Below are positions 1 through 64,000 of a stretch of DNA of 64,000 nucleotides, in pieces. The notes under the pieces are model-generated. The model saw only the letters and a program-made list of their open reading frames with translations. It was not told the DNA's origin and searched no databases. The stretch lies in IMG/VR virus record IMGVR_UViG_3300034073_003340, positions 186,001-250,000 of that record, one strand, 5' to 3'. How positions within the stretch are numbered: the first letter of the stretch is position 1; each line of letters opens with the position of its first letter. Made by a program: the position numbers and the translations under genes.

Positions 1-1
1 A

Positions 2-103
2 TCTTGTCCGCCAGACGAGATTAATGCTGATTTTTACCTTCACGTTTATTTTAAGTCAGCAGAAGATGCCCTACTTTTCAAGCTTACATGGGGTGGACAA
101 TGA
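2..103 (+). CDS. FKLxW-family small protein (5' truncated by window)
   Basis: Reads ...HVYFKSAEDALLFKLTWGGQ*; TGA at 101-103 overlaps next ATG at 100. Confidence 0.8.
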   Translation, partial: SCPPDEINADFYLHVYFKSAEDALLFKLTWGGQ

Positions 104-456
104 AAGTTTGGCCAGGCTCTACAGTTGATACTCGACTAACAAAGGTCGAAGTGCCGTTACCGCATAGTCAGCTGGTTCTGAATAAACATATTCGCGAAAC
201 CGCCCCGGAGATTCAACATCTCCTATTCATGCCTGAAATGGACTTGTGGTTTCAAGACCATAATCTCAATAGGGCGCCTGATCCTGTTGATGTTTATAAG
301 AACTCTGGCTATGATTTCGCAACTGACCGACGGATCATAAACGTTCGGGGTCTTGGATCAGTAGGCGGTTGGGTCAAGGAAACCAATCAGATCAATTTTT
401 ACTTTCTGGACCCCAAGATGGCTGTTTTGTTCAAACTAGTGTGGTGCGGCCAATGA
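100..456 (+). CDS. FKLxW-family small protein
   Basis: Ends FYFLDPKMAVLFKLVWCGQ; start moved to ATG 100 (ATGA overlap). Confidence 0.85.
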   Translation: MKVWPGSTVDTRLTKVEVPLPHSQLVLNKHIRETAPEIQHLLFMPEMDLWFQDHNLNRAPDPVDVYKNSGYDFATDRRIINVRGLGSVGGWVKETNQINFYFLDPKMAVLFKLVWCGQ

Positions 457-677
457 CAAAGAAGGAATGGCCATATAGGGTAACCGCAGTGGTTCATGAG
501 CTCAAATTCAGAGAGCTGTTGACATGGCTTCATGATGCCGGCCATACTCTTCACGCTACGGTGAAATTTGGAAAACAACATCGTCTAACCATAGATAGTC
601 CTATGGTAAAACAGGAAGTTGCTTTCAAGGACGGAAATCAAGCAATGATATTCAAACTAGCGTGGGGTGGAAAATGA
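453..677 (+). CDS. FKLxW-family small protein
   Basis: MTKKEWPY...VAFKDGNQAMIFKLAWGGK; ATGA overlap at 453. Confidence 0.85.
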   Translation: MTKKEWPYRVTAVVHELKFRELLTWLHDAGHTLHATVKFGKQHRLTIDSPMVKQEVAFKDGNQAMIFKLAWGGK

Positions 678-934
678 CACCTCAACAAAAGGCAATGGCG
701 CAAATTCTTCAAGTCACCTTGTTTAAGTTGGCAGAAGAAACCCATCAAATATTAGATCGACTCCGTCAAAGATATCCTGATTCACGAGAAAGATTTGACC
801 TTTTGAGTCGGCAAGTAGAAACTGCCGTTGATAGGACTCTTGAAGATTATCATACCAACGGTAGAAATTTTTCAGTTCAAGAAATGGACAAGATCCATTC
901 TGATATTATTGAGATAAGACGTCTCCTTGGGTAA
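674..934 (+). CDS. Hypothetical helical protein (not a clear family member)
   Basis: MTPQQKAM...; ATGA-coupled to the upstream gene, GGGGTGG SD-like sequence. Confidence 0.7.
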   Translation: MTPQQKAMAQILQVTLFKLAEETHQILDRLRQRYPDSRERFDLLSRQVETAVDRTLEDYHTNGRNFSVQEMDKIHSDIIEIRRLLG

Positions 935-1220
935 AGAAACATATCTTGGTGTACAATGGACAACTGTTTTGATCCCTATTACCTCCATGGTTTGCGTAAC
1001 AAAATTGGCCTACGATGGATATGGCAAATATGATGTATTGAATTTGCCCGAAGACATGGAGAATTGGCTTTACAGCGAAACTGATGGCATACAGCACTCC
1101 AGAGTAGATAAGAGACACTGGTGGTGGGATATTGATGATATAGACCATGTTAAATTTTACTTTAGAGACGTCTCTACTGCTATCAAGTTCAAATTAACAT
1201 GGGGTGGCGTATGTCGCTGA
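927..1220 (+). CDS. FKLxW-family small protein
   Basis: Ends FYFRDVSTAIKFKLTWGGVCR; TTG start uncertain. Confidence 0.8.
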   Translation: MGKETYLGVQWTTVLIPITSMVCVTKLAYDGYGKYDVLNLPEDMENWLYSETDGIQHSRVDKRHWWWDIDDIDHVKFYFRDVSTAIKFKLTWGGVCR

Positions 1221-1540
1221 TACTCTGGGATAGTGATAATCCCCTTAAAGTTATCATCACACAGGCCATTGATTACAATCAATTAGTTTTGCGAGAACCT
1301 CGGTCGGACGCTGAAAAAGAAGAGAGGCGCAACAGAAGAAATAAACAAACGTCTTCAGAAAAGCTACGTGATCTATTTTGGGAGACTTTTCAGGCACATT
1401 GGCGGGCTTCTCCTTTTTATTCGTGGTTTGAAGAGTTCTGCCCGGGTTATAAAGTATTCAAGATGTCTGGAACCGATAGTGTGTCCATTGAGTTCGCAGA
1501 TCACAGACAGGCGGTCCTATTCAAATTGACATGGGGGTAG
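1211..1540 (+). CDS. FKLxW-family small protein
   Basis: Ends IEFADHRQAVLFKLTWG. Confidence 0.85.
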   Translation: MSLILWDSDNPLKVIITQAIDYNQLVLREPRSDAEKEERRNRRNKQTSSEKLRDLFWETFQAHWRASPFYSWFEEFCPGYKVFKMSGTDSVSIEFADHRQAVLFKLTWG

Positions 1541-1542
1541 GC

Positions 1543-1761
1543 GTGAGCGGCTGTATTCTACCTTTTGATAAAGTGGCCAGCTATGACTGGAATAGAGAAA
1601 TCAAAGTCCTTATAAACGAGGATATACGGATTTGGCTATCTGAACACCAGGGTTCATATGTTTGGTTGATCAACTCAGTATCACATATCGAAAGCTGGCA
1701 GGTATCCTTTGAATTCGTTAATCACTCTGACTTGGTGTTGTTCAAATTGACTTTTGGTTAA
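1543..1761 (+). CDS. FKLxW-family small protein
   Basis: Ends FEFVNHSDLVLFKLTFG; GTG start inferred. Confidence 0.8.
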   Translation: MSGCILPFDKVASYDWNREIKVLINEDIRIWLSEHQGSYVWLINSVSHIESWQVSFEFVNHSDLVLFKLTFG

Positions 1762-2217
1762 ATGTGGCTTCATAATAGTCACATGCGTATATGTAGAATC
1801 TACCAGGTAAAATTCAAGGGTAAAATGGCCAGTCTCAACTCGCCAGCGTCAGTTGAGTATTGGGTAGTTGATGATGATGGTAAACGATCTCAAGTTCGTA
1901 TACCCAATCATCCAAAGATCATAGAAGCTTTTGAATGGATGAATGAAAACGATTGTCTAAGACATCTCCAGAACGCCACACCTAGCTACCAGAACAACCA
2001 AATAGAAATAGAAGCCATTGAACATCATAACGCAATGTTGGAAGAGAACTCATATGCCCTTCCCAAACAATATTGTGTGAGTACCGGGTCATACAGAGTA
2101 TTCATACCAGGACTTAAACCAGTCCCTGAAAAGACCTTTGAAGTAACTTGGAGTTTTTGGTCCAAGGAACATGCGGTTATGTTCAAGCTGGCGTGTGGTG
2201 GCGATCTTGAGGATTGA
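1762..2217 (+). CDS. FKLxW-family protein (long variable insert)
   Basis: Ends WSFWSKEHAVMFKLACGGDLED. Confidence 0.8.
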   Translation: MWLHNSHMRICRIYQVKFKGKMASLNSPASVEYWVVDDDGKRSQVRIPNHPKIIEAFEWMNENDCLRHLQNATPSYQNNQIEIEAIEHHNAMLEENSYALPKQYCVSTGSYRVFIPGLKPVPEKTFEVTWSFWSKEHAVMFKLACGGDLED

Positions 2218-2617
2218 AGAGATCAATGGCATCTATGTTATTGTCAATAACATAGATGAAAATTTTTGGCAATCTCTCTTCATCAAGACCGGTGAGGTTG
2301 CTAGTGGCCGCCCTCGTCTCAAAGATTCACTAGCCCAATGGTGGGATCAGACGGCTCCAGGTGAATGGACAACTGCTTATCTGTCTAATCCCAGTAGACG
2401 GGTCATTGTGATAAGAGACCCCAGTCTCTTTATGCTTTTCAAGCTGGCTTTTTCTAATTCCGAAGAAATCAGTAACGAGGTCGTGATTTTAGATTCAGCA
2501 TGTTATTTTGCTCCCTATGTTTCACTTACTGCTTTACAAAATCCACATCCTGTGTTCAAATCAGATCATGACGATGAGGACGACCAAGCAGGACAATATA
2601 AGGGGTCACAGAGCTGA
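2207..2617 (+). CDS. FKLxW-family protein with C-terminal extension
   Basis: Internal IVIRDPSLFMLFKLAFS followed by about 55 extra aa; TTG start inferred. Confidence 0.75.
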   Translation: MRIEEINGIYVIVNNIDENFWQSLFIKTGEVASGRPRLKDSLAQWWDQTAPGEWTTAYLSNPSRRVIVIRDPSLFMLFKLAFSNSEEISNEVVILDSACYFAPYVSLTALQNPHPVFKSDHDDEDDQAGQYKGSQS

Positions 2618-2707
2618 TCTTGAAGACAGGGTAGTCACGCTATATGCTGACAACCTTGTGGTCCACAGTGACCCTCACAGGGCAGATTTTGAACCCGTAA
2701 GAGGCTT

Positions 2708-2959
2708 GTGATGGCCTGGGGTTTAGGAGGTGTCGGAGTATCAGTCTGTATAGATCGATACGACACGTTGATGGATAAAGTCATTGACATGGACGCCGAT
2801 GAATACGGTAGTCCGCGTATGGATCTCCAATACAATATCAAGATGTGGTTTAAGGATTCCACAATTCAGGATGAATGGTGGGTTGATGACCTAGGGAACG
2901 TTTGGTTTGAATTCGATCGTCGTGGTGAGGCAATGCTGTTTGTTTTGGAATGTTTGTAA
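2708..2959 (+). CDS. FKLxW-family small protein (diverged)
   Basis: Ends WFEFDRRGEAMLFVLECL. Confidence 0.75.
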   Translation: MMAWGLGGVGVSVCIDRYDTLMDKVIDMDADEYGSPRMDLQYNIKMWFKDSTIQDEWWVDDLGNVWFEFDRRGEAMLFVLECL

Positions 2960-3267
2960 TGGATCCAATTGCTGTTACATTTGAGCACCACTTGCTTGTT
3001 CCTTACGAAACATGGGATAGTTGCTTCAATGCGAGGCTTCGAGATGACTTTTCCAAATGGCTCTTTGACAATATTGGCTTTGGTATCTCTATACCGGTTA
3101 TTGGTTGGGACAATGACAGCAGACAAGTCAATTGGGCTTGGTATGATGACAGACGTAAAGGAATGGACGCTCGCAAATGGAAGCATCAGGGATTTAAGAT
3201 ATTGTTCCTAAACCCCAGGCATGCCACATTAGCGAAGCTTACCTGGGGTGGAAAAGAAGTTACTTGA
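2959..3267 (+). CDS. FKLxW-family small protein
   Basis: Ends LFLNPRHATLAKLTWGGKEVT; TAATG overlap at 2959. Confidence 0.8.
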   Translation: MDPIAVTFEHHLLVPYETWDSCFNARLRDDFSKWLFDNIGFGISIPVIGWDNDSRQVNWAWYDDRRKGMDARKWKHQGFKILFLNPRHATLAKLTWGGKEVT

Positions 3268-3703
3268 TAATTCCTGGCAGGTAACGCTTACCGGTTGGCG
3301 GTAATGTCAGCAATTGCTTACGGTTGCTGATACCAGACCTCAGACCGAAGCCAATGTGAACCCAACGACGACGTTCGTGGATCAGCTGGTCGAAGGTTAG
3401 ACCAGATTCAGCGATCGCAACACAAACATCATAGGGTGTTCCAAACGATGGACACACAAAGTCAACCGCAAAGCCAAACGAGTGAGCCGAAGTAGTAACA
3501 CCACCAACCGCTCTGTTAACCGCATCGCTTCTAAAAGCTGAATTAACTCGGATAGGCTTGTTACCAAGAATGGCGCGAATCTTTTCCATCTGCTGGGCAG
3601 TATGTGTTAGATTCTGAAGAGTTACACCGGTTGGGATATTTGGAAGACCAGTGGAGGTAGTAGTCATCTCCGCCAGGCTAAAGTTTGGGGTTAGTTGAGT
3701 CAT
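3260..3703 (-). CDS. Peptidase M15A-type Zn D-Ala-D-Ala peptidase, likely endolysin
   Basis: LTPNFSLAEM...NSAFRS..VNRAVGG...SAHSFGFAVDF...DQLIHE...WVHIG motifs; AGGAG SD. Confidence 0.9.
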   Translation of the reverse strand: MTQLTPNFSLAEMTTTSTGLPNIPTGVTLQNLTHTAQQMEKIRAILGNKPIRVNSAFRSDAVNRAVGGVTTSAHSFGFAVDFVCPSFGTPYDVCVAIAESGLTFDQLIHERRRWVHIGFGLRSGISNRKQLLTLPPTGKRYLPGIIK

Positions 3704-3728
3704 ACCGATCTCCTTTATGGATTCCCCA

Positions 3729-3734
3729 TATTTA
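3729..3734 (-). promoter_or_regulatory. TAAATA late-promoter-like box upstream of endolysin
   Basis: CTAAATATGGG about 25 nt before the ATG; same sequence precedes the 14954-17158 gene. Confidence 0.55.
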
Positions 3735-3750
3735 GCCTAATAAGTAGGGG

Positions 3751-3990
3751 GTGGACGATCAGTTATTCTCTGCCGTTAAAAATCCCAGACCATATCGGGT
3801 GGTTTTACCAAACGTTTCTAGCTCTTTGGATCATTATAGGGTCAGATGTTTTCTCCTCAACCTACAATGGGAGGAATTCACAGATTGGATGATTTCCCCC
3901 TACACCAACACCATCGCGGGGGAGTATGAAGTTTGGTTTACGGATATTGCGAAAGCCACATACTTCAAGTTATCGTTTAGCTTGAAATAA
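3751..3990 (+). CDS. FKLxW-family small protein
   Basis: Ends VWFTDIAKATYFKLSFSLK. Confidence 0.8.
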   Translation: MDDQLFSAVKNPRPYRVVLPNVSSSLDHYRVRCFLLNLQWEEFTDWMISPYTNTIAGEYEVWFTDIAKATYFKLSFSLK

Positions 3991-4003
3991 CAAGGTCGAG
4001 ATA

Positions 4004-4198
4004 ATGGAATATCCATATTATGTGGCGATATCGTCAGAGCACGATGGAAAAGAAGTCTTGGATTGGTTGACTGAAAACGGTATCAGGCACCAAGAGGATT
4101 ACAAAGCCCTTAGAATGCGCCACCGTGGAATCTATGCCCTGTATTTCAAAGACTCTAGAAAAGCTGTAATGACCAAGCTCAGATGGTCAGGCGTGTGA
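4004..4198 (+). CDS. FKLxW-family small protein
   Basis: Ends LYFKDSRKAVMTKLRWSGV. Confidence 0.8.
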   Translation: MEYPYYVAISSEHDGKEVLDWLTENGIRHQEDYKALRMRHRGIYALYFKDSRKAVMTKLRWSGV

Positions 4199-4200
4199 TT

Positions 4201-4479
4201 TTAATTACCACACCATGTTAGTTTGAAGAGGACAGCTATGCGCGGATCCTCTATTCCCACATGCCAGTGATTATCCTTGATCTCGTTCCACACCAATCGA
4301 TAAAAACCGACTCTAGCTGATAACCATTCATGGATATCATCTCTTACAAACCAGCCTCCTCCATAGTGAGGTCGTTCTGATTCCAGTGTTGTGAGCTGGG
4401 TATTAGAACCACTTACTGTAGTTACCCGTTGATGGACAGAACCAGTAGTATTATAGCGATCCAATTCAACCCAAATCAT
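4201..4479 (-). CDS. FKLxW-family small protein
   Basis: Ends VGIEDPRIAVLFKLTWCGN. Confidence 0.85.
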   Translation of the reverse strand: MIWVELDRYNTTGSVHQRVTTVSGSNTQLTTLESERPHYGGGWFVRDDIHEWLSARVGFYRLVWNEIKDNHWHVGIEDPRIAVLFKLTWCGN

Positions 4480-4787
4480 ACAACAAAAATCTCACCATCA
4501 AATCTTAAAGCAAACTTAGCAGCATCATGCTTTTCACGAAAGAAGAATGTAAAATGGTTTCTGACAACCCACCATGCCACGCTACCATTTTCTTCGTCAT
4601 GTAAGTCAGTAATATTGGCTTCCAACCAATCCCATATTTCCCATGACGGCATCGGACCACTATAATCGGGATCTAGATCAAGTTCTTCTTCATTGCGATT
4701 TTCTTCGTAGGGGAGACTAACCTCAACCCATCCTTGGCTACTAACCGCATTGAGTGGACCCATGGCCTGATTACCATGCTCTTTCAT
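4476..4787 (-). CDS. FKLxW-family small protein
   Basis: Ends FFFREKHDAAKFALRFDG...; start at ATGA overlap 4787. Confidence 0.8.
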   Translation of the reverse strand: MKEHGNQAMGPLNAVSSQGWVEVSLPYEENRNEEELDLDPDYSGPMPSWEIWDWLEANITDLHDEENGSVAWWVVRNHFTFFFREKHDAAKFALRFDGEIFVV

Positions 4788-5086
4788 TGCCCGCCCCACA
4801 GTATCTTAAAGTATACGGCATGTTTGGGATCTTTAAACCAAAAATAGATATTTCTTTGATCCTCGGGTTTCCGGTAGTGCGCTTCCAAGGCGTTGATAAA
4901 CCAACCCCAAGTTTCTATATTGAAATCTACGCCTTCGGGGAAGCTAAAAAGAAAACGATCATCAGGAGTTGGTCCAGCGACCTTGATCAATAGATCAAGA
5001 GTATCACTGCGCAGTTTGATCGTCGTGTTCCAATCAACTACTTTGCCTGAATCCACTTTGATGATCGCTATATTATCGGGGATCAT
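4784..5086 (-). CDS. FKLxW-family small protein
   Basis: Ends FWFKDPKHAVYFKILWGGQ. Confidence 0.85.
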   Translation of the reverse strand: MIPDNIAIIKVDSGKVVDWNTTIKLRSDTLDLLIKVAGPTPDDRFLFSFPEGVDFNIETWGWFINALEAHYRKPEDQRNIYFWFKDPKHAVYFKILWGGQ

Positions 5087-5439
5087 TTGATCCCCGTCCA
5101 AGTCAACTTGAACAGAACGGCCACATTGGGATCAAACATAATGATTTCATAGCCGGCATCCGGGGCGGAAACATGAGTATCCAACTCATACTCATATCCA
5201 TGTTCTTTCATCCAATCTTCAATTTCTTCGGTGAGAACACGCGACATGGATAGAGTTGCGGTTCCCATCCTTTTGAATGCGGTAAACGATGAGTTTGAGT
5301 TTTCTTCTACTTCTGAAGGGTTTTCTTCATTCCAAGAAATGCCACTTATGCCGTCAACCACAAGACTGGTAAAGGATTCAGCATTCAAGACCCAAGCTGG
5401 TCTTCCTTGGTATGTGGTAGAAATGACCTCGGTGCTCAT
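5083..5439 (-). CDS. FKLxW-family small protein
   Basis: Ends IMFDPNVAVLFKLTWTGIK. Confidence 0.85.
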   Translation of the reverse strand: MSTEVISTTYQGRPAWVLNAESFTSLVVDGISGISWNEENPSEVEENSNSSFTAFKRMGTATLSMSRVLTEEIEDWMKEHGYEYELDTHVSAPDAGYEIIMFDPNVAVLFKLTWTGIK

Positions 5440-5440
5440 A

Positions 5441-5812
5441 TCATAATCCCCATGCTAGTTTGAACAACATCGCACTGTTCTTATCCAAGAATCCCACATG
5501 CCAACCTGGCTCCATGGAACCATTGGCATAGCGAAACTCAAATTGATAGGCTCGTTCCAATCCAGCATTCACCAGCCATTCATGAACTTCGTCCTTGAGA
5601 CGAAAAAAGCCATCTCGACCTTCGCTGAAACAGGGACGACTCACCAGATCCTGAGTTCCAAATTCGCCATTGCGTCGTGGGCAGACAACTATGCGACAGG
5701 CATCAGACTCATAGAATTCACGAACCGTGTTGGCTCGCTGGTCGTTGATCAACACCCAGTGGAGATTGCGTCCACTGGGATCTATGACTCTAAAGGGTCG
5801 CCCGTCTTCCAT
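5441..5812 (-). CDS. FKLxW-family small protein
   Basis: Ends VGFLDKNSAMLFKLAWGL. Confidence 0.85.
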   Translation of the reverse strand: MEDGRPFRVIDPSGRNLHWVLINDQRANTVREFYESDACRIVVCPRRNGEFGTQDLVSRPCFSEGRDGFFRLKDEVHEWLVNAGLERAYQFEFRYANGSMEPGWHVGFLDKNSAMLFKLAWGL

Positions 5813-5831
5813 GACGCCAATATAGCACCTA

Positions 5832-6035
5832 CTATGTCCAAGTCAATGCGAACCTAATGGCTTCTTTGCGATCAAAGAAATACCAACAGGTGGTGTTACT
5901 GGATCCAAAGTAAGAATTGCTGAACTGCCGTGTGAGATATATCTCACACCATTCTATGATCTCATTATGATTTTCATAACCAGGGGTGCGGACTTTGTAA
6001 TGGAGTCCAGATGTATATAAAACAAACTTGCTCAT
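5832..6035 (-). CDS. FKLxW-family small protein
   Basis: Ends WYFFDRKEAIRFALTWT. Confidence 0.8.
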   Translation of the reverse strand: MSKFVLYTSGLHYKVRTPGYENHNEIIEWCEIYLTRQFSNSYFGSSNTTCWYFFDRKEAIRFALTWT

Positions 6036-6280
6036 AACCAAGTTAGTTTGAACAACATGGCATGATCAGGATTTTTGAAGAAAATGAAGACATGGTCAGA
6101 CAACATGGGATAATCATGGAACCAATCCCCCAGAGCTTCGTCGTTTACAAAGTGGCATTTATGACCAACGTTTCTATCTAGCCAATCCTTGATTTCCGGT
6201 CGCAAAGCAAACCAGTCAGGAAGATCGTATTCAACTTTACAACGATCCACTTTTAACTTGGTCCAACCCTGCCAGATCAT
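6032..6280 (-). CDS. FKLxW-family small protein
   Basis: Ends IFFKNPDHAMLFKLTWL. Confidence 0.85.
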   Translation of the reverse strand: MIWQGWTKLKVDRCKVEYDLPDWFALRPEIKDWLDRNVGHKCHFVNDEALGDWFHDYPMLSDHVFIFFKNPDHAMLFKLTWL

Positions 6281-6558
6281 AGAAACGCTAACTTGAAAAC
6301 TGCCGCTTGTGCCCTATCTGCTATTTCCAGTCTCCAATGTTTATAGGATATAAACGTCAATGTATAACCGGAATTTAGAATGTTATGAGCAAAATCAGTG
6401 AGAAAATAATGCTTGGCTAGGCGAACCTGGGGATACCAAGGATCCTGGGCATCTGATATCACTTGTCGATCCACCGGGGCCTGACCATGAGAATAACCCA
6501 ACCAGTTGGGACGACTCCCCGAGAAATCAATGTCGTGATAAAGATGAAAGATTGTCAT
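6277..6558 (-). CDS. FKLxW-family small protein
   Basis: Ends LEIADRAQAAVFKLAFL. Confidence 0.85.
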   Translation of the reverse strand: MTIFHLYHDIDFSGSRPNWLGYSHGQAPVDRQVISDAQDPWYPQVRLAKHYFLTDFAHNILNSGYTLTFISYKHWRLEIADRAQAAVFKLAFL

Positions 6559-6854
6559 TTGCCACCAAATGTCAACTTGAACAAAAGGGCATCATCAGAA
6601 GTCTTAAAGGATACAAAGTTGGTATTTGTCCACATATCAAAAGACTCAATACCATTATGCTCTTCAATCCATTCGGCATAACCCTCAGATAACTTTTCAG
6701 TTCTGATCTCGTTGTAAATCAAAACCGGCCAAGAATAACCAGAATCCTGATGATCCTTTAGGATCTCTTCACGGCGAGTTTGATGGAACTTTTTAACCAA
6801 CTCAATACCAAGAGCCAATGTCTCTGGGTTGGGTTTCCAATCAAAACTAGACAT
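6555..6854 (-). CDS. FKLxW-family small protein
   Basis: Ends VSFKTSDDALLFKLTFGGK. Confidence 0.85.
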   Translation of the reverse strand: MSSFDWKPNPETLALGIELVKKFHQTRREEILKDHQDSGYSWPVLIYNEIRTEKLSEGYAEWIEEHNGIESFDMWTNTNFVSFKTSDDALLFKLTFGGK

Positions 6855-7107
6855 TATACCACCTCAACTTAAAAAGCAACGTTTGGTCCATGGTCTTGAA
6901 TCTAAAGGAAATTATACTAGGATCCCGTCCCATGTCTCTGATAAACCAAGCACCCCAGGTTTCACCCTCGGCAATCAAGCCATAAGTGTTTTCACTCAAC
7001 ACGGGGTCAATGTTGGCCTCTAACCAATCCAACATTTCCTTTGGAAGGCGACCATCTTCCAAAAGAACACGCATGGTGAGATTGGGACTTGGCTGATAAT
7101 CTTTCAT
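6847..7107 (-). CDS. FKLxW-family small protein
   Basis: Ends FRFKTMDQTLLFKLRWYNV. Confidence 0.85.
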   Translation of the reverse strand: MKDYQPSPNLTMRVLLEDGRLPKEMLDWLEANIDPVLSENTYGLIAEGETWGAWFIRDMGRDPSIISFRFKTMDQTLLFKLRWYNV

Positions 7108-7108
7108 A

Positions 7109-7324
7109 TCAACCCCAGGTCAACTTGAATAAAGTCGCAATGCTATGGTCATGAAAACGAAAAACTACCCTGGTAGCAGTGAATGCCCAATCCCAATCGT
7201 CACCACAATGGCTGTTGAGCCATTTGACTATATTGGGATCTAGACAGTCACCACACCGCCAAGGAGATTCTCCATCATACACCTCAATCATGACGTTTTC
7301 ATATTTTACCGCAACGTCTATCAT
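7109..7324 (-). CDS. FKLxW-family small protein
   Basis: Ends FRFHDHSIATLFKLTWG. Confidence 0.85.
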   Translation of the reverse strand: MIDVAVKYENVMIEVYDGESPWRCGDCLDPNIVKWLNSHCGDDWDWAFTATRVVFRFHDHSIATLFKLTWG

Positions 7325-7755
7325 CCCCAAGTCAACTTTACCAAAGCTTGTTGGCTTTCAGGAACATACAGGGTCATGGGCTCAAGGTTATTACTGTAGA
7401 TAAATTTGAATTCATCAACAATAGGAAAATCCCGCTCCCCACACCACTGACGAAACTCTTCCGATCTAGAAAAATCCACCGAGATCTTCATTTCCACATA
7501 ACCACGCGACACCAAGTCCTCAATGGTTACAATCTCTTCATCATCAGATTCATCCCACTTGATCAAAGTGGCGTTGAACTTTAACTTGAACTGAAGAGCA
7601 TATCGCTTGTCCGTGAATACCACATTGTAGATGGTATTACCATCAGCATCACGACGGTTACAAGCCAGATAGTCACCATGGCCTATATAACGAACAAAAT
7701 GGTCTACCTCTGCGAGATCATTGGTCTCACTAGAGACATCAAAGATATAACTCAT
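7321..7755 (-). CDS. FKLxW-family protein with two tandem domains
   Basis: Internal VVFTDKRYALQFKLKFN plus terminal LYVPESQQALVKLTWG. Confidence 0.8.
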   Translation of the reverse strand: MSYIFDVSSETNDLAEVDHFVRYIGHGDYLACNRRDADGNTIYNVVFTDKRYALQFKLKFNATLIKWDESDDEEIVTIEDLVSRGYVEMKISVDFSRSEEFRQWCGERDFPIVDEFKFIYSNNLEPMTLYVPESQQALVKLTWG

Positions 7756-7758
7756 TGT

Positions 7759-8013
7759 CTATCCCCAAGCTAATTTAAAAAGAATGGCACAACTAGCATC
7801 CTCAATGTCTATTACCCAATAGGGATCACGATAGAAAAGTCTATAGTGACAACCAATACTCTCATGAGGTTGATCATTCAACCACCAAAAATCACGAACA
7901 ACCCTTGCGTGATCTGGATAACAAGGACGATCCGATCTAAACTCATAACCGTTGCCTAAAATGCCATTGGCCCGGCCATTACGCCCTGCATATATGAGAA
8001 CCTGATGGCTCAT
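7759..8013 (-). CDS. FKLxW-family small protein
   Basis: Ends IDIEDASCAILFKLAWG. Confidence 0.85.
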   Translation of the reverse strand: MSHQVLIYAGRNGRANGILGNGYEFRSDRPCYPDHARVVRDFWWLNDQPHESIGCHYRLFYRDPYWVIDIEDASCAILFKLAWG

Positions 8014-8267
8014 GCCCAAGTCAACTTAAACAACATGGCATCTTTGGGATCTGAAAACGCTATTAAGTTGTCAGCTGGTCCCTGGAGGCGTCCACTATAT
8101 CGGTAATTCCACTGCCACGCCTGATCTCCAGACCATCCCCCAGATCTAGATCCCGGACCCACATGCTCCAATAACCAGCAGTAGACTTCATCAACCAACA
8201 ACCACACACACTGGTATGGAGAAGAGTTTTCAATGATGAGATTCAAAGGCAACTCAACCAAAGTCAT
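8010..8267 (-). CDS. FKLxW-family small protein
   Basis: Ends IAFSDPKDAMLFKLTWA. Confidence 0.85.
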   Translation of the reverse strand: MTLVELPLNLIIENSSPYQCVWLLVDEVYCWLLEHVGPGSRSGGWSGDQAWQWNYRYSGRLQGPADNLIAFSDPKDAMLFKLTWA

Positions 8268-8551
8268 CCCCACCTCAATTTAAACAATATGGCAAGATGA
8301 CGGTCTTGCTCGTGAAAACAAACCATACGGCGAGGAAATCTAGGAAACCAATTTTCCGAAGAAGCCGCTGATCTACAATAACTCTTGATACACCACTGGC
8401 CAGGTTCCAGATCCCCACGCTCAGAACCCGCAGAAATATACTTTAACCCAAGAGAAGAACACCAATCCTTCCAACAACCCAACGCCGTCACATAAGGATT
8501 TCCATCACCCCATGTTTCTGCTTCAGGTTCGTTGATAGGAACATATATCAT
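8264..8551 (-). CDS. FKLxW-family small protein
   Basis: Ends FHEQDRHLAILFKLRWG; start uncertain (8551 ATG or 8578 TTG). Confidence 0.8.
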   Translation of the reverse strand: MIYVPINEPEAETWGDGNPYVTALGCWKDWCSSLGLKYISAGSERGDLEPGQWCIKSYCRSAASSENWFPRFPRRMVCFHEQDRHLAILFKLRWG

Positions 8552-8589
8552 AGCCGGGTATAGACATAACCAAACCAACTTGTCAATTG

Positions 8590-8841
8590 CTAGGCAAATG
8601 ACATCTTAAACAACATTGCGTCACTAAGATTGTCAAAATATGCCCGCATGGGCACTTGGTGGCTTTGGTGCTCGGCCTCTGATAAAAATGATCGCAGACG
8701 ATACTCACCATCTTTGGGATAAACCCTGATCATCCAATCCCAAATACGATAGTCGGAAATGTCCCAATTGAACTCAAGACAACAAGGACCATACGTCTTC
8801 AACTTGAAAAAACAAAAATAACGAGAGCTAACCAGTTTCAC
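8590..8841 (-). CDS. FKLxW-family small protein
   Basis: Ends AYFDNLSDAMLFKMSFA; GTGA overlap start at 8841. Confidence 0.8.
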   Translation of the reverse strand: MKLVSSRYFCFFKLKTYGPCCLEFNWDISDYRIWDWMIRVYPKDGEYRLRSFLSEAEHQSHQVPMRAYFDNLSDAMLFKMSFA

Positions 8842-9128
8842 TCCCCGCCCCATGCTAACTTGAACAGTATGGCGCAATTGACCTCACGGAACCCAATAAC
8901 AAATCTTCGATGAATCGGGCTATTACAAAATCCTGGACCCAAGACGTCTTGATTATAAAAATATGACCAACTGGGCGCATACAGGTCAAGCCATTCAACT
9001 AATAAGCTGCTGGGGAATATCTCAAAAGACCACATGCCACTGGATGGTAACTTGATCCAAAGACCTTCCAGTGGTGGACAAGAATAACTGATAAACCAAG
9101 AAGGCACCAAAGTGGACACTTCATACAT
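8838..9128 (-). CDS. FKLxW-family small protein
   Basis: MYEVS...IGFREVNCAILFKLAWGGE. Confidence 0.85.
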   Translation of the reverse strand: MYEVSTLVPSWFISYSCPPLEGLWIKLPSSGMWSFEIFPSSLLVEWLDLYAPSWSYFYNQDVLGPGFCNSPIHRRFVIGFREVNCAILFKLAWGGE

Positions 9129-9142
9129 AACAGAGAAACCAA

Positions 9143-9445
9143 CTAAAGTTGACACCAGGTCAACTTGAACAATACTGCGTCACTGGCCTCCTCAAAGGCA
9201 AACAAAACACCCGTGGGAATCTGAGAACTAAAATACCCAGTAGTTATAGGAGGCGCTACCTCATGATAATACACCCATGAGGGAGTATACTCCTTCATCC
9301 ATTCCACAAGGTGAGCTCGAGGATGAATCGCCTTGAACCAATGACCGCTGGCGGTGGTCCCCGATTGATATTCCAAGAGATCAGAACTACCCCCTCGTCG
9401 CCAAAAACTATCACCCAAAGGTATAGGAATAACAACCTCATACAT
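9143..9445 (-). CDS. FKLxW-family small protein
   Basis: MYEVV...FAFEEASDAVLFKLTWCQL. Confidence 0.85.
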   Translation of the reverse strand: MYEVVIPIPLGDSFWRRGGSSDLLEYQSGTTASGHWFKAIHPRAHLVEWMKEYTPSWVYYHEVAPPITTGYFSSQIPTGVLFAFEEASDAVLFKLTWCQL

Positions 9446-9466
9446 AGAACAAATACCCCTAGGGAA

Positions 9467-9775
9467 CTATTGACCACCCCACGTCAACTTGAACATAATG
9501 GCTAACCCCGGTGGACAATCTAAATGATACCAACGAACCCAAGAACTACGCTCATCATCCCAGGAAAACTCTTGAAACCACTGGCCGTTACCCACATGGT
9601 CGTTGAGCCATCTGATCCGCTCACTGGCAATCTCAAGATCATCAGATATGTCATCTTTGGACGAAGGATCATAACACACTATAGAGAACATTGATCCTCT
9701 ATAGTGGACAAAAGACCGATTGTCACTATAGAGAGATTGATCACAAAGATAACTCTGGTGAGGCACTATCATCAA
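9467..9775 (-). CDS. FKLxW-family small protein (first gene of leftward array)
   Basis: Ends LDCPPGLAIMFKLTWGGQ. Confidence 0.8.
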   Translation of the reverse strand: MMIVPHQSYLCDQSLYSDNRSFVHYRGSMFSIVCYDPSSKDDISDDLEIASERIRWLNDHVGNGQWFQEFSWDDERSSWVRWYHLDCPPGLAIMFKLTWGGQ

Positions 9776-10100
9776 GAATCACCAGAGTTGAGGTCAAGAA
9801 TTCTTATCTATATTCAGACAATTTTCCCCTTTTATCAACCATTTTTCTACAACTATAGAGACTGGAGATGCGCATTATTGCTGGCTCTTAGCAACAAAGA
9901 TTACTGATTTGGCAAAAAGAAAATCAAAAATAATTCTTTCAATAGGAAGACAGATTTAGGCGATTCTGACACTTTTTATACCTCTATGGTGACTCTACTG
10001 TAAAGGTATTTTGTTCACTATAGAGACTACTATGGGAGTCACTATGGGAGTCACTATGGAGTCACTATAGTGGACAACACTGGGTATCGCTTTACTATAA
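9677..10100. repeat. CACTAT(A/G)G iteron-like repeat cluster with AT-rich tract
   Basis: cactatagag at 9677, 9724 and 10017, inverted at 9697, aactatagag at 9851; tandem actatgggagtc x2 then actatggagtc at about 10029-10063; A-rich tract at about 9914-9945. Confidence 0.75.
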
Positions 10101-10301
10101 GGACTCAGAGTTTGTCAGTAGACCACTTTTAGATTTTGGTCAAAAATTTGGCCCGCGCGAAATCGCGCTTTCTAGGATTTTGGATCGTCTAGCTTTTTGA
10201 CCCCCCACTTGTCAGAAAAAGCGGTTTGACTTTTTGCTATCAGTCAAGTGAAAATTTCAATACCTACCATCCATTATCTTCTCAGTAGAAGTATTGACCC
10301 A

Positions 10302-10577
10302 TTAGTCTCTTGGTATTGTTTTCAGTTTATTCAGTATAGAGAGGAATTCCTCTCTATAGTATTCTCGTGAGTCCACCAAGTATTCATAGTATAGTTGGAG
10401 TTCATGTTCTTTGGGTCTATACCTATAATCTAGGGTCTTGTGACCATGTACAACGTCCCAGCAGTAATTGGCTACTTTGGATCTAGTCAGCTTTTCCTGG
10501 GATCTCCGATCCTGTAGTTTCCAATCTAAAGTATAGTTGTGTTCCAGGGGAAGTTCTAGTTGATGAGGATCTTTCAT
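10302..10577 (-). CDS. Hypothetical protein
   Basis: 91 aa ORF on the same strand as its neighbours. Confidence 0.65.
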   Translation of the reverse strand: MKDPHQLELPLEHNYTLDWKLQDRRSQEKLTRSKVANYCWDVVHGHKTLDYRYRPKEHELQLYYEYLVDSREYYREEFLSILNKLKTIPRD

Positions 10578-10631
10578 GCCACAGTCCTTTAGTCATGATT
10601 GAACCCCAGAGTTTGTTCTGGGGTTCAACTG

Positions 10632-11789
10632 TTAGTTGCGGAGGATTACTACCAAGTCGCCTGACCAAGAGGGAGGGTTATCGCCTACCACTGCCAAGTG
10701 ATCTCCATAAGCTATTACTCTATCGCCTGCCACTGGGATACTAATTGTGCCCAATAGATCACCAACCGCCCAAGTAATTGTTCCAATCACCTGACCGTTC
10801 TTCTCAATGTCGCGGGTTTGACTCACTGTGGCCGCTTGAGTTGCCTTTACCCTAGAGTTGCTTACGCTGATAGTAAAGGGTTGGAGGGCTGGGTTGAGGG
10901 CAATAGAGCTTGCGCTCGCGGGGCCTTGTCCCACATAGCCTACCGCGATACTTGAAGTGGAAGCTTTGGCGTCTAGTGCCCCTTGTAGACCCGTTACGTC
11001 CTGGATCGTGTGGGTGTGGATAGCCGGAGCCTTGCCATCAAGAGCGGTTTGGAGATTGGTTACCTGAGAGATCGCAATGGAGCCTGTGGCATCTAGTTTG
11101 AGATCCAAGGCCGCTTGTGTCGCAATGCTGATTGGTTTCTGGGCATCACTGGTATTATTGACGTTTGTGATATTGAGAAAACCTTTGACGTCCACATCTG
11201 TGAGTTCGCTGGCCTGACCTGCCCCTGGACTAGTTTTGCCCAAGATGCGGGGTCCTGCGCTCAACTGGATATCAGCAGCCACGTGACTGTGAGTGGCATT
11301 GGCTTTGAGGTCCAGAGCCGTCTGTGTGGCAGTGCTGATTGGCTTCTGGGTATCGCTAGTATTATCCACATTGCCAAGACCAACCGCTGCCTTGTTCAGT
11401 GTTTGGAAAGTTTTATCGCCTCTCCAATACTGTTGGGCCGTTCCTGCCACAATGGCATCTTCCTTGCCAGCCAGGGCCGCTACTGCCGCATTACTCAGGG
11501 GTTTCAGAGCGTCACTGGTATTATTGACGTTTTCCAGTTCCAAAAAGGTTTTGGCCTGAGTGGAGGTCAAGTTTTGAATAGGGGCATCAGTGGAGCCAGT
11601 GGATCTACCCAATAGACCTGCGCCGGGACTTGTTAGACCGCTGGTAGTAATATTACCTTGATCCACCTTGTTGTCTTGATTCAAGTAAAGTTCATCAAAG
11701 TTATTGTTTACTTTAATGAACGCATCGCGCAGGCCCTCGCCGTCACCAGCATTGGCCGCGCTACCAATATTGATAGTTTGCTTTGCCAT
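10632..11789 (-). CDS. Baseplate/tail-fibre protein with T4 gp9/gp10-like N-terminus and tail repeats
   Basis: MAKQTINIGSAANAGDGEGLRDAFIKVNNNFDELY; three NV(N/D)NTSD..KP.S.A..AL repeats; HTHTIQDVTGLQGALDAKA phage-tail repeats. Confidence 0.8.
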   Translation of the reverse strand: MAKQTINIGSAANAGDGEGLRDAFIKVNNNFDELYLNQDNKVDQGNITTSGLTSPGAGLLGRSTGSTDAPIQNLTSTQAKTFLELENVNNTSDALKPLSNAAVAALAGKEDAIVAGTAQQYWRGDKTFQTLNKAAVGLGNVDNTSDTQKPISTATQTALDLKANATHSHVAADIQLSAGPRILGKTSPGAGQASELTDVDVKGFLNITNVNNTSDAQKPISIATQAALDLKLDATGSIAISQVTNLQTALDGKAPAIHTHTIQDVTGLQGALDAKASTSSIAVGYVGQGPASASSIALNPALQPFTISVSNSRVKATQAATVSQTRDIEKNGQVIGTITWAVGDLLGTISIPVAGDRVIAYGDHLAVVGDNPPSWSGDLVVILRN

Positions 11790-11812
11790 TTTATTCTCCT
11801 CGCCCTGGGGCC

Positions 11813-14800
11813 TTAACTGATACTTCCGTCTGTTAGAGCAAGATTGCTCGAGACATTGATCTGGTTGTTATCTGCGGTGTTGGTTACTACACTGCTCTGG
11901 TTGTCATCTAAATCACCTGACAAGTCCCAAATGTTAGCTGCCACTTTGGTCAAAGTAACATTGGAAAATCTCGTGCGAGTAAAACGACTTGTTGGCGTAT
12001 TGATGATCACGCTGGGTCCTGGCACGATTTCTGTTTGACCGGAACCAATCTGAGTGATGTGAATCTGGACACCAATATTTAATTGAACCGTTGAGTTATT
12101 GGGAACCACTACTTGATTGGGTCCAGTAAAAGACCTACGAATATAGGATCCAGCATCACTGGTTTGGAGAGTATAGGAAGCCGTGGTAACTGGAGTTACT
12201 TTCATACCAGCAGCATCAACTTGCTTTTGACCTACCCAAGTTCTAGTTCTACTAAAGTAGCGGAACAAGTAAAAGGTCAGACCATTTGGCACAATATTGG
12301 GGGCCGTGCTGGAGATCCAAGTAATAGGTCCACCCTGCGTTACTTGAAAGTTGACTTGACGATTACCAACTGAATCTTGCTTTACAGCAATCAGGAGTTC
12401 ACTATAAAGTTCACCGCTAGTATTCAGCGGTCCAGGAGCATAGGAGGTTGGCTCTGGTGTCTTGATCGTCAGAGTAGCTGAGCCGGTCAAGTTTACCAAG
12501 AAAGTATTGCCTGATTTTGGATCAATGACACCGTCTGGTACAACTGAGTTGTCTTCAGTATAGCGGAGAAGAATACCACTGGCATTGTAGTGACCAACAA
12601 AGTTTCCTTCGTCTGGCTGGACATCATAGGCCAAACGTGGTCCACTGATAAAGTCCTGATCACTGCGTCTCTTTACACGAGTAAAGGACCATTCACAGTT
12701 TCCTTCTTTGTAGATTTTGCTGAACTCACCATTGTAGTAAAAGTTTACGTTGGTAAGTTCCAATCTATTTTCTGCTCCGCCAGTATTGGCATCCGCAATA
12801 CTGTAGAGACCCACAGTATAGTCTCGGATGGTATCAGGCTGTTGAACGGTGACCTGAACCCAGGGAGTTTTGAGGCTTTCACCTGCGTTATTGGGATCAT
12901 CAATTGGATTACCCTGTGGATCAAGTAATAGGGTCTCGACGTTGTTTCCTTCGTCGTCCTGATTATTCAATAGAGTAACACCGGGATCATCTTCAAACGC
13001 GTCATCTCCCGTAGTGGTTAGAAACTTGGGTCGTCCACCTTCCCAAAGGGGAAGAGATGGGTTATTGATATTCACGCTGTAGTTTTCTGGAATAATGGAT
13101 CCAACATTTTCCATTATCAAAACACCACCATTGTGTTCAATACCTTTGAGTAATGGGGCACCAGAAACCAAAGTAAAGCTTTCGGGACTCAACTGAAGAC
13201 CCGTCCAACCATTTTCAGGAAGACCGCAGTTTTGGAAAACAACACGATTTCCATCCGCAATAGTCGAGTTGTCAATTTTACCCTGAATAGTACAGTTGAA
13301 GAAATTGACATCACCGCCAAGCTGACCATTCAAAGACATAACGGTCAAATCACTCAGAGGACCAGGTCCTCTCAAAAAGGAACAGTCCTTGAAAGTCGCT
13401 TTGCCAACACCACCTACAATCGCAAAAGTAGGCTGAAATATTGAACTTGGTTGATCACTAGTATCAATGGTGATTTTGCTCATGAGCAGTGAATCAACAT
13501 TGAATAGTATTTGGACGTTTCCTTTGATTACTGAATTTGTGGAACCAAAGAAACCCTCAATGGCAAGATTTCTCTTGTTTTGAATATCAACATTTTCCTG
13601 ATATGTTCCACCCAGAAGCATTATGGTATAGGTGGTCAGCAAATCTCCATTGGGGATTTCACTCAACGCGCGATTTATGGTCAGGTAGGGAGAGTTCAGC
13701 GACCCGTTGCCCGTGGTATCATTGCCATTCTTACCAACAAAAATCGTGTTTTGGATCGTCTGAAAGAACTGCTGAACCGAAGACCATACTAGTGTATTAC
13801 TTGGACCCTGTGTTAGAAACTGGCCAGTGGTGCCAGCGGTGGACGGGAAAAGCAGTCCATTTAGGGTCAAAGAGGGCGATTGTAGGGCCACCGCTGGTGC
13901 TTGTAGAGCCAAGCTGGTTCCTGTGCCACCATCTAGTGTGATGCCCGTCTGTGAAACCCTGATAGAGCTGGAAGGAGCAATCGCATGGCTTTCAATGAAG
14001 ACACCATTATTACCAGAAGTGGTAATTGTAAAACCCTGAACGTCCAGATCTCCACCCAGTTGTGGAGTTTCATCAACCACAATTTCAATCAAATTGTTGC
14101 GCAACTGAGCAACTGTCAATCGCTTTGGTTGATTATCACCAGAGGACAAGAAGATGAACTGGTCAGTGTTGGTGACAATTGGCTCGGCGTCCAATTTGCC
14201 AATATCCAGATTGACAGTTGGCGCTTCACCTGTTCCAGTGACCGTTATACCAATTCCACCAGTTACTCCGCTGACACTTCCTGCACCAACGGGTTGCCAG
14301 GATAGATTGGATCCTTGTGCCACCAGGGCAAATGCTCCAGCGCCGCCAGGAGGTGAAAACGCAATTGACTGATTGTTGGAATCACCCACAATAATGGATC
14401 CCTGATTCAGGGTGTGACTCAAAAGACCATAAGGAATTATTTTGGTTCCAGTGGCAATCAATCGACCATTTTGATCAAAGGCAAAGGTTGGAAACACCAA
14501 GTTGCCAGAACCGGTACCAATATTGGTTCCTTGGATTGGAACAGTGATTCCACTCTGATGATCAATATACCAGTCAATAGAGTGTTGAATAGCTTCATGG
14601 GCAGTCAAGCGACCCTTGGCATCAAATGAAAGTCGGAAGTCACCAAGATCACTGTTATAGGTTACTGGGCCCTGGATTGTGTTTGATAGAGTGAAATTTA
14701 TTTCCAATGTTGGATCAGCAGCGCCAACGACTACCGCATTGTCAAATCTATCACTCTGACCCGCGGCATCTCCAACAAAACTCAAACGAGTATTTTGGAT

Positions 14801-14941
14801 TTTCGTCAGTTCATCACTGGCTTGGAACAGCGCCTGTTGAGTCGCATTGGTATTGTCCCTAAACCCCTGTGATGAATTATTGACACCAGGGGTTGGGAAC
14901 GTGACATTCAGGCTATTGGCTCTATTGCGAACGTCGCTCAT
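11813..14941 (-). CDS. Large tail fibre/tailspike-like structural protein
   Basis: N-terminal FPTPGVNNSSQGFRDN coiled segment; IFVGKNGNDTTGNGSLNSPYLTINRAL beta-helix entry motif; C-terminal YTLQTSDAG...IGVQIHITQIGSGQ...LTKVAANIWDLSGDL fibre domain. Confidence 0.75.
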   Translation of the reverse strand: MSDVRNRANSLNVTFPTPGVNNSSQGFRDNTNATQQALFQASDELTKIQNTRLSFVGDAAGQSDRFDNAVVVGAADPTLEINFTLSNTIQGPVTYNSDLGDFRLSFDAKGRLTAHEAIQHSIDWYIDHQSGITVPIQGTNIGTGSGNLVFPTFAFDQNGRLIATGTKIIPYGLLSHTLNQGSIIVGDSNNQSIAFSPPGGAGAFALVAQGSNLSWQPVGAGSVSGVTGGIGITVTGTGEAPTVNLDIGKLDAEPIVTNTDQFIFLSSGDNQPKRLTVAQLRNNLIEIVVDETPQLGGDLDVQGFTITTSGNNGVFIESHAIAPSSSIRVSQTGITLDGGTGTSLALQAPAVALQSPSLTLNGLLFPSTAGTTGQFLTQGPSNTLVWSSVQQFFQTIQNTIFVGKNGNDTTGNGSLNSPYLTINRALSEIPNGDLLTTYTIMLLGGTYQENVDIQNKRNLAIEGFFGSTNSVIKGNVQILFNVDSLLMSKITIDTSDQPSSIFQPTFAIVGGVGKATFKDCSFLRGPGPLSDLTVMSLNGQLGGDVNFFNCTIQGKIDNSTIADGNRVVFQNCGLPENGWTGLQLSPESFTLVSGAPLLKGIEHNGGVLIMENVGSIIPENYSVNINNPSLPLWEGGRPKFLTTTGDDAFEDDPGVTLLNNQDDEGNNVETLLLDPQGNPIDDPNNAGESLKTPWVQVTVQQPDTIRDYTVGLYSIADANTGGAENRLELTNVNFYYNGEFSKIYKEGNCEWSFTRVKRRSDQDFISGPRLAYDVQPDEGNFVGHYNASGILLRYTEDNSVVPDGVIDPKSGNTFLVNLTGSATLTIKTPEPTSYAPGPLNTSGELYSELLIAVKQDSVGNRQVNFQVTQGGPITWISSTAPNIVPNGLTFYLFRYFSRTRTWVGQKQVDAAGMKVTPVTTASYTLQTSDAGSYIRRSFTGPNQVVVPNNSTVQLNIGVQIHITQIGSGQTEIVPGPSVIINTPTSRFTRTRFSNVTLTKVAANIWDLSGDLDDNQSSVVTNTADNNQINVSSNLALTDGSIS

Positions 14942-14953
14942 GCGATCTCCCTT

Positions 14954-17158
14954 TTATTTGTCTCCCGGCGGAAACTTGTAGTATTTACTCTCAGACTGGA
15001 GACTGGTATCAAAAGTCGTAAAGGCAACTGTTGGTGTATCCAAGTTGTCAGGACCGTCAAAAGTTGTAATTTCTGGGAATCCAAATTCAGTTCCATCAAA
15101 AGTAGTTGAAGCAAAACCATCACTAATGAGGAGATACCTATCCACTTCAATAGTGGTTCCCTGAAGATCATCATTAATACCAGCGGTGTCTAGAGCTCTC
15201 ACAATAGCAGGACCGCTTCCTGCTCTCACATGAGCTAATTCAATAGCACATTGGTACCCCAGAATAGTGTCTGGACGTCCTCGCTCTTGTTCACTTATCA
15301 TCCAAAGAGGCAATCCTTCACGACCAGAAATGCCATAACCAGGAAGAGCTCCTGGTAATCTATCGTTGCGATTGATAAGGTCAGATCGCAGGTTCTTTAT
15401 ACTATTGGGATAGTAATTACTTGTGCCTTCCAAGAGGTTCCATTTGGGAATCGCAACAGGTGTCTGACCTGGATTATAACGATTTAGAGGCTCCTCTTGT
15501 CCAAGGGTGTTGAATCCACCTGCCCCTTCCATGGGGTCAAGTATTCCCAAATAAATCACATCGTAGAGATGTACTCCTTCAGGGCTACGTGCTCTGGCCG
15601 TTTGAACTTTACCAATTCTCAACTTAGTTGGATGATGATAGTCTTTGAGGCGATCAATTAGATCACCTGTCTGATAGTTGATACCGTTGGTTAGTAGAAT
15701 TCTATACTGGCGATTTTTTCCAAAATATTGGTCAATTTCTCTATAGAGTTGATCTCTTCCAAGCACAGTCAGTCGGTCTGATGCTAGGGCGCCAGCATTA
15801 TTGACATATCTTATGATTTTGATTTCAGTTCCAGCTGCTGGTATGGAACCAGGAGGAAATATAATAAAATCTTCACGCAACTCAGTAATTCTGGAAATTG
15901 TTCCTCTGTAAATTTGATTATTCAAAAATACATCCACGGCATCACCAAGTCGGCCTCTTGGAACAAGGAACTTTGAATCTGTTCCATTTCCAATATAGAC
16001 TCTCTGACTCACCGAGTAATCAGGTCTTGGCTCTGGTAGAGTTCCCCATACCCATTTGGCTATTTTTTGACGTGCCGGTCCAGGAACATTGAATTGGAGA
16101 CTGGTAACTGAATCAGCAGCAAAAATCGATCTAATGGTAATGGAAAAGCTTCGCTCGCTGGCAATTGCTGACGGACGAACTTCCCCTGTTTCATTATTGA
16201 CGAAAACCACTCTGGCCTCAACAATAAAATCAAAAGTTCTAGTAACCGTCACGTATGGGCATCGACCAATTATAAGACCGGACGATGGATCCAAGAGTAA
16301 GCCTTCTGGTAATGGACGACTACCAGGTGTAATGGTATAGTTGATGACTTGCGATTCAGTAGAATTGCCAGATGCTACTTGGTATTGCGGAACAGCCCTT
16401 ACTCCAAAGTGACTGGGATAGGTCTCAAATGTAGACCCCAAGGATCCCGCTGGAGTTTCCCAGCGAACCACATCGGATAGTCGGGCGTCCAGGACAATAT
16501 CTTGCCCAATTGTCAGCTTGTAGACCTTCTCTGACGTTCTAGGAGATCCCTCTCCGCGAGGATTACTTTGAAGGTCATCCGGGTCTCGAGCATAGACTCT
16601 AAAATAGTAATCACCTGGAACATTTCCAGTAATGGTCGGGGATCCAACAATTCTACCAAATTGGTCAACTTCAAGACCAATAGGCAAACCAGACTGGGAG
16701 CCTGCCGGTCCCTTGTAACCAACCGCCTTGAATTCAAGTGGATCTTGATCTGGGTTGACAATATCCAATTGGATTACAACATTGGATCCTCGATTTACTA
16801 ATCCCAAGTCTTGAATACCAGATGGTGAAGACCAGCTTTGTTCTTCATCGCTCAAATCAACAATAAACCTAAAACTTCTGTCGTAGGTTCTATTGGAAGA
16901 TCGGAGGAATACTCTAAAGACTACTGGATAGCTTTCTTGATCTTTTGGTAATGATCTAACGGTGCCCAGTATTCTCAGAGTTCCATTATTGTAGAATAGT
17001 CCAGGAGGCAATTGGCCGCCAATGAGTTCCAAACGATCCAAATCATTTCTGGCATCTGGAGAAATTTCAAGGCTAATAGAAGCCTGGTCACCACGGCGCC
17101 AAGGTTGTCCATTATTCAATAGATTTCCAGAAGGTGGCGAGAACCAAACAGCAACCAT
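14954..17158 (-). CDS. Virion structural protein with putative Ig-like (He_PIG-type) repeats
   Basis: Three W..P.GSLG...LPxGL...G.I.G...F.V repeats; large C-terminal domain; AGGAGG SD. Confidence 0.75.
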   Translation of the reverse strand: MVAVWFSPPSGNLLNNGQPWRRGDQASISLEISPDARNDLDRLELIGGQLPPGLFYNNGTLRILGTVRSLPKDQESYPVVFRVFLRSSNRTYDRSFRFIVDLSDEEQSWSSPSGIQDLGLVNRGSNVVIQLDIVNPDQDPLEFKAVGYKGPAGSQSGLPIGLEVDQFGRIVGSPTITGNVPGDYYFRVYARDPDDLQSNPRGEGSPRTSEKVYKLTIGQDIVLDARLSDVVRWETPAGSLGSTFETYPSHFGVRAVPQYQVASGNSTESQVINYTITPGSRPLPEGLLLDPSSGLIIGRCPYVTVTRTFDFIVEARVVFVNNETGEVRPSAIASERSFSITIRSIFAADSVTSLQFNVPGPARQKIAKWVWGTLPEPRPDYSVSQRVYIGNGTDSKFLVPRGRLGDAVDVFLNNQIYRGTISRITELREDFIIFPPGSIPAAGTEIKIIRYVNNAGALASDRLTVLGRDQLYREIDQYFGKNRQYRILLTNGINYQTGDLIDRLKDYHHPTKLRIGKVQTARARSPEGVHLYDVIYLGILDPMEGAGGFNTLGQEEPLNRYNPGQTPVAIPKWNLLEGTSNYYPNSIKNLRSDLINRNDRLPGALPGYGISGREGLPLWMISEQERGRPDTILGYQCAIELAHVRAGSGPAIVRALDTAGINDDLQGTTIEVDRYLLISDGFASTTFDGTEFGFPEITTFDGPDNLDTPTVAFTTFDTSLQSESKYYKFPPGDK
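14982..14987 (-). promoter_or_regulatory. TAAATA late-promoter-like box
   Basis: GTAAATAC about 40 nt upstream of the 14941 ATG. Confidence 0.45.
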
Positions 17159-17176
17159 GAAATTCCTCCTATCCCA

Positions 17177-17204
17177 TATTTAGCGGTTCCTGGGATGCTA
17201 AATA
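17177..17204. promoter_or_regulatory. Back-to-back divergent TAAATA late-promoter-like boxes
   Basis: TAAATA on minus at 17177-17182 and on plus at 17199-17204, each followed by an SD and a structural-gene ATG. Confidence 0.6.
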
Positions 17205-17227
17205 CAGGAGCCAACTTGGAGGATATT

Positions 17228-18463
17228 ATGGGAATTAGATTCAAAGGCCGTTTTATACCACAGGGGGCTCTCAAGTTTGCCAATGTCCCTCCTGCTGCTC
17301 CAGTATTCATTACTGATCCCAGCATTTCACCAACAACTGGTATCTCTGGTGAGACTTTGTTTACTGGAAATGATGGTGTATTCACCAATGGCGTTGTTAC
17401 CTCCAGACAATGGTTACTCAACAATATTGTGGTAGCCTCGGGAAATACAGTAACTCCTCTTCTTCCAGGAACATTAGTCTATAGAGTTACTGTTGTTGGC
17501 AACGGCGGCACCGTTGTAGCGAATTCAGCTGCGGTCACCGTAGATCCTGCTCCTCCTCCACTATTCACCGTGGACCCCAGCATCACTCCCAGTGCTGGTA
17601 TTGTGGGTGTAACCACCTATACTGGTAACGATGGTGAATTTACTGGCGGAACTATTACCGCAAGAGATTGGTATGTGGGGACTGAATTCGTGGGTTCCGG
17701 ACCAACCAATATACCTCAAATTACTGGTAATCTGACCTATAGGGTCACGGTGGTCGGGAACGGTGGAACCACTATAGCCAATTCTGCACCTGCTAGCGTT
17801 GAACTTCCAGATCCTCCGGTATTCATTAGAACTCCAAGCGTAACACCAACTTCAGGACTCATGAATGCCACATTTACCGCTGATCCTGGTGAATGGACTG
17901 GTGCTACTTCGGTGACAAGAGAGTGGTTGGTAAACAACAGAGTATTGATTGGGTCGAATGGTTTGACTGTTATCCCAATGAAGGTTGGGCAGTTGGTCTA
18001 TAGAGTGACTTTGTCTAACGCGGCTGGAACAATAGTGGCAACTTCCACTCCAGTAACCGTTAATGTCAATCCAGCCATTGCTCAGCCGCCAACCTGGATT
18101 ACTGGTTCCGGTTACTTTGGTAGCTTTGAAGAAGGTTCTGAGTTCTCTGAACTATTCAACGCAACTGATCCCAATGGTGGTCCTCTGGAATATAGTATTG
18201 TCAGCGGAACATTGCCTCCTGGACTTAGCTTGAATATTTCAACTGGTGAGTTATTTGGAACCATTGGAGCAGTTGAAGAAACCACAAACTTTACATTTAC
18301 CCTTAGGGTAATGGATGAAACCAATCTCACATCTGATCGCCAGTTTGAGATCCAGGTTCAGAACGTCAAGAGCGACGTCTTCTGGGATACCCCAGAAGGT
18401 TCACTTGGTGAACCTAGCGCAGGCTCACTATTCTCAACCAAACTAGCAGCTAGGTCGGTATAA
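17228..18463 (+). CDS. Ig-like repeat virion protein A
   Basis: Three P.F...PS.TP..G......G..T.....W...RVT...GT..A.S repeats, one complete He_PIG-like domain, then ends in a partial one; GGAGG SD before ATG 17228. Confidence 0.8.
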   Translation: MGIRFKGRFIPQGALKFANVPPAAPVFITDPSISPTTGISGETLFTGNDGVFTNGVVTSRQWLLNNIVVASGNTVTPLLPGTLVYRVTVVGNGGTVVANSAAVTVDPAPPPLFTVDPSITPSAGIVGVTTYTGNDGEFTGGTITARDWYVGTEFVGSGPTNIPQITGNLTYRVTVVGNGGTTIANSAPASVELPDPPVFIRTPSVTPTSGLMNATFTADPGEWTGATSVTREWLVNNRVLIGSNGLTVIPMKVGQLVYRVTLSNAAGTIVATSTPVTVNVNPAIAQPPTWITGSGYFGSFEEGSEFSELFNATDPNGGPLEYSIVSGTLPPGLSLNISTGELFGTIGAVEETTNFTFTLRVMDETNLTSDRQFEIQVQNVKSDVFWDTPEGSLGEPSAGSLFSTKLAARSV

Positions 18464-19587
18464 TGACAGAAATCAAATATGAAATCATTAGCGGATCTCT
18501 TCCAGTAAATGTCACGTTGAATGAAGACACTGGAGAGATTATTGGTGATATTGACTTCGCCAACGTTGGTCTAGGACCAGAATGGGTAAGCCCTCCTGCT
18601 GGTAAGCTTGGAGACTTCCTTGAAGGTGATTCCGTCAACATTACCTTCGACGCGAGATATGGGTCCAATGACGAACTTGCTCTAATGGGAGTCGTCAACA
18701 ATGGAACCTTTCTTCCAAGAGGTTTGGTCTTTGATCCTGATACTGGAGTCCTTTCTGGAATCTGTGCTGACCTTTTAGCTGAAGAAGCAATTGGTAATGT
18801 GGATCCCCCAATCTGGCAGACTAGATTTGGTACTCTGGCAATGTATGACGAAGGGGTAAATGCGAACGTTTCAGTAGCCGCTACGGCCCAGGCTGGAAAG
18901 AGCCTTGCTCGATATGCTATTGTGAGTGGCGGGCTTCCTTGGGGCCTTACGCTTGATTTTCAGACGGGAGCAATTACCGGTCTCACGGCTGACCTCAAGA
19001 GCCCAGGTGTAACAATTGAAGTGCCAAAACTTCCTGCCCCAGTATTCGTTCATCCCGCAGGTAATATTGCGACCTATAATGAGGGAGAAACTTTCTCTGG
19101 ATTATTTGTCAATGCTACCCCAGCGGTTGATCGTCAGATGGTCAAATATGTGATCACCAGAGGATTTTTGCCTCGAGGTGTCATCCTCAACACGGTATCC
19201 GGAGAGATTTCAGGAACCGCTGTTGAGATGTTAGGCATAGAGGAGCCACCATTCTTCTTTACTGAGCTTTATCCAACTTTCTCATCAGAAGTTCTGGTAG
19301 ACAGCGTGAGCCAAACATCATCTAATCTTGGTTCATATGCCCGAGGAACGACCGTGTCTGCTCAGTTTGCCGCAACCCCAACGGGTTCTAGAACTATTAT
19401 GACTTATAGTTTGGAATCTGGTGGTCTTCCATATGGTCTTACACTTTCTTCCACTGGACTGATCAGCGGAACAATAAGTAATCAAGCAACGAATAGTGCG
19501 CCATCTGGCACTTACAACTTTACCGTTAGGGTAACAGATAACCAGTATGGTTTTGCTACTCGATCTTTTAACATTACTGTTCTCTAA
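18463..19587 (+). CDS. He_PIG-like repeat virion protein B
   Basis: Five Y....G.LP.GL.L...TG.I.G repeats; TAATG-coupled to gene A. Confidence 0.85.
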   Translation: MTEIKYEIISGSLPVNVTLNEDTGEIIGDIDFANVGLGPEWVSPPAGKLGDFLEGDSVNITFDARYGSNDELALMGVVNNGTFLPRGLVFDPDTGVLSGICADLLAEEAIGNVDPPIWQTRFGTLAMYDEGVNANVSVAATAQAGKSLARYAIVSGGLPWGLTLDFQTGAITGLTADLKSPGVTIEVPKLPAPVFVHPAGNIATYNEGETFSGLFVNATPAVDRQMVKYVITRGFLPRGVILNTVSGEISGTAVEMLGIEEPPFFFTELYPTFSSEVLVDSVSQTSSNLGSYARGTTVSAQFAATPTGSRTIMTYSLESGGLPYGLTLSSTGLISGTISNQATNSAPSGTYNFTVRVTDNQYGFATRSFNITVL

Positions 19588-19596
19588 GGAGTAATC

Positions 19597-20892
19597 ATGG
19601 CAGTTTTTCCTTTTACTATTAGAGCTACTGACTCTGAAGGCTCCTTTGCTGACCGTCAGTTCTCTATCACTGTTCGCAATAGCCGAGTTGAGCGCTTTAT
19701 GGCGGTAACAGGTACTGACGCGTATACCAGCGCCGACGGTCAGTCCTGGGTTTTTAGAGCCGGTATGGGCGGTTCGTCATGCACCTATGGAAACAATATG
19801 TGGCTGATTGGTCCTGTCAGTATTGGTGGTCTACGTCGTTCAACAGACGGTGTGAACTATACATATATTGATCCGGCCTCCATGACCTTTACCCACCTGA
19901 ACGATCCAAGAACTGGAACCAATGCTGCTGGTAACCCAAGCATGTTTCCTAACAGAATCAGCAAGATTCGTTTCTACAATGGCAGATTCTGGTTTTGGCA
20001 GAGCCAGACCTCAAACACGAGCAATAATAGCAGACAATCTCTGAGAGTTTGGTATTCAGAAAACGGTATTGATTGGTTTGGTCGTACGCTTCTTCATAAC
20101 AACAATAGTGCGACTAACTTTGCCAATATTATGACCAACTCAGGTGAGTATATTACTGAAGATAACGGCACTCTGTTCATTGGTTGTGCTGTTGGTCTTG
20201 GTTCAAACACCGATAACCTCCTACATCCTGATTTTGGTACTGGCGGCCCTCCACTAGGTTTCCAATCAACTGACAACGGAAATACTTGGACTCCGGTTCG
20301 TCGTGCCGGTCTTGCTAACTCTGTGGTTTTGTCTGCTCCCAACGTTTCACTCACCAGAGTAAATGGCTTTTACCTTGCCTACGGTATGAATACTAACTTT
20401 GGTTTTGGTAATGGCTCTGCCACCTATGCGTATAGCACTGACGGCAGTAACTGGACACAGGGCGACTTCTCTGTTGGAACTGGTCAGACCAATTCGGCCA
20501 TAACAACCCTTTTGAACGGTACTCGTCCTAACGGTTTCATCTATGCCAATGGACTGATTTATGTCTCTATGGCCGCTACCGCTGGCACCTCTCCCGGTTA
20601 TCTGCCGATGCTGGTAAGTTCTGATGGTATTAGCTGGACTTTGAGAACAAATATTATTGATTTCGGTCGCACAACTGGAACTGGTGCTAACTCAGGCGAC
20701 TGGGGTAGAGGAGATATCATTTATCGTAATGGTATTTTCCTATTGGCTCACCAGGGCGGCGGCTCCGCCGACGTTATCGGGGCCAACGCACTCAGTGGCG
20801 GTCTTCGCTTCTCAACCAACGGTTCTACTTGGACTACGGTAAACCGCTTTGACAATACTGCTACTCTTTTCCTAGACGCAGCAATGATTTAA
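19597..20892 (+). CDS. Asp-box/BNR-type beta-propeller protein C (putative receptor-binding)
   Basis: Seven S.DG..W-type boxes (YTSADGQSW, STDGVNY, YSENGIDW, STDNGNTW, YSTDGSNW, VSSDGISW, FSTNGSTW); N-terminus is an Ig-type FTIRATD...DRQFSITV hairpin. Confidence 0.75.
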   Translation: MAVFPFTIRATDSEGSFADRQFSITVRNSRVERFMAVTGTDAYTSADGQSWVFRAGMGGSSCTYGNNMWLIGPVSIGGLRRSTDGVNYTYIDPASMTFTHLNDPRTGTNAAGNPSMFPNRISKIRFYNGRFWFWQSQTSNTSNNSRQSLRVWYSENGIDWFGRTLLHNNNSATNFANIMTNSGEYITEDNGTLFIGCAVGLGSNTDNLLHPDFGTGGPPLGFQSTDNGNTWTPVRRAGLANSVVLSAPNVSLTRVNGFYLAYGMNTNFGFGNGSATYAYSTDGSNWTQGDFSVGTGQTNSAITTLLNGTRPNGFIYANGLIYVSMAATAGTSPGYLPMLVSSDGISWTLRTNIIDFGRTTGTGANSGDWGRGDIIYRNGIFLLAHQGGGSADVIGANALSGGLRFSTNGSTWTTVNRFDNTATLFLDAAMI

Positions 20893-20897
20893 AGACA

Positions 20898-20928
20898 AAT
20901 GAGCCGGGGTCTATGACCCCGGCTCATT
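20898..20928. terminator. Bidirectional hairpin terminator between convergent genes
   Basis: aatgagccggggtc-tat-gaccccggctcatt, 14-bp perfect stem; tctctgaggg x2 follows. Confidence 0.8.
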
Positions 20929-20951
20929 GCTTCTCTGAGGGTCTCTGAGGG

Positions 20952-21605
20952 TCAATCTCCCTCTTTGGATGCCCGGGCAGCTTCTAGCTCGCTCACTAGC
21001 ACTACACGCTCCGATGACCCGATATTATCACTCCAGGTCATTTTGAACAAGATAGCATCCTTGGGATCAGCAAAATAGAAGGTTCCATTCGTCCAACGCT
21101 GGATCCTATATCTGTCATCATTGTTGATTTGAGGACCAAACTGATCCTCGCACCATTCCTGCATTTGTGTGATATGTGAAGTTGTGAAGCCAGTTCTTCC
21201 TCTGGTTCTTCTAACTGGAATCCTAAAAGCTATCCTATATTTTTTAAAGAACAACTGACTTCTGGTGATGACCTTTTCTCTTGCCATCTGCTCAGTATGT
21301 TGTTTGTCAATTGGCTTTTCGTATTCTTCAAAGTTCTCCTGTCCAATGGTTTCAGACAAGAGATCGAAGATAGCCGGATCTTTGAAGAATACTGTATAGT
21401 GGAGAACTATTGATTTAGATGAAAACCAATCATTGTTAGCGGTAGATTCAATTCCCCTCCACTGGTTTTCAAATTTGGTGTTTAGAATCCACTCGATAAC
21501 TTCCTGAGTTGGAACCTTCTTCTGTTTTTTATACTTTCTAAGCTTGATCACTAGACGGTGATCATATGTCTTAAAATAGATCTTACGAGTAACCAGTTCT
21601 TTCAC
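20952..21605 (-). CDS. Two-domain FKLxW-family protein
   Basis: Domain 1 VFFKDPAIFDLL; domain 2 WCEDQFG...FYFADPKDAILFKMTWS. Confidence 0.8.
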   Translation of the reverse strand: MKELVTRKIYFKTYDHRLVIKLRKYKKQKKVPTQEVIEWILNTKFENQWRGIESTANNDWFSSKSIVLHYTVFFKDPAIFDLLSETIGQENFEEYEKPIDKQHTEQMAREKVITRSQLFFKKYRIAFRIPVRRTRGRTGFTTSHITQMQEWCEDQFGPQINNDDRYRIQRWTNGTFYFADPKDAILFKMTWSDNIGSSERVVLVSELEAARASKEGD

Positions 21606-21614
21606 TATATCCTC

Positions 21615-21872
21615 CTACCAGCGAAGCTTGAAAAGCCGCGCGTCTCGATCGTCAAAGAGGACAACGTGAAATTGAATTCGAGAATATGGCCAATCCAATA
21701 CAGTTTCCGGCCAGTATTGATAACGATCAGGAGAGCAATTGGAGTCAATCCAATCCCCCACTTCTCTGTGATCTTCAAATTCTGAATAATCCAACCAGAA
21801 GTGATGATGGCCTCTCAATAGACCATTTTTATACTCGCTTTTTGGTTTTACGTATTTGATAATGCTTGTCAC
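21615..21872 (-). CDS. FKLxW-family small protein
   Basis: Ends VLFDDRDARLFKLRW. Confidence 0.85.
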   Translation of the reverse strand: MTSIIKYVKPKSEYKNGLLRGHHHFWLDYSEFEDHREVGDWIDSNCSPDRYQYWPETVLDWPYSRIQFHVVLFDDRDARLFKLRW

Positions 21873-21881
21873 ATCACCGTG

Positions 21882-22130
21882 TTAGTAGGTGATGGTTTGA
21901 TTTGTCACTATGTTTTCAAGCACAAAACGAATCGCATCAATTTTACGTTTGAACGAATACCGTAAGTGCTCACCACGTTCAAAATCGTTTTGGTAGACAA
22001 TGGAAACCTGCCTGGGTATCTGTTCACACCAGTCGTTCATCTCCAGCAATTCGTCCGCAGTCGCATCGTAAACATTGACCCAGTAGGGATACATTTCATC
22101 GTCTAACCATAGATAGTAAAAATCAGACAT
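21882..22130 (-). CDS. FKLxW-family small protein (diverged)
   Basis: EMNDWC...YSFKRKIDAIRFVLE. Confidence 0.7.
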   Translation of the reverse strand: MSDFYYLWLDDEMYPYWVNVYDATADELLEMNDWCEQIPRQVSIVYQNDFERGEHLRYSFKRKIDAIRFVLENIVTNQTITY

Positions 22131-22365
22131 AGGTTTTCAGTTTACAAAACACGGCTTCTTTTTTCAAAAGAAAATAGAATCTCTGATTCCAATAACCATT
22201 ACCGTCACTATACATCGCACCAGCATAGAATCGATCTTCACAAAAAATGCGACAGTGACGATCCACATTTATTAGTTCAATTTGAGTTCCCCGACAAACT
22301 AATACGTGCGGAAACGTATAGTCTTCTCTGTCCGATAAGTCCTGATAGGAACACAGTTTCATCAA
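22123..22365 (-). CDS. FKLxW-family small protein (diverged)
   Basis: FYFLLKKEAVFCKLK. Confidence 0.7.
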   Translation of the reverse strand: MMKLCSYQDLSDREDYTFPHVLVCRGTQIELINVDRHCRIFCEDRFYAGAMYSDGNGYWNQRFYFLLKKEAVFCKLKTYV

Positions 22366-22589
22366 TAGCTGAGCTTTATTATCATGGCATTATTTGGGTC
22401 GTTAAAACAGAACCCAATCTGACACCCTTCGCAAATATAGTTTTCTGACTTTATTATGCCAAATGAAATTTCTGATGGGGAAAATCTTTCAAGGATGTCT
22501 CTTTGAAGAGCTTGGATTTCTTCCAAAGACCCTTCAAAGAAAACCCAAATCTGATCGTTTAGGTTGACAGTGTTGGTATACGTTGCCAT
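22362..22589 (-). CDS. FKLxW-family small protein (diverged)
   Basis: FCFNDPNNAMIIKLSY. Confidence 0.7.
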   Translation of the reverse strand: MATYTNTVNLNDQIWVFFEGSLEEIQALQRDILERFSPSEISFGIIKSENYICEGCQIGFCFNDPNNAMIIKLSY

Positions 22590-22930
22590 CAGTCGCAGCC
22601 ACCACCTCCACCGCCGTCAGAACCGCTATCGCAGGAACTTCCAGAGTCGCTATGTGAGCTGCTGTAGCCACCCGAAAACCATGTGGTGTTGATCATCAGA
22701 TCATCAGACAAACTTGACGAACTCGAACGGCGTTTGCTGGTTCTATGTGAACTTCGTTCCTTTACCGATGCGACATCTTTGGCGAATGACCTGCGGTAAG
22801 CAGCTCTTTCTTCAGCTTCAGATCGATGTTTTGCTTGACGTTTTGTCTCTTGATCTTCCGAAAATCGGTGGATGCCGGCAATGACCATTACCACTATACC
22901 CATGCCAACTATAAACCAAAATGCTTCCAT
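22589..22930 (-). CDS. Membrane-anchored protein with Ser/Gly-rich acidic tail
   Basis: N-terminal TM segment; ends SSSHSDSGSSCDSGSDGGGGGGCD. Confidence 0.8.
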   Translation of the reverse strand: MEAFWFIVGMGIVVMVIAGIHRFSEDQETKRQAKHRSEAEERAAYRRSFAKDVASVKERSSHRTSKRRSSSSSLSDDLMINTTWFSGGYSSSHSDSGSSCDSGSDGGGGGGCD

Positions 22931-22977
22931 TATTCACTCCTTTGCCCTAAAGTAAATGAGTGAATTCTAGACGTCAA

Positions 22978-23232
22978 TTAATCGTCGAACTCACTAGGTT
23001 TAGCTTTTTGGAGCACGGGTTCTCCTGCCTTGAGGATCTTCCGTGCTTTTGTGAGTGAACAGTCCTCGCCGCACAAGGTACAGTTGGGTTCTGTGAAGTC
23101 AGCTTTACCACTGTCGATCTCTGCGACTTGATCCCTGAGACTCTCAAAGACCATTAGGGCATCGTCAGTGCCAGCTAGCGTATCAGAGCAGATGGGGCAT
23201 TGGCGCTTGAATCGTGTGTCTTTTACACTCAT
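22978..23232 (-). CDS. Small Zn-finger-like protein
   Basis: CPIC...CTLC pairs. Confidence 0.7.
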   Translation of the reverse strand: MSVKDTRFKRQCPICSDTLAGTDDALMVFESLRDQVAEIDSGKADFTEPNCTLCGEDCSLTKARKILKAGEPVLQKAKPSEFDD

Positions 23233-25016
23233 CAGACTTCCTTCCAACCCTGCCCTTCGAGGTGAGCCTTGACTTCGTCCCAAGTGCCTTCGCTGCTGTA
23301 GCTGAAGCCAGTCTCAGGATCCTCGCCCTTGCGCTTGAAGACATCGTGCGTGATGTCCTCAACATTCCACTCGCCGCCCCACGTAGCCATGAGCTCCTCA
23401 AGCATCGCACTGGGCAGGTCGATGTTGTTGATCAGCTTGCCGTCACGGTCCAGATAGCCCATGAGGATGCGGATACCAGTGAAATCTCGGCGCACGAATT
23501 GGAAACCCAGGCCAGTAATCTGCGCATCGCGCGGGCGGTAGCGGTCATACCAGTGAATATCCAAGGGAAGGTTACTCTTGTTGAGCTCGTAGGTTTCCCA
23601 TACCTCGCGACAGAAGTCAGCCCACTGATCACCACTGTCAGCCTTGATGCGCGCTTCGGCATTGCCCGGAGGTGGAGCCGGAGGGGCCACAGCAGCCGGT
23701 GGAGCCGGAAGCGGGGCAAAGCTGCCCGCACGAGCATTCACCGCCGCAGGACCCATCATAGGGGCTGGGTGACCTGGGTTATGAGGCGGAAAGGAAGGAA
23801 GTGGAGTGGGTTGCGGAACCGGCAGATCATACGGTGGAGGATACGATGCCTCGTCATTGATGATTTCCAGATTCTCTCCTTCATCCTCGTCGTCGATATC
23901 CAGCATTTCGCAAAGTTCTGCGTGGAGATCTTCATCCGTGTAGGTAAAGTAATCGGGCAGGACCGTAGTGCCGTCGTCGAAATATTCATACAGAAGCCAG
24001 ATTGCGTGGCTGCGTTCAAGCGTGACCCAGATGCCGGCCTGAAGCTCTCGCTTGATCTTTTTGTCATCTTCCCATGTGGGATCACACTGGTCGAGCCCCT
24101 TCAATCCAGCGGCTCGTTGCGTTATGAATGCGGCCTGAACCGCAGGTTGGAGATTGGCCAATTCGGGCCATTGGGTGGCCATCAGAGGCAAAGCTGCCTG
24201 CATACCGGGAGCATTGAAGATGCCGCTGGGCGGAAGTGCAGGGACGTTGATTGCGTTCATGTTGGGGATGGGACCCACGGGGGCAACTGGCAGCATTCCA
24301 GTAGGTGTGCCGGGCGGCATGGGCACACCGTTGCCAGGCATCGGAATACCCAGCATGGCGCCGATCTGGCTCATGAGATTGCCCACTGGAGGTGTGGAAG
24401 CCGCTGCGGCTGCGCTCAGGGCACCAGGAGCAGGCTTCGCAACGCCGGGAGGATTCCAACTGGAATCCAGGATCGGTGGAAGAGGTGGATTGACGGGAGG
24501 GGTCGGCGTCTGCGGCGCCGGTCCGTTGCTGGTGTCATTGAGGAAGTCGCTGAGTGACTGGTCGTGCTTGAAACCATATTTGGCCAGCGCGATGTGAACC
24601 TTCAGAACGTTGTCGTAGGGTGACACGAAATCGTTTTCTTGTGCTTCATCGGCGAGGTCGTCGGGCAGACAGTGGAAGAATTGTATGATCCACTGCTGAT
24701 GCTGGTCGAAGACATAACCAGTGCGGCGCCAGCGATCCTGTGGTTCGAACACATAGCTGATGCCAGTGGTAAGACCGTTCATCGTGTCACCGTGCTCGCA
24801 GATGCCATAGACCCATTGATCACGTTCATAGACGCCGCAGTCTTCGTCGTCACCGATTGTATAAACGGTTCGATTCAGCTTGCTGTTGAAGAACTCCCTG
24901 ACATTCTCGCCATTGAGGGCAAACTTCTGAACTCGCTTCCAGTCTTTTTCTGTGGTCGGGACATTGGAAGTGTTGAAGTAGTGAACGATGCGTTCCTTGA
25001 TTTCTGCGCTACTCAT
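23232..25016 (-). CDS. Large hypothetical protein with two Pro-rich linkers
   Basis: Long ORF with GC-rich codons; GGAGATCGAT RBS before ATG 25016. Confidence 0.85.
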   Translation of the reverse strand: MSSAEIKERIVHYFNTSNVPTTEKDWKRVQKFALNGENVREFFNSKLNRTVYTIGDDEDCGVYERDQWVYGICEHGDTMNGLTTGISYVFEPQDRWRRTGYVFDQHQQWIIQFFHCLPDDLADEAQENDFVSPYDNVLKVHIALAKYGFKHDQSLSDFLNDTSNGPAPQTPTPPVNPPLPPILDSSWNPPGVAKPAPGALSAAAAASTPPVGNLMSQIGAMLGIPMPGNGVPMPPGTPTGMLPVAPVGPIPNMNAINVPALPPSGIFNAPGMQAALPLMATQWPELANLQPAVQAAFITQRAAGLKGLDQCDPTWEDDKKIKRELQAGIWVTLERSHAIWLLYEYFDDGTTVLPDYFTYTDEDLHAELCEMLDIDDEDEGENLEIINDEASYPPPYDLPVPQPTPLPSFPPHNPGHPAPMMGPAAVNARAGSFAPLPAPPAAVAPPAPPPGNAEARIKADSGDQWADFCREVWETYELNKSNLPLDIHWYDRYRPRDAQITGLGFQFVRRDFTGIRILMGYLDRDGKLINNIDLPSAMLEELMATWGGEWNVEDITHDVFKRKGEDPETGFSYSSEGTWDEVKAHLEGQGWKEV

Positions 25017-25075
25017 ATCGATCTCCATGAGGATTTGAGTCTTGTGTAGCACCTTGTCCAAAAAGGACAAGGTAA

Positions 25076-25381
25076 TTATGGCAATATAGTGCGAGGAATG
25101 CCAGTCTTTGGATTCATCACTATGAGTATCTTTTTGCGATCCTCAAAAGCGTCGACCTCCACGACCCATGACTCATCATTTTCTTTGGTAACGATGCGAG
25201 CAGTCTTTGTTGGACCATCGATCTTGATCGCAAAGCTAGCCAGAGCAGTGAGTATCTCAAGCGTTCCATAGTCAGCATCGGGTATATGACGCTGTATGAG
25301 ACGCTCGAGGGCGTGGCGATAAGGCTCACGCTGTTTTGCTAAAGCTTTGCGCTGCGCGGGGCTGAGTCGATCTTCTCTCAT
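25076..25381 (-). CDS. Hypothetical protein
   Basis: 101 aa, coupled to neighbours. Confidence 0.7.
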   Translation of the reverse strand: MREDRLSPAQRKALAKQREPYRHALERLIQRHIPDADYGTLEILTALASFAIKIDGPTKTARIVTKENDESWVVEVDAFEDRKKILIVMNPKTGIPRTILP

Positions 25382-25566
25382 CAGTCATTTCGCTTTCGCA
25401 ATTCCAGATCGTTTACATCCAGATCAGCCGCCACACTATTGGTGATCCAGGACTTGAGATACTTGGCCTGAGCAGCATCTGTGCGAATATTCAAAGCTCT
25501 CATCTGTTTGATCACACGAAAGAGGGCAATTTCGTCTGGTGTGATCTTCTCTAGATTCTCCCTCAT
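25381..25566 (-). CDS. Hypothetical protein
   Basis: 61 aa, ATGA overlap. Confidence 0.65.
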   Translation of the reverse strand: MRENLEKITPDEIALFRVIKQMRALNIRTDAAQAKYLKSWITNSVAADLDVNDLELRKRND

Positions 25567-26354
25567 TTGCTATTCTTTGTCTTTTTGCGGAAGGACCATT
25601 TATCCATCCCGTGCTTTGCTAGTTTGATAGAATCGTCTTTGATTTCAATGATATCAGGACCATACGACGCAAGAGTTCCCCCTACCCATTGGCTGATTTC
25701 CTGAAAGGCTGAAACCGGATCAAAGGCTTTCTGAAAGTCCCAGTCTTTGAGATTATCAGAGTTCGCCACATACTCACTTTCTTGTTCCAGCCAGCCCGCA
25801 CGATCGCGATAAAATAGTCGGTTGAAAACAAATGATGTTTCTTTGAACGTCACACAGACGATCTTTTTCTCAAGGAGACACTGGAGAGCATCACCTTTGA
25901 GCTCAAAAGCAGCAAATTTATCTTCCAGTTTGGTATAGCCATGCTCACCATATTGAAAAGAAGAACTGGTGCGCCAACCCCGTTCCTTAAGAAAAGCGTC
26001 AAACTTTTCAGCGTTCCAAAAGCGATGTTCGGTTTTGACCTCATGGTCGCCGGTGCCTTCGATAATAGTCACAAAGACACCACTGTAAACTTTGCCACAA
26101 AAGATAACGATGGGCAAAGAGGCTTGAACTTTCAACCCAGGAGCCAAGTTGCCCTGAGACCATTGGGATCGCGTCTTCCAACTGTCTTCTTCATCAGTAT
26201 CAGGACGAATGACGAATGTTTGTGGAATAAATCGACCGATCCGGTCCATGTCGCCATTGGTGAGACGGAATTCCTTGCGAACGAACACGATCCCAGGGTC
26301 GATACCATAGGCGGCCGCGCTATCATAGTAATCTTTGCCGCCAATAATCCTCAT
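25563..26354 (-). CDS. Conserved-type phage hypothetical protein
   Basis: MRIIGGKDYYDS...KLAKHGMDKWSFRK; GAGG SD. Confidence 0.8.
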   Translation of the reverse strand: MRIIGGKDYYDSAAAYGIDPGIVFVRKEFRLTNGDMDRIGRFIPQTFVIRPDTDEEDSWKTRSQWSQGNLAPGLKVQASLPIVIFCGKVYSGVFVTIIEGTGDHEVKTEHRFWNAEKFDAFLKERGWRTSSSFQYGEHGYTKLEDKFAAFELKGDALQCLLEKKIVCVTFKETSFVFNRLFYRDRAGWLEQESEYVANSDNLKDWDFQKAFDPVSAFQEISQWVGGTLASYGPDIIEIKDDSIKLAKHGMDKWSFRKKTKNSK

Positions 26355-26500
26355 GGTATTTCCTCTATGTCAATATATACCGGCTGAGCAACGTATCCGT
26401 TCTTAATATCTTCCGCAGTCAAAGGAGTGGTGGTGAATTGTTTTGAGTTCGGATTCATCTTATTCCAGAACCACCACCCTATTGCCCTAAGATTGCCCAT

Positions 26501-26812
26501 TTATTGAATGTCCGCTAGCATTTGCTCCACCAGACTTTTGGCTTTTTCCAGTTGATGTTTGCGGTTATCAGAACCCATTTGACCGATCTTCGCATCAGGA
26601 TTCACAAAAGCCCCAATCACCATGTTGTTAGCGACCTTGCCCATTTCAGCTGGCAAATCAAATGCCAGCAGCAGACTTGAAATGGCCTCCATCTGTTGAC
26701 TACACATATCAACCAATTCCGATCTCGGGATCACAACGGCTGAATCGTTGGTTTCGAGGAATTCGTCATTTACCTGAGATTCATCAAGTAAAATCAAAAC
26801 AGGGTTCGTCAT
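26501..26812 (-). CDS. Hypothetical protein
   Basis: 103 aa, coupled to upstream gene. Confidence 0.7.
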   Translation of the reverse strand: MTNPVLILLDESQVNDEFLETNDSAVVIPRSELVDMCSQQMEAISSLLLAFDLPAEMGKVANNMVIGAFVNPDAKIGQMGSDNRKHQLEKAKSLVEQMLADIQ

Positions 26813-27351
26813 TACAAATCCTTCACCAGATCCAAATATGTTTGTTCATCTACGCCTAAGGCTTTTAACCAAGAGTTAAAGTAAAAGTCAAGCTCTGCTG
26901 AACGAGGATGAGATCCTTTGTGATAAATCAGAAAGTCTTTTCGATTTTGAACTTTGTCAGCTATCAACATCTGATTCACTGGATCCAGAGGGCTGGTGGC
27001 TATTGGTCGATCCAATAGCAAAGTCCTATAGTCGTTGTGTGGCCCACCCTGCCACGACTCAATGACAATATCAGATAGGCTGCGGTTGGCCATATTGCGA
27101 TATTCCAAAGCATAGAGGACCACTAATTGATTGAGATCAGCGCATTGGAAAAAATTTGCCTTTAAATCAGCGTCCGCTTGAAAGATTGGATGGACTGCGT
27201 AAGCTTCCATTGTTACCTCGTCGGCACCAATCCTGCGCAGGATCTTAATACCTTGATTGATGTGGTCAATCAAGGAAACGCCAGAGCGCTTGGTTCGTCG
27301 GTCACCATAATGACGAACGATCGCTTGATACCCAGGTGTTTTCTCGATCAT
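26812..27351 (-). CDS. Degenerate HD-domain (SpoT/Mesh1 hydrolase-like) protein
   Basis: R..RSG...IDH...G..IL..IG.D..T..AY..HP...MLIADKVQN; HD replaced by HP. Confidence 0.5.
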   Translation of the reverse strand: MIEKTPGYQAIVRHYGDRRTKRSGVSLIDHINQGIKILRRIGADEVTMEAYAVHPIFQADADLKANFFQCADLNQLVVLYALEYRNMANRSLSDIVIESWQGGPHNDYRTLLLDRPIATSPLDPVNQMLIADKVQNRKDFLIYHKGSHPRSAELDFYFNSWLKALGVDEQTYLDLVKDL

Positions 27352-27665
27352 GGTTTGGGTCCCGTGACTGCCTGAGAAAGGTCAGGTGTAAGCTTGATAG
27401 GTATGATCTTGATGTCATCGTAAGGGATAGGGCTGATCGTCCTATCACTGTGTTGGTCGTCCACTATCTCGATCTCGTTGACGAGAGGATATTTTGCTGC
27501 CTCTTTGATCCAATTTTTGATCACCTTGGCAGCATTTTTCTCACTAGCATAAAGAGCCGGATCATGATGGATGTCTTGAAAATAACGATGGCCACCTGAT
27601 GTGCAGGGATAGTGAAGACCCGTCTCAGGATCCCTATAATAAATGGCGAACTGGGTCATTGTCAT
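27348..27665 (-). CDS. Hypothetical protein
   Basis: 105 aa, overlapping starts and stops with neighbours. Confidence 0.7.
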   Translation of the reverse strand: MTMTQFAIYYRDPETGLHYPCTSGGHRYFQDIHHDPALYASEKNAAKVIKNWIKEAAKYPLVNEIEIVDDQHSDRTISPIPYDDIKIIPIKLTPDLSQAVTGPKP

Positions 27666-28915
27666 CGTAAAGCCTCCTGAATTCTCAAAAATACCTCTTC
27701 ATTGCCCAAAAGGGTCAAGCAGTCCACAATAGGCGGGCTTGTCTTACTCCCTGTGAGGGCCATTCGCAGAGGGGCTACCACTTTGCCCAACTTGAGGTTG
27801 AGGTTCTCTGCGACCCCATTTAGGACTTCCATGATGTGATCATGGTCCCACTCAACGTGCTTGATGGCATTGTTTACCAACGACAGAACCATCTTCTCGT
27901 TATCGTTCAGAGGTTCTGAGAGGATAATGGGACTTTTAGCCCAGAGAAACATTGTTCCCTCGATCAAAGCATTCATATCAGAAGAACGTTCTTTTAGAGC
28001 GTCAACGGCCCCCAGGAGTTTATCTTGGGGCGGTGTTGGAATGCCGCGCCCTTGAAGACCCGGAAGAATCTTTTCAGCCAAATACTGTGAAGACGACTTC
28101 CTGATATAGTGACCGTTGAGATTCATCAACTTTTTCTTATCAAGCCTCGCGGGATTTCGACCAACGTCCTTGATGTCAAACCACTCAACGGCCTGCTCCA
28201 TGGAGAAAATTTCGTCGTTGCCGTGACCCCAACCCAATCGAGCAAGATAATTGAGCATGGCTTCGGACAGAATACCCATTTCCTGGTAGTCTGTTACCGC
28301 TGCGGCACCGGTGCGCTTTGAGAGCTTTTTGCCATTCTCATCCAGGATCAGGGGAATGTGGCCATAAGCTGGAATAGGCCAACCCATGGCCCGGTAGATG
28401 CTCATCTGCCGAAAGGCATTGTTGAGGTGATCATCGCCGCGAATCACATGAGTGACGCCCATATCGTGATCGTCGACCACCACAGCTAGCATATAGGTTG
28501 GCGTGCCGTCCTTGCGGAGAATCACAAAGTCGTCGATATCCTGGGGCCATGTGACTTCGCCCTGAACCAGATCGTTTATCGTCTGTGCGCCCTTGGTCCC
28601 GCGAATCCTGACTGCCCCATCATCATAATAGGCCAGCATGTCGTCCACGAGTTGCTTGGCCACTTCAACATGGCGAGCAGCGCGCTCACTCTGCAGGACG
28701 ATCTCCCCGTCATGATCCAGCCCCAGCCACTTCATACCATCGTAGATGGCCTGGACAGCCTCGGGAGTGTTGCGCTCCTTGTCGGTATCCTCGATGCGGA
28801 GGAGGAACTGACCTCCTGTATGGCGCGCATAGAGCCAGTTAAAGAGAGCAGTGCGGGCACCACCGATATGGAGGTAGCCCGTAGGCGATGGAGCAAATCG
28901 TGTTACAATAGTCAT
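27662..28915 (-). CDS. gltX: Glutamyl-tRNA synthetase
   Basis: TRFAPSPTGYLHIGGARTALFNWL, LRIEDTD, PTYMLAVVVDDHDMGVTHVIRGDDHLNN, KLSKR, C-terminal anticodon-binding domain. Confidence 0.95.
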   Translation of the reverse strand: MTIVTRFAPSPTGYLHIGGARTALFNWLYARHTGGQFLLRIEDTDKERNTPEAVQAIYDGMKWLGLDHDGEIVLQSERAARHVEVAKQLVDDMLAYYDDGAVRIRGTKGAQTINDLVQGEVTWPQDIDDFVILRKDGTPTYMLAVVVDDHDMGVTHVIRGDDHLNNAFRQMSIYRAMGWPIPAYGHIPLILDENGKKLSKRTGAAAVTDYQEMGILSEAMLNYLARLGWGHGNDEIFSMEQAVEWFDIKDVGRNPARLDKKKLMNLNGHYIRKSSSQYLAEKILPGLQGRGIPTPPQDKLLGAVDALKERSSDMNALIEGTMFLWAKSPIILSEPLNDNEKMVLSLVNNAIKHVEWDHDHIMEVLNGVAENLNLKLGKVVAPLRMALTGSKTSPPIVDCLTLLGNEEVFLRIQEALR

Positions 28916-28967
28916 AGGGCCACTCTGCATTCAAAGTGGGTCCTTGTCTACCGCTTTGTGGATCGCG

Positions 28968-29198
28968 TTACAGCGAGTTCACATTATCCCCAATGAACTC
29001 GTCACTGTCCTCGAGATCACCCTCGGGTGTGAGAAACCAGCTGGCCAGAACCAGACCACTGCTGTCATATTCAATAACATAGATGTCACCAGCCGCGGTT
29101 GGGATCTCGTTGAGGAGATCCTTGGCTTCCCGATGCGCAAGCTCTTTGCTATTGGCCTGTTCAATCACCCCACTGTTGGGGATAAAAGCAGCAAACAT
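28968..29198 (-). CDS. Hypothetical protein
   Basis: Downstream of cassette promoter at 29253. Confidence 0.65.
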   Translation of the reverse strand: MFAAFIPNSGVIEQANSKELAHREAKDLLNEIPTAAGDIYVIEYDSSGLVLASWFLTPEGDLEDSDEFIGDNVNSL

Positions 29199-29247
29199 CG
29201 TAATCTCCGATCCTTGTTCCAACTCATTAGAGTTAGCATAGATAGGT

Positions 29248-29280
29248 GGGTCGTCAACCAGTTTCCTAGTTGACGACCCA
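29248..29280 (-). promoter_or_regulatory. Inverted repeat covering the -35 of a cassette promoter
   Basis: tgggtcgtcaac...gttgacgaccca. Confidence 0.75.
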
Positions 29281-29293
29281 GCAAACTGCCTTT

Positions 29294-29617
29294 TTAGCTG
29301 TTGCTAACGCGCACCGCTGCCACACCCTCCAGCGAGGGCGACAGCGCCAGCCAGCCGCGCTTTGCGTCCACCAGGCCGACCTTCTGACCAGCGACCAGGT
29401 TCAGACCGTCGAAACCGCGCAGGCTGAACTTGACCGACGAAACATCCTTGCGCGTCAGCTTGAGCAGCTTTTCGCCCTTGGGGAGAGCCTTGCCGCAGAC
29501 CCGATCGGTGGGCTTGATCATCAGCACGCCGTCTTCCATCTTGACGCGAACCTTGGGAGCGTCCTTGACGAAAACCTGGGTGGCGGCTGCGTTGAAGTTC
29601 AGGGTAAAACGTGCCAT
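29294..29617 (-). CDS. AbrB/MraZ-like paralog 1 (putative DNA-binding)
   Basis: KVRVK...IKPTDR...LPKGEKLL...KRGWLAL, shared with 39719 and 56865. Confidence 0.75.
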   Translation of the reverse strand: MARFTLNFNAAATQVFVKDAPKVRVKMEDGVLMIKPTDRVCGKALPKGEKLLKLTRKDVSSVKFSLRGFDGLNLVAGQKVGLVDAKRGWLALSPSLEGVAAVRVSNS

Positions 29618-29724
29618 GTTTCGATCTCCTCGTTTCCAGCAGCGCCGATCGCTGCGTCCATGTTCTCGTTCTATACTCTGGTGAGGAGAAGTCAACCAGT
29701 TTTTCACCAGTTTTCAAAATCTGG

Positions 29725-30000
29725 TTAAAGGGAGCGAGCTTCCTGGAATGTCATCTCATCCACTAGGATGATATCAGCGTCTGTTTCAATCCAGGCCCGA
29801 TCGCCGCACTGAAGCTGTGATCCGTTATATACCATTTTACTTGGCCCTTGGATCTCAACTTCTCGGGCATAACGGACTTTGCCATTTACCTTTATGGTGT
29901 AGACAGGTCTGTTGCCGCCATCTTTGGCGTTCATCGCAATATGCTGCCGGTTTACATGAATGATCTTAGGCACTTGGAATCGCCTTTGGACGACCGTCAT
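29725..30000 (-). CDS. Conserved-type phage hypothetical protein
   Basis: KIIHVNRQHI..N...PV.T.K...YAREVEIQGPS..VY...L.CG.RAWIET; start uncertain. Confidence 0.75.
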   Translation of the reverse strand: MTVVQRRFQVPKIIHVNRQHIAMNAKDGGNRPVYTIKVNGKVRYAREVEIQGPSKMVYNGSQLQCGDRAWIETDADIILVDEMTFQEARSL

Positions 30001-30373
30001 CGCCAATATGAACGAACACATACATGGCTTCGCAGACTTTGGTCTCAACCCCTGTACAGCCCGCGAGCGCATAGGTACACACCATGACGCTCATGCTAGT
30101 GGTACCCTCACGCTTGATATCAGCGTAAATGACCACTTCGTCACCAACCTTCACAGGTGCGAGGAACTTGAAGCCCTCCACCGCAACCGTTACAGTTCTG
30201 CCACCTGCTCGTCGCTTTGTAACTGCGCCTGCTGCCAAGTCCATTTGACTCATGAGCCAGCCGCCGAAAATATCACCATCTGGGTTGGTGTCGTTGGGCA
30301 TGGCAGTAAGGATGCGGACGGGCTTGCGGCCCTCATTGATTGATGCTGTCATATGACCATGTAGAGGTATCAT
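29966..30373 (-). CDS. yciA: Acyl-CoA thioesterase (hotdog fold, YciA-like)
   Basis: AMPNDTNPDGDIFGGWLMSQMDLAAG...VTVAV..FKFLAPVKVGD...GTTSM. Confidence 0.9.
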   Translation of the reverse strand: MIPLHGHMTASINEGRKPVRILTAMPNDTNPDGDIFGGWLMSQMDLAAGAVTKRRAGGRTVTVAVEGFKFLAPVKVGDEVVIYADIKREGTTSMSVMVCTYALAGCTGVETKVCEAMYVFVHIGDDGRPKAIPSA

Positions 30374-30398
30374 CTTTTCAAAGTCAATAAATAGTCAT

Positions 30399-30707
30399 AT
30401 GACAAAACCAACTGATCCTCGAACCATTCTCCGTGAATCCATCGACCGCATCGACGAGCTTATGGGTTTCAAACACCCCAAGGCTTTTGGTCAAAAAACC
30501 GAACCTAGTGATCAAGAGATTGAAAACAAGGGTCAGCAACGTCTCAAGGCAGTGGCAGATCGTGCCAATACGGAAAAGAAGTCCTATGGATTTCTCAGAT
30601 CTCTTAAGAGTAGAGTGTTTGGCAAAAAGACTCCAGAATACCAGCGCGAGCCACGTTCTCCCGAGGAACGACTAAAGGCTATAGCTGCCCGCGCCAAGCA
30701 GTCTTAA
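30399..30707 (+). CDS. Hypothetical basic protein, probably late
   Basis: One of only two plus-strand genes called in this region; TAAATA at 30388-30393. Confidence 0.7.
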   Translation: MTKPTDPRTILRESIDRIDELMGFKHPKAFGQKTEPSDQEIENKGQQRLKAVADRANTEKKSYGFLRSLKSRVFGKKTPEYQREPRSPEERLKAIAARAKQS

Positions 30708-31528
30708 TCAGAGTCACTGTCATCTTCCTGATCCACGTCTCGCTTTGTCTGAGTCTCTAGAATAATATTCGCAAAAACAACACTAGCTTCTTTTCCGCCA
30801 TGTTGGGGACCAACACCCTCACTTGGGACGATTTTCTTACGAAGTTCCCCTGCGGCAATGCTCAGAACGCTGAGACGACGCTTTGCCGCAAGAACGCTAT
30901 CAAAGTCTTTGCCTTCTTTAATGCGCTCCTGGCACAAAGTGGAATAGCCAGCCATCATTCCATCACTTGATCGAGTCAACCTAGCATCGGCCAAAAGCAA
31001 AGCGAGCTCTATCGAAGCCTCGCGGCTGACTAATGCTTCCTCCTTGATCTTGGCGATGGCGTTGACTAGTTTATTGAGATAGTTCACATCGTCCTGGCCT
31101 TTGAGATCGAGCATCTCATTGATTGAAGAGACCTTGATACTTTTCCCATTCAGGAAAACATAGGGAAACTCTGGTTCTAGTTCACCCAAGCGATCAAAGA
31201 TTTCTCCGTGAATCCAGAAGCGCGAATAGTTGTCGCCCATATTGCGGTTTGGAATTTGCTCTAGCATGTCGAGGCTGAAGTCATCGTTCTGTTCTAACAA
31301 CAGACCAGTCTGCTCATTGAAGATCGTGAGTATCTCAGGATCGTCCTCAACGCTAAGATAGCCATAGTCGTTGTAGGTGCCCTTGAGGAGGGTTGAGTGG
31401 GGCACAAACAGGTCGAATGGCCCGTGGCCATTCTCATAGGTCGGACCCCTGAGGACCATGACGTAGGCGGTTTCACCCTCTCTGATCTCCAGACCAGAGA
31501 ACCCGCACGATTCACTCCAACTGCCCAT
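30704..31528 (-). CDS. Hypothetical protein
   Basis: 274 aa, GAGG SD. Confidence 0.8.
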   Translation of the reverse strand: MGSWSESCGFSGLEIREGETAYVMVLRGPTYENGHGPFDLFVPHSTLLKGTYNDYGYLSVEDDPEILTIFNEQTGLLLEQNDDFSLDMLEQIPNRNMGDNYSRFWIHGEIFDRLGELEPEFPYVFLNGKSIKVSSINEMLDLKGQDDVNYLNKLVNAIAKIKEEALVSREASIELALLLADARLTRSSDGMMAGYSTLCQERIKEGKDFDSVLAAKRRLSVLSIAAGELRKKIVPSEGVGPQHGGKEASVVFANIILETQTKRDVDQEDDSDSD

Positions 31529-31605
31529 TTGATGCCTCTAGCTGATACGACTGATATCGTAAAGCAGCACCTTAGCACCAAGGTCTTGTGAAGCAAATAT
31601 TCTTG

Positions 31606-31758
31606 TTAAAAGTTGTTGGCTTTGAATTCTTTTACCCAGCCACGGTCCCACGCCTTGTAGTCGTCAGAGCCTTTGGGGAACGGATTATCTTCACGCTCCT
31701 TGCTGTTGTGGTAGTCGGTCCGTCCCAACTTGACACGAGGATTTGGAGCCTTACGCAT
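31606..31758 (-). CDS. RMF-like small protein (50 aa, not in ORF track)
   Basis: MRKAPNPRVKLGRTDYHNSKEREDNPFPKGSDDYKAWDRGWVKEFKANNF; GGTGG SD. Confidence 0.65.
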   Translation of the reverse strand: MRKAPNPRVKLGRTDYHNSKEREDNPFPKGSDDYKAWDRGWVKEFKANNF

Positions 31759-31933
31759 TATCCACCATTTACCAATGCCCTACTATAGATATCAAACGCC
31801 TGACCCAATATGATCATCCCTGAACCGGTCAGCATCATGATTACAGGCGCTCGTATTCCTCTTCGCCAAAAATAGTGGGCAAATGGAAACATCGCAAATG
31901 CCCACAGGAGAAATACGAGATTAAGCAGCGTTA

Positions 31934-32329
31934 TCAAGCAGTTGCTCCAGCAGCAAGACGACCCATATTCTTGATATTGTCGCCCAGCTTTGCCATCATC
32001 AGCTGATTTTTGAAGCTTTTCACGAAGTTGGGATAGACCGCTTCAATGGACGGATATTCACCGTCGCTGGTCTGGTTGACAGCGATCTGGCGATATCCCT
32101 TATCCCGAATTTTCTTCGAGGTCAAGGCCTGCAGGTCGTGAGCGCCCCACCGTCCGGGATTGTATTTGAAGGTCAGCTTCTTGCGCGTTTCTGCGCTTTC
32201 GGGCCGCCGACCCCAGAAATTGTAGAGCTTGCCTTCGACCTCGACCCAGCCCCAAATCTTGTCTGAGCCCTTTTTGCCAGCATCCGGGTCATTACACCAC
32301 AGAAATGCCTTGATAGTGAAATCAACCAT
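31934..32329 (-). CDS. WGR-like domain protein
   Basis: SDKIWG...FWGRR...KK..KGY pattern; AGGAGATCGAAT RBS. Confidence 0.6.
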   Translation of the reverse strand: MVDFTIKAFLWCNDPDAGKKGSDKIWGWVEVEGKLYNFWGRRPESAETRKKLTFKYNPGRWGAHDLQALTSKKIRDKGYRQIAVNQTSDGEYPSIEAVYPNFVKSFKNQLMMAKLGDNIKNMGRLAAGATA

Positions 32330-32380
32330 GATTCGATCTCCTCTTTTGATGCCACAATATAGCACAAAAGAGGAAACTGT

Positions 32381-32689
32381 CTAGCCCTTTTTGGAACCAA
32401 GTTGTTCCCGGGCCCTTTGGATAGCAGTGCGGAGGTCGAGGCCTTCCTCTTCCCTGAGCTTGCGAATAAGCGCAACCTCGCGGTTGATTGCCTCACGATC
32501 GATGGGACGAAAGGGGACATATTCCGCGCCGCGTTCTTCGGCCCAAAGCTTGGCCGAACGTTCGGCATCAGCGAGATTGTTGAAGCTGTCCCAAAAGGCT
32601 TCGCGATCCATGGATTCGCCCTGACCCCAAATCATAGTGGGGAGGAAGAGACCATAAGAGGTTTCCTGAACTTGGACAATCTTGCGCAT
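32381..32689 (-). CDS. Hypothetical early protein
   Basis: Follows cassette promoter 32744. Confidence 0.75.
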   Translation of the reverse strand: MRKIVQVQETSYGLFLPTMIWGQGESMDREAFWDSFNNLADAERSAKLWAEERGAEYVPFRPIDREAINREVALIRKLREEEGLDLRTAIQRAREQLGSKKG

Positions 32690-32753
32690 ATCAATCTCCA
32701 CGTCTGCTTCCGATAAACCAGATTTAGCAGAACTGGTGAATATGTCAACCAGA

Positions 32754-33032
32754 TTATCCCCACCGTAGTTTGAAATAGATAGCCTCTTTGGTAAATCGCT
32801 TTGGTATTGTGAGTATTGCTTGACGCGATTCCAAGAGATTTCTCAAAAATTCCTTCAAGTCAGCTAATGACCAAGAAGTCTCGGGAAGGTGTGAACACCA
32901 CTCGACCATGTCAAAGCAGTCAGTTTCCTCGAGATTTTCCCTACTCAGAAGCTCAAGCATTTCCTCTATATCCGGATCAGGGTCGTGCTCTGATAGTTTG
33001 AGTAGCCGACGAAGTTCTTCCAATACTAACAT
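32754..33032 (-). CDS. FKLxW-family small protein (isolated copy)
   Basis: Ends RFTKEAIYFKLRWG. Confidence 0.75.
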   Translation of the reverse strand: MLVLEELRRLLKLSEHDPDPDIEEMLELLSRENLEETDCFDMVEWCSHLPETSWSLADLKEFLRNLLESRQAILTIPKRFTKEAIYFKLRWG

Positions 33033-33035
33033 TGG

Positions 33036-33293
33036 TTATCGGTTCATCAAATAGTTTTGCCAGCTCTTTATCTCTTCTGGAGTCCAAACTCGGGTTCTCA
33101 ATGCCTTGAGTCTGCCAGCTTCAATGGCTTCAAGCAAGGGAACCAGTTCCTTCCATGTGGATTCGTCTCGACCTAACCAACTAGCCGCTGCTCGACATTG
33201 TTGTTCCAAAGAATGTGGTTCGATTCTTTCTATAATCTCATGAGCAGTAACTTGATCTCGTCGAAGATTAGCCTCTTCATTGTTGTCAGTCAT
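33036..33293 (-). CDS. Hypothetical protein
   Basis: 85 aa, ATGA-coupled. Confidence 0.7.
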   Translation of the reverse strand: MTDNNEEANLRRDQVTAHEIIERIEPHSLEQQCRAAASWLGRDESTWKELVPLLEAIEAGRLKALRTRVWTPEEIKSWQNYLMNR

Positions 33294-33814
33294 GCGCTGC
33301 GAGCCTTATGGTATTCCAGAGCCTTTTCAGGAGTGCTAAGGCCCTTGATATCGCCTTCACCCACATAAGCAAGATGCGATCTGCCATCTGGAAACCAAAA
33401 GTCAATACCATAGACCATTGGACTGTTTCCCATCAATCCCGCGCCGCCCGAGACATGCCTGATTGTTCCGTGACCAGTTTCTCCCATGCCAAGATTGAAT
33501 ACAACAAAATCTCCAGGCTCATAGATTGCCGGTTTGGCTTTACTGATTTTCTTAATCAGTTCGAGTAGTATCTCGTCAGAGATATAACCGATCTCAAGTG
33601 AGTAGCGGTCCAGATATTCCCTAGCCACTGCTAGTTGTTCATTTTTCACCAGATTTGTCCTTGAAGACGTCGCCGTAGAGAGGATGTTCCCACCATTCTC
33701 CTGGATGATACCACTGCTCGCGCCGCTTGGATTCATCCAAGAGCCGCTGAATACGAGGGCTACGTTGGATAACACCACAGTTGAAAATGCTGAAAAATCC
33801 CTGCCAGAACGCAT
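33290..33814 (-). CDS. Hypothetical protein
   Basis: 174 aa, operon packing. Confidence 0.7.
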   Translation of the reverse strand: MRSGRDFSAFSTVVLSNVALVFSGSWMNPSGASSGIIQENGGNILSTATSSRTNLVKNEQLAVAREYLDRYSLEIGYISDEILLELIKKISKAKPAIYEPGDFVVFNLGMGETGHGTIRHVSGGAGLMGNSPMVYGIDFWFPDGRSHLAYVGEGDIKGLSTPEKALEYHKARSA

Positions 33815-34087
33815 TCATAGCAAAGACTCAACTTCAATAGCGGCTAGCTTTTGTGAAACCTCTTCGGCTGTGACTTGATTTTCATAGTCAAGTCCCAGTT
33901 GCTTCAAGCCATACTGATGAAGACGAGAAACAGCATCATCTCTGGATGTTAGTTGACCAGTTCTCTCAACAATAAGAATACGCCAACGATTGAAGCCCAT
34001 ATTGGCTTTGGTCTTGTGGTAGCCGGGTGTCTCGCTGCTATGCCAGATATTCACGTTATTCGCTCCAATCGTCAGAGACTTAATCAA
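33815..34087 (-). CDS. Hypothetical protein
   Basis: 90 aa, operon packing. Confidence 0.65.
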   Translation of the reverse strand: MIKSLTIGANNVNIWHSSETPGYHKTKANMGFNRWRILIVERTGQLTSRDDAVSRLHQYGLKQLGLDYENQVTAEEVSQKLAAIEVESLL

Positions 34088-34319
34088 AGAAGCCGCGCTT
34101 GCCTTTTATATACTGATCAAAGGCATCAGTTTTGCCGAAGATCTTTTCCATCTTACTGGGCTCATCTAACTGATTTTTAAGAGCTTCCAGATCGCGCCTG
34201 TCCTGCTCTGCCTGTTCAAGCAGCCTGTGAACTTCTTTCAGCCACGATCGCTTAACCGTTATTTTGGTGTCAGGATCCCCAAAAGTCACCGACTTCAAAG
34301 TCTTCATATCAATTGCCAC
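34080..34319 (-). CDS. Hypothetical protein
   Basis: 79 aa, operon packing. Confidence 0.7.
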   Translation of the reverse strand: MAIDMKTLKSVTFGDPDTKITVKRSWLKEVHRLLEQAEQDRRDLEALKNQLDEPSKMEKIFGKTDAFDQYIKGKRGFFD

Positions 34320-34605
34320 GGAGCGTCTCCAACTCGTCCAACAGCGCAGGGAGGGCGTTAGCTGCCCCTACGAGCAGATTCATATAAGCTACAGCAAGTG
34401 GCAGCTTTGGACAATCGTTTCCACCCTCAGAGGGGCTCTCTATCCCATTATGAACAAGCATCTCTGCGATGCCACCCATATGACTTTCATCAACAATATA
34501 TCGACAATTACATGGGTGATCGGGATCACCCATATGTCCGCCATGCAGGCTAACAGTTCCCCCGACGTCATCAATCAACTTACGGAGGGCTTGAATATCA
34601 GTCAC
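34309..34605 (-). CDS. Hypothetical protein
   Basis: 98 aa; ends AANALPALLDELETLR. Confidence 0.7.
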   Translation of the reverse strand: MTDIQALRKLIDDVGGTVSLHGGHMGDPDHPCNCRYIVDESHMGGIAEMLVHNGIESPSEGGNDCPKLPLAVAYMNLLVGAANALPALLDELETLRGN

Positions 34606-34608
34606 CGC

Positions 34609-34797
34609 TTACCTTTCAATAATAAAGACATCATCGTCAGGTCTTTGAGACTGGATAACATCTTTCCAGTTTTCTGCCTGCCGGAGAGCAACATCTCTCC
34701 CAAATTCAGGGATAATTCTGAACGGGCGACTTTCAATCATCAGTCGTGATCCAGCGCCATTTTTGGGCATTCTCACAACATAGAAGCCAGGCTCCAT
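34609..34797 (-). CDS. Hypothetical protein
   Basis: Start moved to MEPGFY after GAGGA SD. Confidence 0.6.
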   Translation of the reverse strand: MEPGFYVVRMPKNGAGSRLMIESRPFRIIPEFGRDVALRQAENWKDVIQSQRPDDDVFIIER

Positions 34798-34804
34798 TGT
34801 CCTC

Positions 34805-35131
34805 TTAGTTGATCGAACGGTCACCATCAACACTTGCTCCATAGCGACGGGCCCACTTCTCGCATTTGCGGAGTAGGACCTCACATATTTCCTCGTTGGA
34901 AGTCTCTGGGCTGTGAACGAAGATGGCATCGAGGGCACAAGCGATGATGTCGATGCTTTCGCCCACAACTCCATCGGAGCCCTCTGGGGAGCCTTGTTCG
35001 CACTTGCCGACCTCCTCGTAGAGTTCGGCGAGTTCGCTTTCTGTATGGCGAGCCACATCTCTCAGGGTGCGACCGTTGCGGATCGCCCCTGAGAAATGCC
35101 TCACGATATCGATGGGATCATTTTTGTTCAT
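34805..35131 (-). CDS. MazG-like nucleotide pyrophosphohydrolase
   Basis: RTLRDVARHTESELAELYEEV...VVGESIDIIACALD...KCEKW (ExxE...ExxD pattern). Confidence 0.65.
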   Translation of the reverse strand: MNKNDPIDIVRHFSGAIRNGRTLRDVARHTESELAELYEEVGKCEQGSPEGSDGVVGESIDIIACALDAIFVHSPETSNEEICEVLLRKCEKWARRYGASVDGDRSIN

Positions 35132-35196
35132 GCTGTAAAGTAACATGAACAGGAAAAGAGTCAATGTCAAAAGCGACCGCTAAGGTCTTTGACCTT

Positions 35197-35484
35197 TTAG
35201 GAGGCGCGCGATGCGATCCGCTGAACCGTGCTGTGGCTGAGCCCCAGGATCTGACCAAGGGTGCGATAGTCTTTCGACATATTGCTGGCGACCGTCTGTT
35301 TGAGAATGGGCAGGCTACCACAAACCCCAAGCTTGGACTGTCGGGAAACCCCCTTCAGAGGGTGACCACCGTTGGCGCTCGTCAGTCGATTATATACGGT
35401 CTTCTGCGTGAGACCATGGCGCGCTGCCAGTTCCTTGATGGAAACACCGCTGCGATATTCTGCGAGGGCGATCTTGGCATTCAT
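35197..35484 (-). CDS. Tandem HTH DNA-binding protein
   Basis: SIKELAARHGLTQKTVYNRL and YRTLGQILGLSHSTVQRI. Confidence 0.75.
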   Translation of the reverse strand: MNAKIALAEYRSGVSIKELAARHGLTQKTVYNRLTSANGGHPLKGVSRQSKLGVCGSLPILKQTVASNMSKDYRTLGQILGLSHSTVQRIASRAS

Positions 35485-35554
35485 TTGCTAAACTCCTTGT
35501 TGTTGCCTGTAAATTGGTTTTAGCAATTACAGGTCACGAGTCAACACCAAAGAA

Positions 35555-35737
35555 TCATTTTCTGATGTAGACAGTAGTGTAGACGCATTTGGCATTGACA
35601 CCCTGGAGTTCACGGGCCACCACCATACAATCCTTTTTGCTGTTAAACATATGATTGCTCACCCCAGCCCCTGTGCCCCACACGGCGCCCACGCCAAATA
35701 CTCCTGGCATAACGAGTAGCCAAACCTTCAAAGCCAT
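35555..35737 (-). CDS. Small membrane/secreted protein
   Basis: Hydrophobic N-terminus, CxxVA...C motif. Confidence 0.55.
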   Translation of the reverse strand: MALKVWLLVMPGVFGVGAVWGTGAGVSNHMFNSKKDCMVVARELQGVNAKCVYTTVYIRK

Positions 35738-35741
35738 TTCG

Positions 35742-36047
35742 TCAGTCCATCCAGAGGTAGCCGTTGGGAACCTGGATAGCATCATCAGGGTCAGGACGGT
35801 CTTCATCATTGTCCATATGCTGATCGTATTCGTCCTCTTGGATCACACGGAAGCCTGGCAGATCCGAGTCATAATCCTCAGGGCTAAAGTAGGCGTCCCA
35901 GATACCCTGAAAATGTCCGTTTTCATAGACATCGAGGGCAATTTCAGCGCGCAAAGCCGAATAGTCACCATATCCCTCGGTTGCCAGGCTCTTGATAATT
36001 TCGTCTGCGAAACCTAGGGTTTCCTCGGAAGCTTCCTCGATTTCCAT
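35742..36047 (-). CDS. Acidic hypothetical protein
   Basis: AAGGAG SD; 101 aa. Confidence 0.7.
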   Translation of the reverse strand: MEIEEASEETLGFADEIIKSLATEGYGDYSALRAEIALDVYENGHFQGIWDAYFSPEDYDSDLPGFRVIQEDEYDQHMDNDEDRPDPDDAIQVPNGYLWMD

Positions 36048-36164
36048 TTTATTGCTCCTTGACGGCAGGGTTTGGTTTTTCGGTAGCAGGTCAATGCAGA
36101 TCGAGCAACCTTTAAATGTAGTCCAAAGTTTTCGGGTCGTATTTGGAGTTCCCAGTTCCAGCTC

Positions 36165-36359
36165 TCATATTTGTTCATCCTTGATGATGATCACTCCATA
36201 TCGTTTAAGTTGGCGATGGCAATCTACTTTTAGATCAAAGTCGAGAATTCCACCCATTGCTCCTGCTAGGAGCCTTTGAACAGATCCATAACGATCAGCT
36301 TCCTTATTATATACCGGAAATAGCGTATCGTCGATCTCAACAGTTACGCGGCGCTTCAC
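36165..36359 (-). CDS. Hypothetical protein
   Basis: GTGA-coupled, 64 aa. Confidence 0.6.
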   Translation of the reverse strand: MKRRVTVEIDDTLFPVYNKEADRYGSVQRLLAGAMGGILDFDLKVDCHRQLKRYGVIIIKDEQI

Positions 36360-36826
36360 AGGCGATACTCCGCTTTGTCGGCGAAATCAGGATCCAGGGT
36401 AAGCAGCGGATGACCCAGCGACTCCGTGAAAGAGTCCTTGAAACGTTCGTGATCGCGGTTGATCAGGTCGGCGCAGGTGCCACAATAATACGCCCTTGTT
36501 GAATGGTTATACCAGTATGCTCCGGGCATCTGGCATGCCGTGCGGTTACACCGCTGACCCTTTTCACCTTTGTGGGGATGATCTGGCTTGGTGACATTGA
36601 GATTGTCCAGATAAGCTTTGCTCATCCTGACACCGTTGGGATCAATATAGCTACCATCGGGCTGATATCCCGTCTGCGGAGCCGACGGACGACTTGGCGA
36701 AACCGGCGTCTGATAGGAGCCCTGACTGAGCATTTTCATATGAGCTGCGGCCTCACGCTTTGCTGCTGATTCAGCCCGCATCTGCTTGAAGCTCTTATTG
36801 CGGAAACTCCTGGATGGCTTGCTCAT
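36356..36826 (-). CDS. Zn-finger phage protein
   Basis: KGEKGQRCNRTACQ...WYNHSTRAYYCGTCA; AAGGAGATCGT RBS. Confidence 0.75.
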   Translation of the reverse strand: MSKPSRSFRNKSFKQMRAESAAKREAAAHMKMLSQGSYQTPVSPSRPSAPQTGYQPDGSYIDPNGVRMSKAYLDNLNVTKPDHPHKGEKGQRCNRTACQMPGAYWYNHSTRAYYCGTCADLINRDHERFKDSFTESLGHPLLTLDPDFADKAEYRL

Positions 36827-36898
36827 ACGATCTCCTTTGTGGTTTGAATAACCATAACACCACTTTTAACAAGATCAACCTATTATTGATATTGAGAT

Positions 36899-37240
36899 GT
36901 GGTGGATTTAAGATGTGCGAAAGGAATGAATATGACTGAACTAAAGTCCAACGATCACGCATTCATCAAAATCTCCAAAGAGCTTCACTGTCTGAGAAAT
37001 GATCACAAGGCTCTGACCATGTTACAGTATGCCAAAGTAGGAGCGGGTCAGCATAACCCAGACGCGGTCCACAGTGAAGAATGGAAATGTCTCAATAGAC
37101 TTGTCAATATTTTGACAAGTGAAAATAAAATGCGAGAAACTCTGATTTCGATAAGAGAACGAATCAAAAGCCTCGAAGAATTATCGGATGCCTACCTCAG
37201 GGGAGATGATATAGTGGCAACCCGATTAATGAAGGAATGA
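36899..37240 (+). CDS. Hypothetical protein
   Basis: 113 aa, divergent from 36826, convergent with 37241. Confidence 0.55.
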   Translation: MVDLRCAKGMNMTELKSNDHAFIKISKELHCLRNDHKALTMLQYAKVGAGQHNPDAVHSEEWKCLNRLVNILTSENKMRETLISIRERIKSLEELSDAYLRGDDIVATRLMKE

Positions 37241-37546
37241 TCAATAGTCGGCAAGATGCGCGAACTTTCCGCGCGGATTGACAATGTTATTGTATCGGTC
37301 CTTACACCGATAGGACTTTTTCTTGCCTTTGATCACCGGAGGACAGAACTTCTGCTGGTAGGTCTTTTTCACGATCTTGCGGGCGCAGCAGGCACATTCG
37401 ATAGTGGCCCCGATTTCGGCCCGGCTGTTGTCATGGAAGCGGTCACGCATCTTGCGCCACTCGCGATCGCGACGTTCAAGATCAAATTCCCGCAATTCAG
37501 AGGAAAAATCGTAGGAGTCGTCCAGATGCTCCGCCATTTCACCCAT
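37241..37546 (-). CDS. Zn-finger-like phage protein
   Basis: CACC...QQKFC...CKDRYNN. Confidence 0.7.
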   Translation of the reverse strand: MGEMAEHLDDSYDFSSELREFDLERRDREWRKMRDRFHDNSRAEIGATIECACCARKIVKKTYQQKFCPPVIKGKKKSYRCKDRYNNIVNPRGKFAHLADY

Positions 37547-37742
37547 TGGTGATCTCCCTTGCCATCTGAGCCGCGGCCAGCTTGCGTTGAGCCTCGCGGA
37601 TCATGACCTCAGATGCGCCCATGGCCTTCATGGTTTCGATAACCTTGGCAGCGGCCTCGAGTCGATCTTCACCTTGCTGGATACCAGAAAGTTCTCCAGC
37701 AAAGCTATTTGCTTGTGATCGGGATACTTTACGCGTCACCAT
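37539..37742 (-). CDS. Hypothetical protein
   Basis: Follows cassette promoter 37790. Confidence 0.7.
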   Translation of the reverse strand: MVTRKVSRSQANSFAGELSGIQQGEDRLEAAAKVIETMKAMGASEVMIREAQRKLAAAQMAREITNG

Positions 37743-37798
37743 AGACTCCTCATTTCCTGTTCACCAGTTCTAACAGAAACTAGAAAGAAGTCAACCGA

Positions 37799-38194
37799 TC
37801 AAAGGCCCTCGATTTCAATTGATGTAACGCGGTTACTGAACTTGTTCCGCAGCACCCCGCCAATGCGATCCCAGAAAGACGGTTCACCATCCTCAGACTC
37901 AAACCACTTTTGCTTGGGAAAGATGAGAATATTGCGAAAGCGCAGGCTATCCATCTGACTCAAAAAACAAGTCAGAGCAGTCGGGCTTAGATCTTCCATA
38001 CCGGCCACAATCGTCGGCCCTTTGTCATCGAAAACTGTGGGATTCTGAGTGTCGAGAACCCGATGAGCAACACCAAGGGTGTCGAGCATCTTGCTGATGT
38101 CTTCAGGGGTCGCATTATCGATAGCAATCTTCATTGCGTGACCGCTACAGGGCTGGCTGATCTTTGAAAGGATCGCTGGCGTAATCTGGGTCAT
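37799..38194 (-). CDS. Hypothetical protein
   Basis: Follows cassette promoter 38243. Confidence 0.75.
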   Translation of the reverse strand: MTQITPAILSKISQPCSGHAMKIAIDNATPEDISKMLDTLGVAHRVLDTQNPTVFDDKGPTIVAGMEDLSPTALTCFLSQMDSLRFRNILIFPKQKWFESEDGEPSFWDRIGGVLRNKFSNRVTSIEIEGL

Positions 38195-38252
38195 GTTGAT
38201 CTCCTATTTGGCTAAACTGGTGATAACATGGAAGTTCTAATCGTCAACCAGT

Positions 38253-38603
38253 TTAGCTAAATTCACCCGAATAGAAGTGGAAGCCCTCGTCAATCCACTC
38301 GTTGCCGGTCTTGGCCCGCGCCGTCTTGGGCTCAATGGCCTTTGGTCCCCAGGGCTTAGTGGTTTGCTCCACAGTGGCCCAGAACTCCTCGGGAGTGAAA
38401 GGGGTGTTGTATTCGTCGACGATCAGCATGTTGGGCGTCATCATCGAAATGACATTCCGCCAGATATCCACGGTCTTGAAGTTCTCACCCTGGAACATAA
38501 AAGTCCAGCCACCTGCCCACTTGCCAATGTGAATATCTTCAGAAACTCGCTGACCGGTCTGGGGGTTCACCGATGTTTCGCGAATATAGAAGTTCGTTCC
38601 CAT
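38253..38603 (-). CDS. Conserved-type phage hypothetical protein
   Basis: MGTNFY...HIGK..GGWTFMFQ...DEY...FW...GEFS. Confidence 0.8.
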   Translation of the reverse strand: MGTNFYIRETSVNPQTGQRVSEDIHIGKWAGGWTFMFQGENFKTVDIWRNVISMMTPNMLIVDEYNTPFTPEEFWATVEQTTKPWGPKAIEPKTARAKTGNEWIDEGFHFYSGEFS

Positions 38604-38861
38604 GTGAGTCTCCTTGATATCAACCTATATTCAGGGTTTAACATCTGAATAGGAATAGTCAACCAGTTTCAGGGAGAAATGTTCCGTAAATTATAAAAGC
38701 TACTATGGTTCACAACTAAATGAACAACGCTGATATACAGGTTACCAGACGCTACCCGCCAGCGGGTAGACCCTGATAACATGAATAGCAGAGATATTCA
38801 ATTAAGAAGTGACACATAGGCGCGCTGACTCATCCTTTCAGGAGAGCAGCGAATCTGAAAT

Positions 38862-39428
38862 TTATTCAGAGGGCAACGTGCGCCCCACGTAGGACAGAGG
38901 CAACAAAAGATGCTCTGTGGGATCCAGTAGCGAATGCGGTCGCTCGTCCGTCCAATCAACCGCCTCTTTGGTGCCATGCTTGTGAAGTTCCAAATGTAGC
39001 ATCGACATTGGGCGCCCTTTGTCTTCAATCAGCACTGGGATAACATGCCCGATTATTTCACCGGCTTTGATTCTATCACCGGGCCAATAGTGATAGTTGG
39101 GTTTGATTTCACCATACACCACAACACCACTTTCACCCTCAAGCAATAGTGCCCAGGTGTCCCGCCACCAGGGACTAGGCGGGGTCGCATGGGCACCCGT
39201 AAAAGGAACAAGTGCCACGACTACACTGAATTCAACGGCCGCCACAGGCGTCCCCTCAGGGCAATACAGGTCAACTCCTTCGTGGTAGTGATGTTTGCGT
39301 TTGAAGCCAAACGACCCTGGGTGATCGGGTCCCACAGGAACGCCAGTGTTACCTGGCTCAAATGATAGAAAATCCTCACTACCCTGGCTAGGGTGGAGGA
39401 CCATTGTTGGAAGAGGATTGTGCCACAT
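38862..39428 (-). CDS. M23-family peptidase
   Basis: GSFG..R....HEGVDLYCPEGTPVAAV...GEIIG.V...MLHLE. Confidence 0.8.
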   Translation of the reverse strand: MWHNPLPTMVLHPSQGSEDFLSFEPGNTGVPVGPDHPGSFGFKRKHHYHEGVDLYCPEGTPVAAVEFSVVVALVPFTGAHATPPSPWWRDTWALLLEGESGVVVYGEIKPNYHYWPGDRIKAGEIIGHVIPVLIEDKGRPMSMLHLELHKHGTKEAVDWTDERPHSLLDPTEHLLLPLSYVGRTLPSE

Positions 39429-39464
39429 GCCTTCCTCTACTTTGGTCGTGATTTAAAGTCAAGA

Positions 39465-39492
39465 CAATGGGCACTTTTGAAAGTGCCCATTG
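39465..39492. terminator. Hairpin terminator
   Basis: caatgggcacttt..aaagtgcccattg. Confidence 0.75.
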
Positions 39493-39717
39493 GGTTAGAG
39501 TGCTGTTTTTCTCTAAATGCTTCCGATCTATCAACAAATCTTACGCTACGGCCAGTTCATGATTAAGAATCCTGTTTGTGTTATCCAACTATCCAATATA
39601 TCAAGCATCTCATTTTAGGATCTGCGCTACGGCCAGTTCATGATTAAAAACCTCTGTTTAACCTTTTTACAAATGCCTACACCCTGGAGACTAGCAGGTT
39701 ACACCAGGGTGTCAACC
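39465..39717 (-). ncRNA. Promoter-to-terminator short transcript with two MNWP minigenes (putative sRNA/minigene unit)
   Basis: TTGACA-N16-TAGTCT promoter; 23-nt direct repeat at 39544 and 39625; no long sense ORF; terminator. Confidence 0.5.
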
Positions 39718-39718
39718 A

Positions 39719-40093
39719 TTATTTGGACGAGATGCTGCCACCGCTTTGCTTGCCTTCGGCAGCGGTGCGGTTGGTGTTGTAGAATGCCAGTTCTTCAGCA
39801 GTGGCATTGCGCAAAGCGATCCAGCCATGCTTGCCGGTTTCCGTGAGGAACTGGATGTTGGTGCCGATGCCAGCTGCGTCAGCAACTTCCGACGGGATGG
39901 TAAAGCGCAAAGCGCGGACAGCCTGCTTCTTCAGGCGCAGGTCAGCGAGCAGCTCACCCTTGGGGAGGCCCACTGCCGACTTGCGATCGGTGGGACGAAC
40001 CTGCAGGGTTCCGTCCAGAACCCGGATACGGACCTTGGTCGCGGTGCCCATGAGAGCCGATGCGTTCTTGTTGAGGTTTACGGTCTTGCCCAT
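39719..40093 (-). CDS. AbrB/MraZ-like paralog 2
   Basis: KVRIR...VRPTDR...LPKGELL...RFTIPSEVADAAGI...KHGWIAL. Confidence 0.8.
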   Translation of the reverse strand: MGKTVNLNKNASALMGTATKVRIRVLDGTLQVRPTDRKSAVGLPKGELLADLRLKKQAVRALRFTIPSEVADAAGIGTNIQFLTETGKHGWIALRNATAEELAFYNTNRTAAEGKQSGGSISSK

Positions 40094-40157
40094 TTTCGAT
40101 CTCCTTGTTTGCTTCCGATAAACCAGTTCTAGCAGAACTGGTGAATATGTCAACCAG
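40094..40157 (-). promoter_or_regulatory. Prototype cassette promoter, leader and RBS
   Basis: ctggTTGACAtattcaccagttctgcTAGAACtggtttatcggaagcaaacaAGGAGatcgaaa-ATG; 44 nt identical at 41044-41087. Confidence 0.85.
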
Positions 40158-40167
40158 AATCTCGCCG

Positions 40168-40527
40168 TTATTTCAACTTCAGGGTGAAATTCCGACTGTG
40201 CTGTTTGGTTTTCTTGACATCCAGCTTATCGACCGGAAGTTCATAGTAGTAAGCCACCCAGTGGGCCGACCGGACGACCTCGCGGGTCACTTCCACCTCA
40301 CCCTTGCGCTTGCCGCGCGTGATGGTGCGCTTGGTGACCTTGGCTTTGCGATTGTGCTTTTCCAGGCTGTAGAGGCGCGCCAGTCCGTCCTTGGTGCCGC
40401 TGCCAATGAGAAAGCGACCGTTATTGCGGAAGCTGTTGAAACTGAAGCCGCCCTCGATCTTGTGGATCACGTCCATCTTGCTCTTGCCCGTGATCTTCAC
40501 CGGCTTGATCTTGATCACAATCGCCAT
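40168..40527 (-). CDS. Highly basic hypothetical early protein
   Basis: Lys/Arg-rich, GC-rich codons; cassette promoter 40583. Confidence 0.8.
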   Translation of the reverse strand: MAIVIKIKPVKITGKSKMDVIHKIEGGFSFNSFRNNGRFLIGSGTKDGLARLYSLEKHNRKAKVTKRTITRGKRKGEVEVTREVVRSAHWVAYYYELPVDKLDVKKTKQHSRNFTLKLK

Positions 40528-40583
40528 TTCCGATCTCCTTGTTTGCTGTCTATGTCCTGGTTTTAACAGAAACTGGTTAGGTG

Positions 40584-41036
40584 TCAACCAGTTTTCTTCT
40601 TTCCGTTGATCACCAGCTGCGCGGGACCCTCATAGCCGAAAAGAAATGCCGGAACCTTGCTGCCGCGCGGCGCATCATACTGGTCACCAAATTCAAAGGT
40701 CTTGTCGCCGACTTTTCCCGTCATCGAATACCAGGTGTTGGCATAATAGTTGAAGCCCACGCCGCTTTCCGCAATGAGCTTTGCGTAAACTTCCGAAAAT
40801 TCACCTTCATAGTGATGAGAGGTGGTGCCGCTGCGAGCCCGATCGGCTTTCAGCGTAACCGGCATGATGGAGCCGGTATAACGACCCTTTGTAATTTCGA
40901 CGAAGATCGGCTTTCCAGCAGCCAGCGTTTCGTTGATGTGATCGAAGATCTCCTTGTAGGCATCCCAAAAGGAACCAAAGGTAGTGTAACGACCATCCAG
41001 CTTGGGAAGTTCCAACCTCTTTACTATCTGTGCCAT
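40584..41036 (-). CDS. Hypothetical early protein (paralogous to N-terminus of 42592)
   Basis: IFVEITKGRYTGSI...FLFGYEGP; stop codon lies in the next -35 box. Confidence 0.75.
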   Translation of the reverse strand: MAQIVKRLELPKLDGRYTTFGSFWDAYKEIFDHINETLAAGKPIFVEITKGRYTGSIMPVTLKADRARSGTTSHHYEGEFSEVYAKLIAESGVGFNYYANTWYSMTGKVGDKTFEFGDQYDAPRGSKVPAFLFGYEGPAQLVINGKKKTG

Positions 41037-41120
41037 TTCCGACCTCCTTGTTTGCTTCCGATAAACCAGTTCTAGCAGAACTGGTGAGATAGTCAACCAC
41101 TATCTCACCAGTTCGCTGGA

Positions 41121-41558
41121 TTAAGCGACCTTTTCCGCGCGAGCAGCCTGAATTACTTCAAAGCGCACAAACTCGTCCTTGGTATCCTCAGGACCCAGTT
41201 CGTCCTTGATATAGCCACCGAACGTGCCGACCAGGCTGTCGACGATTTCCCGACAATCACCCCAGTGGCCCAGCGAGATGTAGGTCATGTCATCGGTGGT
41301 AACGTGTTCATAATCACACTTACAGGAGCCATCGACATGAACCGACATGAGGCGGCGTGTTGCCTTCTTGTTGCGCTCCCAGGGACGCATCGCCAGCAGT
41401 TCAGGAGTATAGTTTTCAGTGAACGAGATCTGGTAGAAGCTGTCGATGCTGGTGAAGAGGATTGCGAAGTTGTCGCCACCATATTTCTTCTTGATCAGCT
41501 TGACGAGATCGATGGGGTTGATGTTGACGCCGATCAGACCAACGTAAGAAACGCTCAT
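41121..41558 (-). CDS. Hypothetical early protein
   Basis: Cassette promoter 41614 and RBS. Confidence 0.8.
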   Translation of the reverse strand: MSVSYVGLIGVNINPIDLVKLIKKKYGGDNFAILFTSIDSFYQISFTENYTPELLAMRPWERNKKATRRLMSVHVDGSCKCDYEHVTTDDMTYISLGHWGDCREIVDSLVGTFGGYIKDELGPEDTKDEFVRFEVIQAARAEKVA

Positions 41559-41624
41559 ATTCGATCTCCTGTGTTGCTTGCTATAAACTGGTGATAGCAT
41601 CTCACCAGTTTATGTCAACCAGTT

Positions 41625-41912
41625 TTAGGAGAATTCACATTCAGGAAGATCTGCGGGGTCCATACCATCTTCAACATCGACCTGTCGACACCAGCGTTCC
41701 CAGCCGGATAGGTTGAAATTGATGGTATAGCCACCCCAGGGTTCTGAACTAATCTTGACCCAGCCCTTGTCCTCGGCATCGAGCCAACCTTTGCCCACAG
41801 GACCCTCGAGAGACTTGATCTCATGCTTGGGAGTGTTGCCCAGCTTACGAATCAATGCCTTTGTGCTGGGCTTGAGCAGGGCAAACTCGGGGGCCTCGAC
41901 GGCCTTAGTCAT
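41625..41912 (-). CDS. Hypothetical protein
   Basis: About 95 aa; start uncertain. Confidence 0.65.
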   Translation of the reverse strand: MTKAVEAPEFALLKPSTKALIRKLGNTPKHEIKSLEGPVGKGWLDAEDKGWVKISSEPWGGYTINFNLSGWERWCRQVDVEDGMDPADLPECEFS

Positions 41913-42075
41913 CGAGGTCGATCCGCTTGTTTTCTGCTCGGCGCTTGCGAGCACTGTTGGCGCGGTAGCTCTTGTCCTTGCGGTAATCGCCCAGATCCAT
42001 ACCGCCCTTTTTCTTGCTGCGGCCCAGCTTCTCGAGAATCTCGATAAACCATGAGGTTCGAATTTTACCTGCCAT
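41905..42075 (-). CDS. Small basic protein
   Basis: AAGGAG SD before MAGKIR. Confidence 0.6.
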   Translation of the reverse strand: MAGKIRTSWFIEILEKLGRSKKKGGMDLGDYRKDKSYRANSARKRRAENKRIDLDD

Positions 42076-42085
42076 TTCTATCTCC

Positions 42086-42274
42086 TTAGCCTCGAGGCAT
42101 TCTTCGATCACCCTGGAGACAGGCAATACGATGACGCAGACTGTTGCGCTCCGTCTCGTCTGTTTCGGTTTCCAGTTCAGCCTGGAGCCGATCAATATTG
42201 GCCTGAATGCGGACCCGATCAGCCTCGGAGGCCGGCTTCTGTGTGTAATAGCACTTCAACTGAATATCGCGCAT
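42086..42274 (-). CDS. Small coiled-coil protein
   Basis: Cassette promoter 42317. Confidence 0.65.
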   Translation of the reverse strand: MRDIQLKCYYTQKPASEADRVRIQANIDRLQAELETETDETERNSLRHRIACLQGDRRMPRG

Positions 42275-42317
42275 TTCAATCTCCTTGTTAAGAACCCTAC
42301 ACTCTGGTGAACAGATG

Positions 42318-42515
42318 TCAACCAGTTTTGGGACGGAGTTTTGCGGACAGCTTGTTAGCTAGCCGAATCAGAGCAATCGAACGATCCTTGGGCGTATCGG
42401 GATCGTCAGCGAGATACCAGATCGCATCGATCTGCTCTTCTGCCGTCCTGGCTTTGATAGCGGCCAGTGGCACAATCGCGAGAGCCGGAATGTTCAGAAT
42501 AAACGGCTTTGCCAT
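42318..42515 (-). CDS. Hypothetical early protein
   Basis: Cassette promoter 42573; ends KTG* in the next -35. Confidence 0.7.
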   Translation of the reverse strand: MAKPFILNIPALAIVPLAAIKARTAEEQIDAIWYLADDPDTPKDRSIALIRLANKLSAKLRPKTG

Positions 42516-42591
42516 CTTTTGATCTCCTCGATTGCCTACCTACTCACCAGTTCTATACTCTGGTGAGTAGGAGTCAACCAGTTTTTGGAGA

Positions 42592-43404
42592 TTAATTGCT
42601 CAGTTTGAAAAGCATCAGTCGATCACCCAGATCCTTGCTATACTTGAGCAGACAGGTTACATTCTCGCCATTTTTGACCTGTCTGCGGACCATCTCTGTA
42701 GAGATGCGACCTGATCCGCCTCCTATGAATGCGGTATAGGCTAGCGATCCCTGTTCGGTAACTTTGATAAGTTTGCCGATCAGCAGTGTATTGGCCCCGC
42801 CATAAAGAAACAGATCGCCCAACTGTATCTCATCACCCAACTGATCGAAAACCTTGTGTTGGGCAGGATCTCGCATTGCTGCCAGTTCTTCTGGTGTTCG
42901 TTCTGTTCGGGAATAGCAATAGACGGTAGGACCCTGATAATCAAACAAAAACTCCAGGCTCATATGCTCGTCATAACTCAATGAAACCGATTTGCGACCA
43001 TCAAATTTTGCCTGGTATCTCGCATTCCAGGCAATGTTGGTAGTGAAGTCATAAGGAATTTGAAAATTCAGCTTCTTGCCTGTTGGCCGATCATTTACAA
43101 GCTTTGCTGTGACAAATTTGTTGATCGGCCAACAGGCAAGATAACCAGGATCCTGCCAGGCTGAAGTATTGGAGATTTTCCACTGGTTGACATCTACTCT
43201 TACGATAGAACCGGCTCGGCATCCGTCGTGAATTTTCGCAAAAATTTCTCCTCGATTTTTGAGGAGTTCAAGCAATTGCTTGAACTCAAGTTCACGATCT
43301 CGGATGAAATCTCGATATTGGCTAATCTCTTTGACTGTTTGATTTTTGCCAACTGATATGCTGGCCAGCATACCCTGAAACAGATCTCGGATCATCAAGC
43401 TCAT
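42592..43404 (-). CDS. Two-domain hypothetical protein
   Basis: IFAKIHDGCRAGSI...FLFDYQGP; VFDQLGDEIQLGD second domain; ends MLFKLSN. Confidence 0.8.
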   Translation of the reverse strand: MSLMIRDLFQGMLASISVGKNQTVKEISQYRDFIRDRELEFKQLLELLKNRGEIFAKIHDGCRAGSIVRVDVNQWKISNTSAWQDPGYLACWPINKFVTAKLVNDRPTGKKLNFQIPYDFTTNIAWNARYQAKFDGRKSVSLSYDEHMSLEFLFDYQGPTVYCYSRTERTPEELAAMRDPAQHKVFDQLGDEIQLGDLFLYGGANTLLIGKLIKVTEQGSLAYTAFIGGGSGRISTEMVRRQVKNGENVTCLLKYSKDLGDRLMLFKLSN

Positions 43405-43467
43405 ATTCGATCTCCACAAAACAGAAGGCCACACCTATAGCAGATGTGGCCTTCCGTCAATTGACTT

Positions 43468-44151
43468 TTAATACCAGCTATCGTCATCCGACTTTTCGCC
43501 ACCCTCATACCAGAGGTTTTCCCGGATATATTCCAGGCATTCCATCAGGGTGCCGCGCTTTTCCAGACCGCTGCTAACAAAACGGGTTTCAAAAACCACA
43601 GCCGAACCGTCGTCGAGGACGCCCAGGTTGTAGCTGCCATGTTCCGACAGGTTGTGCTCGAAAATGTCAAACAGCTTGAGTGTCTGAACGTTGATCTTTT
43701 CCTCCTTGTGGGAAAAGCTGCCGATCATGAAATCACTGGGGGACATCTGCGTGGCGTCCCAGTTGCCGGTCTTCATGTCGGGAAGGACCTCGAGGATCAG
43801 CTTTTCAAGCTGCTCAAGCTTGGCAGTGTCCCAGGTATAGTTGAGAGCCAGCTTGAGGGTCCGCTGACGCGTTCCGCTCCAGTAGCCGCCTCCAAACTGA
43901 AGACCAGTTCCCTTCCACTTGCCCTTCCAGGTCATGTCGGTGAGGAACTCGTATCCTTCCCGAAACTCAACATGGGTGCCGGGCAGGAAAGTTTCCAGCG
44001 CTCGTGCGACAGTCATGGGCTGCTGCGCGGCTTCGGCCTCCAGCATCTTGACCAGTTGATTGTGAAGGCGATTGACCTTGGCCTGCTGCTTCTCGAGCGC
44101 GGCGATTTCGATCTTGAGAATTTCCTCAACCTGTTCGCGGGTCTTGGTCAT
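43468..44151 (-). CDS. Hypothetical early protein
   Basis: 227 aa, cassette promoter 44206. Confidence 0.85.
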   Translation of the reverse strand: MTKTREQVEEILKIEIAALEKQQAKVNRLHNQLVKMLEAEAAQQPMTVARALETFLPGTHVEFREGYEFLTDMTWKGKWKGTGLQFGGGYWSGTRQRTLKLALNYTWDTAKLEQLEKLILEVLPDMKTGNWDATQMSPSDFMIGSFSHKEEKINVQTLKLFDIFEHNLSEHGSYNLGVLDDGSAVVFETRFVSSGLEKRGTLMECLEYIRENLWYEGGEKSDDDSWY

Positions 44152-44217
44152 TTGTAAATCTCCTTTTGTCTGCCTATAACCCGTGATAGCAGAAACTGGT
44201 GAGGAGTCAACCAGTTT

Positions 44218-44589
44218 CTAGATACCAGAGAAGTTTTCAGCCTGCTCGATGTTGACGACCACCTCTTCCAGCCATTGCTCGATGGTCGTTGGTTCGATCT
44301 CATCAAACGACTCACCAAAGGGTCCATAAACCGACGCACCAGCCTTGAGCGACCAAAGAGACTGATCGTCATCTTTGATGAAGAGGTAAATGGTGTGACC
44401 CTCTTCATAGTCCACCCAAGCGGTTTCACCGATCAACGTCCAACCAATTAGAGCCTCTGCTCCATAATCCTCTTCGAGACGCTCAATTGCCTGCTGACGC
44501 CAGAAAGGTGACATAAAGCCACCTACCTGTCTAGCGTCATCCCACTGCTCTCGCAGGATCTGTTCAGCTTCCTGTGGAGTGAACATCAA
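44218..44589 (-). CDS. Hypothetical protein
   Basis: 123 aa, acidic. Confidence 0.75.
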   Translation of the reverse strand: MMFTPQEAEQILREQWDDARQVGGFMSPFWRQQAIERLEEDYGAEALIGWTLIGETAWVDYEEGHTIYLFIKDDDQSLWSLKAGASVYGPFGESFDEIEPTTIEQWLEEVVVNIEQAENFSGI

Positions 44590-44936
44590 GCCACCACCGT
44601 GTCGAGCCAGCGTAGGGTGCGAAAATACTGCTCACACCATTCCTTCTGCGCAACCTTGAGCTCCTCGGTGACCATCACGAGAATCTTGTATTCCTGGAGA
44701 GCTTTGACCCAGGTACGCGGGATACGCTTGCCCCGAGTATAGCGATCCTGGATCTTCCGGATCAAGTCGCGTCCTGCCGTCGCCTGAGCACGAAATTCCT
44801 GGCTGTCTTTGCCGTTGTCGACCACAAGCCGATCGCCTTCGATCTTGTAATGCGGATAAGCGGAGACCATGAAAAAGGGCATACCTGCCTGATTCAGCAT
44901 ATAACCCACATACTGACCTTCAAACTTTTCCATCAT
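44586..44936 (-). CDS. Hypothetical early protein
   Basis: Cassette promoter 44990. Confidence 0.75.
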   Translation of the reverse strand: MMEKFEGQYVGYMLNQAGMPFFMVSAYPHYKIEGDRLVVDNGKDSQEFRAQATAGRDLIRKIQDRYTRGKRIPRTWVKALQEYKILVMVTEELKVAQKEWCEQYFRTLRWLDTVVA

Positions 44937-45002
44937 CTGTCTCCTTTGTTTGCTTCCTACTCACCTGTTCTAGCAAAACAGGTGAGGAAGTCAACCAGAA
45001 TT

Positions 45003-45344
45003 TCAGGAAATTTTCTTGGCCAACCAGGGAGAAATGCGACGGCCAGTCTTGCCAACTGGCAGGATACCACCCCATTCAATTTTGCCAAACGAATCGATGG
45101 TGCGGGGATCGCTACCATACCACATACCACGCAGACCCACTCGGCTTTTCTGTCGACTCACAGTCTGCATGGGGCAGGACTTGTGATCGATTTCACTGAT
45201 AATGACCAGCATACCAGTTCGACCAGTTCGACCAGGCCTAAAAAGGCGTCCAATACGTGCGACGCCATGGATAGCAAGCTTTTGAGCCCTTGCGGCCTGC
45301 TGACGTTCAGCTCGCTTTGCTGACTTTTCCAAATCAATTTTCAT
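45003..45344 (-). CDS. Basic hypothetical protein
   Basis: Cassette promoter 45390. Confidence 0.7.
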   Translation of the reverse strand: MKIDLEKSAKRAERQQAARAQKLAIHGVARIGRLFRPGRTGRTGMLVIISEIDHKSCPMQTVSRQKSRVGLRGMWYGSDPRTIDSFGKIEWGGILPVGKTGRRISPWLAKKIS

Positions 45345-45398
45345 ACGATTCTCCTTTCTATATCTGGTGATAACAGAAATCAGGAGAGTGTCAACCTT

Positions 45399-45863
45399 TT
45401 ACCAAAACCGACGTTTGTCGTAAAAACGAACAGGGTCAGATATTTTGATACTTTCTCGAGTCTCTCCATTTTTGAGCTCTTCAAAGCATTCACAAACATA
45501 GGTAGCTGGTCGTGGATCAGGCAAAATCGGATGCTTTACCTTGGTCATGCCGTTTTGCCGATACTCAGAGCGATGGCTATTGTTATACCGATCTCGCCAA
45601 GTCCCGTCAGGCATCTCATACATAAGAGCAGCACAAAGATATCGACCTCTGGCGTCTGTTCCCACACAATTAAAGCAGGTTTCACATAGCGATCGTCGTA
45701 CAGGCCCTCGATAGACCGGCTGGTACTGATTACAACTAGCGCACCAAAGAAATTCTTCTCTGGGAAAGTGGTTACTCACAGGGCTATTACAGACTTTACA
45801 ACAAGCCTTTGGCGACTCACTTGTGTCGTTTCGCGAGGGCGCAGGAAGGTTACTTGATACCAT
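45399..45863 (-). CDS. Cys-rich (Zn-binding) protein
   Basis: Multiple CxxC pairs. Confidence 0.65.
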   Translation of the reverse strand: MVSSNLPAPSRNDTSESPKACCKVCNSPVSNHFPREEFLWCASCNQYQPVYRGPVRRSLCETCFNCVGTDARGRYLCAALMYEMPDGTWRDRYNNSHRSEYRQNGMTKVKHPILPDPRPATYVCECFEELKNGETRESIKISDPVRFYDKRRFW

Positions 45864-45916
45864 GTTATTAGCCCTCTGCTGTCACCTTCGCCGACGCCTG
45901 AGTCTACCCCCGATCA

Positions 45917-46195
45917 TCAGTCGTTGAATACCATGACCTGTGGACCACCCAGTGCCCGACCAAAATTGTCGACCTGACGGAACATCCAAGCCTGAATTTC
46001 GCCGGGCTCATTGCGATCTTCTGCCCGCTTGACATCAAAAAGGCAATACTGCCGAGTCTCGCGCTTGCCAACGATCTTGAACGTTTCATAGCGGAGCAGG
46101 CGATCGAAATCGATCTTTGCCGACAGACAGGAAGCCTCGGTGCTGAGAACCTGAGTTACCTTGTTCCAGGTAAAGTCGTCGATTGAAACCTGCAT
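45917..46195 (-). CDS. Hypothetical early protein
   Basis: Variant cassette promoter 46247. Confidence 0.7.
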   Translation of the reverse strand: MQVSIDDFTWNKVTQVLSTEASCLSAKIDFDRLLRYETFKIVGKRETRQYCLFDVKRAEDRNEPGEIQAWMFRQVDNFGRALGGPQVMVFND

Positions 46196-46247
46196 GATAA
46201 CTCCTGTTTCTGCCTATACACCAGCTCTAACAGAAACAGGTGATATG

Positions 46248-46619
46248 TCAACTAGTTTTAGGAGAATTCAGGTGATTGAGGATATCCTCAATGCTGACTT
46301 TGCCAATAGATCTTGGCGTGATAACAGTCGGCTGATCAGCTGATTTTTCAATCCAAGCTTCGCGACCATCGGCAGTCTCGAGGTTATCTCCAAGATCGCG
46401 ACAGTTTTTCTCGGCCTCAACTTGCCATTCTGCCACTTGTTCCAGGGTAAAAGAGTCCATATAACGCTGCGATGACTCCGAGACTCCAGGACAGTTGATC
46501 TTGCCGTCTTTGACCTGGATCCTGAACATTACCCCTTCGAGTCGACGATCGCCAAATGAATAACCATCGAGCAAAGCTTCTTCAACCGGACCGTCTTCGG
46601 TCATGATATTGATCGTCAT
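46248..46619 (-). CDS. Hypothetical protein
   Basis: Ends KTS* in the next -35. Confidence 0.75.
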   Translation of the reverse strand: MTINIMTEDGPVEEALLDGYSFGDRRLEGVMFRIQVKDGKINCPGVSESSQRYMDSFTLEQVAEWQVEAEKNCRDLGDNLETADGREAWIEKSADQPTVITPRSIGKVSIEDILNHLNSPKTS

Positions 46620-47119
46620 CCTACAACTCCAAAACTGATAGAGCGTTTTCTACTAAGAGCATGTATGCCTGATGCGGTCAAGCAATAATTGGCTCCAGTG
46701 AACTTCATATAACCCCGATCAGCTAGGCTTTTACAGATAAAACGTTCAGGGTCATTGGACGGAATAAAGGAGTTCTGTGTGGCTGATTTCTTCTTTAGAA
46801 GGCCAAGGGTGAGTTCACAAATCTCTTGTTCCAGCTTGGTAAGAGGTAATCTCCTAGACTTCCTTTTCGAGGAGGTCTTTGGACGGTCGTCGATGACCTT
46901 GAATATTTTACTACCAGCTTGTTGATTTTGTGATCTGCACCACTCGATCATTTGGGTTTTGGTATGACAACCATGCCCAATTATTGGCGACCATTTGCCG
47001 TTAATGAGACGCCCGATGCTTGGACTCAAGGTCTGCGATGAGGTCGAGTCCTTCGAGCAGCCAAACGAGGGTGAGCTCTTCATCTCCCCGATGGGCATAC
47101 TGGTGCTCATAAAATACAT
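46616..47119 (-). CDS. Hypothetical protein, possibly winged-helix C-terminus
   Basis: CKSLADRGYM...YCLTASGI; true start probably downstream. Confidence 0.55.
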   Translation of the reverse strand: MYFMSTSMPIGEMKSSPSFGCSKDSTSSQTLSPSIGRLINGKWSPIIGHGCHTKTQMIEWCRSQNQQAGSKIFKVIDDRPKTSSKRKSRRLPLTKLEQEICELTLGLLKKKSATQNSFIPSNDPERFICKSLADRGYMKFTGANYCLTASGIHALSRKRSISFGVVG

Positions 47120-47339
47120 CCTCGATCGGATAGAACGAAAGGTTTTCGTTCAAGAAGTTTCTCACGGCGACCGGTAGCTGATCGAACGCATCCATGTCAA
47201 CCTTGCGACCATCCTGCCAGAGGAAATCTGTGCCGGTCTGAAGAGCGGGCGCATCAATGCTCATCATTTTGATCATCGAAACGTGAATTCCCCGATCTGT
47301 TGCTTGAGCTGCTGGATACCCTGGGTGGTCAACTTCCAC
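47001..47339 (-). CDS. Hypothetical protein
   Basis: Start probably about 47276. Confidence 0.6.
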   Translation of the reverse strand: MEVDHPGYPAAQATDRGIHVSMIKMMSIDAPALQTGTDFLWQDGRKVDMDAFDQLPVAVRNFLNENLSFYPIEDVFYEHQYAHRGDEELTLVWLLEGLDLIADLESKHRASH

Positions 47340-47509
47340 CCATTGCCGACGGTTTCCGCGTGACCCTTTTCCTGTAAGGAGAGAATCAAAGGACGATCTC
47401 GGAGAAAACGGCGCTCCCAGTAGTTTTTGGGAGCCGTGAAACGGCTCCCACTCAACCCGATGATGCGGCGAGCCAGCTTGACCTCAGGCCCAGTCATCGT
47501 CCGGTTCAT
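47273..47509 (-). CDS. Hypothetical protein, winged-helix-like
   Basis: SLQEKGHAE...WKLTTQGI. Confidence 0.6.
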   Translation of the reverse strand: MNRTMTGPEVKLARRIIGLSGSRFTAPKNYWERRFLRDRPLILSLQEKGHAETVGNGWKLTTQGIQQLKQQIGEFTFR

Positions 47510-47694
47510 GCGCGGTCTCCGCGCAGGTCACTGGCGTTGATTCCACTGCCATAGCGGACACGCATCGCCCAGTTGCCGACCTGCTTGAAGAAGCTGATGT
47601 TGTGATTGAGGGCATGGCGCAGCTTGCGACGATCCAAAGATCGTGCTCGACGCTTGCTGCCAGAACGCTTGTTTGCCAAAGATGTTCTCCTCAT
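47506..47694 (-). CDS. Small basic protein
   Basis: Variant cassette promoter 47732. Confidence 0.55.
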   Translation of the reverse strand: MRRTSLANKRSGSKRRARSLDRRKLRHALNHNISFFKQVGNWAMRVRYGSGINASDLRGDRA

Positions 47695-47742
47695 CTGCCT
47701 ATATTCTGGTGATAACATGGATAACCAGAATGTCAATCAGAT

Positions 47743-47925
47743 TCAAACAAACAAGGCAAACCCTGCTAGAATCACGCTGACGATGAGAAGTCCCAGAGAA
47801 ACACGACCCCAGAAGGTTTCCTCGGCATACCCTGAAAAGGGCATATGGCCACTGGCATAGTCAGCTGCTATATATCCACCGATCAAAGCAATGAGTGCTA
47901 GTGCGGCGAAAACTCCGGAGCTCAC
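47743..47925 (-). CDS. Small two-TM membrane protein
   Basis: Two hydrophobic segments. Confidence 0.65.
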   Translation of the reverse strand: MSSGVFAALALIALIGGYIAADYASGHMPFSGYAEETFWGRVSLGLLIVSVILAGFALFV

Positions 47926-48434
47926 TGGGTCTCTCCCAGGGTCTGATCGATCTTAGCTAGTCGGTTCTTCAGGGACTCATAATCAGCCCTTGTGGGCCGC
48001 CACTGGGTATCCGCGAGCTTACGACTGGCCAGATACGCACCGTCAGCGGCGAGAATCTGAGCATCAACTGTTTTGTGCTTGGTGATTAGCTTGACGATCA
48101 GTTCACGCAATTGCGCAATGGTGCGCAACTTGATGGCTTTGCCCAGCCAGGCTTTGGCCTTGGTCTCAGCGGCTTCCCAGTCGGCAATTTCAGCGTCCAG
48201 CTGCTCATCAAAAGGCAGTTGGGTCGGGAAACCGTCAACTGTCTTGCTGACGTAGAATGGTTCAGTGTGGTGCCGGGTTGCGATAACCTTGACCGCGCCC
48301 TTTGATGCTCGATCAAGCTGCTCAGCCACCTCGCTGTTGGCCGACCTCACATAGTGATTCAAATGACCCAGCCAGGAAATGTCTGAGGGGTTGAACGCGT
48401 CATGTGAGATACTCACTATGGTATGATACCCCAT
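47922..48434 (-). CDS. Hypothetical protein
   Basis: Start moved to MGYHTIVS. Confidence 0.7.
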   Translation of the reverse strand: MGYHTIVSISHDAFNPSDISWLGHLNHYVRSANSEVAEQLDRASKGAVKVIATRHHTEPFYVSKTVDGFPTQLPFDEQLDAEIADWEAAETKAKAWLGKAIKLRTIAQLRELIVKLITKHKTVDAQILAADGAYLASRKLADTQWRPTRADYESLKNRLAKIDQTLGETQ

Positions 48435-48590
48435 GGAATCAAAATCCTCCATCCATAAAGCTGTCAACAAGATCAGCTTCCAGTATAAAGTACAGGGTGT
48501 CTGTATCGATGCCAAACTTCTCGCAGGTCTTGGCTTCTGCTTCATCATCGTCGCAGAGTGAGAGATAAAACTTGACGATTTCTTCTTCCA

Positions 48591-48827
48591 TTAGAAGTCC
48601 TCCAAGTCCGAGGGTTTCAGGACGATTTCCAGGGCCTGGTGACCTACCATACTATCCCTGAATTCGACGATGAGATTTTCCTTGTCATCGTCCATGTAGA
48701 TTGAGCAGGGATAGCGACTCCAGCCGACCCTTGCCTTGAGATCCAAAGTGGCCCAGGCAGCGTCACCGGCCTTCTTTTCGAGGGCCGCATACTGGTCGAT
48801 CAGATCACTTACTGCCGAGATATCCAT
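48591..48827 (-). CDS. Hypothetical early protein
   Basis: Cassette promoter 48877. Confidence 0.7.
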   Translation of the reverse strand: MDISAVSDLIDQYAALEKKAGDAAWATLDLKARVGWSRYPCSIYMDDDKENLIVEFRDSMVGHQALEIVLKPSDLEDF

Positions 48828-48893
48828 GAAGTTCTCTCCTTGCTTACTCACCAACTTTAGCACGAGCTAGCTGAATGTCAACCAAATTGACAA

Positions 48894-49397
48894 TCAGTCA
48901 TACCACTCCATGCGACGCTTGTGTGACTTCTCGAGGCTGAAATCATGATTGCGATTGGCGAATGTTGCGAGGTCGAGTCGATGCGTCTTGCTGCCGAACT
49001 GGGGCTTGATGGTCACGGTCTTGTCCGTGATGCGCTCGATGGCCCCCAGGTAGTCGAAGTTGAAGGAGTCGTAGATCGCAGTATCACCCTCGGTGAACTT
49101 GATATCAACGTCCTTGTAATTGCCATACCGACCGGTCAGGTGGATAGTGGTCTTGCCCTCGTCGTTCTTACCTATGCGGTAGAACATGCCGGTAGGCTCA
49201 CCGCCGTAGGTGTGACCGCGCTGGACCCGAGTCTTGCTCAAAATGGGCAGAGGGGCTTCATAACCCACAAAGTCCTTGATCAGCGCGAGGGCGTTGTCGA
49301 ACTGGTTGGAGTCAGGGTGGAGACGGATGCCGCCGTCCATATTGAACTCGATCTTCTCGAGAACCTGGATTGCTTGTTCGATCGTGAGAATCTGCAT
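48894..49397 (-). CDS. Conserved-type phage hypothetical protein
   Basis: GDTAIYDSFN..Y.G.I..IT.KTV.I...RLDL..F..RN; promoter 49449. Confidence 0.8.
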   Translation of the reverse strand: MQILTIEQAIQVLEKIEFNMDGGIRLHPDSNQFDNALALIKDFVGYEAPLPILSKTRVQRGHTYGGEPTGMFYRIGKNDEGKTTIHLTGRYGNYKDVDIKFTEGDTAIYDSFNFDYLGAIERITDKTVTIKPQFGSKTHRLDLATFANRNHDFSLEKSHKRRMEWYD

Positions 49398-49449
49398 AAC
49401 GTCTCCTGTTTCTGCCTATACACCAGTTCTAGCAGAAACTGGAGAAGTG

Positions 49450-49623
49450 TCAACCAGATTTTTGACGCCAGGCGAGTTCTCGACCAAATGCCAAACCCGC
49501 GTATGCGCTGGCAACAATGATTCCAAGACCACCGGGAATAATACCTATGTAGACCATCAAGGTAATGATGGCGACGCCGATCAACGCCAACTTATAACTG
49601 AAAATAACGTGATCTATGGCCAT
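49450..49623 (-). CDS. Small two-TM membrane protein (57 aa, not in ORF track)
   Basis: MAIDHVIFSYKLALIGVAIITLMVYIGIIPGGLGIIVASAYAGLAFGRELAWRQKSG*; stop in the next -35. Confidence 0.6.
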   Translation of the reverse strand: MAIDHVIFSYKLALIGVAIITLMVYIGIIPGGLGIIVASAYAGLAFGRELAWRQKSG

Positions 49624-49630
49624 CGCACCA

Positions 49631-49936
49631 TCACTCCATGTCGTCTTCGTATTTCTTTAGCATTTCGGTATACCGGTCAACAGTTGATTGATCGCCGTCT
49701 TTCTGAGCTCTGGCAAGAGAGCCCTTGATCTTATCAACCATGGCCGGATAGGAAAAAACCGTTATAACCGATCCATGTTCCTTGGCATGGAAACGACCCT
49801 TGCCATAGGTGACATCAAAGGATTTCTGGACCATATCAACCGTAAGGGCCCCTCCTCCTCCAGTTATCGTGTGATTGGTATGGTCGGAGTTACCGATGCC
49901 GGCGAGCCAGTTGTCTTCGCGTTTCCAGAGTCCCAT
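49631..49936 (-). CDS. Hypothetical protein
   Basis: 101 aa. Confidence 0.7.
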   Translation of the reverse strand: MGLWKREDNWLAGIGNSDHTNHTITGGGGALTVDMVQKSFDVTYGKGRFHAKEHGSVITVFSYPAMVDKIKGSLARAQKDGDQSTVDRYTEMLKKYEDDME

Positions 49937-49946
49937 ATGAACCTCC

Positions 49947-50384
49947 TTAGCGACGCTTGCCGCCGAGGAAGCTCTTCAGCTCGCTCATGAATACTGCGGG
50001 CGCAGCCGAAGGGTCCTTTTCGAGGGCTTCCTTGACCTTGCGTCCAAAATGGTCTGCCTCGGCCTGGATCCCATCCAGATACATCTTGCGCTCGAATGCC
50101 TTGGTTTCCTCGCTCATTGCTTCAGCGGGAATGGGCTTGTTGCCGACCGTCACATAGCGAGTGCGCTTGCCGTGCGGGACGATCTTCAGGAAACCAAAAT
50201 ACGCTGCCGCTTCGATCCGGCGGACCGCGTTGGGATTGCCAGTGCCGCTGGTGCCCCAGATTGCCGTGGTGGCTTCGGTCATGGTGATCTGGGTCTTGCC
50301 GCGAATAGCCATGTAGTTTTCAACACTAGCAGCGATTTCAGCTGCCTTCTGTGCTGCTTCCGACATTTCGTTCCAGTTTGCCAT
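49947..50384 (-). CDS. Winged-helix-like DNA-binding protein
   Basis: ITMTEATTAIWG...AVRRIEAAAYFGFLKIV..GKRTRYV; promoter 50441. Confidence 0.6.
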   Translation of the reverse strand: MANWNEMSEAAQKAAEIAASVENYMAIRGKTQITMTEATTAIWGTSGTGNPNAVRRIEAAAYFGFLKIVPHGKRTRYVTVGNKPIPAEAMSEETKAFERKMYLDGIQAEADHFGRKVKEALEKDPSAAPAVFMSELKSFLGGKRR

Positions 50385-50441
50385 GTTTCGATCTCCTGTC
50401 TGTGTGCCTATGTTCTGGTTCTACACTCTGGTGAGGAGAAG

Positions 50442-50891
50442 TCAACCAGAAATCTGCGTAATGAGGTCCTCGAGCGAGATACGCTCGACCATTACCGCAT
50501 GTTCTTTGTGGTAGAGAACCTGTGCTTCGCCCTTGCGGACTTTGTGGTGAGGGACTTTGTAGATGACCAGCGACATGCTGTCCTTGTGATGCTTTGCGAG
50601 TTTATTCATTTTCGCAATGCCTTCAGCGGGAAACCACTTCTCTAGCTGTTCCAGAGATTCAAAAGCGCAAAGCCAGTTGCGACGATCGCCGCTGGGCCAC
50701 TTCCGCATTTCCTTGACGGTGAGATGAAAGCCACCCCAAAAATGTTGAAGCTTGGGATCATACTCAGGGCTAGGATGGTATTCTTTCAGAACAGCCTGGT
50801 CTTCAGCCAATGCTTGACGCGAGCATTTGGTTCCAAATCCGCGAGAATAGCAACCCTCACCTTCTTCGTTCTCTAGCCGGTATATGAGCAT
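50442..50891 (-). CDS. Conserved-type phage hypothetical protein
   Basis: IYRLE...G.G.Y...HPSP..D...AFESLEQLEKWF. Confidence 0.75.
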   Translation of the reverse strand: MLIYRLENEEGEGCYSRGFGTKCSRQALAEDQAVLKEYHPSPEYDPKLQHFWGGFHLTVKEMRKWPSGDRRNWLCAFESLEQLEKWFPAEGIAKMNKLAKHHKDSMSLVIYKVPHHKVRKGEAQVLYHKEHAVMVERISLEDLITQISG

Positions 50892-50955
50892 GACTGTCTC
50901 CCTGGTTACCAATTCTGCTACTTTGTAGCAGAATTGGTAGAGGAATCAACCAGTT

Positions 50956-51240
50956 TTATGACCGGTGGATCATCTTGGTGAGAGCAATTGCCTCATCCAG
51001 GGTCTTGACCGAGCCAGGTTCCCAGCCCTCGATGTTACCACTGGTAAGGACCAGCTGGTCCTTACCAGTGAAGTTGATGCGAACGACAGGAGCAGTCCAC
51101 TCATAAATTTCGACCTGGCGAGCATCACCGGCCTGCTCGAAAAATGAGCGAATCATAAACCTCAGAGCAGCCGGAACAGTCTTGAACAACCGGTCGGAAG
51201 GATTGCCGTAAGGGCTAGTCGGGATAGCGATAATCAACAT
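50956..51240 (-). CDS. Hypothetical early protein
   Basis: Cassette promoter 51296. Confidence 0.7.
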   Translation of the reverse strand: MLIIAIPTSPYGNPSDRLFKTVPAALRFMIRSFFEQAGDARQVEIYEWTAPVVRINFTGKDQLVLTSGNIEGWEPGSVKTLDEAIALTKMIHRS

Positions 51241-51308
51241 GGGTTCGATCTCCTGTGTCTGCCTACTCACCTGTTTTAACAGAAACAGGTGAGTAGTCAA
51301 CCAGAAAA

Positions 51309-51647
51309 TCAGTTTACCGTGCTGAAAGCTGCCCGCTGGCTACCGAGTTCATTTTCCATGAAACGGATGATATGACGGGTCGCCGTTTCAAACTGGTGCT
51401 GATTGGCATATGGGCCCATCACAACAGTGATATCAAAGCGATCTTTCTGAACGTCGTTCCGCTCGACCGAACTGCCCTGGACCTTGTCACCAAAGCGTTC
51501 ACGTGTTAGTTCTTCAATCGCTTGCCGAACTTGCTCTTCAGAGCCTTCGGGGATATTCCCCACCATCATCATGATCTGGTCTTCGTGACCTGAAAGAAAG
51601 AACACCGGGGCATTTTTGTCTTTCATTTCCAGATAGCCGCGATTCAT
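51309..51647 (-). CDS. Hypothetical early protein
   Basis: Cassette promoter 51698. Confidence 0.75.
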   Translation of the reverse strand: MNRGYLEMKDKNAPVFFLSGHEDQIMMMVGNIPEGSEEQVRQAIEELTRERFGDKVQGSSVERNDVQKDRFDITVVMGPYANQHQFETATRHIIRFMENELGSQRAAFSTVN

Positions 51648-51714
51648 ATAACCTCCTTTTGTTGTTGTTTTTCGAATCTACAATAATTGGTGAATATGTC
51701 AACCAGTTTATTGA

Positions 51715-52110
51715 TTACACCACTTCGCAACGACCAGAAAGTTCAAGGCCGCGTATCGCGTCTGCCGGAATCAAACCCTGCTCAGCTGCCGCTTCGAGAA
51801 TGATGCGATCCATGATCGGCTCGATCACCCGATGAATGCCATCCCAGTTGGTCGTGAGAAAACGACCGCGGCCCGTTCGAAAAGCGCCAACGCTGATGTT
51901 GAAGATTCTGCGAATCAGAGGACCACGGTTACCACCGCCGTTGTTGAAGATGTCGTAGTAGGCGTTGGATGCCTGGCGGAACTTCTCGAGCTTGCGATTG
52001 CGCCCACGCGGTGATTCAACCGCGCCTTCAAACGGGATCATGAGCTGAAGTTGATCAGAAAGACCCTGGTGAGCGCCGGTGTTACCCCAATAAGTCTTCA
52101 TCTTTTCCAT
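51715..52110 (-). CDS. Conserved-type phage hypothetical protein
   Basis: TYW...G..Q...D.L...IP..G...R...N.YYD.FNNG; promoter 52164. Confidence 0.8.
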   Translation of the reverse strand: MEKMKTYWGNTGAHQGLSDQLQLMIPFEGAVESPRGRNRKLEKFRQASNAYYDIFNNGGGNRGPLIRRIFNISVGAFRTGRGRFLTTNWDGIHRVIEPIMDRIILEAAAEQGLIPADAIRGLELSGRCEVV

Positions 52111-52174
52111 GTTCGATCCCCTTTGTCTGCTTATTCACCAGTTCTAGCAGAACTGGTGAATTCGTCAACCATTT

Positions 52175-52510
52175 TTACCAGAGATGCCGGTCTGAACCGG
52201 CTGATATTGATTTAGCGTTCCATGCCATTCTACGACCTGATTCAGCAATATATTGGGTTTCAAACCCCTCTCCGGGAGAGGTTCCACCGGCCTCTATGTA
52301 ATTAAGGTGAAACGAGCCCAGGCTTTGACAGGCAACCGAGGTATCATATTTGAGAGAATGGTCTCGAACATCAAGTAGACAGGAGGTAGCTGCGGATTCA
52401 AAGGCGCGAGCAGCGTCTTTCAGTTCTATTGAATCTTGAATCGTGATAGCAAAGTAACCACCGGCGATTGAGCATACCAACATTCCTAAAACAATTGTAA
52501 GTTTTCTCAT
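52175..52510 (-). CDS. Membrane-anchored periplasmic protein
   Basis: N-terminal hydrophobic segment; promoter 52568. Confidence 0.7.
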   Translation of the reverse strand: MRKLTIVLGMLVCSIAGGYFAITIQDSIELKDAARAFESAATSCLLDVRDHSLKYDTSVACQSLGSFHLNYIEAGGTSPGEGFETQYIAESGRRMAWNAKSISAGSDRHLW

Positions 52511-52579
52511 TTTTGGTCTCCTGGCGGTATCTGCTTATTCACCAGTTCTAGCAGAAATAGGAGACCTGTCAACCAGCTT

Positions 52580-52801
52580 TTAATCCCGACGACGATCAAT
52601 CACACCGTCAACCATCTTGGTAGCATAATGGACAGGACGCTCGTAGATACCCTGCTCGTCCCTGTAGACGCTGATGAACCTACCCTGGCTAGCCAGAGAC
52701 ACCGTCTCACCATAGCTGATGTTGACGCCCAGGGGCCAATGGGCAACAAGGTCCTCGGCTTCCAAGGCATCGTTAAGTGTAGGAAAGCGGTTGTTCTTCA
52801 T
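52580..52801 (-). CDS. Conserved-type phage hypothetical protein
   Basis: MKNNRFPTLNDALEAE...ISVYRDE.G.YERPVHY. Confidence 0.75.
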   Translation of the reverse strand: MKNNRFPTLNDALEAEDLVAHWPLGVNISYGETVSLASQGRFISVYRDEQGIYERPVHYATKMVDGVIDRRRD

Positions 52802-52802
52802 G

Positions 52803-52973
52803 TCAGTATCCCGTGTTGACGCCAGCGCGAAAGCCCGCCTGATAGGCACGTTCTAGAGCCTCCTTAACGTCCCAGACGCTGAGCTCCTTGAAGTCTAGAC
52901 TGTCGCTGTTGCGTGTCTCGAGAGTCTCCAGATCCAAAACGTCCTGGGCGATTTCATTGAGTTCCTCGTCCAT
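52803..52973 (-). CDS. DUF6900-like small protein (56 aa, not in ORF track)
   Basis: LETLETRNSDSLDF..LSVW.VKEALERAYQAG. Confidence 0.75.
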   Translation of the reverse strand: MDEELNEIAQDVLDLETLETRNSDSLDFKELSVWDVKEALERAYQAGFRAGVNTGY

Positions 52974-53203
52974 TAGTAGGGCACCTTGTCACAATTTGCG
53001 AGGGGAGCGCAAAAGGGTTCTCCGTCGTCGCCGAGACCATAAACGATTCCGTCCACTACGGCTTCGACCACCACCGTCTCGACCAGACCTCGAGCATATT
53101 CCATGAGGATCATGTCGCCCTCGTTGATGTCGGAAGGGTTGACTGCCGGGGCAACAGATCCAAAACCCAGCTTTGCCAAAATACGCTCCACAAAGTTCTT
53201 CAT
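52973..53203 (-). CDS. Hypothetical early protein
   Basis: Cassette promoter 53256. Confidence 0.7.
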   Translation of the reverse strand: MKNFVERILAKLGFGSVAPAVNPSDINEGDMILMEYARGLVETVVVEAVVDGIVYGLGDDGEPFCAPLANCDKVPY

Positions 53204-53266
53204 CTGCTATCTCCTCGTCTGCCTATAAACTGGTGATAGCACCATAGACCAAAGAGTCAACCAGTT

Positions 53267-54382
53267 TTACACCAGTTCGAAAACTTCTCCGGTTTCCAGG
53301 TCTTCACACATGATGATGAACTTGTCGACGATTTCCTCGGCAACCTTGGTCACGGCAGCTTCAACAATTGCGTCCACCTCGTCATCGCTTACAAAAGCGC
53401 CATGGACCCTGCGAACCGTTGAACCATTGCTGACCAGCATATCACCCCAGCCCAGCAGGTTCTGCGCACCGCCCTGACCCAGTGCCGTGCGGCTGTCGAT
53501 CTCGCTGCTGACGCGGAAGCAAATACGCGCAGGGAAGTTGGACTTGATAACACCGGTTACAACGTCCACAGAGGGCCGCTGAGTAGCCATAACAACATGG
53601 ATGCCCGCTGCCCGAGCCTTTTGCGCAAGGCGCTGTACGAGCCCTTCCAGTGTTTTTCCACCAGTCTGCATGAGATCAGCAAACTCGTCAATGAAGACCA
53701 CAATATAGGGCAATTCGTTTCCGGCTTCCTTGTAGGCCTTGATATTGCGAACGCGGGCGTCAGCGAGCAGTCGGTAACGCCGCTCCATTTCCTCAACCAT
53801 ATCCTCGAGGGCACGGATGGATTCACGCGGGTCGGTGATAACCGGCTGGACCAAATGAGGAATGCCATTGTAGATGGACAGTTCCAACATCTTTGGGTCG
53901 ATCATGAGGAACTTACATTCATCAGCTGACAAAGCTGCCATGAGGCTGATGATCATCGCGTTGATACCAACGCTTTTGCCTGAGCCAGTTGTGCCACTGA
54001 CCAATACGTGGGGCATGGTTGCGAGGTCGGTGACGACCACTTCACCCATAACGTCCAGCCCGAGAGCAATGGGCAAAGCCGCAGTGGTGGTCTTGAACTC
54101 CTCGCTGGTCAGAACCTCGTTGAGGAGTATGGTCTTGCGCTGCTCATTGGGAATTTCAACAGCCAGTGTGGGGCTACCAGGCATCACGTTGATCTGGATG
54201 CTCGCAACACCAAGCAGGCGCGCCACGTCCTCGTTGAGCTTCATGATCTGCGAAGCACGAGTTCCAGCGGGAATTTCGATTTCGTAAACGCTGACCAGAG
54301 GTCCTTGCTTGGAACCAATAACACGAACACGATGTCCGAATTCGTCCAGGGCGCGTTCCAGTGCGGTAGCAAAGTTACTCAA
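53267..54382 (-). CDS. ftsK: FtsK/SpoIIIE motor domain only (no TM, no gamma)
   Basis: PHVLVSGTTGSGKS, MIDPKMLELSIY, IDEFADLM, AQKARAAGIH..ATQRPSVDV.TG.IK.N, GAQNLLG.GDML; TTG start. Confidence 0.9.
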   Translation of the reverse strand: MSNFATALERALDEFGHRVRVIGSKQGPLVSVYEIEIPAGTRASQIMKLNEDVARLLGVASIQINVMPGSPTLAVEIPNEQRKTILLNEVLTSEEFKTTTAALPIALGLDVMGEVVVTDLATMPHVLVSGTTGSGKSVGINAMIISLMAALSADECKFLMIDPKMLELSIYNGIPHLVQPVITDPRESIRALEDMVEEMERRYRLLADARVRNIKAYKEAGNELPYIVVFIDEFADLMQTGGKTLEGLVQRLAQKARAAGIHVVMATQRPSVDVVTGVIKSNFPARICFRVSSEIDSRTALGQGGAQNLLGWGDMLVSNGSTVRRVHGAFVSDDEVDAIVEAAVTKVAEEIVDKFIIMCEDLETGEVFELV

Positions 54383-54440
54383 AACCGATCTCCTCTTGAT
54401 GTCTCATCATAGCAGGACAGGTGTGACTGTCAACCAGTTT

Positions 54441-54731
54441 TTAATCGTCCCAATGAGCAACGCCCAAGATCAGACCGCGATAACAGGCAAAACCCTTGAC
54501 TGGCTTGCCACGCAAGATTGCGGTGTATTTGTAAATTTCAGATTTGCGACACTGGAGAGGGGCTTGATTGATGAAAGCCTTGCCGATTGAGATGCTGCGG
54601 TAGCCCTTGTCCTTGAGCGTGTCCTCGACCTTTGATTTTCCATATATGTAATCAACTACGCCGGCCTGTGCCGGGGTTGAAAGAATGCTCATAGCCAGGG
54701 TAAAAGCCAACACCATCTTCCGCATTTTCAA
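54441..54731 (-). CDS. Secreted small protein (Sec signal peptide)
   Basis: MRKMVLAFTLAMSILSTPAQA-; promoter 54772. Confidence 0.7.
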   Translation of the reverse strand: MKMRKMVLAFTLAMSILSTPAQAGVVDYIYGKSKVEDTLKDKGYRSISIGKAFINQAPLQCRKSEIYKYTAILRGKPVKGFACYRGLILGVAHWDD

Positions 54732-54801
54732 CTCCTCTTGTTATCACCACAATAACAATTCTGGTGAACCCGTCAACCAGAATTGTTATAAGGAAGCTTC
54801 C

Positions 54802-55101
54802 TTAGTTCTTAACAAGAATTCGAGCGGCAGCTTTGGAAGTAGCGGAGAGGAAGGTGTAGTCCTCGTGGTTTGCGAGATACTTGAGAGCACCCTCATACGC
54901 CTCTTTGAGCGTTGGGCGCGAGCGACGATCGGTGTCCTCACGGAAATAGCGGCTCATCGCCAACATCATCAACTCTGCGCTTTGGGCTTGCGGATGGTTA
55001 GTGCGAGCAGGCTTATAGCGTCCGCCCTCGGGCGCTATGATATCTTCGGTCACGATCCAGCCGGTCTTCATTCGCGTGTTGTGGGAATAAATGAGCAGCA
55101 T
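54802..55101 (-). CDS. Hypothetical early protein
   Basis: Cassette promoter 55156. Confidence 0.7.
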   Translation of the reverse strand: MLLIYSHNTRMKTGWIVTEDIIAPEGGRYKPARTNHPQAQSAELMMLAMSRYFREDTDRRSRPTLKEAYEGALKYLANHEDYTFLSATSKAAARILVKN

Positions 55102-55164
55102 GACTCGATCTCCTTTGTTGCCTACATCACCGGTTGTATAGAAATCTGGTGATGTGTCAACCAG

Positions 55165-55488
55165 TCAATGAGAAATATACTCAGTCTCTGGATCACCTTC
55201 AATGCGACGTCGACCTGTCTTGGGATGGCGATGCCAATGCTTTGGTTCGCCCTCGAAGCCCCGCTGTCGCCACTCTTCTAGGGCATGTTCCACTAGCAGC
55301 ATATTGCCAACCATACGGTCGTCATAGCACCAGCGGTCGTCATAACCCCAGAAGTTGTCCATGGAACCAGTGATCATTGTCCAGTGAAACATGAGGCGAT
55401 AGAAGGCGACATATTCGTCGCCTCCCCGAATAAGCTCAACGTGCTTATAATCGCGCTTCAACTGCGCTAGATATTCTTCGCGGGTCAT
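55165..55488 (-). CDS. Hypothetical phage protein
   Basis: GYDDRWCY...GEP..WHRHPKTGRRR. Confidence 0.75.
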   Translation of the reverse strand: MTREEYLAQLKRDYKHVELIRGGDEYVAFYRLMFHWTMITGSMDNFWGYDDRWCYDDRMVGNMLLVEHALEEWRQRGFEGEPKHWHRHPKTGRRRIEGDPETEYISH

Positions 55489-55526
55489 GCTCGCTTGTCT
55501 ATACCCTAAACAAGCGAGCGTCTACC

Positions 55527-56099
55527 TCAACCCTTGTGTTCCTTGATATAACGCTGGGCAGTCGACAGCCCAACGCCAGTGATCTTCGCAATACGCGGAA
55601 TCGAGAATGACCCCTGGCGATAGAGGTCAATTACGTTCTGCCGCTTTTCACGCGAACGAATCTGGGCCGCGCTCAGGGTCTTTTTGGCGGGACTGACTAC
55701 TGCCTTTGACGCCGAGGACACGGTGCTCAGGCTATTGATATCTGCCTGTGTTACTGCTCCAGTATCGAGAAGATGCTTGATGAGTTTGGCGCCAACTGAC
55801 AGGCCGGCTGTTGGTGCGATCTTGACAAGCTTCGCAGCCTTGGTGCTCTTTTTGGTCTTACTGGACTTTCCATTGGGATTGAATGGCAGACCAGCAGGAG
55901 TTTTGCCTTTGGCCCGGGCATCTTCCCAGATCTTTTTGAAGTTGGTCTGACGTCCACGCTTTGGCACATTGTATTTTTCGAGGATATCATACAACAGCTT
56001 TGAATACAGACCAGGAAAATCAGCGTAGATCTGTTTCAGGGTATCGCCCCTCTTGTATGCTTCTACGATATTCAGTTCGTCTTGCTCGGACAGGGTCAT
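55527..56099 (-). CDS. Multi-HTH protein with Lys/Ala-rich linker
   Basis: N- and C-terminal HTH (SIPRIAKITGVGLSTAQRYI). Confidence 0.75.
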   Translation of the reverse strand: MTLSEQDELNIVEAYKRGDTLKQIYADFPGLYSKLLYDILEKYNVPKRGRQTNFKKIWEDARAKGKTPAGLPFNPNGKSSKTKKSTKAAKLVKIAPTAGLSVGAKLIKHLLDTGAVTQADINSLSTVSSASKAVVSPAKKTLSAAQIRSREKRQNVIDLYRQGSFSIPRIAKITGVGLSTAQRYIKEHKG

Positions 56100-56160
56100 A
56101 AGATGCTCCGTTAGGCGCCAGCAGCGCAACAAAGTGGGATTAAAAATCCCAATGCGCCTT

Positions 56161-56649
56161 TTACGACCCAGGATACTCGGCTGTCAACAGATTTATGGAA
56201 CCAACGGCCTTGATGAGCTTCTCAAGGATCTCATCCGTTTTGGGATGGGGCTTGCCCTGTTTGTCATTATAAATTTTGTTGTCGCCTATTGGGTGAAGCT
56301 TTCGAAAAGCGTTGCTCAGCCGTTGGCCCTGCTCGTCGTCTTCAATAAAAGCGAGAACCTTTACAGGTCCCCAGCGGTTTTCCTTGAGATAACGAATATC
56401 ATCCCTGAACTCATAACCCTCAGGGGCCGGTTCAAATGCGCTCGCACAATATCGATCACGCGAGTAGATAGTATCGTCGAATACCGCCTTTTGGCGACGG
56501 GTGGGCGCTCGGGCCTCGCGGGTAATCTTGCCCCACCAGTTCCTTGTCTCACCACGTTCTGCAATATCGAGGATCCAGACGTTGATGCCTTCGTTAACGG
56601 GCTCGCAATATGCGACACCTCTGAAATCCTTGAATACTGCCCAGCGCAC
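56161..56649 (-). CDS. Hypothetical protein
   Basis: 162 aa. Confidence 0.7.
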   Translation of the reverse strand: MRWAVFKDFRGVAYCEPVNEGINVWILDIAERGETRNWWGKITREARAPTRRQKAVFDDTIYSRDRYCASAFEPAPEGYEFRDDIRYLKENRWGPVKVLAFIEDDEQGQRLSNAFRKLHPIGDNKIYNDKQGKPHPKTDEILEKLIKAVGSINLLTAEYPGS

Positions 56650-56650
56650 T

Positions 56651-56812
56651 TTAGTTCTCGATCCGGTGGTTGACCACGTTGTTGAACAGGGCCTTCTTTG
56701 CCGAGATTACACCCGCGCGCTTGATGGAATCCATTGCCGTCTCCGAGTCGATCTCGAACTCGTGATCCTTACGGTGACGGCCGTTCTTGGTAGTGATGAT
56801 CAGCTTTGCCAC
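56651..56812 (-). CDS. Small hypothetical protein
   Basis: GTG start after GGGAG; 53 aa. Confidence 0.55.
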   Translation of the reverse strand: MAKLIITTKNGRHRKDHEFEIDSETAMDSIKRAGVISAKKALFNNVVNHRIEN

Positions 56813-56864
56813 TACTCGTCTCCCATTAGGGGAGGGGAGGAGACTAACCCCTCCCCCGCCACCA

Positions 56865-57185
56865 TTACTTCGAGATCGAAGCTGCCTTTTCTGCGGCGTC
56901 GGCCGCGACGGCCAGGTTGAACCAGCCATACTTGGCGGGGACCAGCTTGACCGCGGTGCCGGCTTCGGGCAGGTGCTCGGCGATTTCGCTGGGCAGACCC
57001 AGGCGACGACCGGCGCCCTTGACACCGAGGTCGCGGAGAAGTTCGGTCTTGGGCATGTTCACGGTCGAGGTGCGGTCGGTGAAGCGGACCTGGACCTGTT
57101 CGTCACGAACGCGAACGCGGGCCTTGGTTGCGGCGCCGATCACATTGGCACTCACGCTGGCAATGAAATTCACAGTCTTATACAC
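56865..57185 (-). CDS. AbrB/MraZ-like paralog 3
   Basis: KARVR...VRFTDR...MPKTELL...RLGLPSEIAEHL...KYGWFNL; promoter 57260; GC hairpin at about 56829-56857. Confidence 0.8.
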   Translation of the reverse strand: MYKTVNFIASVSANVIGAATKARVRVRDEQVQVRFTDRTSTVNMPKTELLRDLGVKGAGRRLGLPSEIAEHLPEAGTAVKLVPAKYGWFNLAVAADAAEKAASISK

Positions 57186-57296
57186 GTTTCGATCTCCTTG
57201 TTATTTCAGGGGCACCATTGCCCCGTCCATGCTCTGGGTTTATACTCTGGTTTTATGATGTCAACCAGAAAAATACTCTGATTTAAATTTTTGAAC

Positions 57297-57322
57297 ATGG
57301 GGGAGGCGAACCTCCCCCATGA
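57297..57322. terminator. Hairpin terminator
   Basis: catgggggagg-cgaa-cctcccccatg. Confidence 0.7.
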
Positions 57323-57670
57323 TCAGATATATTCTCCAAAAATCTCACGATCGTTACGACGATCAGGGATCATCATCTTTGATAGAGCGTGGATATACCC
57401 AAACCTTGCTGCTTCACGCCAGGCATCCATGGGGTTGATATCCACATCAAAACGCTTTGCTACCGCGTTTTGATCCTCTTCGTCGTTGTCATCAAGACCA
57501 ATGCCATTATAGACAACGAACTCCTCGGGAGATTCTGGATTGGGGACCGCACTAACAGTGACCAGAACTTCGTCACCGCAGTGGATCTGTAGAAAATAAT
57601 CTTCATCAAACGTATGGGCTTCAACGGCATAAAACTGCCGTGCCCTTTCGTTCGCATCAATATCTGACAT
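57323..57670 (-). CDS. Acidic hypothetical protein
   Basis: AGGAG SD; variant promoter 57726. Confidence 0.75.
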   Translation of the reverse strand: MSDIDANERARQFYAVEAHTFDEDYFLQIHCGDEVLVTVSAVPNPESPEEFVVYNGIGLDDNDEEDQNAVAKRFDVDINPMDAWREAARFGYIHALSKMMIPDRRNDREIFGEYI

Positions 57671-57755
57671 CGGGGTCTCCTGGTTGTCGCTATGACACCA
57701 GCACTAAATGTCTGCTACCCTCAACGTCAATAAGTTTAGATGAAATCTTCTGCTG

Positions 57756-57974
57756 TTAGGCTGTAAACTTTTGAGCGATCATTTGCTCAATCGTTGAAAT
57801 TTTGGCCTCGAGTATATCCAGCATGGGTTGACCGTATTTTTCCATACGGTCAGGTGGATAGTTCTCAATCATTCGCAGATAATTGATGCGCTCGGTCTGT
57901 AGACCTTGAAGCAAGAGGCGGCTCATCTTTTCGTTGAGCCGCTCTCTTCCCTCCCATGCTTTATGGAGATTCAT
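57756..57974 (-). CDS. Hypothetical protein
   Basis: TAATG-coupled. Confidence 0.7.
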   Translation of the reverse strand: MNLHKAWEGRERLNEKMSRLLLQGLQTERINYLRMIENYPPDRMEKYGQPMLDILEAKISTIEQMIAQKFTA

Positions 57975-58324
57975 TAACGCAACTCAGGGTCCGCGTCACG
58001 AGCAGCGGCCTCGGCCCAGTCAATGTAATAGTCGAAGACGCGTTCGACCAGATGCGCCGCTGCTTCCGTCGGAGTCTGCTTGACTTCGCCAAAGCCCAGG
58101 ATCGACATCACGAATTCCTCGGTCAGCGTGATCTTCATCTGCTTCCATTCTTCAGCAGACTGACCAAAGGTCGGGAAGATCATCTGGGCGTTTTCGTTGG
58201 CGCCCTGTGCTGCCGTCATGACGAGATAGCTGGCGATCGACCCCAGGCCACGAAATTCGTTGCCCGAGCAAAGAGCAGAAATCACATAATCAGCAGCATA
58301 GATCTTGGTTTCTTCAAGCTTCAT
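57974..58324 (-). CDS. Hypothetical early protein
   Basis: Cassette promoter 58381. Confidence 0.75.
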   Translation of the reverse strand: MKLEETKIYAADYVISALCSGNEFRGLGSIASYLVMTAAQGANENAQMIFPTFGQSAEEWKQMKITLTEEFVMSILGFGEVKQTPTEAAAHLVERVFDYYIDWAEAAARDADPELR

Positions 58325-58399
58325 TTTCGATCTCCTTGTTTGTGTGCCTATGCTCTGGTGATAGCACCACACCAGAGTTTGTCAACCAGTTTTAGGAGA

Positions 58400-59422
58400 T
58401 TATTTGGTGGATGCGGTATAAAGATATACCTCATTTTTTCCGCTATCCGCTGATGCTGTATAATATGAATATTTTTCATTTTTGTATTTTTTGTTTTTGG
58501 CTTCTTTGTGAACGAGGGACTCCAATTCCTCGATTACCTCATTGAGAGATATAGCCTTTTGATGCTCTTTGGGTGGCAGCAAGCTATTGCCAACCACGTC
58601 ATTTTCTTTGATCTTTTCAAGATGATGCTGGACTGCGCTCTGGTAATTGAGAGGAGGACTCCACCAGTCCGGGGCAGGAGTAGGTTCAGCCAACATGCCA
58701 TGGGGGTTCAACCAAAAGGCTGACAAGCTGTCAGTAAGCCAGTAGAGATCGTTTTGCGCTCGCTGTTGTTCCTCGGTCCAGTTGCGCGCCACGACTGTTG
58801 GACCCTGCTCGATCAGCTGACGAGCAACTCGCTGCTCGCTTGTGGCAATCAGATTCAGGGTATTGTCGAGCAGCTTTTGGTCAGCGGCTAAGTTCTCGAG
58901 GAACAATTGCTCGCGATAAGCTTTGACTTCGGTATTGTTTTTCAGAAGCCAGCCGATCTTTTTACAAGTGGTAATCAAGCCATCCCGAGACAGATCAATG
59001 TCAAGATAGTAGGCAACATCCTTCTTTATCTCAACTGACGGCTTATTACAATGCCGCAAGGTGTCCCAGAGGGCAAGACCATCTTTGGAGAGATAGAACT
59101 CCCCACCTGGCTTCGACTGAAACACCAGACCTTTCTTTATGAGGTCTAAAACGATGTCAACAGACAATATATCCATTTTTCTGGTATCAATCCATTGCCT
59201 CGTAAAAGATCCCTCTTGAAAAGATACCTCTTTGACATTGAGTATAAGATTGATCTGATCCTCAGATATACCGCGCTTTGCGAGAACCTTTTTGGCTTTC
59301 GCAAGGGTCAATCCTCGAATCAAATCATGAAGACTGACATTACGGCTGGTCAGGTCACGCTTCACCGCATCAGCCATACCGAATACCATGCCGTTCTCCT
59401 GAATATGTTTAAGAATCTTCAT
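58400..59422 (-). CDS. Hypothetical protein
   Basis: About 340 aa; variant promoter 59451. Confidence 0.75.
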   Translation of the reverse strand: MKILKHIQENGMVFGMADAVKRDLTSRNVSLHDLIRGLTLAKAKKVLAKRGISEDQINLILNVKEVSFQEGSFTRQWIDTRKMDILSVDIVLDLIKKGLVFQSKPGGEFYLSKDGLALWDTLRHCNKPSVEIKKDVAYYLDIDLSRDGLITTCKKIGWLLKNNTEVKAYREQLFLENLAADQKLLDNTLNLIATSEQRVARQLIEQGPTVVARNWTEEQQRAQNDLYWLTDSLSAFWLNPHGMLAEPTPAPDWWSPPLNYQSAVQHHLEKIKENDVVGNSLLPPKEHQKAISLNEVIEELESLVHKEAKNKKYKNEKYSYYTASADSGKNEVYLYTASTK

Positions 59423-59451
59423 ATCCAGTCCTATACTACTCTGGTTTGTTG

Positions 59452-60114
59452 TCAATCAAAGAACACAAGTTCGAGACGAGGAACCAAGTCCTCATGACCA
59501 ATGGCTTTGATCAGCTGAATTACCTTGGCTTCAACCCCCTCATACTTTCTATGGAGAACACTTACAATACGTTCACCGATAACAGGTGCTTCAGTTAACC
59601 TAACGATTGAATCCTCAGGAAATTCGCAGACGCCTGCTCGACACAATGACCATGCCGCACTTAACAGGGCACAGGTGTGTTCCTCATGATCCTCATAGAC
59701 GTTCTTAAGCCCGATCTTCTTACCATTTGGGCTAAGATAACTCAATACTCGTTTGTTTTGGCGGCTGAATTGATCCCACACTAGGTCTTCTTGCGGGAGA
59801 CTGTGGATAATAGTCTCCGCGACCGGCGCCAGCTTGCCTTCAAATACCACATGATCGGGGGCCAGTCCCCGCCTCAAAATACAGCGAATGAATTCCGTGA
59901 CGTCCAGAGTATTATGCTCGATGTGGAGATCGTCGATCAATATCGCCGCTACCACTAGACTCTCGGGGTTGGATTCACGATCCAGATAGTTCTTCATGAC
60001 CGTGAGGCTGACATCCTGCTCGTCCCCAAACATGGAGTCAGCATAGATATGCGCGAACTCAACGAACATATGAGGCGTCGGAAGATCCGGCCTATCAGGA
60101 AGATGTGAACCCAT
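59452..60114 (-). CDS. Hypothetical protein, possible HUP/Rossmann nucleotidyltransferase-like
   Basis: VEFAHIY...ILIDD...CALLSAAW.L.R.G...SVL..KY. Confidence 0.5.
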   Translation of the reverse strand: MGSHLPDRPDLPTPHMFVEFAHIYADSMFGDEQDVSLTVMKNYLDRESNPESLVVAAILIDDLHIEHNTLDVTEFIRCILRRGLAPDHVVFEGKLAPVAETIIHSLPQEDLVWDQFSRQNKRVLSYLSPNGKKIGLKNVYEDHEEHTCALLSAAWSLCRAGVCEFPEDSIVRLTEAPVIGERIVSVLHRKYEGVEAKVIQLIKAIGHEDLVPRLELVFFD

Positions 60115-60144
60115 GTGCGTTTTCTAACACAAAACCAGAGTTCG

Positions 60145-60444
60145 TCAATTGATATTAGGTAATTTGACCTGATCCATTTCATCAACCCAGGTCAGTTTAA
60201 ACAGAACCGCATCTTGTTTTTCTTTGATCAAGAAAACCTGAAAATTTCCATTGCTCTGGCAAGATGTTGACCATTTTCCTTTGATCATTTCCATACACCA
60301 GTCCTCGACATCCGTTCGGGTAAAGTAATGTCTTACATATCTATCGGTCTTCGGGCATCGCTGTAAAACGCTCATTATCCCATTAAACCTGAATTGATAC
60401 CAGAAAAGCTGGTTGCTTTGTCTAGACACGGGAAGATTCGTCAT
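60145..60444 (-). CDS. FKLxW-family small protein
   Basis: DVEDWC..MIKGKW...FLIKEKQDAVLFKLTW. Confidence 0.8.
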   Translation of the reverse strand: MTNLPVSRQSNQLFWYQFRFNGIMSVLQRCPKTDRYVRHYFTRTDVEDWCMEMIKGKWSTSCQSNGNFQVFLIKEKQDAVLFKLTWVDEMDQVKLPNIN

Positions 60445-60695
60445 GTTTTAAAATGATCTCGCCAAGCTAGTTTGAAAAGCATAGCATCACTATCATCTTT
60501 GATGTAAAAGGTGATGCTATGATATTCAGCGACAAAAGTCCATTCGCCTGATATCATATCTATACACCAGCGCCCCGCTTTGGCATCTTCTGGACGTTTG
60601 ACGGAGAAAGTATGCCAGCCCAGATGATTGGCCGGGTTTGTTTGACTGCCCATCAGCAATTGGCCAATGGCCCCAATCGGGTTAGGCTGACTCAT
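60441..60695 (-). CDS. FKLxW-family small protein
   Basis: RWC.DMISGEW...FYIKDDSDAMLFKLAW. Confidence 0.85.
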   Translation of the reverse strand: MSQPNPIGAIGQLLMGSQTNPANHLGWHTFSVKRPEDAKAGRWCIDMISGEWTFVAEYHSITFYIKDDSDAMLFKLAWRDHFKT

Positions 60696-61096
60696 AGGGT
60701 CCCATATTCCCATGCCTCGATGGCGGGCAGCGGCGAACCCCGGCGAGCAAACTCGGCCTTGAGATCAGCTTCAGCCTTGCGAATGGCCTGCTCGGCCTCC
60801 CATTCATCAGCATCCTTGGCTTCCTTGACATCGTAGTAGTGGCTCCAGGAAGTATACTGAATACCATCCTTCTCCGAACGATAAGCAAGGGCAGCGTCCT
60901 CTTCTGCCTGGTGACGCTCGAACTCCTGTTCATAGGTGTCGAAGAAGTGGAGCATCATCTCCACTGAGTGACCGCGGGGGCGAATGCCGTGGATGCCCTT
61001 ATAGAGGTCGCTGTAGGATTCCTGGAAGGCCGGAGTCGCCATGTCGGCGAGGGTGAGGGTGCGAACGTTGCCGTTGTCGTTGAAAGTGAGACCCAT
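60692..61096 (-). CDS. Hypothetical early protein
   Basis: YSDLYK..HGIRPRG motif; promoter 61152. Confidence 0.75.
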   Translation of the reverse strand: MGLTFNDNGNVRTLTLADMATPAFQESYSDLYKGIHGIRPRGHSVEMMLHFFDTYEQEFERHQAEEDAALAYRSEKDGIQYTSWSHYYDVKEAKDADEWEAEQAIRKAEADLKAEFARRGSPLPAIEAWEYGTL

Positions 61097-61182
61097 CTGC
61101 GTAACTCCTCGTTGCTGCCTATGTCCTGGTTCTAGCAAAAATAGGTGAAGAGTCAACCACAATCTAACCAGAGTTGTGAATT

Positions 61183-62922
61183 TTATCCACTTGCTGATTC
61201 CAGTAGTCGATCAACGTGCCATTGGCAAAAATCTTCCATAGTGCAGGTTTTGCTGAATCCTAGAGTGAGCGCAAAATCCCGAAAATCATAATCACAGTCC
61301 CATATGGTTATGTTGAGACCCTTGAAGAATCTTACGTTTGCCTGCCATACAATCCTACTAAATTCCATTTCCACATCAGCGGGAATCTTTGCCCTCGCCC
61401 TCAGATTAACATAAGGCAACGCATAGGGAACGCGAGCACCGGTATTGTAACTGGTGACTACACTGAGCCCGCCAAACAGTGATCCCACGATAAAATCACG
61501 TAGATCAACCACATCATAATACTCAGTTCCAGCATAGTTGGAAAAATCCGACAAGATTACCGTGTCGATGACCTTGACATCTTTTGGTAGAATCGCGATA
61601 GCACTGGCAATGGTTCCACCAGTCACACAGTCATCTTCTACCATTACATATTCACCAGCAGGAATGCTACTGGCCTGGTCTTTTAAGCTTGGCATTCCGC
61701 CGCGATTTGACCTGTAGAGAGGCTTATCCTGAGTATCGCTCAACGCAAAATATCGCGTTGAGTCAATTCGGTAAGATCCTTCAAAGAACGGATCAAGACT
61801 GATAGTGGGTCGATCTCCTACTACCTCTTCAGCCTTTTTGATTTGGTCTGTTACCGAAACAAAGTGAACCTTATTTTTCTGGCCAGTTTTTTTAAACAAC
61901 TGAGCAATGCCAAGTCTGATAGCACTTTGAAGTTGAATGCGACGCTTTTCCAACTCTTCAAGCGAAGGGAAATGAGATGTAAAAACACTGCCAAGATCCT
62001 TCCAAAGATCAATGGCTAGATTTTCTTCATTGCGAATCAAGTAAGGAAGATCACCTGTATCCAACTTGTCCCAAGACTTTAGATATTCACTTACCCTAGG
62101 ATCCAAATGGTCATGATTACCCTCGCGAGCCAACTTGCTGGAAATATTACTGCGCGGCACACAAATGTGGTTAGAGGGCAGCGCCTTAGCGAACCCCTGG
62201 TTGTCTGAGCCAAAAACGTATACGACTTTGATTCCATCCGATATGTGTTTTTGGATCGATTCAGTCAGCCTTGCTACCACATCAGTAAAATTGATTTCAG
62301 CTGGCATATAGCGTGAGGCCCAAGGATCACAGGATAACCAGCTGCTATCCTGCGTGGCGAGTTCTACCATAGCACAACGGTGAACCGCAGGGATGGCCGC
62401 GGTTCCGTTATACTTTTGGCCCACATAACTATCATGACCTGGTGAGAAGAACCCTGCGATTACCTGTGATTTGCCATCCTGTTCTATGAGCTCACGGGCT
62501 GCTTCCATCATGGCAATATGACCGTTATGGATTGGTGCCATGCCACCAGTGGTCACTAGGACCACTCGTCTCTTTCCGCTACTGGTTTTGTAATTTTCGA
62601 TCAGCTTGTGGAAAGAAGTGGTCAAAAACATTGGATCATAGGCTTTATGATCCTTGGCTAACTTTTCCAGGCCGTCATCAAAAAAGCCAGCATCATAGAG
62701 AACTTGAGTGTTCTGATATTGGCTGTAGAGATAGTGATAACAAGGGTCACTTAGCGCCTTCCAAGCATATCGCTGGTCAGGGGTCATCGCTCCTTTTTCT
62801 TGAAGCGTATAACCATACTCAGCAGCTTCTGAGGGTAGAATGGCCGGATCGACCCCGAGAATCTCATATAGATTCTCAAGAGGTCGATACATTGTTATAC
62901 CACAGGCGTAAGTATCTGTCAT
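61183..62922 (-). CDS. NMNAT/NadD-like nucleotidyltransferase fused to type-I PRTase domain
   Basis: TGGMAPIHNGH, GFFSPGHDSYV..K, HRCAMVELA...W...DPW, VFGSDN; C-terminal VMVEDDCVTGGT PRPP-binding motif. Confidence 0.75.
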   Translation of the reverse strand: MTDTYACGITMYRPLENLYEILGVDPAILPSEAAEYGYTLQEKGAMTPDQRYAWKALSDPCYHYLYSQYQNTQVLYDAGFFDDGLEKLAKDHKAYDPMFLTTSFHKLIENYKTSSGKRRVVLVTTGGMAPIHNGHIAMMEAARELIEQDGKSQVIAGFFSPGHDSYVGQKYNGTAAIPAVHRCAMVELATQDSSWLSCDPWASRYMPAEINFTDVVARLTESIQKHISDGIKVVYVFGSDNQGFAKALPSNHICVPRSNISSKLAREGNHDHLDPRVSEYLKSWDKLDTGDLPYLIRNEENLAIDLWKDLGSVFTSHFPSLEELEKRRIQLQSAIRLGIAQLFKKTGQKNKVHFVSVTDQIKKAEEVVGDRPTISLDPFFEGSYRIDSTRYFALSDTQDKPLYRSNRGGMPSLKDQASSIPAGEYVMVEDDCVTGGTIASAIAILPKDVKVIDTVILSDFSNYAGTEYYDVVDLRDFIVGSLFGGLSVVTSYNTGARVPYALPYVNLRARAKIPADVEMEFSRIVWQANVRFFKGLNITIWDCDYDFRDFALTLGFSKTCTMEDFCQWHVDRLLESASG

Positions 62923-62961
62923 GTAGCCTATCTGCTACCAAACTGGTGACCTGTCAACCAC

Positions 62962-63360
62962 TCAGTAGCCAAAAAGACCAGCCCCACCCAGACAGTCGAT
63001 TTCTTCCTTGATCGGCTTTTGGCCCACGGCTTCAAGAACTTTGTTTTGGTTGTAGATGAGCATAGCTTTTTCGCTGAGTTCCTGGGCCTTGATATCCAGG
63101 TCGTGAGCTTCTTTAGCGGTCAGCTTTCGATCAGCCAAAGCCTTGGCGAGATCCATCTTCAAAGCGTTACAGTCGCCCCTTGAATAGCCACTGTCGATTA
63201 TTTCGCTGGCTTGGTCATATTCATAGCGGCCCACTTCCTGATCAGGGCGAACCAACCAGTCTGGCAACATATGCCAAACGCCAGCGACCCCAGCACCCAC
63301 ACAAATCAGCATAATCGAGATGCCAAAAATATCTCGACCACCCTGAGAAATTTTAGCCAT
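62962..63360 (-). CDS. Membrane-anchored hypothetical protein
   Basis: N-terminal TM segment. Confidence 0.7.
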   Translation of the reverse strand: MAKISQGGRDIFGISIMLICVGAGVAGVWHMLPDWLVRPDQEVGRYEYDQASEIIDSGYSRGDCNALKMDLAKALADRKLTAKEAHDLDIKAQELSEKAMLIYNQNKVLEAVGQKPIKEEIDCLGGAGLFGY

Positions 63361-63754
63361 TGATTATATCCCATTCACTTGCGATGTATGCGTAGTAGGA
63401 ATTTTCCTCGATACGCATGAAGTTGCTGGTCACGCTGGTCGAGCGTTCCACATAGGCGTTGCCCCGGATAGCCTGGCGCATGATGCTCTCACAGATGAAC
63501 TTGACCACTGCCTCTTCATCCTGAGGCTGGGCCGGGCTCAGCATAACCGCGTCGCGAGCAGATTCCCAAACGGAAATCGATACCAGGTAATGATTGGCGA
63601 CCTGTGCGCGGGCTGCGGTGCGCATTGCGCTCTCTGCCCACGAAAACGCATGAACGGCGTTGGTTTCCAGATCGTTCTTGAACTTCGCCAGTTCGACATC
63701 ATTGGCAGTAACCGCATTGGTGAAGAACCGCTTGATTTCTGCGAGGGTAATCAT
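63353..63754 (-). CDS. Hypothetical early protein
   Basis: Cassette promoter 63810. Confidence 0.75.
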   Translation of the reverse strand: MITLAEIKRFFTNAVTANDVELAKFKNDLETNAVHAFSWAESAMRTAARAQVANHYLVSISVWESARDAVMLSPAQPQDEEAVVKFICESIMRQAIRGNAYVERSTSVTSNFMRIEENSYYAYIASEWDIING

Positions 63755-63827
63755 TTCCGATCTCCTTTGTGACTTGCTATTCACCAGTTCTAACAGAAAC
63801 AGGGTAGATGTCAACCATATTCATGGA

Positions 63828-63852
63828 AAGAGCGGGGAAAACCCCCGCTCTT
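63828..63852. terminator. Hairpin terminator after hsp20
   Basis: aagagcgggg...ccccgctctt flanked by a T run. Confidence 0.75.
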
Positions 63853-63854
63853 TT

Positions 63855-63998
63855 TTAGCCGATGGCAATCTGCCTTGGCTTTGCTTCTTCGGGCATTTCC
63901 CGAATTAGGTCAATTAGGAGCAAACCGTGCTCAAGCTTTGCTTCTTTGACATGGACATAATCACCTAGTTTCCATTCTCTAGCAAAGTCCCTGAACGC
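63855..63998 (-). CDS. ibpA: Small heat-shock protein Hsp20/IbpA (3' part only)
   Basis: AFRDFAREWKLGDYVHVKEAKLEHGLLLIDLIREMPEEAKPRQIAIG*. Confidence 0.85.
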   Translation of the reverse strand, partial: AFRDFAREWKLGDYVHVKEAKLEHGLLLIDLIREMPEEAKPRQIAIG

Positions 63999-64000
63999 GA

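What the first reader, a model, noticed from the sequence alone, without database searches (positions are those of the whole stretch)
40584..54441. ORF stops abut or lie inside the next cassette's -35 box
Seen: four ORFs use the TGA of TTGAC as their stop (KTG* at 40584 and 42318, KTS* at 46248, KSG* at 49450). Many others end 0-10 nt before AACTGG (38253, 41625, 44218, 50956, 53267, 54441), with no terminator. Inference: a fixed junction, as expected if ORFs are inserted or exchanged by recombination at the AACTGG-TTGA edge, comparable to integron cassettes whose stops sit in the attC inverse core.
Basis: partly seen in the sequence, partly recalled or inferred. Interest (0 to 1): 0.6.

Follow-up and report, generated by a model that had tools for sequence, protein, structure and literature searches.

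The report
Early promoter cassettes abutting gene stops
A 436-kb T4-like giant phage carries about 50 near-identical promoter/stem-loop/ribosome-site cassettes between its small early genes, packed so tightly that upstream stop codons touch or sit inside the promoter's -35 box; this kind of cassette (PeSL) is already described in smaller T4-like phages.

Summary
On the minus strand, 36 cassettes in the window (46 in the 47-kb array, 211 across five related phages) share one layout. It runs A-rich tract, CTGG-TTGAC (-35), a fixed 16-nt spacer, TG(C/T)TAnAAC (-10), a conserved leader, GGAGAT and a start codon.

Upstream stops pile up at the cassette's 5' edge. In the own array 10 of 46 use the TGA of TTGAC and 20 of 46 start 6-12 nt before it. 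Across five genomes the mode sits exactly where TAA abuts AACTGG.

The T of the stop follows the reading frame, while the A-tract persists where the ORF ends far upstream. The stop is therefore squeezed into the promoter's A-tract, not part of the repeat.

The phage has T4-type capsid and portal genes. The cassettes match PeSLs, including a covarying hairpin with the -10 in its loop.

The integron analogy fails. There is no integrase or resolvase, and every ORF has its own promoter.

Exchange at the cassettes is plausible. A RecA/UvsX-like gene is present, cassette pairs reach 88% identity, and 8 of 11 variable blocks are cassette-bounded. It is not proven, because no close relative was available.

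Verdict: a new member of a known kind, of moderate interest.

The parts
29196..63823 (-). The part of the early-gene cassette array that lies in the window. It holds 36 cassettes. The array continues beyond the window to about 76.4 kb in window numbering (genome 215-262 kb).
63752..63823 (-). Cassette (A-tract to start codon). The upstream stop is 43 nt before TTGAC, behind terminator 63830-63850.
61094..61165 (-). Cassette; upstream stop at -29.
59387..59464 (-). Cassette. The upstream stop is the TGA of TTGAC (59452-59454). This junction is conserved in all five genomes.
58322..58394 (-). Cassette. The upstream stop is at -17, and a non-stop TAA still stands at -9.
57668..57739 (-). Weaker cassette with an 18-nt spacer; upstream stop at -28.
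57183..57273 (-). Cassette. The upstream stop is at -61, behind terminator 57296-57321.
55099..55169 (-). Cassette. The upstream stop TGA is at -7 and overlaps the A/T positions before CTGG.
54723..54785 (-). Cassette; upstream stop at -28.
54380..54442 (-). Cassette in front of the FtsK-like gene; upstream stop TAA at -10 (54441).
53201..53269 (-). Cassette; upstream stop TAA at -9 (53267), abutting AACTGG.
52508..52581 (-). Cassette; upstream stop at -10.
52108..52177 (-). Cassette; upstream stop at -9. A 13-bp hairpin has the -10 in its loop.
51645..51711 (-). Cassette; upstream stop at -15.
51238..51309 (-). Cassette; upstream stop at -11. Its 14-bp hairpin uses CACCTG/CAGGTG arms, a compensatory variant.
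50889..50958 (-). Cassette with TTGAT as -35; upstream stop TAA at -9 (50956).
50382..50454 (-). Cassette.
49395..49462 (-). Cassette. The upstream stop is the TGA of TTGAC (49450-49452, KSG*).
48825..48890 (-). Cassette; upstream stop at -15.
47677..47745 (-). Cassette; upstream stop TGA at -9.
46193..46260 (-). Cassette. The upstream stop is the TGA of TTGAC (46248-46250, KTS*).
45342..45403 (-). Cassette; upstream stop at -7.
44934..45003 (-). Cassette; upstream stop at -11. The hairpin uses CACCTG/CAGGTG arms.
44149..44219 (-). Cassette; upstream stop TAG at -10 (44218). The hairpin has the -35 in its loop.
42513..42586 (-). Cassette; upstream stop at -17. A 12-bp hairpin lies over the -10.
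42272..42330 (-). Cassette. The upstream stop is the TGA of TTGAC (42318-42320, KTG*).
41556..41627 (-). Cassette; upstream stop TAA at -9 (41625).
41034..41105 (-). Cassette; upstream stop at -27. The extra DNA is an upstream hairpin arm that pairs with the spacer. The cassette is 88% identical to the one at 40091-40162.
40525..40596 (-). Cassette. The upstream stop is the TGA of TTGAC (40584-40586, KTG*).
40091..40162 (-). Cassette; upstream stop at -17.
39639..39724 (-). Cassette with no ORF behind it; upstream stop at -6.
38601..38671 (-). Cassette. The nearest upstream stop is at -9, but the frame it closes is only 42 codons.
38192..38256 (-). Cassette; upstream stop TAA at -8 (38253), overlapping AACTGG by 1 nt.
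37740..37803 (-). Cassette; upstream stop at -7.
32687..32757 (-). Cassette; upstream stop at -8. It is 87% identical to the cassette at 40091-40162.
29615..29704 (-). Cassette; upstream stop at -32, with an upstream AACTGGTGA arm.
29196..29266 (-). Cassette; upstream stop at -49.
40584..41036 (-). 150-aa ORF ending KTG* on the -35 TGA.
42318..42515 (-). 65-aa ORF ending KTG* on the -35 TGA.
46248..46619 (-). 123-aa ORF ending KTS* on the -35 TGA. Its G003 orthologue ends NSG* in the same way.
49450..49623 (-). 57-aa ORF ending KSG* on the -35 TGA.
50442..50891 (-). 149-aa ORF of the Phage_T4_Y00F family ending ISG* on the -35 TGA.
59452..59955 (-). 167-aa ORF ending on the -35 TGA. The orthologues in all four relatives end the same way.
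39465..39492 (-). Intrinsic terminator (12-bp stem followed by a T-run).
57296..57321 (-). GC-rich terminator hairpin between a stop codon and the next cassette.
63830..63850 (-). GC-rich terminator hairpin followed by a T-run, between a stop codon and the next cassette.

Best explanation
The region is the early, hyperplastic gene region of a 436-kb T4-like jumbo phage. Almost every small ORF, or short run of ORFs, is preceded by the same expression cassette of about 70 nt.

The cassette runs as follows: an A/T-rich tract, an extended -35 (CTGG-TTGAC), a fixed 16-nt spacer, an extended -10 (TG(C/T)TAnAAC), a conserved leader, a GGAGAT Shine-Dalgarno site and a start codon. It usually also carries a stem-loop, whose arms covary and which most often holds the -10 in its loop. 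These are lineage-specific PeSL-type cassettes (promoter-early stem-loop), read by the host's primary-sigma RNA polymerase.

The stops touch the cassette because the genome is compacted against the promoter's 5' edge. In one reading frame the TGA inside TTGAC serves as a backstop stop codon. In the other two frames CTGGTTGAC offers no stop, so the ORF ends in the A-rich positions just before CTGG (TAA-AACTGG).

Shown here: the anatomy, the stop distribution and its dependence on frame, the hairpin covariation, the T4-like identity of the phage, and the conservation of the cassettes in four related giant phages.

Inferred: promoter activity and early timing. Also inferred is that the cassettes, being 50-70-nt islands of homology between unrelated ORFs, serve as crossover points for the phage's RecA/UvsX-type homologous recombination and so help genes to be gained, lost and moved as promoter-plus-ORF units.
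For: Motif and strand bias.

Position matrix: CTGG-TTGAC is near invariant, the spacer is 16 nt in 210 of 224 cassettes, and T and A open the -10 in all of them.

The -10 ends in C in 71% of the own cassettes. At least 7 of 8 positions match the Caulobacter RpoD consensus GCtANAWC in 22 of 49 (consensus from PMC8144410).

Stop tables.

Frame dependence of the stop's T, and persistence of the A-tract.

Cassette junctions have a median stop-to-start gap of 63 nt (interquartile range 56-76). In 64-68% of them no free nucleotide lies before the A-tract.

Hairpin: arms of the same cassette pair better than arms taken from different cassettes (mean helix 6.41 against 5.34 bp; 9 bp or more in 19% against 4%; 0 of 300 permutations reach the observed mean). 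Where the stop lies farther upstream, the extra DNA is a further hairpin arm.

T4-like identity: Gp23 at E = 2e-81 and the T4 portal at E = 1e-101.

The PeSL definition matches point by point.

For the recombination part: a RecA/UvsX-like gene is present. Cassette pairs reach 88% identity over 68 nt, against a mean of 46%. 8 of 11 variable blocks are cassette-bounded. Translocated genes keep their cassette. The 3' half of a cassette stays more similar to that of its orthologue than background when the upstream neighbour differs (0.47 against 0.37, p = 7e-6), while the 5' half barely does (0.38 against 0.33, p = 0.04).
Against: No transcript data exist, since no RNA run holds the sequence. Promoter activity, early timing and the role of the hairpin are therefore untested.

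The hairpins lack a U-tract, so the terminator function shown for RB49 PeSLs may not apply.

The recombination part is weak. Synteny breaks are not significantly enriched at cassette junctions (odds ratio 1.6, p = 0.086 over non-independent pairs; own versus G003 odds ratio 0.68). Three of 11 variable blocks have one edge that is not at a cassette. Many junctions are ancient. Any indel that leaves genes intact must end in an intergenic spacer, and here the spacers are the cassettes.

The joints seen in laid contigs have 20-32-nt sides and come from related phages in the same sample.
Confidence: 0.75

Rival explanations
1. The cassettes are promoters and nothing more. Gene flux in the region arises from illegitimate recombination at random places, filtered by selection for intact genes, so that surviving break points fall in the only intergenic DNA there is. 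The stop geometry is pure compaction.
For: The stops depend on reading frame and the A-tract persists without them. Synteny breaks show no significant enrichment at cassette junctions. Junctions are conserved in distant orthologues. Several variable blocks have one edge that is not at a cassette.
Against: Cassettes offer 50-70 nt of homology, up to 88% identical, to a phage with a RecA/UvsX-like recombinase. PeSL-mediated exchange and mini-circles have been shown in other T4-like phages. The two halves of a cassette differ in how well they track the orthologue.
Confidence: 0.35
2. Integron-like site-specific cassette exchange, in which a recombinase cuts at the AACTGG/TTGA edge and inserts or excises ORFs.
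For: There is a repeated element with an inverted repeat at every ORF boundary, and some stops lie inside it.
Against: The whole 436-kb genome holds no tyrosine recombinase and no resolvase or invertase, although the positive controls matched. The 190-aa HTH protein at 55527-56099 has no recombinase domain. The repeat lies 5' of each ORF and carries a -35, a -10 and a Shine-Dalgarno site. The junction position varies with reading frame.
Confidence: 0.03
3. The inverted repeats (CACCAG...CTGGTG and AACTGG) are operators for a phage or host DNA-binding regulator that switches all the early promoters together, in the manner of stoperators.
For: Half-site-like repeats flank the -35 and the -10 in one orientation. 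An HTH protein is encoded within the array at 55527-56099.
Against: The two arms change together in compensatory fashion (CACCTG/CAGGTG, CTCTGG/CCAGAG, GGACTGG/CCAGTCC). Their register and position also shift between cassettes. This fits base pairing better than a fixed protein site. Only CTGG next to TTGAC is invariant.
Confidence: 0.08
4. Translation-coupled attenuation. The stop is held within about 25 nt of the hairpin's 5' arm, so that a ribosome terminating on a read-through transcript melts the hairpin. Translation of the upstream ORF would then set read-through, processing or stability for the next gene.
For: The stop-to-cassette distance is narrow in five genomes. A hairpin lies directly downstream in about 40% of cassettes. 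Where the stop is farther away, an extra hairpin or terminator fills the gap.
Against: The hairpins have no U-tract. About 60% of cassettes lack a helix of 7 bp or more. Compaction alone predicts the same distances. There are no transcript data.
Confidence: 0.08

Closest known systems
PeSL (promoter-early stem-loop) cassettes of T4-like phages RB49/phi1, T4/PST and KVP40/nt-1 (Arbiol et al. 2010, PMC2839356; Comeau et al. 2014, PMC4122927)
   Same: The host phage is T4-like. The composite intergenic repeat has the same parts in the same order: the upstream gene's stop in an A/T-rich stretch, a sigma-70-type -35 and -10, a stem-loop in one of several positions relative to the promoter, then a Shine-Dalgarno site and start codon. 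The cassettes are concentrated in a hyperplastic region of small ORFans, and each phage lineage has its own consensus.
   Different: The genome is 436 kb, against 168-248 kb. The -35 is extended by an invariant CTGG. The -10 ends in C (TAnAAC), which fits an alphaproteobacterial-type primary sigma factor. The spacer is rigidly fixed. The stems are not G-run/C-run and lack a U-tract. Terminator activity, exchange between close relatives and mini-circles are shown for the published PeSLs but not here.
Integron gene cassettes (attC sites with an IntI integrase)
   Same: Small ORFs are separated by a repeated element that can form a hairpin, and stop codons sometimes lie inside the repeat.
   Different: There is no integrase. 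The repeat is 5' of the ORF and is itself a promoter with a ribosome-binding site, whereas integron cassettes are promoterless and expressed from one Pc promoter. No attC core sites are present.
Stoperators of cluster A mycobacteriophages
   Same: Many copies of a short motif lie in intergenic spaces, all in one orientation relative to transcription.
   Different: Stoperators are fixed 13-14-bp repressor sites in temperate phages and are not promoters. Here the invariant part is a -35/-10 pair, and the inverted-repeat arms covary.
Conserved boundary or linker sequences between modules of lambdoid phages (from my own knowledge)
   Same: Short conserved sequences at gene borders are proposed as crossover points for exchanging modules.
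   Different: Those are sparse and are not full expression cassettes. Here there are about 50 copies in 47 kb.

Membership tests
PeSL cassettes of T4-like phages | The carrier is a T4-like myovirus. | tested here: met
   Gp23 major capsid protein (PF07068) at E = 2.4e-81 and the T4 portal (PF07230) at E = 9.5e-102 in the same genome. One array gene carries the Phage_T4_Y00F family.
PeSL cassettes of T4-like phages | A repeated intergenic motif holds a sigma-70-type -35 and -10 at promoter spacing. | tested here: met
   TTGAC, a 16-nt spacer after TTGACN in 210 of 224 cassettes, then TG(C/T)TAnAAC. This is met by sequence only; promoter activity was not measured.
PeSL cassettes of T4-like phages | An A/T-rich stretch upstream of the -35 holds the upstream gene's stop codon. 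| tested here: met
   Positions -9 to -5 are 86-94% A or T (A 43-74%). 107 of 211 stops start at -6..-12 and 31 of 211 lie in TTGAC.
PeSL cassettes of T4-like phages | A stem-loop lies in or around the promoter, in several positional classes. | tested here: met
   Classes with the -10 in the loop, the -35 in the loop, the whole promoter in the loop, or the stem upstream of the promoter. Same-cassette arms pair better than arms from different cassettes, with 0 of 300 permutations reaching the observed mean.
PeSL cassettes of T4-like phages | A Shine-Dalgarno site and the start codon of the downstream gene lie at the 3' end. | tested here: met
   GGAGAT followed by ATG, 47-79 nt after TTGAC.
PeSL cassettes of T4-like phages | The cassettes are concentrated in a hyperplastic region of small ORFans. 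| tested here: met
   46 of 72 minus-strand cassettes lie in genome 215-262 kb. Only 4 of 51 called genes there have a Pfam hit. About half the genes lack an orthologue in the closest relative.
PeSL cassettes of T4-like phages | The stem-loop terminates or attenuates transcription. | not testable with these tools
   No RNA data are available. The stems lack a U-tract, so this remains doubtful.
PeSL cassettes of T4-like phages | Indels and replacements between close relatives end in the cassettes, and mini-circles form. | tested here: inconclusive
   Relatives are only 65-78% identical. 8 of 11 variable blocks are cassette-bounded, but the enrichment test is not significant. The contig joints are not informative.
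Integron gene cassettes | An IntI-type tyrosine recombinase is present. | tested here: not met
   PF00589 has no match in the 436-kb genome, although it matched all 14 control genomes. No resolvase was found either.
Integron gene cassettes | ORFs are promoterless, each followed by a 3' attC, and are expressed from one common promoter. | tested here: not met
   Here each unit starts with its own -35, -10 and Shine-Dalgarno site.

The most novel reading that the evidence does not exclude
The narrow distance between stop and cassette is a working device and not just compaction. A ribosome terminating at or just before the -35 on a read-through transcript would unfold the hairpin that holds the -10 in its loop. 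Translation of each early ORF would then decide whether read-through RNA is attenuated, cut or stabilised before the next gene. About 50 early genes would be chained in this way, while the same cassettes serve as crossover points that let a T4-like genome grow to 436 kb.
Probability: 0.08. Interest if true: 0.65.

Novelty: new member of a known kind. Interest (0 to 1): 0.35.

Why it matters
The finding extends PeSL-type regulatory cassettes from T4-like phages of 170-250 kb to a clade of giant T4-like phages of 416-468 kb found in subsurface, soil and wastewater metagenomes. It provides about 200 aligned natural promoter variants with a fixed geometry.

The -10 consensus (TAnAAC) hints that the uncultured host has a Caulobacter-type primary sigma factor.

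If the cassettes do mediate exchange, they would help explain how these phages accumulate hundreds of small accessory genes.

For the scan itself, the lesson is that stops abutting a repeat are explained here by compaction against a promoter edge. They need no special recombination site.

Tried and rejected
Closer relatives for mapping break points at nucleotide level were not found.
- Megablast against the phage collection gave no match.
- A protein-seeded scan of viral contigs gave one relative at 30% identity.
- Exact-protein look-ups gave only identical copies of this phage or of G003.
- The homologue search had its next-best hit at 86% identity on a 1.2-kb contig.
- The metagenome pattern scan returned 120 stretches. 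Only one (L054) was a real family member, and it was distant.
- A second viral-contig pattern scan added two still more distant carriers.
- Comparing all fetched loci with each other found no pair at 85-99% identity that carries indels.

Reads. All runs were Logan contigs and none was RNA. Laying 6,000 bases gave 15 listed joints. Those between places more than about 400 nt apart have both ends in cassette sequence. The cassette-to-cassette joints have short sides (mostly 20-32 nt) and several stand at depths of 100-600, well above the 7-30 of the contigs that match this phage. They therefore reflect contigs of related phages aligning to the shared repeat, not recombinants of this phage.

Statistical tests that stayed inconclusive were the comparison of synteny breaks at cassette and non-cassette junctions and the orthology test on the 5' and 3' halves of the cassette (only 7 conserved-neighbour cases).

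Rfam gave no family in the window.

The E. coli-type promoter scan picks up only a few cassettes, because it demands a T at the last -10 position.

AsiA and RegB were not found, but their controls did not match anything either, so this says nothing.

I considered whether the HTH protein at 55527-56099 could be a small serine recombinase, since it is 190 aa with a C-terminal HTH_7-like motif. I rejected this because no catalytic domain appears in Pfam, PDB or PHROGs.

I tested whether a TAA at -9 is part of the repeat and rejected it. I also tested whether the upstream AACTGG is mainly a hairpin arm. There is only a slight signal when paired with the spacer and none when paired with the arm after the -10.

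No alternative genetic code was used.

Full report
**Where the window lies.** The window is bases 186,001-250,000 of a 435,856-bp IMG/VR virus record with direct terminal repeats. The genome encodes a T4-type major capsid protein (PF07068, E = 2.4e-81) and a T4-type portal (PF07230, E = 9.5e-102). One gene of the array belongs to the Phage_T4_Y00F family. It is therefore a giant T4-like phage. The same sequence turns up in contigs from subsurface, soil and wastewater metagenomes.

**The observation.** AACTGGTTGAC occurs 15 times in the window, always on the minus strand, against 0.55 expected. In the whole genome it occurs 15 times on that strand and never on the other. Allowing mismatches, and requiring a -10, a Shine-Dalgarno site and a start codon, gives 72 minus-strand cassettes. 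Of these, 46 lie in one array at genome 215-262 kb, and 36 are in the window.

A fifth stop on the TGA of TTGAC lies inside its range at 50442-50444, and a sixth at 59452-59454. In the own array 10 of 46 upstream ORFs stop on that TGA, 20 start their stop 6-12 nt before the first T of TTGAC, 5 do so at 13-17 nt and 11 lie farther away.

**Anatomy of the cassette.** The position matrix over 210 cassettes from five genomes shows these features:
- A/T at positions -7 to -5.
- C, T, G, G at -4 to -1 (70-98%).
- TTGAC.
- A 16-nt spacer after TTGACN in 210 of 224 cassettes.
- TG(C/T) followed by TAnAAC.
- A leader close to ATAGGCAGACAAACA.
- GGAGATCGAA and ATG.

The last base of the -10 is C in 71% of the own cassettes and T in 18%. 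This explains why an E. coli-style promoter scan finds few of them. It also fits the Caulobacter RpoD consensus TTGaCgS / GCtANAWC (PMC8144410), with at least 7 of 8 positions matched in 22 of 49 own cassettes. I take this only as a hint about the host.

**The stem-loop.** Most cassettes can fold into a hairpin, in several positional classes. The commonest pairs a spacer arm with an arm just after the -10, which puts the -10 in the loop. The arms differ between cassettes in a compensatory way (CACCAG/CTGGTG, CACCTG/CAGGTG, CTCTGG/CCAGAG, GGACTGG/CCAGTCC).

Arms of the same cassette pair better than arms drawn from different cassettes. The mean longest helix is 6.41 against 5.34 bp, helices of 9 bp or more occur in 19% against 4%, and 0 of 300 permutations reach the observed mean. 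This argues for a nucleic-acid structure and against a fixed protein operator.

The invariant CTGG next to TTGAC is not explained by pairing. I read it as an extension of the -35.

**Why the stops sit where they do.** Across five genomes, 211 cassettes have an upstream open frame of at least 40 codons. The stop distribution is sharply peaked: -9 (43), -8 (23), -10 (15), -7 (14) and the TGA at +1 (31). Only 17 ORFs run on into the promoter.

The T of the stop follows the reading frame. T at -9 is 67% in that frame and 13-22% in the other two. The A-rich positions remain when the ORF ends more than 12 nt upstream. So TAA is not part of the repeat. ORFs end at the first place where a stop can merge with the promoter's A-tract, and in one frame the -35 itself supplies a TGA.

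Of the 211 ORFs, 78 are in the TGA frame, close to the one third expected, and 31 of those run on to the TGA. Cassette junctions have a median stop-to-start gap of 63 nt, and 64-68% have no free base before the A-tract. Where the stop is farther away, the extra DNA is a further hairpin arm or a true terminator.

**Relatives and the recombination idea.** The same cassette occurs in at least four other large IMG/VR contigs (416 kb, 462 kb, 277 kb and 182 kb), each in a one-strand array. These are only 65-78% identical to the window at nucleotide level. The backbone is colinear with G003, but about half the genes differ.

Points in favour of exchange at the cassettes:
- 8 of 11 own-versus-G003 variable blocks in 40.5-54.4 kb begin with a cassette gene and are followed by one.
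- Genes that sit in different neighbourhoods in different genomes keep a cassette in front of them. Examples are the FtsK-like gene and the families of 50384..49947, 40527..40168 and 67152..66790.
- Where the downstream neighbour differs, protein homology runs to the last residue and stops at the stop codon.
- The 3' half of a cassette tracks its orthologue better than the 5' half when the upstream neighbour differs.
- Cassette pairs reach 88% identity over 68 nt.
- The phage has a RecA/UvsX-like gene.

Points against, or neutral:
- Synteny breaks are not significantly enriched at cassette junctions.
- Three variable blocks have one edge that is not at a cassette.
- Several stop-in-TTGAC junctions are conserved across all or most of the genomes, so they are old.
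- Any indel that spares genes must end in intergenic DNA, and here that DNA is the cassette.
- Laid contigs gave only repeat-induced joints from co-occurring relatives.

No genome pair close enough for nucleotide-level mapping could be found.

**Comparison with known systems.** The element matches the published definition of PeSLs in T4-like phages almost clause by clause. That includes the statement that the element begins with the upstream gene's stop in the AT-rich stretch before the -35, and that the stem-loop can sit in five positions relative to the promoter. Lineage-specific consensus sequences are also described for PeSLs.

The differences here are the CTGG extension, the C-ending -10, the rigid spacer, stems without G/C runs or U-tracts, and the genome size.

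The integron analogy fails on the recombinase and on the architecture, since every ORF has its own promoter.

**Verdict.** The boundary is real and coincides with the edges of variable units. Its precise geometry is explained by compaction against a promoter. The mechanism of any exchange would be homologous and PeSL-like, not integron-like, and it remains unproven here. I class it as a new member of a known kind, with interest 0.35.

Noticed in passing
window 27662-28930 (-): A 422-aa ORF carries the class-I Glu/Gln tRNA-synthetase catalytic domain (E = 2e-79) and an anticodon-binding domain. It sits at the downstream end of the cassette array and is conserved at about 76% nucleotide identity in G003. 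An aminoacyl-tRNA synthetase is unusual in a phage.
   Followed up: partly
window 39455-39724 (-): The cassette at 39639-39724 has no ORF behind it. The roughly 220 nt that follow hold two copies of a 4-codon mini-ORF (MNWP*), each behind a Shine-Dalgarno-like site. A strong intrinsic terminator (39465-39492) follows, 37 nt ahead of the M23 peptidase gene (39428..38862). This could be a leader/attenuator or a small RNA. The overall fold is not better than shuffles (z = -0.5).
   Followed up: partly
window 53267-54382 (-): A 371-aa FtsK/SpoIIIE-like ATPase (Pfam E = 2.6e-62; PHROG 'host takeover') has a cassette on both sides. Its orthologue in G002 (62% identity) lies in a different neighbourhood and is again flanked by cassettes.
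   Followed up: partly
all cassettes, e.g. window 40091-40162 (-): The -10 consensus TG(C/T)TAnAAC ends in C rather than T and resembles the Caulobacter RpoD consensus GCtANAWC. This may point to an alphaproteobacterial-type host.
   Followed up: partly
window 59452-59955 (-) and its orthologues in G001-G004: The last residue of this protein family is encoded by the bases just before the next promoter's -35, and the stop is the TGA of TTGAC in all five genomes (FFD*, FFG*, FFS*, FFG*, FYG*). The family of 76772..76362, outside the window, ends L(S/T)G* in three of four genomes.
   Followed up: yes
window 55527-56099 (-): A 190-aa protein inside the array has a C-terminal HTH_23/HTH_7-like motif and a weak resemblance to sigma region 4. 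It has no recombinase domain and may be an early transcription regulator.
   Followed up: partly
window 61183-62787 (-): A 534-aa protein with a cytidylyltransferase-like (nucleotidyltransferase) domain lies in the array and is conserved in four relatives at 55-63% identity.
   Followed up: no
window 10632-20892: This stretch holds structural genes: a T4 gp9/10-like N-terminus with a phage tail repeat, a 1042-aa protein, and three proteins with He_PIG Ig-like domains. GC content is 42-46% here against 48-53% in the cassette array.
   Followed up: no
window 29704-29725, 41105-41120 and 53269-53285 (-), and beyond the window at 65.9 kb: Several cassettes are preceded by a second copy of the arm, in the form AACTGGTGA(G/A)A followed by (A/T)(A/T)CTGGTTGAC. 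The extra copy pairs with the spacer arm. At 41034-41120 this gives a 14-bp helix with the -35 in its loop. These may be scars of slipped recombination or alternative hairpins.
   Followed up: partly
genome 432039-432800 (outside the window): A RecA/UvsX-like ORF of 373 aa (PF00154, E = 8.8e-15). It is the only recombinase family found in the genome.
   Followed up: no

Follow-up and report, generated by a model that had tools for sequence, protein, structure and literature searches.

NMN/NaMN adenylyltransferases of the eukaryotic NMNAT1-3 type and of the bacterial NadD type share a HIGH-superfamily Rossmann fold with HxGH and ISSxxxR signatures. In the Preiss-Handler pathway, NadD acts between the type-II, ATP-coupled PncB and the NAD synthetase NadE, converting base + PRPP to NaMN, then NaAD and finally NAD+, and pncB-nadD-nadE clusters have been reported in jumbo phages (PMC11662467). 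Bifunctional NMNAT fusions, regulated by NrtR in some bacteria, are also found in bacteria and in phages, large phages included, namely NadM-Nudix (NatV; NARP2 with Nampt) and NadR (NARP3 with PnuC), and both NARP2 and NARP3 make NAD directly from NMN (bioRxiv 10.1101/2024.02.11.579819; PMC13464706). NARP1 instead combines Adps, which has a PRTase-related (Prs-like) fold, with Namat, and its chemistry starts from ADPR. Among type-I PRTases (APRT, HGPRT, OPRT; PF00156), UMP synthase offers a precedent for the fusion of a PRTase to the next enzyme of its pathway (OPRT-OMP decarboxylase), but no type-I PRTase is known to act on nicotinate or nicotinamide.

Here, we analysed a jumbo phage gene located in a 64,000-nucleotide stretch of DNA (hereafter the window; positions 186,001 to 250,000 of IMG/VR record IMGVR_UViG_3300034073_003340). 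A first-pass annotation, made from the sequence alone, had described a J-domain-like start, an NMNAT-type centre and a C-terminal type-I PRPP motif, and had proposed a possible one-protein NAD+ salvage enzyme distinct from NARP1 and NARP2, or the synthesis of another dinucleotide. The observation held: the reading frame is open under genetic code table 11, every motif originally noted is present, and all three domain assignments survived testing. The interpretation, on the other hand, was only partly supported, as detailed below. The relevant features are collected in the table; the genome carries two CTA-anticodon tRNAs.

Features of the fusion gene, of its predicted partners and of the canonical NAD cluster in the phage genome (window coordinates unless marked as genome; conservation of the NMNAT signatures and PRPP loop among 89 homologs)
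Feature	Coordinates	Strand	Residues	Sequence or conserved positions
Complete ORF (P0001): J-like + NMNAT + type-I PRTase-like fusion	61183..62922	-	579 aa	
J-domain homolog lacking the HPD loop, followed by a conserved linker	62608..62922	-	1-105	AGFFDDGL linker; G79 and F80 invariant
J-like motif			17-26	NLYEILGVDP
NMN/NaMN adenylyltransferase (HIGH-superfamily nucleotidyltransferase) domain	62053..62586	-	113-290	
NMNAT motif			126-135	GGMAPIHNGH
(H/T)xGH ATP-binding signature	62518..62529	-	132-135	HNGH; H135 invariant, H132 and G134 conserved in at least 90%
NMNAT motif			159-167	FSPGHDSYV
NMNAT motif			181-201	HRCAMVELATQDSSWLSCDPW
ISSTxxR-type second signature of NMNAT/NadD	62125..62145	-	260-266	ISSKLAR; S262 invariant, S261 and R266 conserved in at least 90%
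Divergent type-I PRTase-like domain	61186..62052	-	291-579	
PRTase core			~356-465	
Family-specific C-terminal sub-domain			~470-579	
Predicted PRPP-binding loop	61612..61650	-	425-437	YVMVEDDCVTGGT; D430, D431 and G435 invariant, T437 conserved in at least 90%
PRPP motif			429-437	EDDCVTGGT
2OG-Fe(II) oxygenase	genome 256966-257721			
NadE*	genome 257873-258907			
Canonical PncA-PncB-NadM-NadE-Nudix cluster	genome 28.7-34.2 kb			

The start codon is supported by the conserved N-terminus MTDTYACGIT among phage homologs, and the architecture is conserved in 136 full-length homologs at 31-76% identity, so it is not a chance juxtaposition. A profile of the N-terminal region searched against the PDB retrieved almost only DnaJ J-domains (PF00226), more than 15 distinct ones at E 7.8e-6 to 1e-3, matching over helix II/helix III but with a deletion of about 10 residues over the HPD loop that activates Hsp70. 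No HPD was found in residues 1-105 nor in the family consensus. The J-like start is real homology, but we consider it probably a structural cap and not a co-chaperone.

The central domain matched PF01467 at E 1.6e-8 (35.2 bits against a cut-off of 21), and a PDB sequence search returned human and mouse NMNAT1/3 at E 1e-12, with the SP.HD.Y...K...HR..M..LA...W..DPW block aligned. The AF2 model of the protein was of high confidence (pLDDT 95.3, pTM 0.93), and all top Foldseek hits were NMN/NaMN adenylyltransferases (NMNAT/NadD). However, identity is only about 23-26%, and the score against the NadD equivalog TIGR00482 (E 4e-10, 40 bits) lies below the curated cut-off of 112.45 bits, indicating a divergent subfamily and not an orthodox NadD. 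Moreover, judged by eye, the segment that holds the pyridine-stacking Trp in NMNAT1/NadD appears shortened. Grouping with CTP-transferases of other pathways had been named beforehand as a refuting outcome; the domain instead groups with NMNAT/NadD and not with other cytidylyltransferases.

The C-terminal type-I PRTase-like domain is very divergent. The PRPP loop has the expected hydrophobic strand, acidic pair and TGxT, and a family profile aligned it in register with the APRT loop VVVVDDLLATGGT (E 0.011). PF00156 was hit by 8 of 57 family members (best E 8e-4), yet not by the phage protein itself at E up to 1. In a wide structural search (VIA), about 32 of the top 35 chains were type-I PRTases or their kin, at Z 5-7.3 and rmsd 2.6-5.4, which we regard as a moderate match to the five-stranded alpha/beta core (Z below 8), and a Foldseek search of the PDB with the C-terminal model alone was weak, with Prs as best hit (E 0.018). 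Structure-atlas look-alikes carry PF00156, with TM 0.70 to standalone PF00156 proteins and 0.88 to versions fused to a HAD phosphatase. The sub-domain of about 110 residues that follows the core is family-specific and has its own invariant residues.

The gene is almost never alone and is not restricted to phages. An exhaustive search for the domain family yielded 1,204 representatives (at 50% identity) in jumbo phages and diverse bacteria, and the module occurs in Legionella, Paraliomyxa, Obscuribacter, Chthonomonadales, Clostridia and CPR bacteria. A dedicated NAD synthetase gene, which we call NadE*, lies on the same strand within 2 kb upstream in 21 of 22 cellular loci. Single-chain NadE*-oxygenase-NMNAT-PRTase proteins exist in Legionella (1,118 aa), Paraliomyxa (1,483 aa) and many representatives of about 1,130-1,210 aa. 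All viral records at least 90% complete that were searched whole have NadE* and the oxygenase 10-13 kb from the fusion; five more viral loci show both within the flanks retrieved, and one shows NadE* with a radical-SAM gene. In the phage studied here NadE* and the oxygenase lie 8-10 kb away, just outside the window. NadE* exceeded the TIGR00552 equivalog-domain cut-off (63.65 bits) in 5 of 5 representatives tested, namely the phage (97.0), Obscuribacter (105), Collierbacteria (87.7), a further locus designated L041 (73.9) and Legionella (115.1). The idea that NadE* is a LarE- or QueC-type PP-loop enzyme was rejected, since only trivial P-loop matches appeared. A predicted complex of the fusion with phage NadE* scored 0.00, which is not evidence either way.

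Each of the 22 cellular loci also carries either a 2OG-Fe(II) oxygenase or a radical-SAM gene. The oxygenase is P4H-like and retains an intact HxD...H...R set (H148, D150, H223 or H227, and R243 invariant), and the phage protein passes PF13640 (32.9 bits against 27). A profile search of the PDB found only weak prolyl-4-hydroxylase matches (E 1.5e-3), so there is no substrate clue. The oxygenase travels with the module in genomes of likely aerobic lineages and in phages, whereas loci from likely anaerobic lineages carry radical-SAM genes instead. A 375-aa neighbour that gave nothing in a PDB sequence search was identified as RaSEA-like radical SAM. The different radical-SAM types are not shown to be equivalent to the oxygenase. 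Other neighbours point to NAD metabolism: an NrtR regulator is adjacent in two CPR-type loci, and a CN-hydrolase glutaminase-type gene follows the Legionella ORF.

We next asked whether the module is redundant in its hosts. In 5 of 18 host genomes the fusion is the only NadD-like hit, and 4 of 18 lack credible hits to both type-II pyridine PRTase families; there the module must supply NaAD/NAD, and apparently NaMN too. In Curtissbacteria, NadE* is also the only credible NadE. However, 12 of 18 host genomes have canonical NadD, most have NadC or PncB, and MAG incompleteness weakens the argument from missing genes. A search for PncA in genomes without type-II PRTases found isochorismatase genes in the genomes designated G411 and G417 and none in G002, G235 or G408. 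The phage itself encodes a separate canonical set. The only PF04095 hit in its genome is PncB-type, above the NaPRTase cut-offs NF003704 and TIGR01514, which ruled out our idea that this gene is the Nampt or Namat of NARP2 or NARP1.

Other searches gave little. PHROGs profiles returned only a faint heptose adenylyltransferase match for the fusion and nothing for its immediate neighbours, a tblastn search of 50,697 deposited phage records found no match to the fusion, and a promoter/terminator scan around the gene gave nothing above shuffled expectation. We found no description of the fusion in the papers searched.

Considering all the above results, we propose, with moderate confidence, that the ORF encodes the central enzyme of a conserved, mobile NAD-biosynthetic module. 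In this model, the type-I PRTase domain would join a pyridine-carboxylate base, most simply nicotinate, to PRPP to give NaMN, the NMNAT domain would adenylylate NaMN with ATP to NaAD, and NadE*, an ammonia-type NAD synthetase about 9 kb away in this phage, would amidate NaAD to NAD+. What the analysis establishes is the reading frame, its three-part architecture and its gene linkage; the NMNAT step is well supported by homology and fold, and the NadE step by a curated-threshold match and near-obligate linkage, although the activities themselves are deduced without biochemical data. The PRTase reaction is inferred, its base specificity cannot be read from sequence, and any role of the oxygenase, be it making the base available from a precursor, supplying nitrogen or tailoring, is conjecture. 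The occurrence of the PRTase-like domain fused to a HAD phosphatase, or as a separate gene in one locus (L042), is as expected of an autonomous catalytic unit that hands a nucleotide to the next enzyme. On the other hand, a second nicotinate route looks redundant in a phage that already has PncB, NadM-type NMNAT and NadE, and a plain Preiss-Handler route does not need an oxygenase or a radical-SAM gene, which hints at a different precursor or a tailored product.

Like NatV and NadR, the gene fuses an NMNAT to a second, predicted NAD-related enzyme and is present in a large phage. However, the partner fused to the NMNAT is a type-I PRTase and not a Nudix or a ribosylnicotinamide kinase (no P-loop kinase domain was detected), the NMNAT is of the NadD/eukaryotic type and not the archaeal NadM/NadR type, and the coupling to NadE implies the deamido route. 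With respect to the Preiss-Handler clusters, the proposed chemistry is identical and the three activities are likewise clustered, but the first step would be carried out by a type-I-fold enzyme, the enzymes are fused, and an oxygenase or radical-SAM gene is always attached. As for NARP1, also a phage-borne route to NAD+, we recognised here neither a Prs-like two-domain Adps nor a Nampt-like Namat, no second NAPRTase-family gene was found in the genome, and the proposed chemistry starts from base + PRPP.

Among the alternatives, we cannot exclude that the module makes a modified pyridine dinucleotide or starts from a non-canonical base, with the oxygenase or radical-SAM enzyme tailoring base, mononucleotide or dinucleotide, or the PRTase taking an unusual heteroaromatic carboxylate, and NMNAT and NadE* then acting on that altered substrate. 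This minority reading, which remains tentative, is favoured by the constant presence of these partners, by the PLP-decarboxylase-fold gene, amino-acid racemase or C-terminal GNAT found in some cases, which give a biosynthetic-cluster look, by the redundancy with canonical NAD genes in the phage and in 12 of 18 hosts, and by a sporadic distribution (2 of 401 Patescibacteria sampled). However, in the five small genomes where the fusion is the only NadD-like hit it must be able to make ordinary NaAD/NAD, and NrtR adjacency and the NadE* scores point to NAD itself. A broader possibility, likewise tentative, is a previously unrecognised route to NAD+ or to an NAD analogue, in which the first type-I-fold PRTase acting on a pyridine base works with an obligatory O2/2OG-dependent or radical-SAM-dependent step; this would let cells and jumbo phages make the cofactor from a non-canonical precursor, or in a tailored form that NAD-depleting defence enzymes handle poorly.

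Less likely, the PRTase-like domain may be a PRPP- or nucleotide-sensing regulatory or oligomerisation domain attached to an ordinary NadD, leaving just the universal NadD + NadE pair. Its structural neighbours include PurR, PyrR and a ppGpp-binding PRTase-like protein, regulatory proteins such as PurR and PyrR also keep the PRPP loop, similarity to catalytic PRTases is only moderate, and most hosts can make NaMN through NadC or PncB. Against this view, four module-bearing genomes lack credible hits to both type-II families, many invariant residues lie beyond the PRPP loop (R390, R407, D473, D476, R497, Y500, R510), as expected of an active site, and the standalone and HAD-fused contexts fit catalysis better than NadD regulation.

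The one-protein salvage route, in which a single protein would convert nicotinamide + PRPP + ATP directly to NAD+ (Nam to NMN to NAD) as a fused analogue of NARP2, is very unlikely: the NMNAT domain is indeed closest to the eukaryotic-type enzymes, which accept both NMN and NaMN, and is directly fused to the PRTase, but the near-obligate association with, and frequent fusion to, an NAD synthetase would be pointless for an amidated route. A nucleotidyltransferase of a pathway unrelated to NAD, for example a CTP- or ATP-dependent sugar-phosphate or cofactor transferase, suggested only by the breadth of PF01467 and the faint PHROGs match, can be all but dismissed given that all significant sequence and structure matches are NMNAT/NadD, that the partner is NadE by curated threshold and that NrtR is a neighbour.

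NAD+ supply is a central battleground between phages and bacterial immunity (Thoeris, DSR, Sir2-HerA and the NARP1-3 counter-pathways) and a classic case of non-orthologous enzyme displacement. In this phage, the module would represent a second, self-contained NAD+ supply line, which plausibly sustains NAD+ during infection or under NAD-depleting defence. Since the family is large and no description of it was found in the papers searched, a single biochemical study would annotate many genes. The always-present oxygenase or radical-SAM partner points to chemistry not yet described for NAD metabolism. If the PRTase domain forms NaMN, it would be the first type-I-fold pyridine PRTase, and the module would constitute a compact, horizontally mobile base-to-NAD cassette, sometimes a single protein of about 1,100-1,500 aa, and a fourth kind of phage NAD+ supply system, which would also fill apparent NAD-pathway gaps in some CPR and small Clostridia genomes.

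The ORF encoding the fusion, P0001, is open for 579 aa, and the observation made by the first-pass annotation holds, since the J-domain-like start, the NMNAT-type motifs and the type-I PRPP motif that it had read in this ORF are all present. The ORF lies in bases 186001-250000 of a 435,856-bp virus record with direct terminal repeats, with 46% GC, a coding density of about 89% under table 11, and 59 tRNA genes. The T4 gp15-like tail protein of this genome is 45% identical to those of Agrobacterium phage Atu_ph07 and Sinorhizobium phage Phosso. It is therefore an uncultivated jumbo myovirus. Two of the tRNAs carry the anticodon CTA and could act as amber suppressors; however, given the coding density already reached under table 11 and the absence of internal stops in the ORF, no alternative code was applied. 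The window itself contains no tRNA. GC content rises from ~0.42-0.46 (window 1-22 kb) to ~0.49-0.53 (22-58 kb) and falls again to ~0.47-0.49 at 58-64 kb, where the fusion lies, and in the 40-64 kb part and downstream to genome ~262 kb most ORFs are small, on the minus strand and of unknown function.

Coordinates of the fusion, its predicted domains, its partner genes and other features in the phage and in related loci (L numbers denote individual loci taken from a genome or virus record; aa positions refer to P0001)
Feature	Sequence	Coordinates	Strand	Size
P0001, NMNAT-PRTase fusion	window	61183-62922	-	579 aa
J-domain-like start motif	P0001	aa 17-26
NMNAT-type motifs	P0001	aa 126-135, 159-167, 181-201
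Type-I PRPP motif	P0001	aa 429-437
J-like domain	P0001	aa 1-105
NMNAT domain	P0001	aa ~113-290
PRTase-like domain	P0001	aa 291-579
Region matched by type-I PRTase structures	P0001	aa ~356-465
FtsK/SpoIIIE-like ATPase	window	53267-54382	-	371 aa
NadE*	phage genome	257873-258907	-	344 aa
2OG-Fe(II) oxygenase	phage genome	256966-257721	-	251 aa
NadE* and oxygenase together	phage genome (locus L039)	256966-258907 (L039:11966-13907)	-
Canonical NAD cluster	phage genome (locus L003)	28740-34178 (L003:6741-12182)	+
tRNA genes with anticodon CTA	phage genome	99130-99204 and 293258-293333
tRNA block	phage genome	~292-325 kb
FtsK-like gene	L040, related 389-kb phage	1800-3005
NadE*-oxygenase-NMNAT-PRTase single ORF	L018, Legionella shakespearei	6685-10041		1,118 aa
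NadE*-oxygenase-NMNAT-PRTase single ORF	L013, Paraliomyxa miuraensis	7382-11833		1,483 aa
CPR-type locus	L042	3790-8119
CPR-type locus	L015	8308-13646
CPR-type locus	L022	11773-12858
Operon with MoaA-like radical-SAM gene	L041	7062-11689
PRTase-like domain fused to a HAD phosphatase	atlas cluster; model m00845b0a7cc5	residues 1-286		611 aa

An AlphaFold2 model built on 89 homologs is very confident (pLDDT 95.3, pTM 0.93) and divides the protein into three parts. A profile of the N-terminal segment hits almost only DnaJ J-domains in the PDB, at E values from 7.8e-6 down to 1e-3, but the alignment opens a gap of ~10 residues exactly over the HPD loop, and no HPD is present. This is true J-domain homology without the Hsp70-activating motif, for which we infer a structural role. 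The central domain scores above the cut-off of Pfam PF01467, while its best NCBIfam hit is NadD, below the cut-off of that model. Searches of PDB sequences returned human and mouse NMNAT1/3 at E 1e-12, and every top Foldseek hit is an NMN/NaMN adenylyltransferase, with the eukaryotic type first and bacterial NadD next. The HxGH and ISSxxxR signatures are conserved family-wide.

In the C-terminal PRTase-like domain, a family profile aligns the PRPP loop in register with APRT (E 0.011), and 8 of 57 family members hit PF00156. In a Foldseek-independent structural search of 48,161 chains, about 32 of the top 35 matches are type-I PRTases or their kin (HGXPRT, OPRT, APRT, Prs, PyrR, PurR), with Z 5-7.3. 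Searches of a structural atlas also returned look-alikes labelled PF00156; the same domain is standalone (TM 0.70) and also, linker included, fused to a HAD phosphatase (Hydrolase_3) instead of an NMNAT, in CPR proteins (TM 0.88 over 281 residues). The latter may represent a base-to-nucleoside variant. Beyond the invariant D430, D431 and G435, the family has its own invariant residues (R390, F392, D473, D476, G485, R497, Y500, P503, R510 and N529) in a C-terminal sub-domain with no match in the PDB.

A word-based search found 136 full-length homologs at 31-76% identity, and an exhaustive profile search with the PRTase-like part found 1,204 representatives, 596 of them at E ≤ 1e-30. Cellular carriers include the isolates Legionella shakespearei and Paraliomyxa miuraensis, a 7-Mb Obscuribacter contig, Chthonomonadales, Cellvibrio, Iamiaceae, Clostridia, Gastranaerophilales and CPR bacteria. 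Our key finding is gene linkage. In 21 of 22 cellular loci, a gene of the NAD synthase family, which we call NadE*, lies on the same strand within 2 kb upstream of the fusion, usually abutting or overlapping it; the exception, locus L021, shows only the oxygenase. NadE* passes the curated NCBI cut-off for NadE in all five representatives tested (74-115 bits against 63.65), whereas an identity as LarE or QueC is not supported. In Legionella and Paraliomyxa, a single ORF spans NadE*, an oxygenase, the NMNAT and the PRTase. Many representatives of ~1,130-1,210 aa exist, and one of them, P0139, is confirmed to have this architecture; about 17 of the best 150 representatives in the exhaustive search are 1,130-1,212 aa long, consistent with the same all-in-one form.

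A fourth component is always present. Loci from lineages that are typically aerobic, as well as the jumbo phages, carry a P4H-like 2OG-Fe(II) oxygenase with an intact HxD...H...R set, either fused to NadE* or as a separate gene. Clostridia, Gastranaerophilales and Mollicutes loci (L041 and L007-L012) instead carry a 291-aa MoaA-like radical-SAM gene in a tight operon with NadE* and the fusion. In all of them except L009, a PLP-decarboxylase-fold gene was also detected, and some of these fusions are 705 aa long with a C-terminal GNAT acetyltransferase. CPR-type loci (L042, L015 and L022) carry a RaSEA-like radical-SAM gene and an amino-acid racemase, and in L042 the NMNAT (222 aa) and the PRTase-like protein (296 aa) are separate genes. 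The functional equivalence of the oxygenase and radical-SAM genes is our inference, and the aerobic or anaerobic habit is a general attribute of these lineages rather than a result of this analysis. Further NAD-related neighbors are an NrtR regulator in two CPR-type loci (L042 and L015) and a CN-hydrolase after the Legionella ORF.

In this phage, NadE* and the oxygenase are encoded as separate genes on the same strand as the fusion, 8-10 kb away and just beyond the end of the window. The same spread-out layout is conserved in related phage records of 277-465 kb. Searches of the three whole records that are at least 90% complete (G418, G419 and G420) found NadE* and the oxygenase 10-13 kb from the fusion, and five further viral loci (L040, L046, L049, L051 and L052) show both within the flanks retrieved, while L050 shows NadE* with a RaSEA-like radical-SAM gene. 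The one record without them is a 39%-complete fragment. The window also encodes an FtsK/SpoIIIE-like ATPase (phrog_1358, E 6e-97), and a homologous FtsK-like gene lies between NadE*/oxygenase and the fusion in the related 389-kb phage, although its position relative to the fusion differs.

The phage also has a separate, canonical NAD cluster, which consists of NadE (331 aa), a PncB-type NaPRTase above curated cut-offs (437 aa), a 113-aa unknown, a Nudix (225 aa), a NadM/archaeal-type NMNAT (201 aa) and a PncA-like isochorismatase (210 aa), followed by an RNA ligase. Together these form a full nicotinamide-to-NAD Preiss-Handler route, and such clusters have already been reported in jumbo phages (PMC11662467).

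Considering these results, and in the absence of biochemical or expression data, we regard it as well supported, from sequence, predicted structure and gene linkage, that the protein is an NMNAT/NadD-type adenylyltransferase working with a dedicated NAD synthetase, that is, in a deamido (NaMN to NaAD to NAD+) route. That the fused type-I PRTase makes the NaMN from a pyridine carboxylate and PRPP is an inference. Depending on what the oxygenase or radical-SAM partner does, the input may or may not be plain nicotinate and the product plain NAD+. A tailored product or a non-canonical base remains a possible, though less favored, reading. It is less likely that the PRTase-like domain is regulatory. 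The interpretation of the first-pass annotation is only partly supported; the one-protein salvage that it had raised as a possibility, taken as a direct route from Nam to NAD, appears very unlikely. A function unrelated to NAD is more improbable still.

The module differs in architecture from NARP1 (Adps + Namat), NARP2 (Nampt + NMNAT-Nudix) and NARP3 (PnuC + NadR; PMC13464706). A survey of viral NAD+ systems lists only NadV, NadM and NadR (PMC9503650), and the study of NAD genes in jumbo phages treats only canonical ones (PMC11662467). We found no description of an NMNAT fused to a type-I PRTase or of the NadE*-oxygenase partner, although most subscription-journal papers fell outside our search and the absence of a description is thus not proven.

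Finally, we examined the NAD gene complement of 18 module-bearing cellular genomes. Twelve have a canonical NadD scoring over the curated cut-off, and Paraliomyxa has one additional NadD-like hit below it. In five small genomes (three CPR, two Clostridia MAGs of 1.2-1.8 Mb) the fusion is the only NadD-like hit, and in Curtissbacteria NadE* is also the only credible NadE. Four genomes have no credible hit to either of the type-II pyridine PRTase families tested, PF04095 (PncB/NadV) and PF01729 (NadC). The incompleteness of MAGs limits the argument from missing genes. The module is rare, being found in 2 of 401 Patescibacteria sampled. It is thus an accessory, mobile cassette that in some reduced genomes appears to be the whole NAD route.
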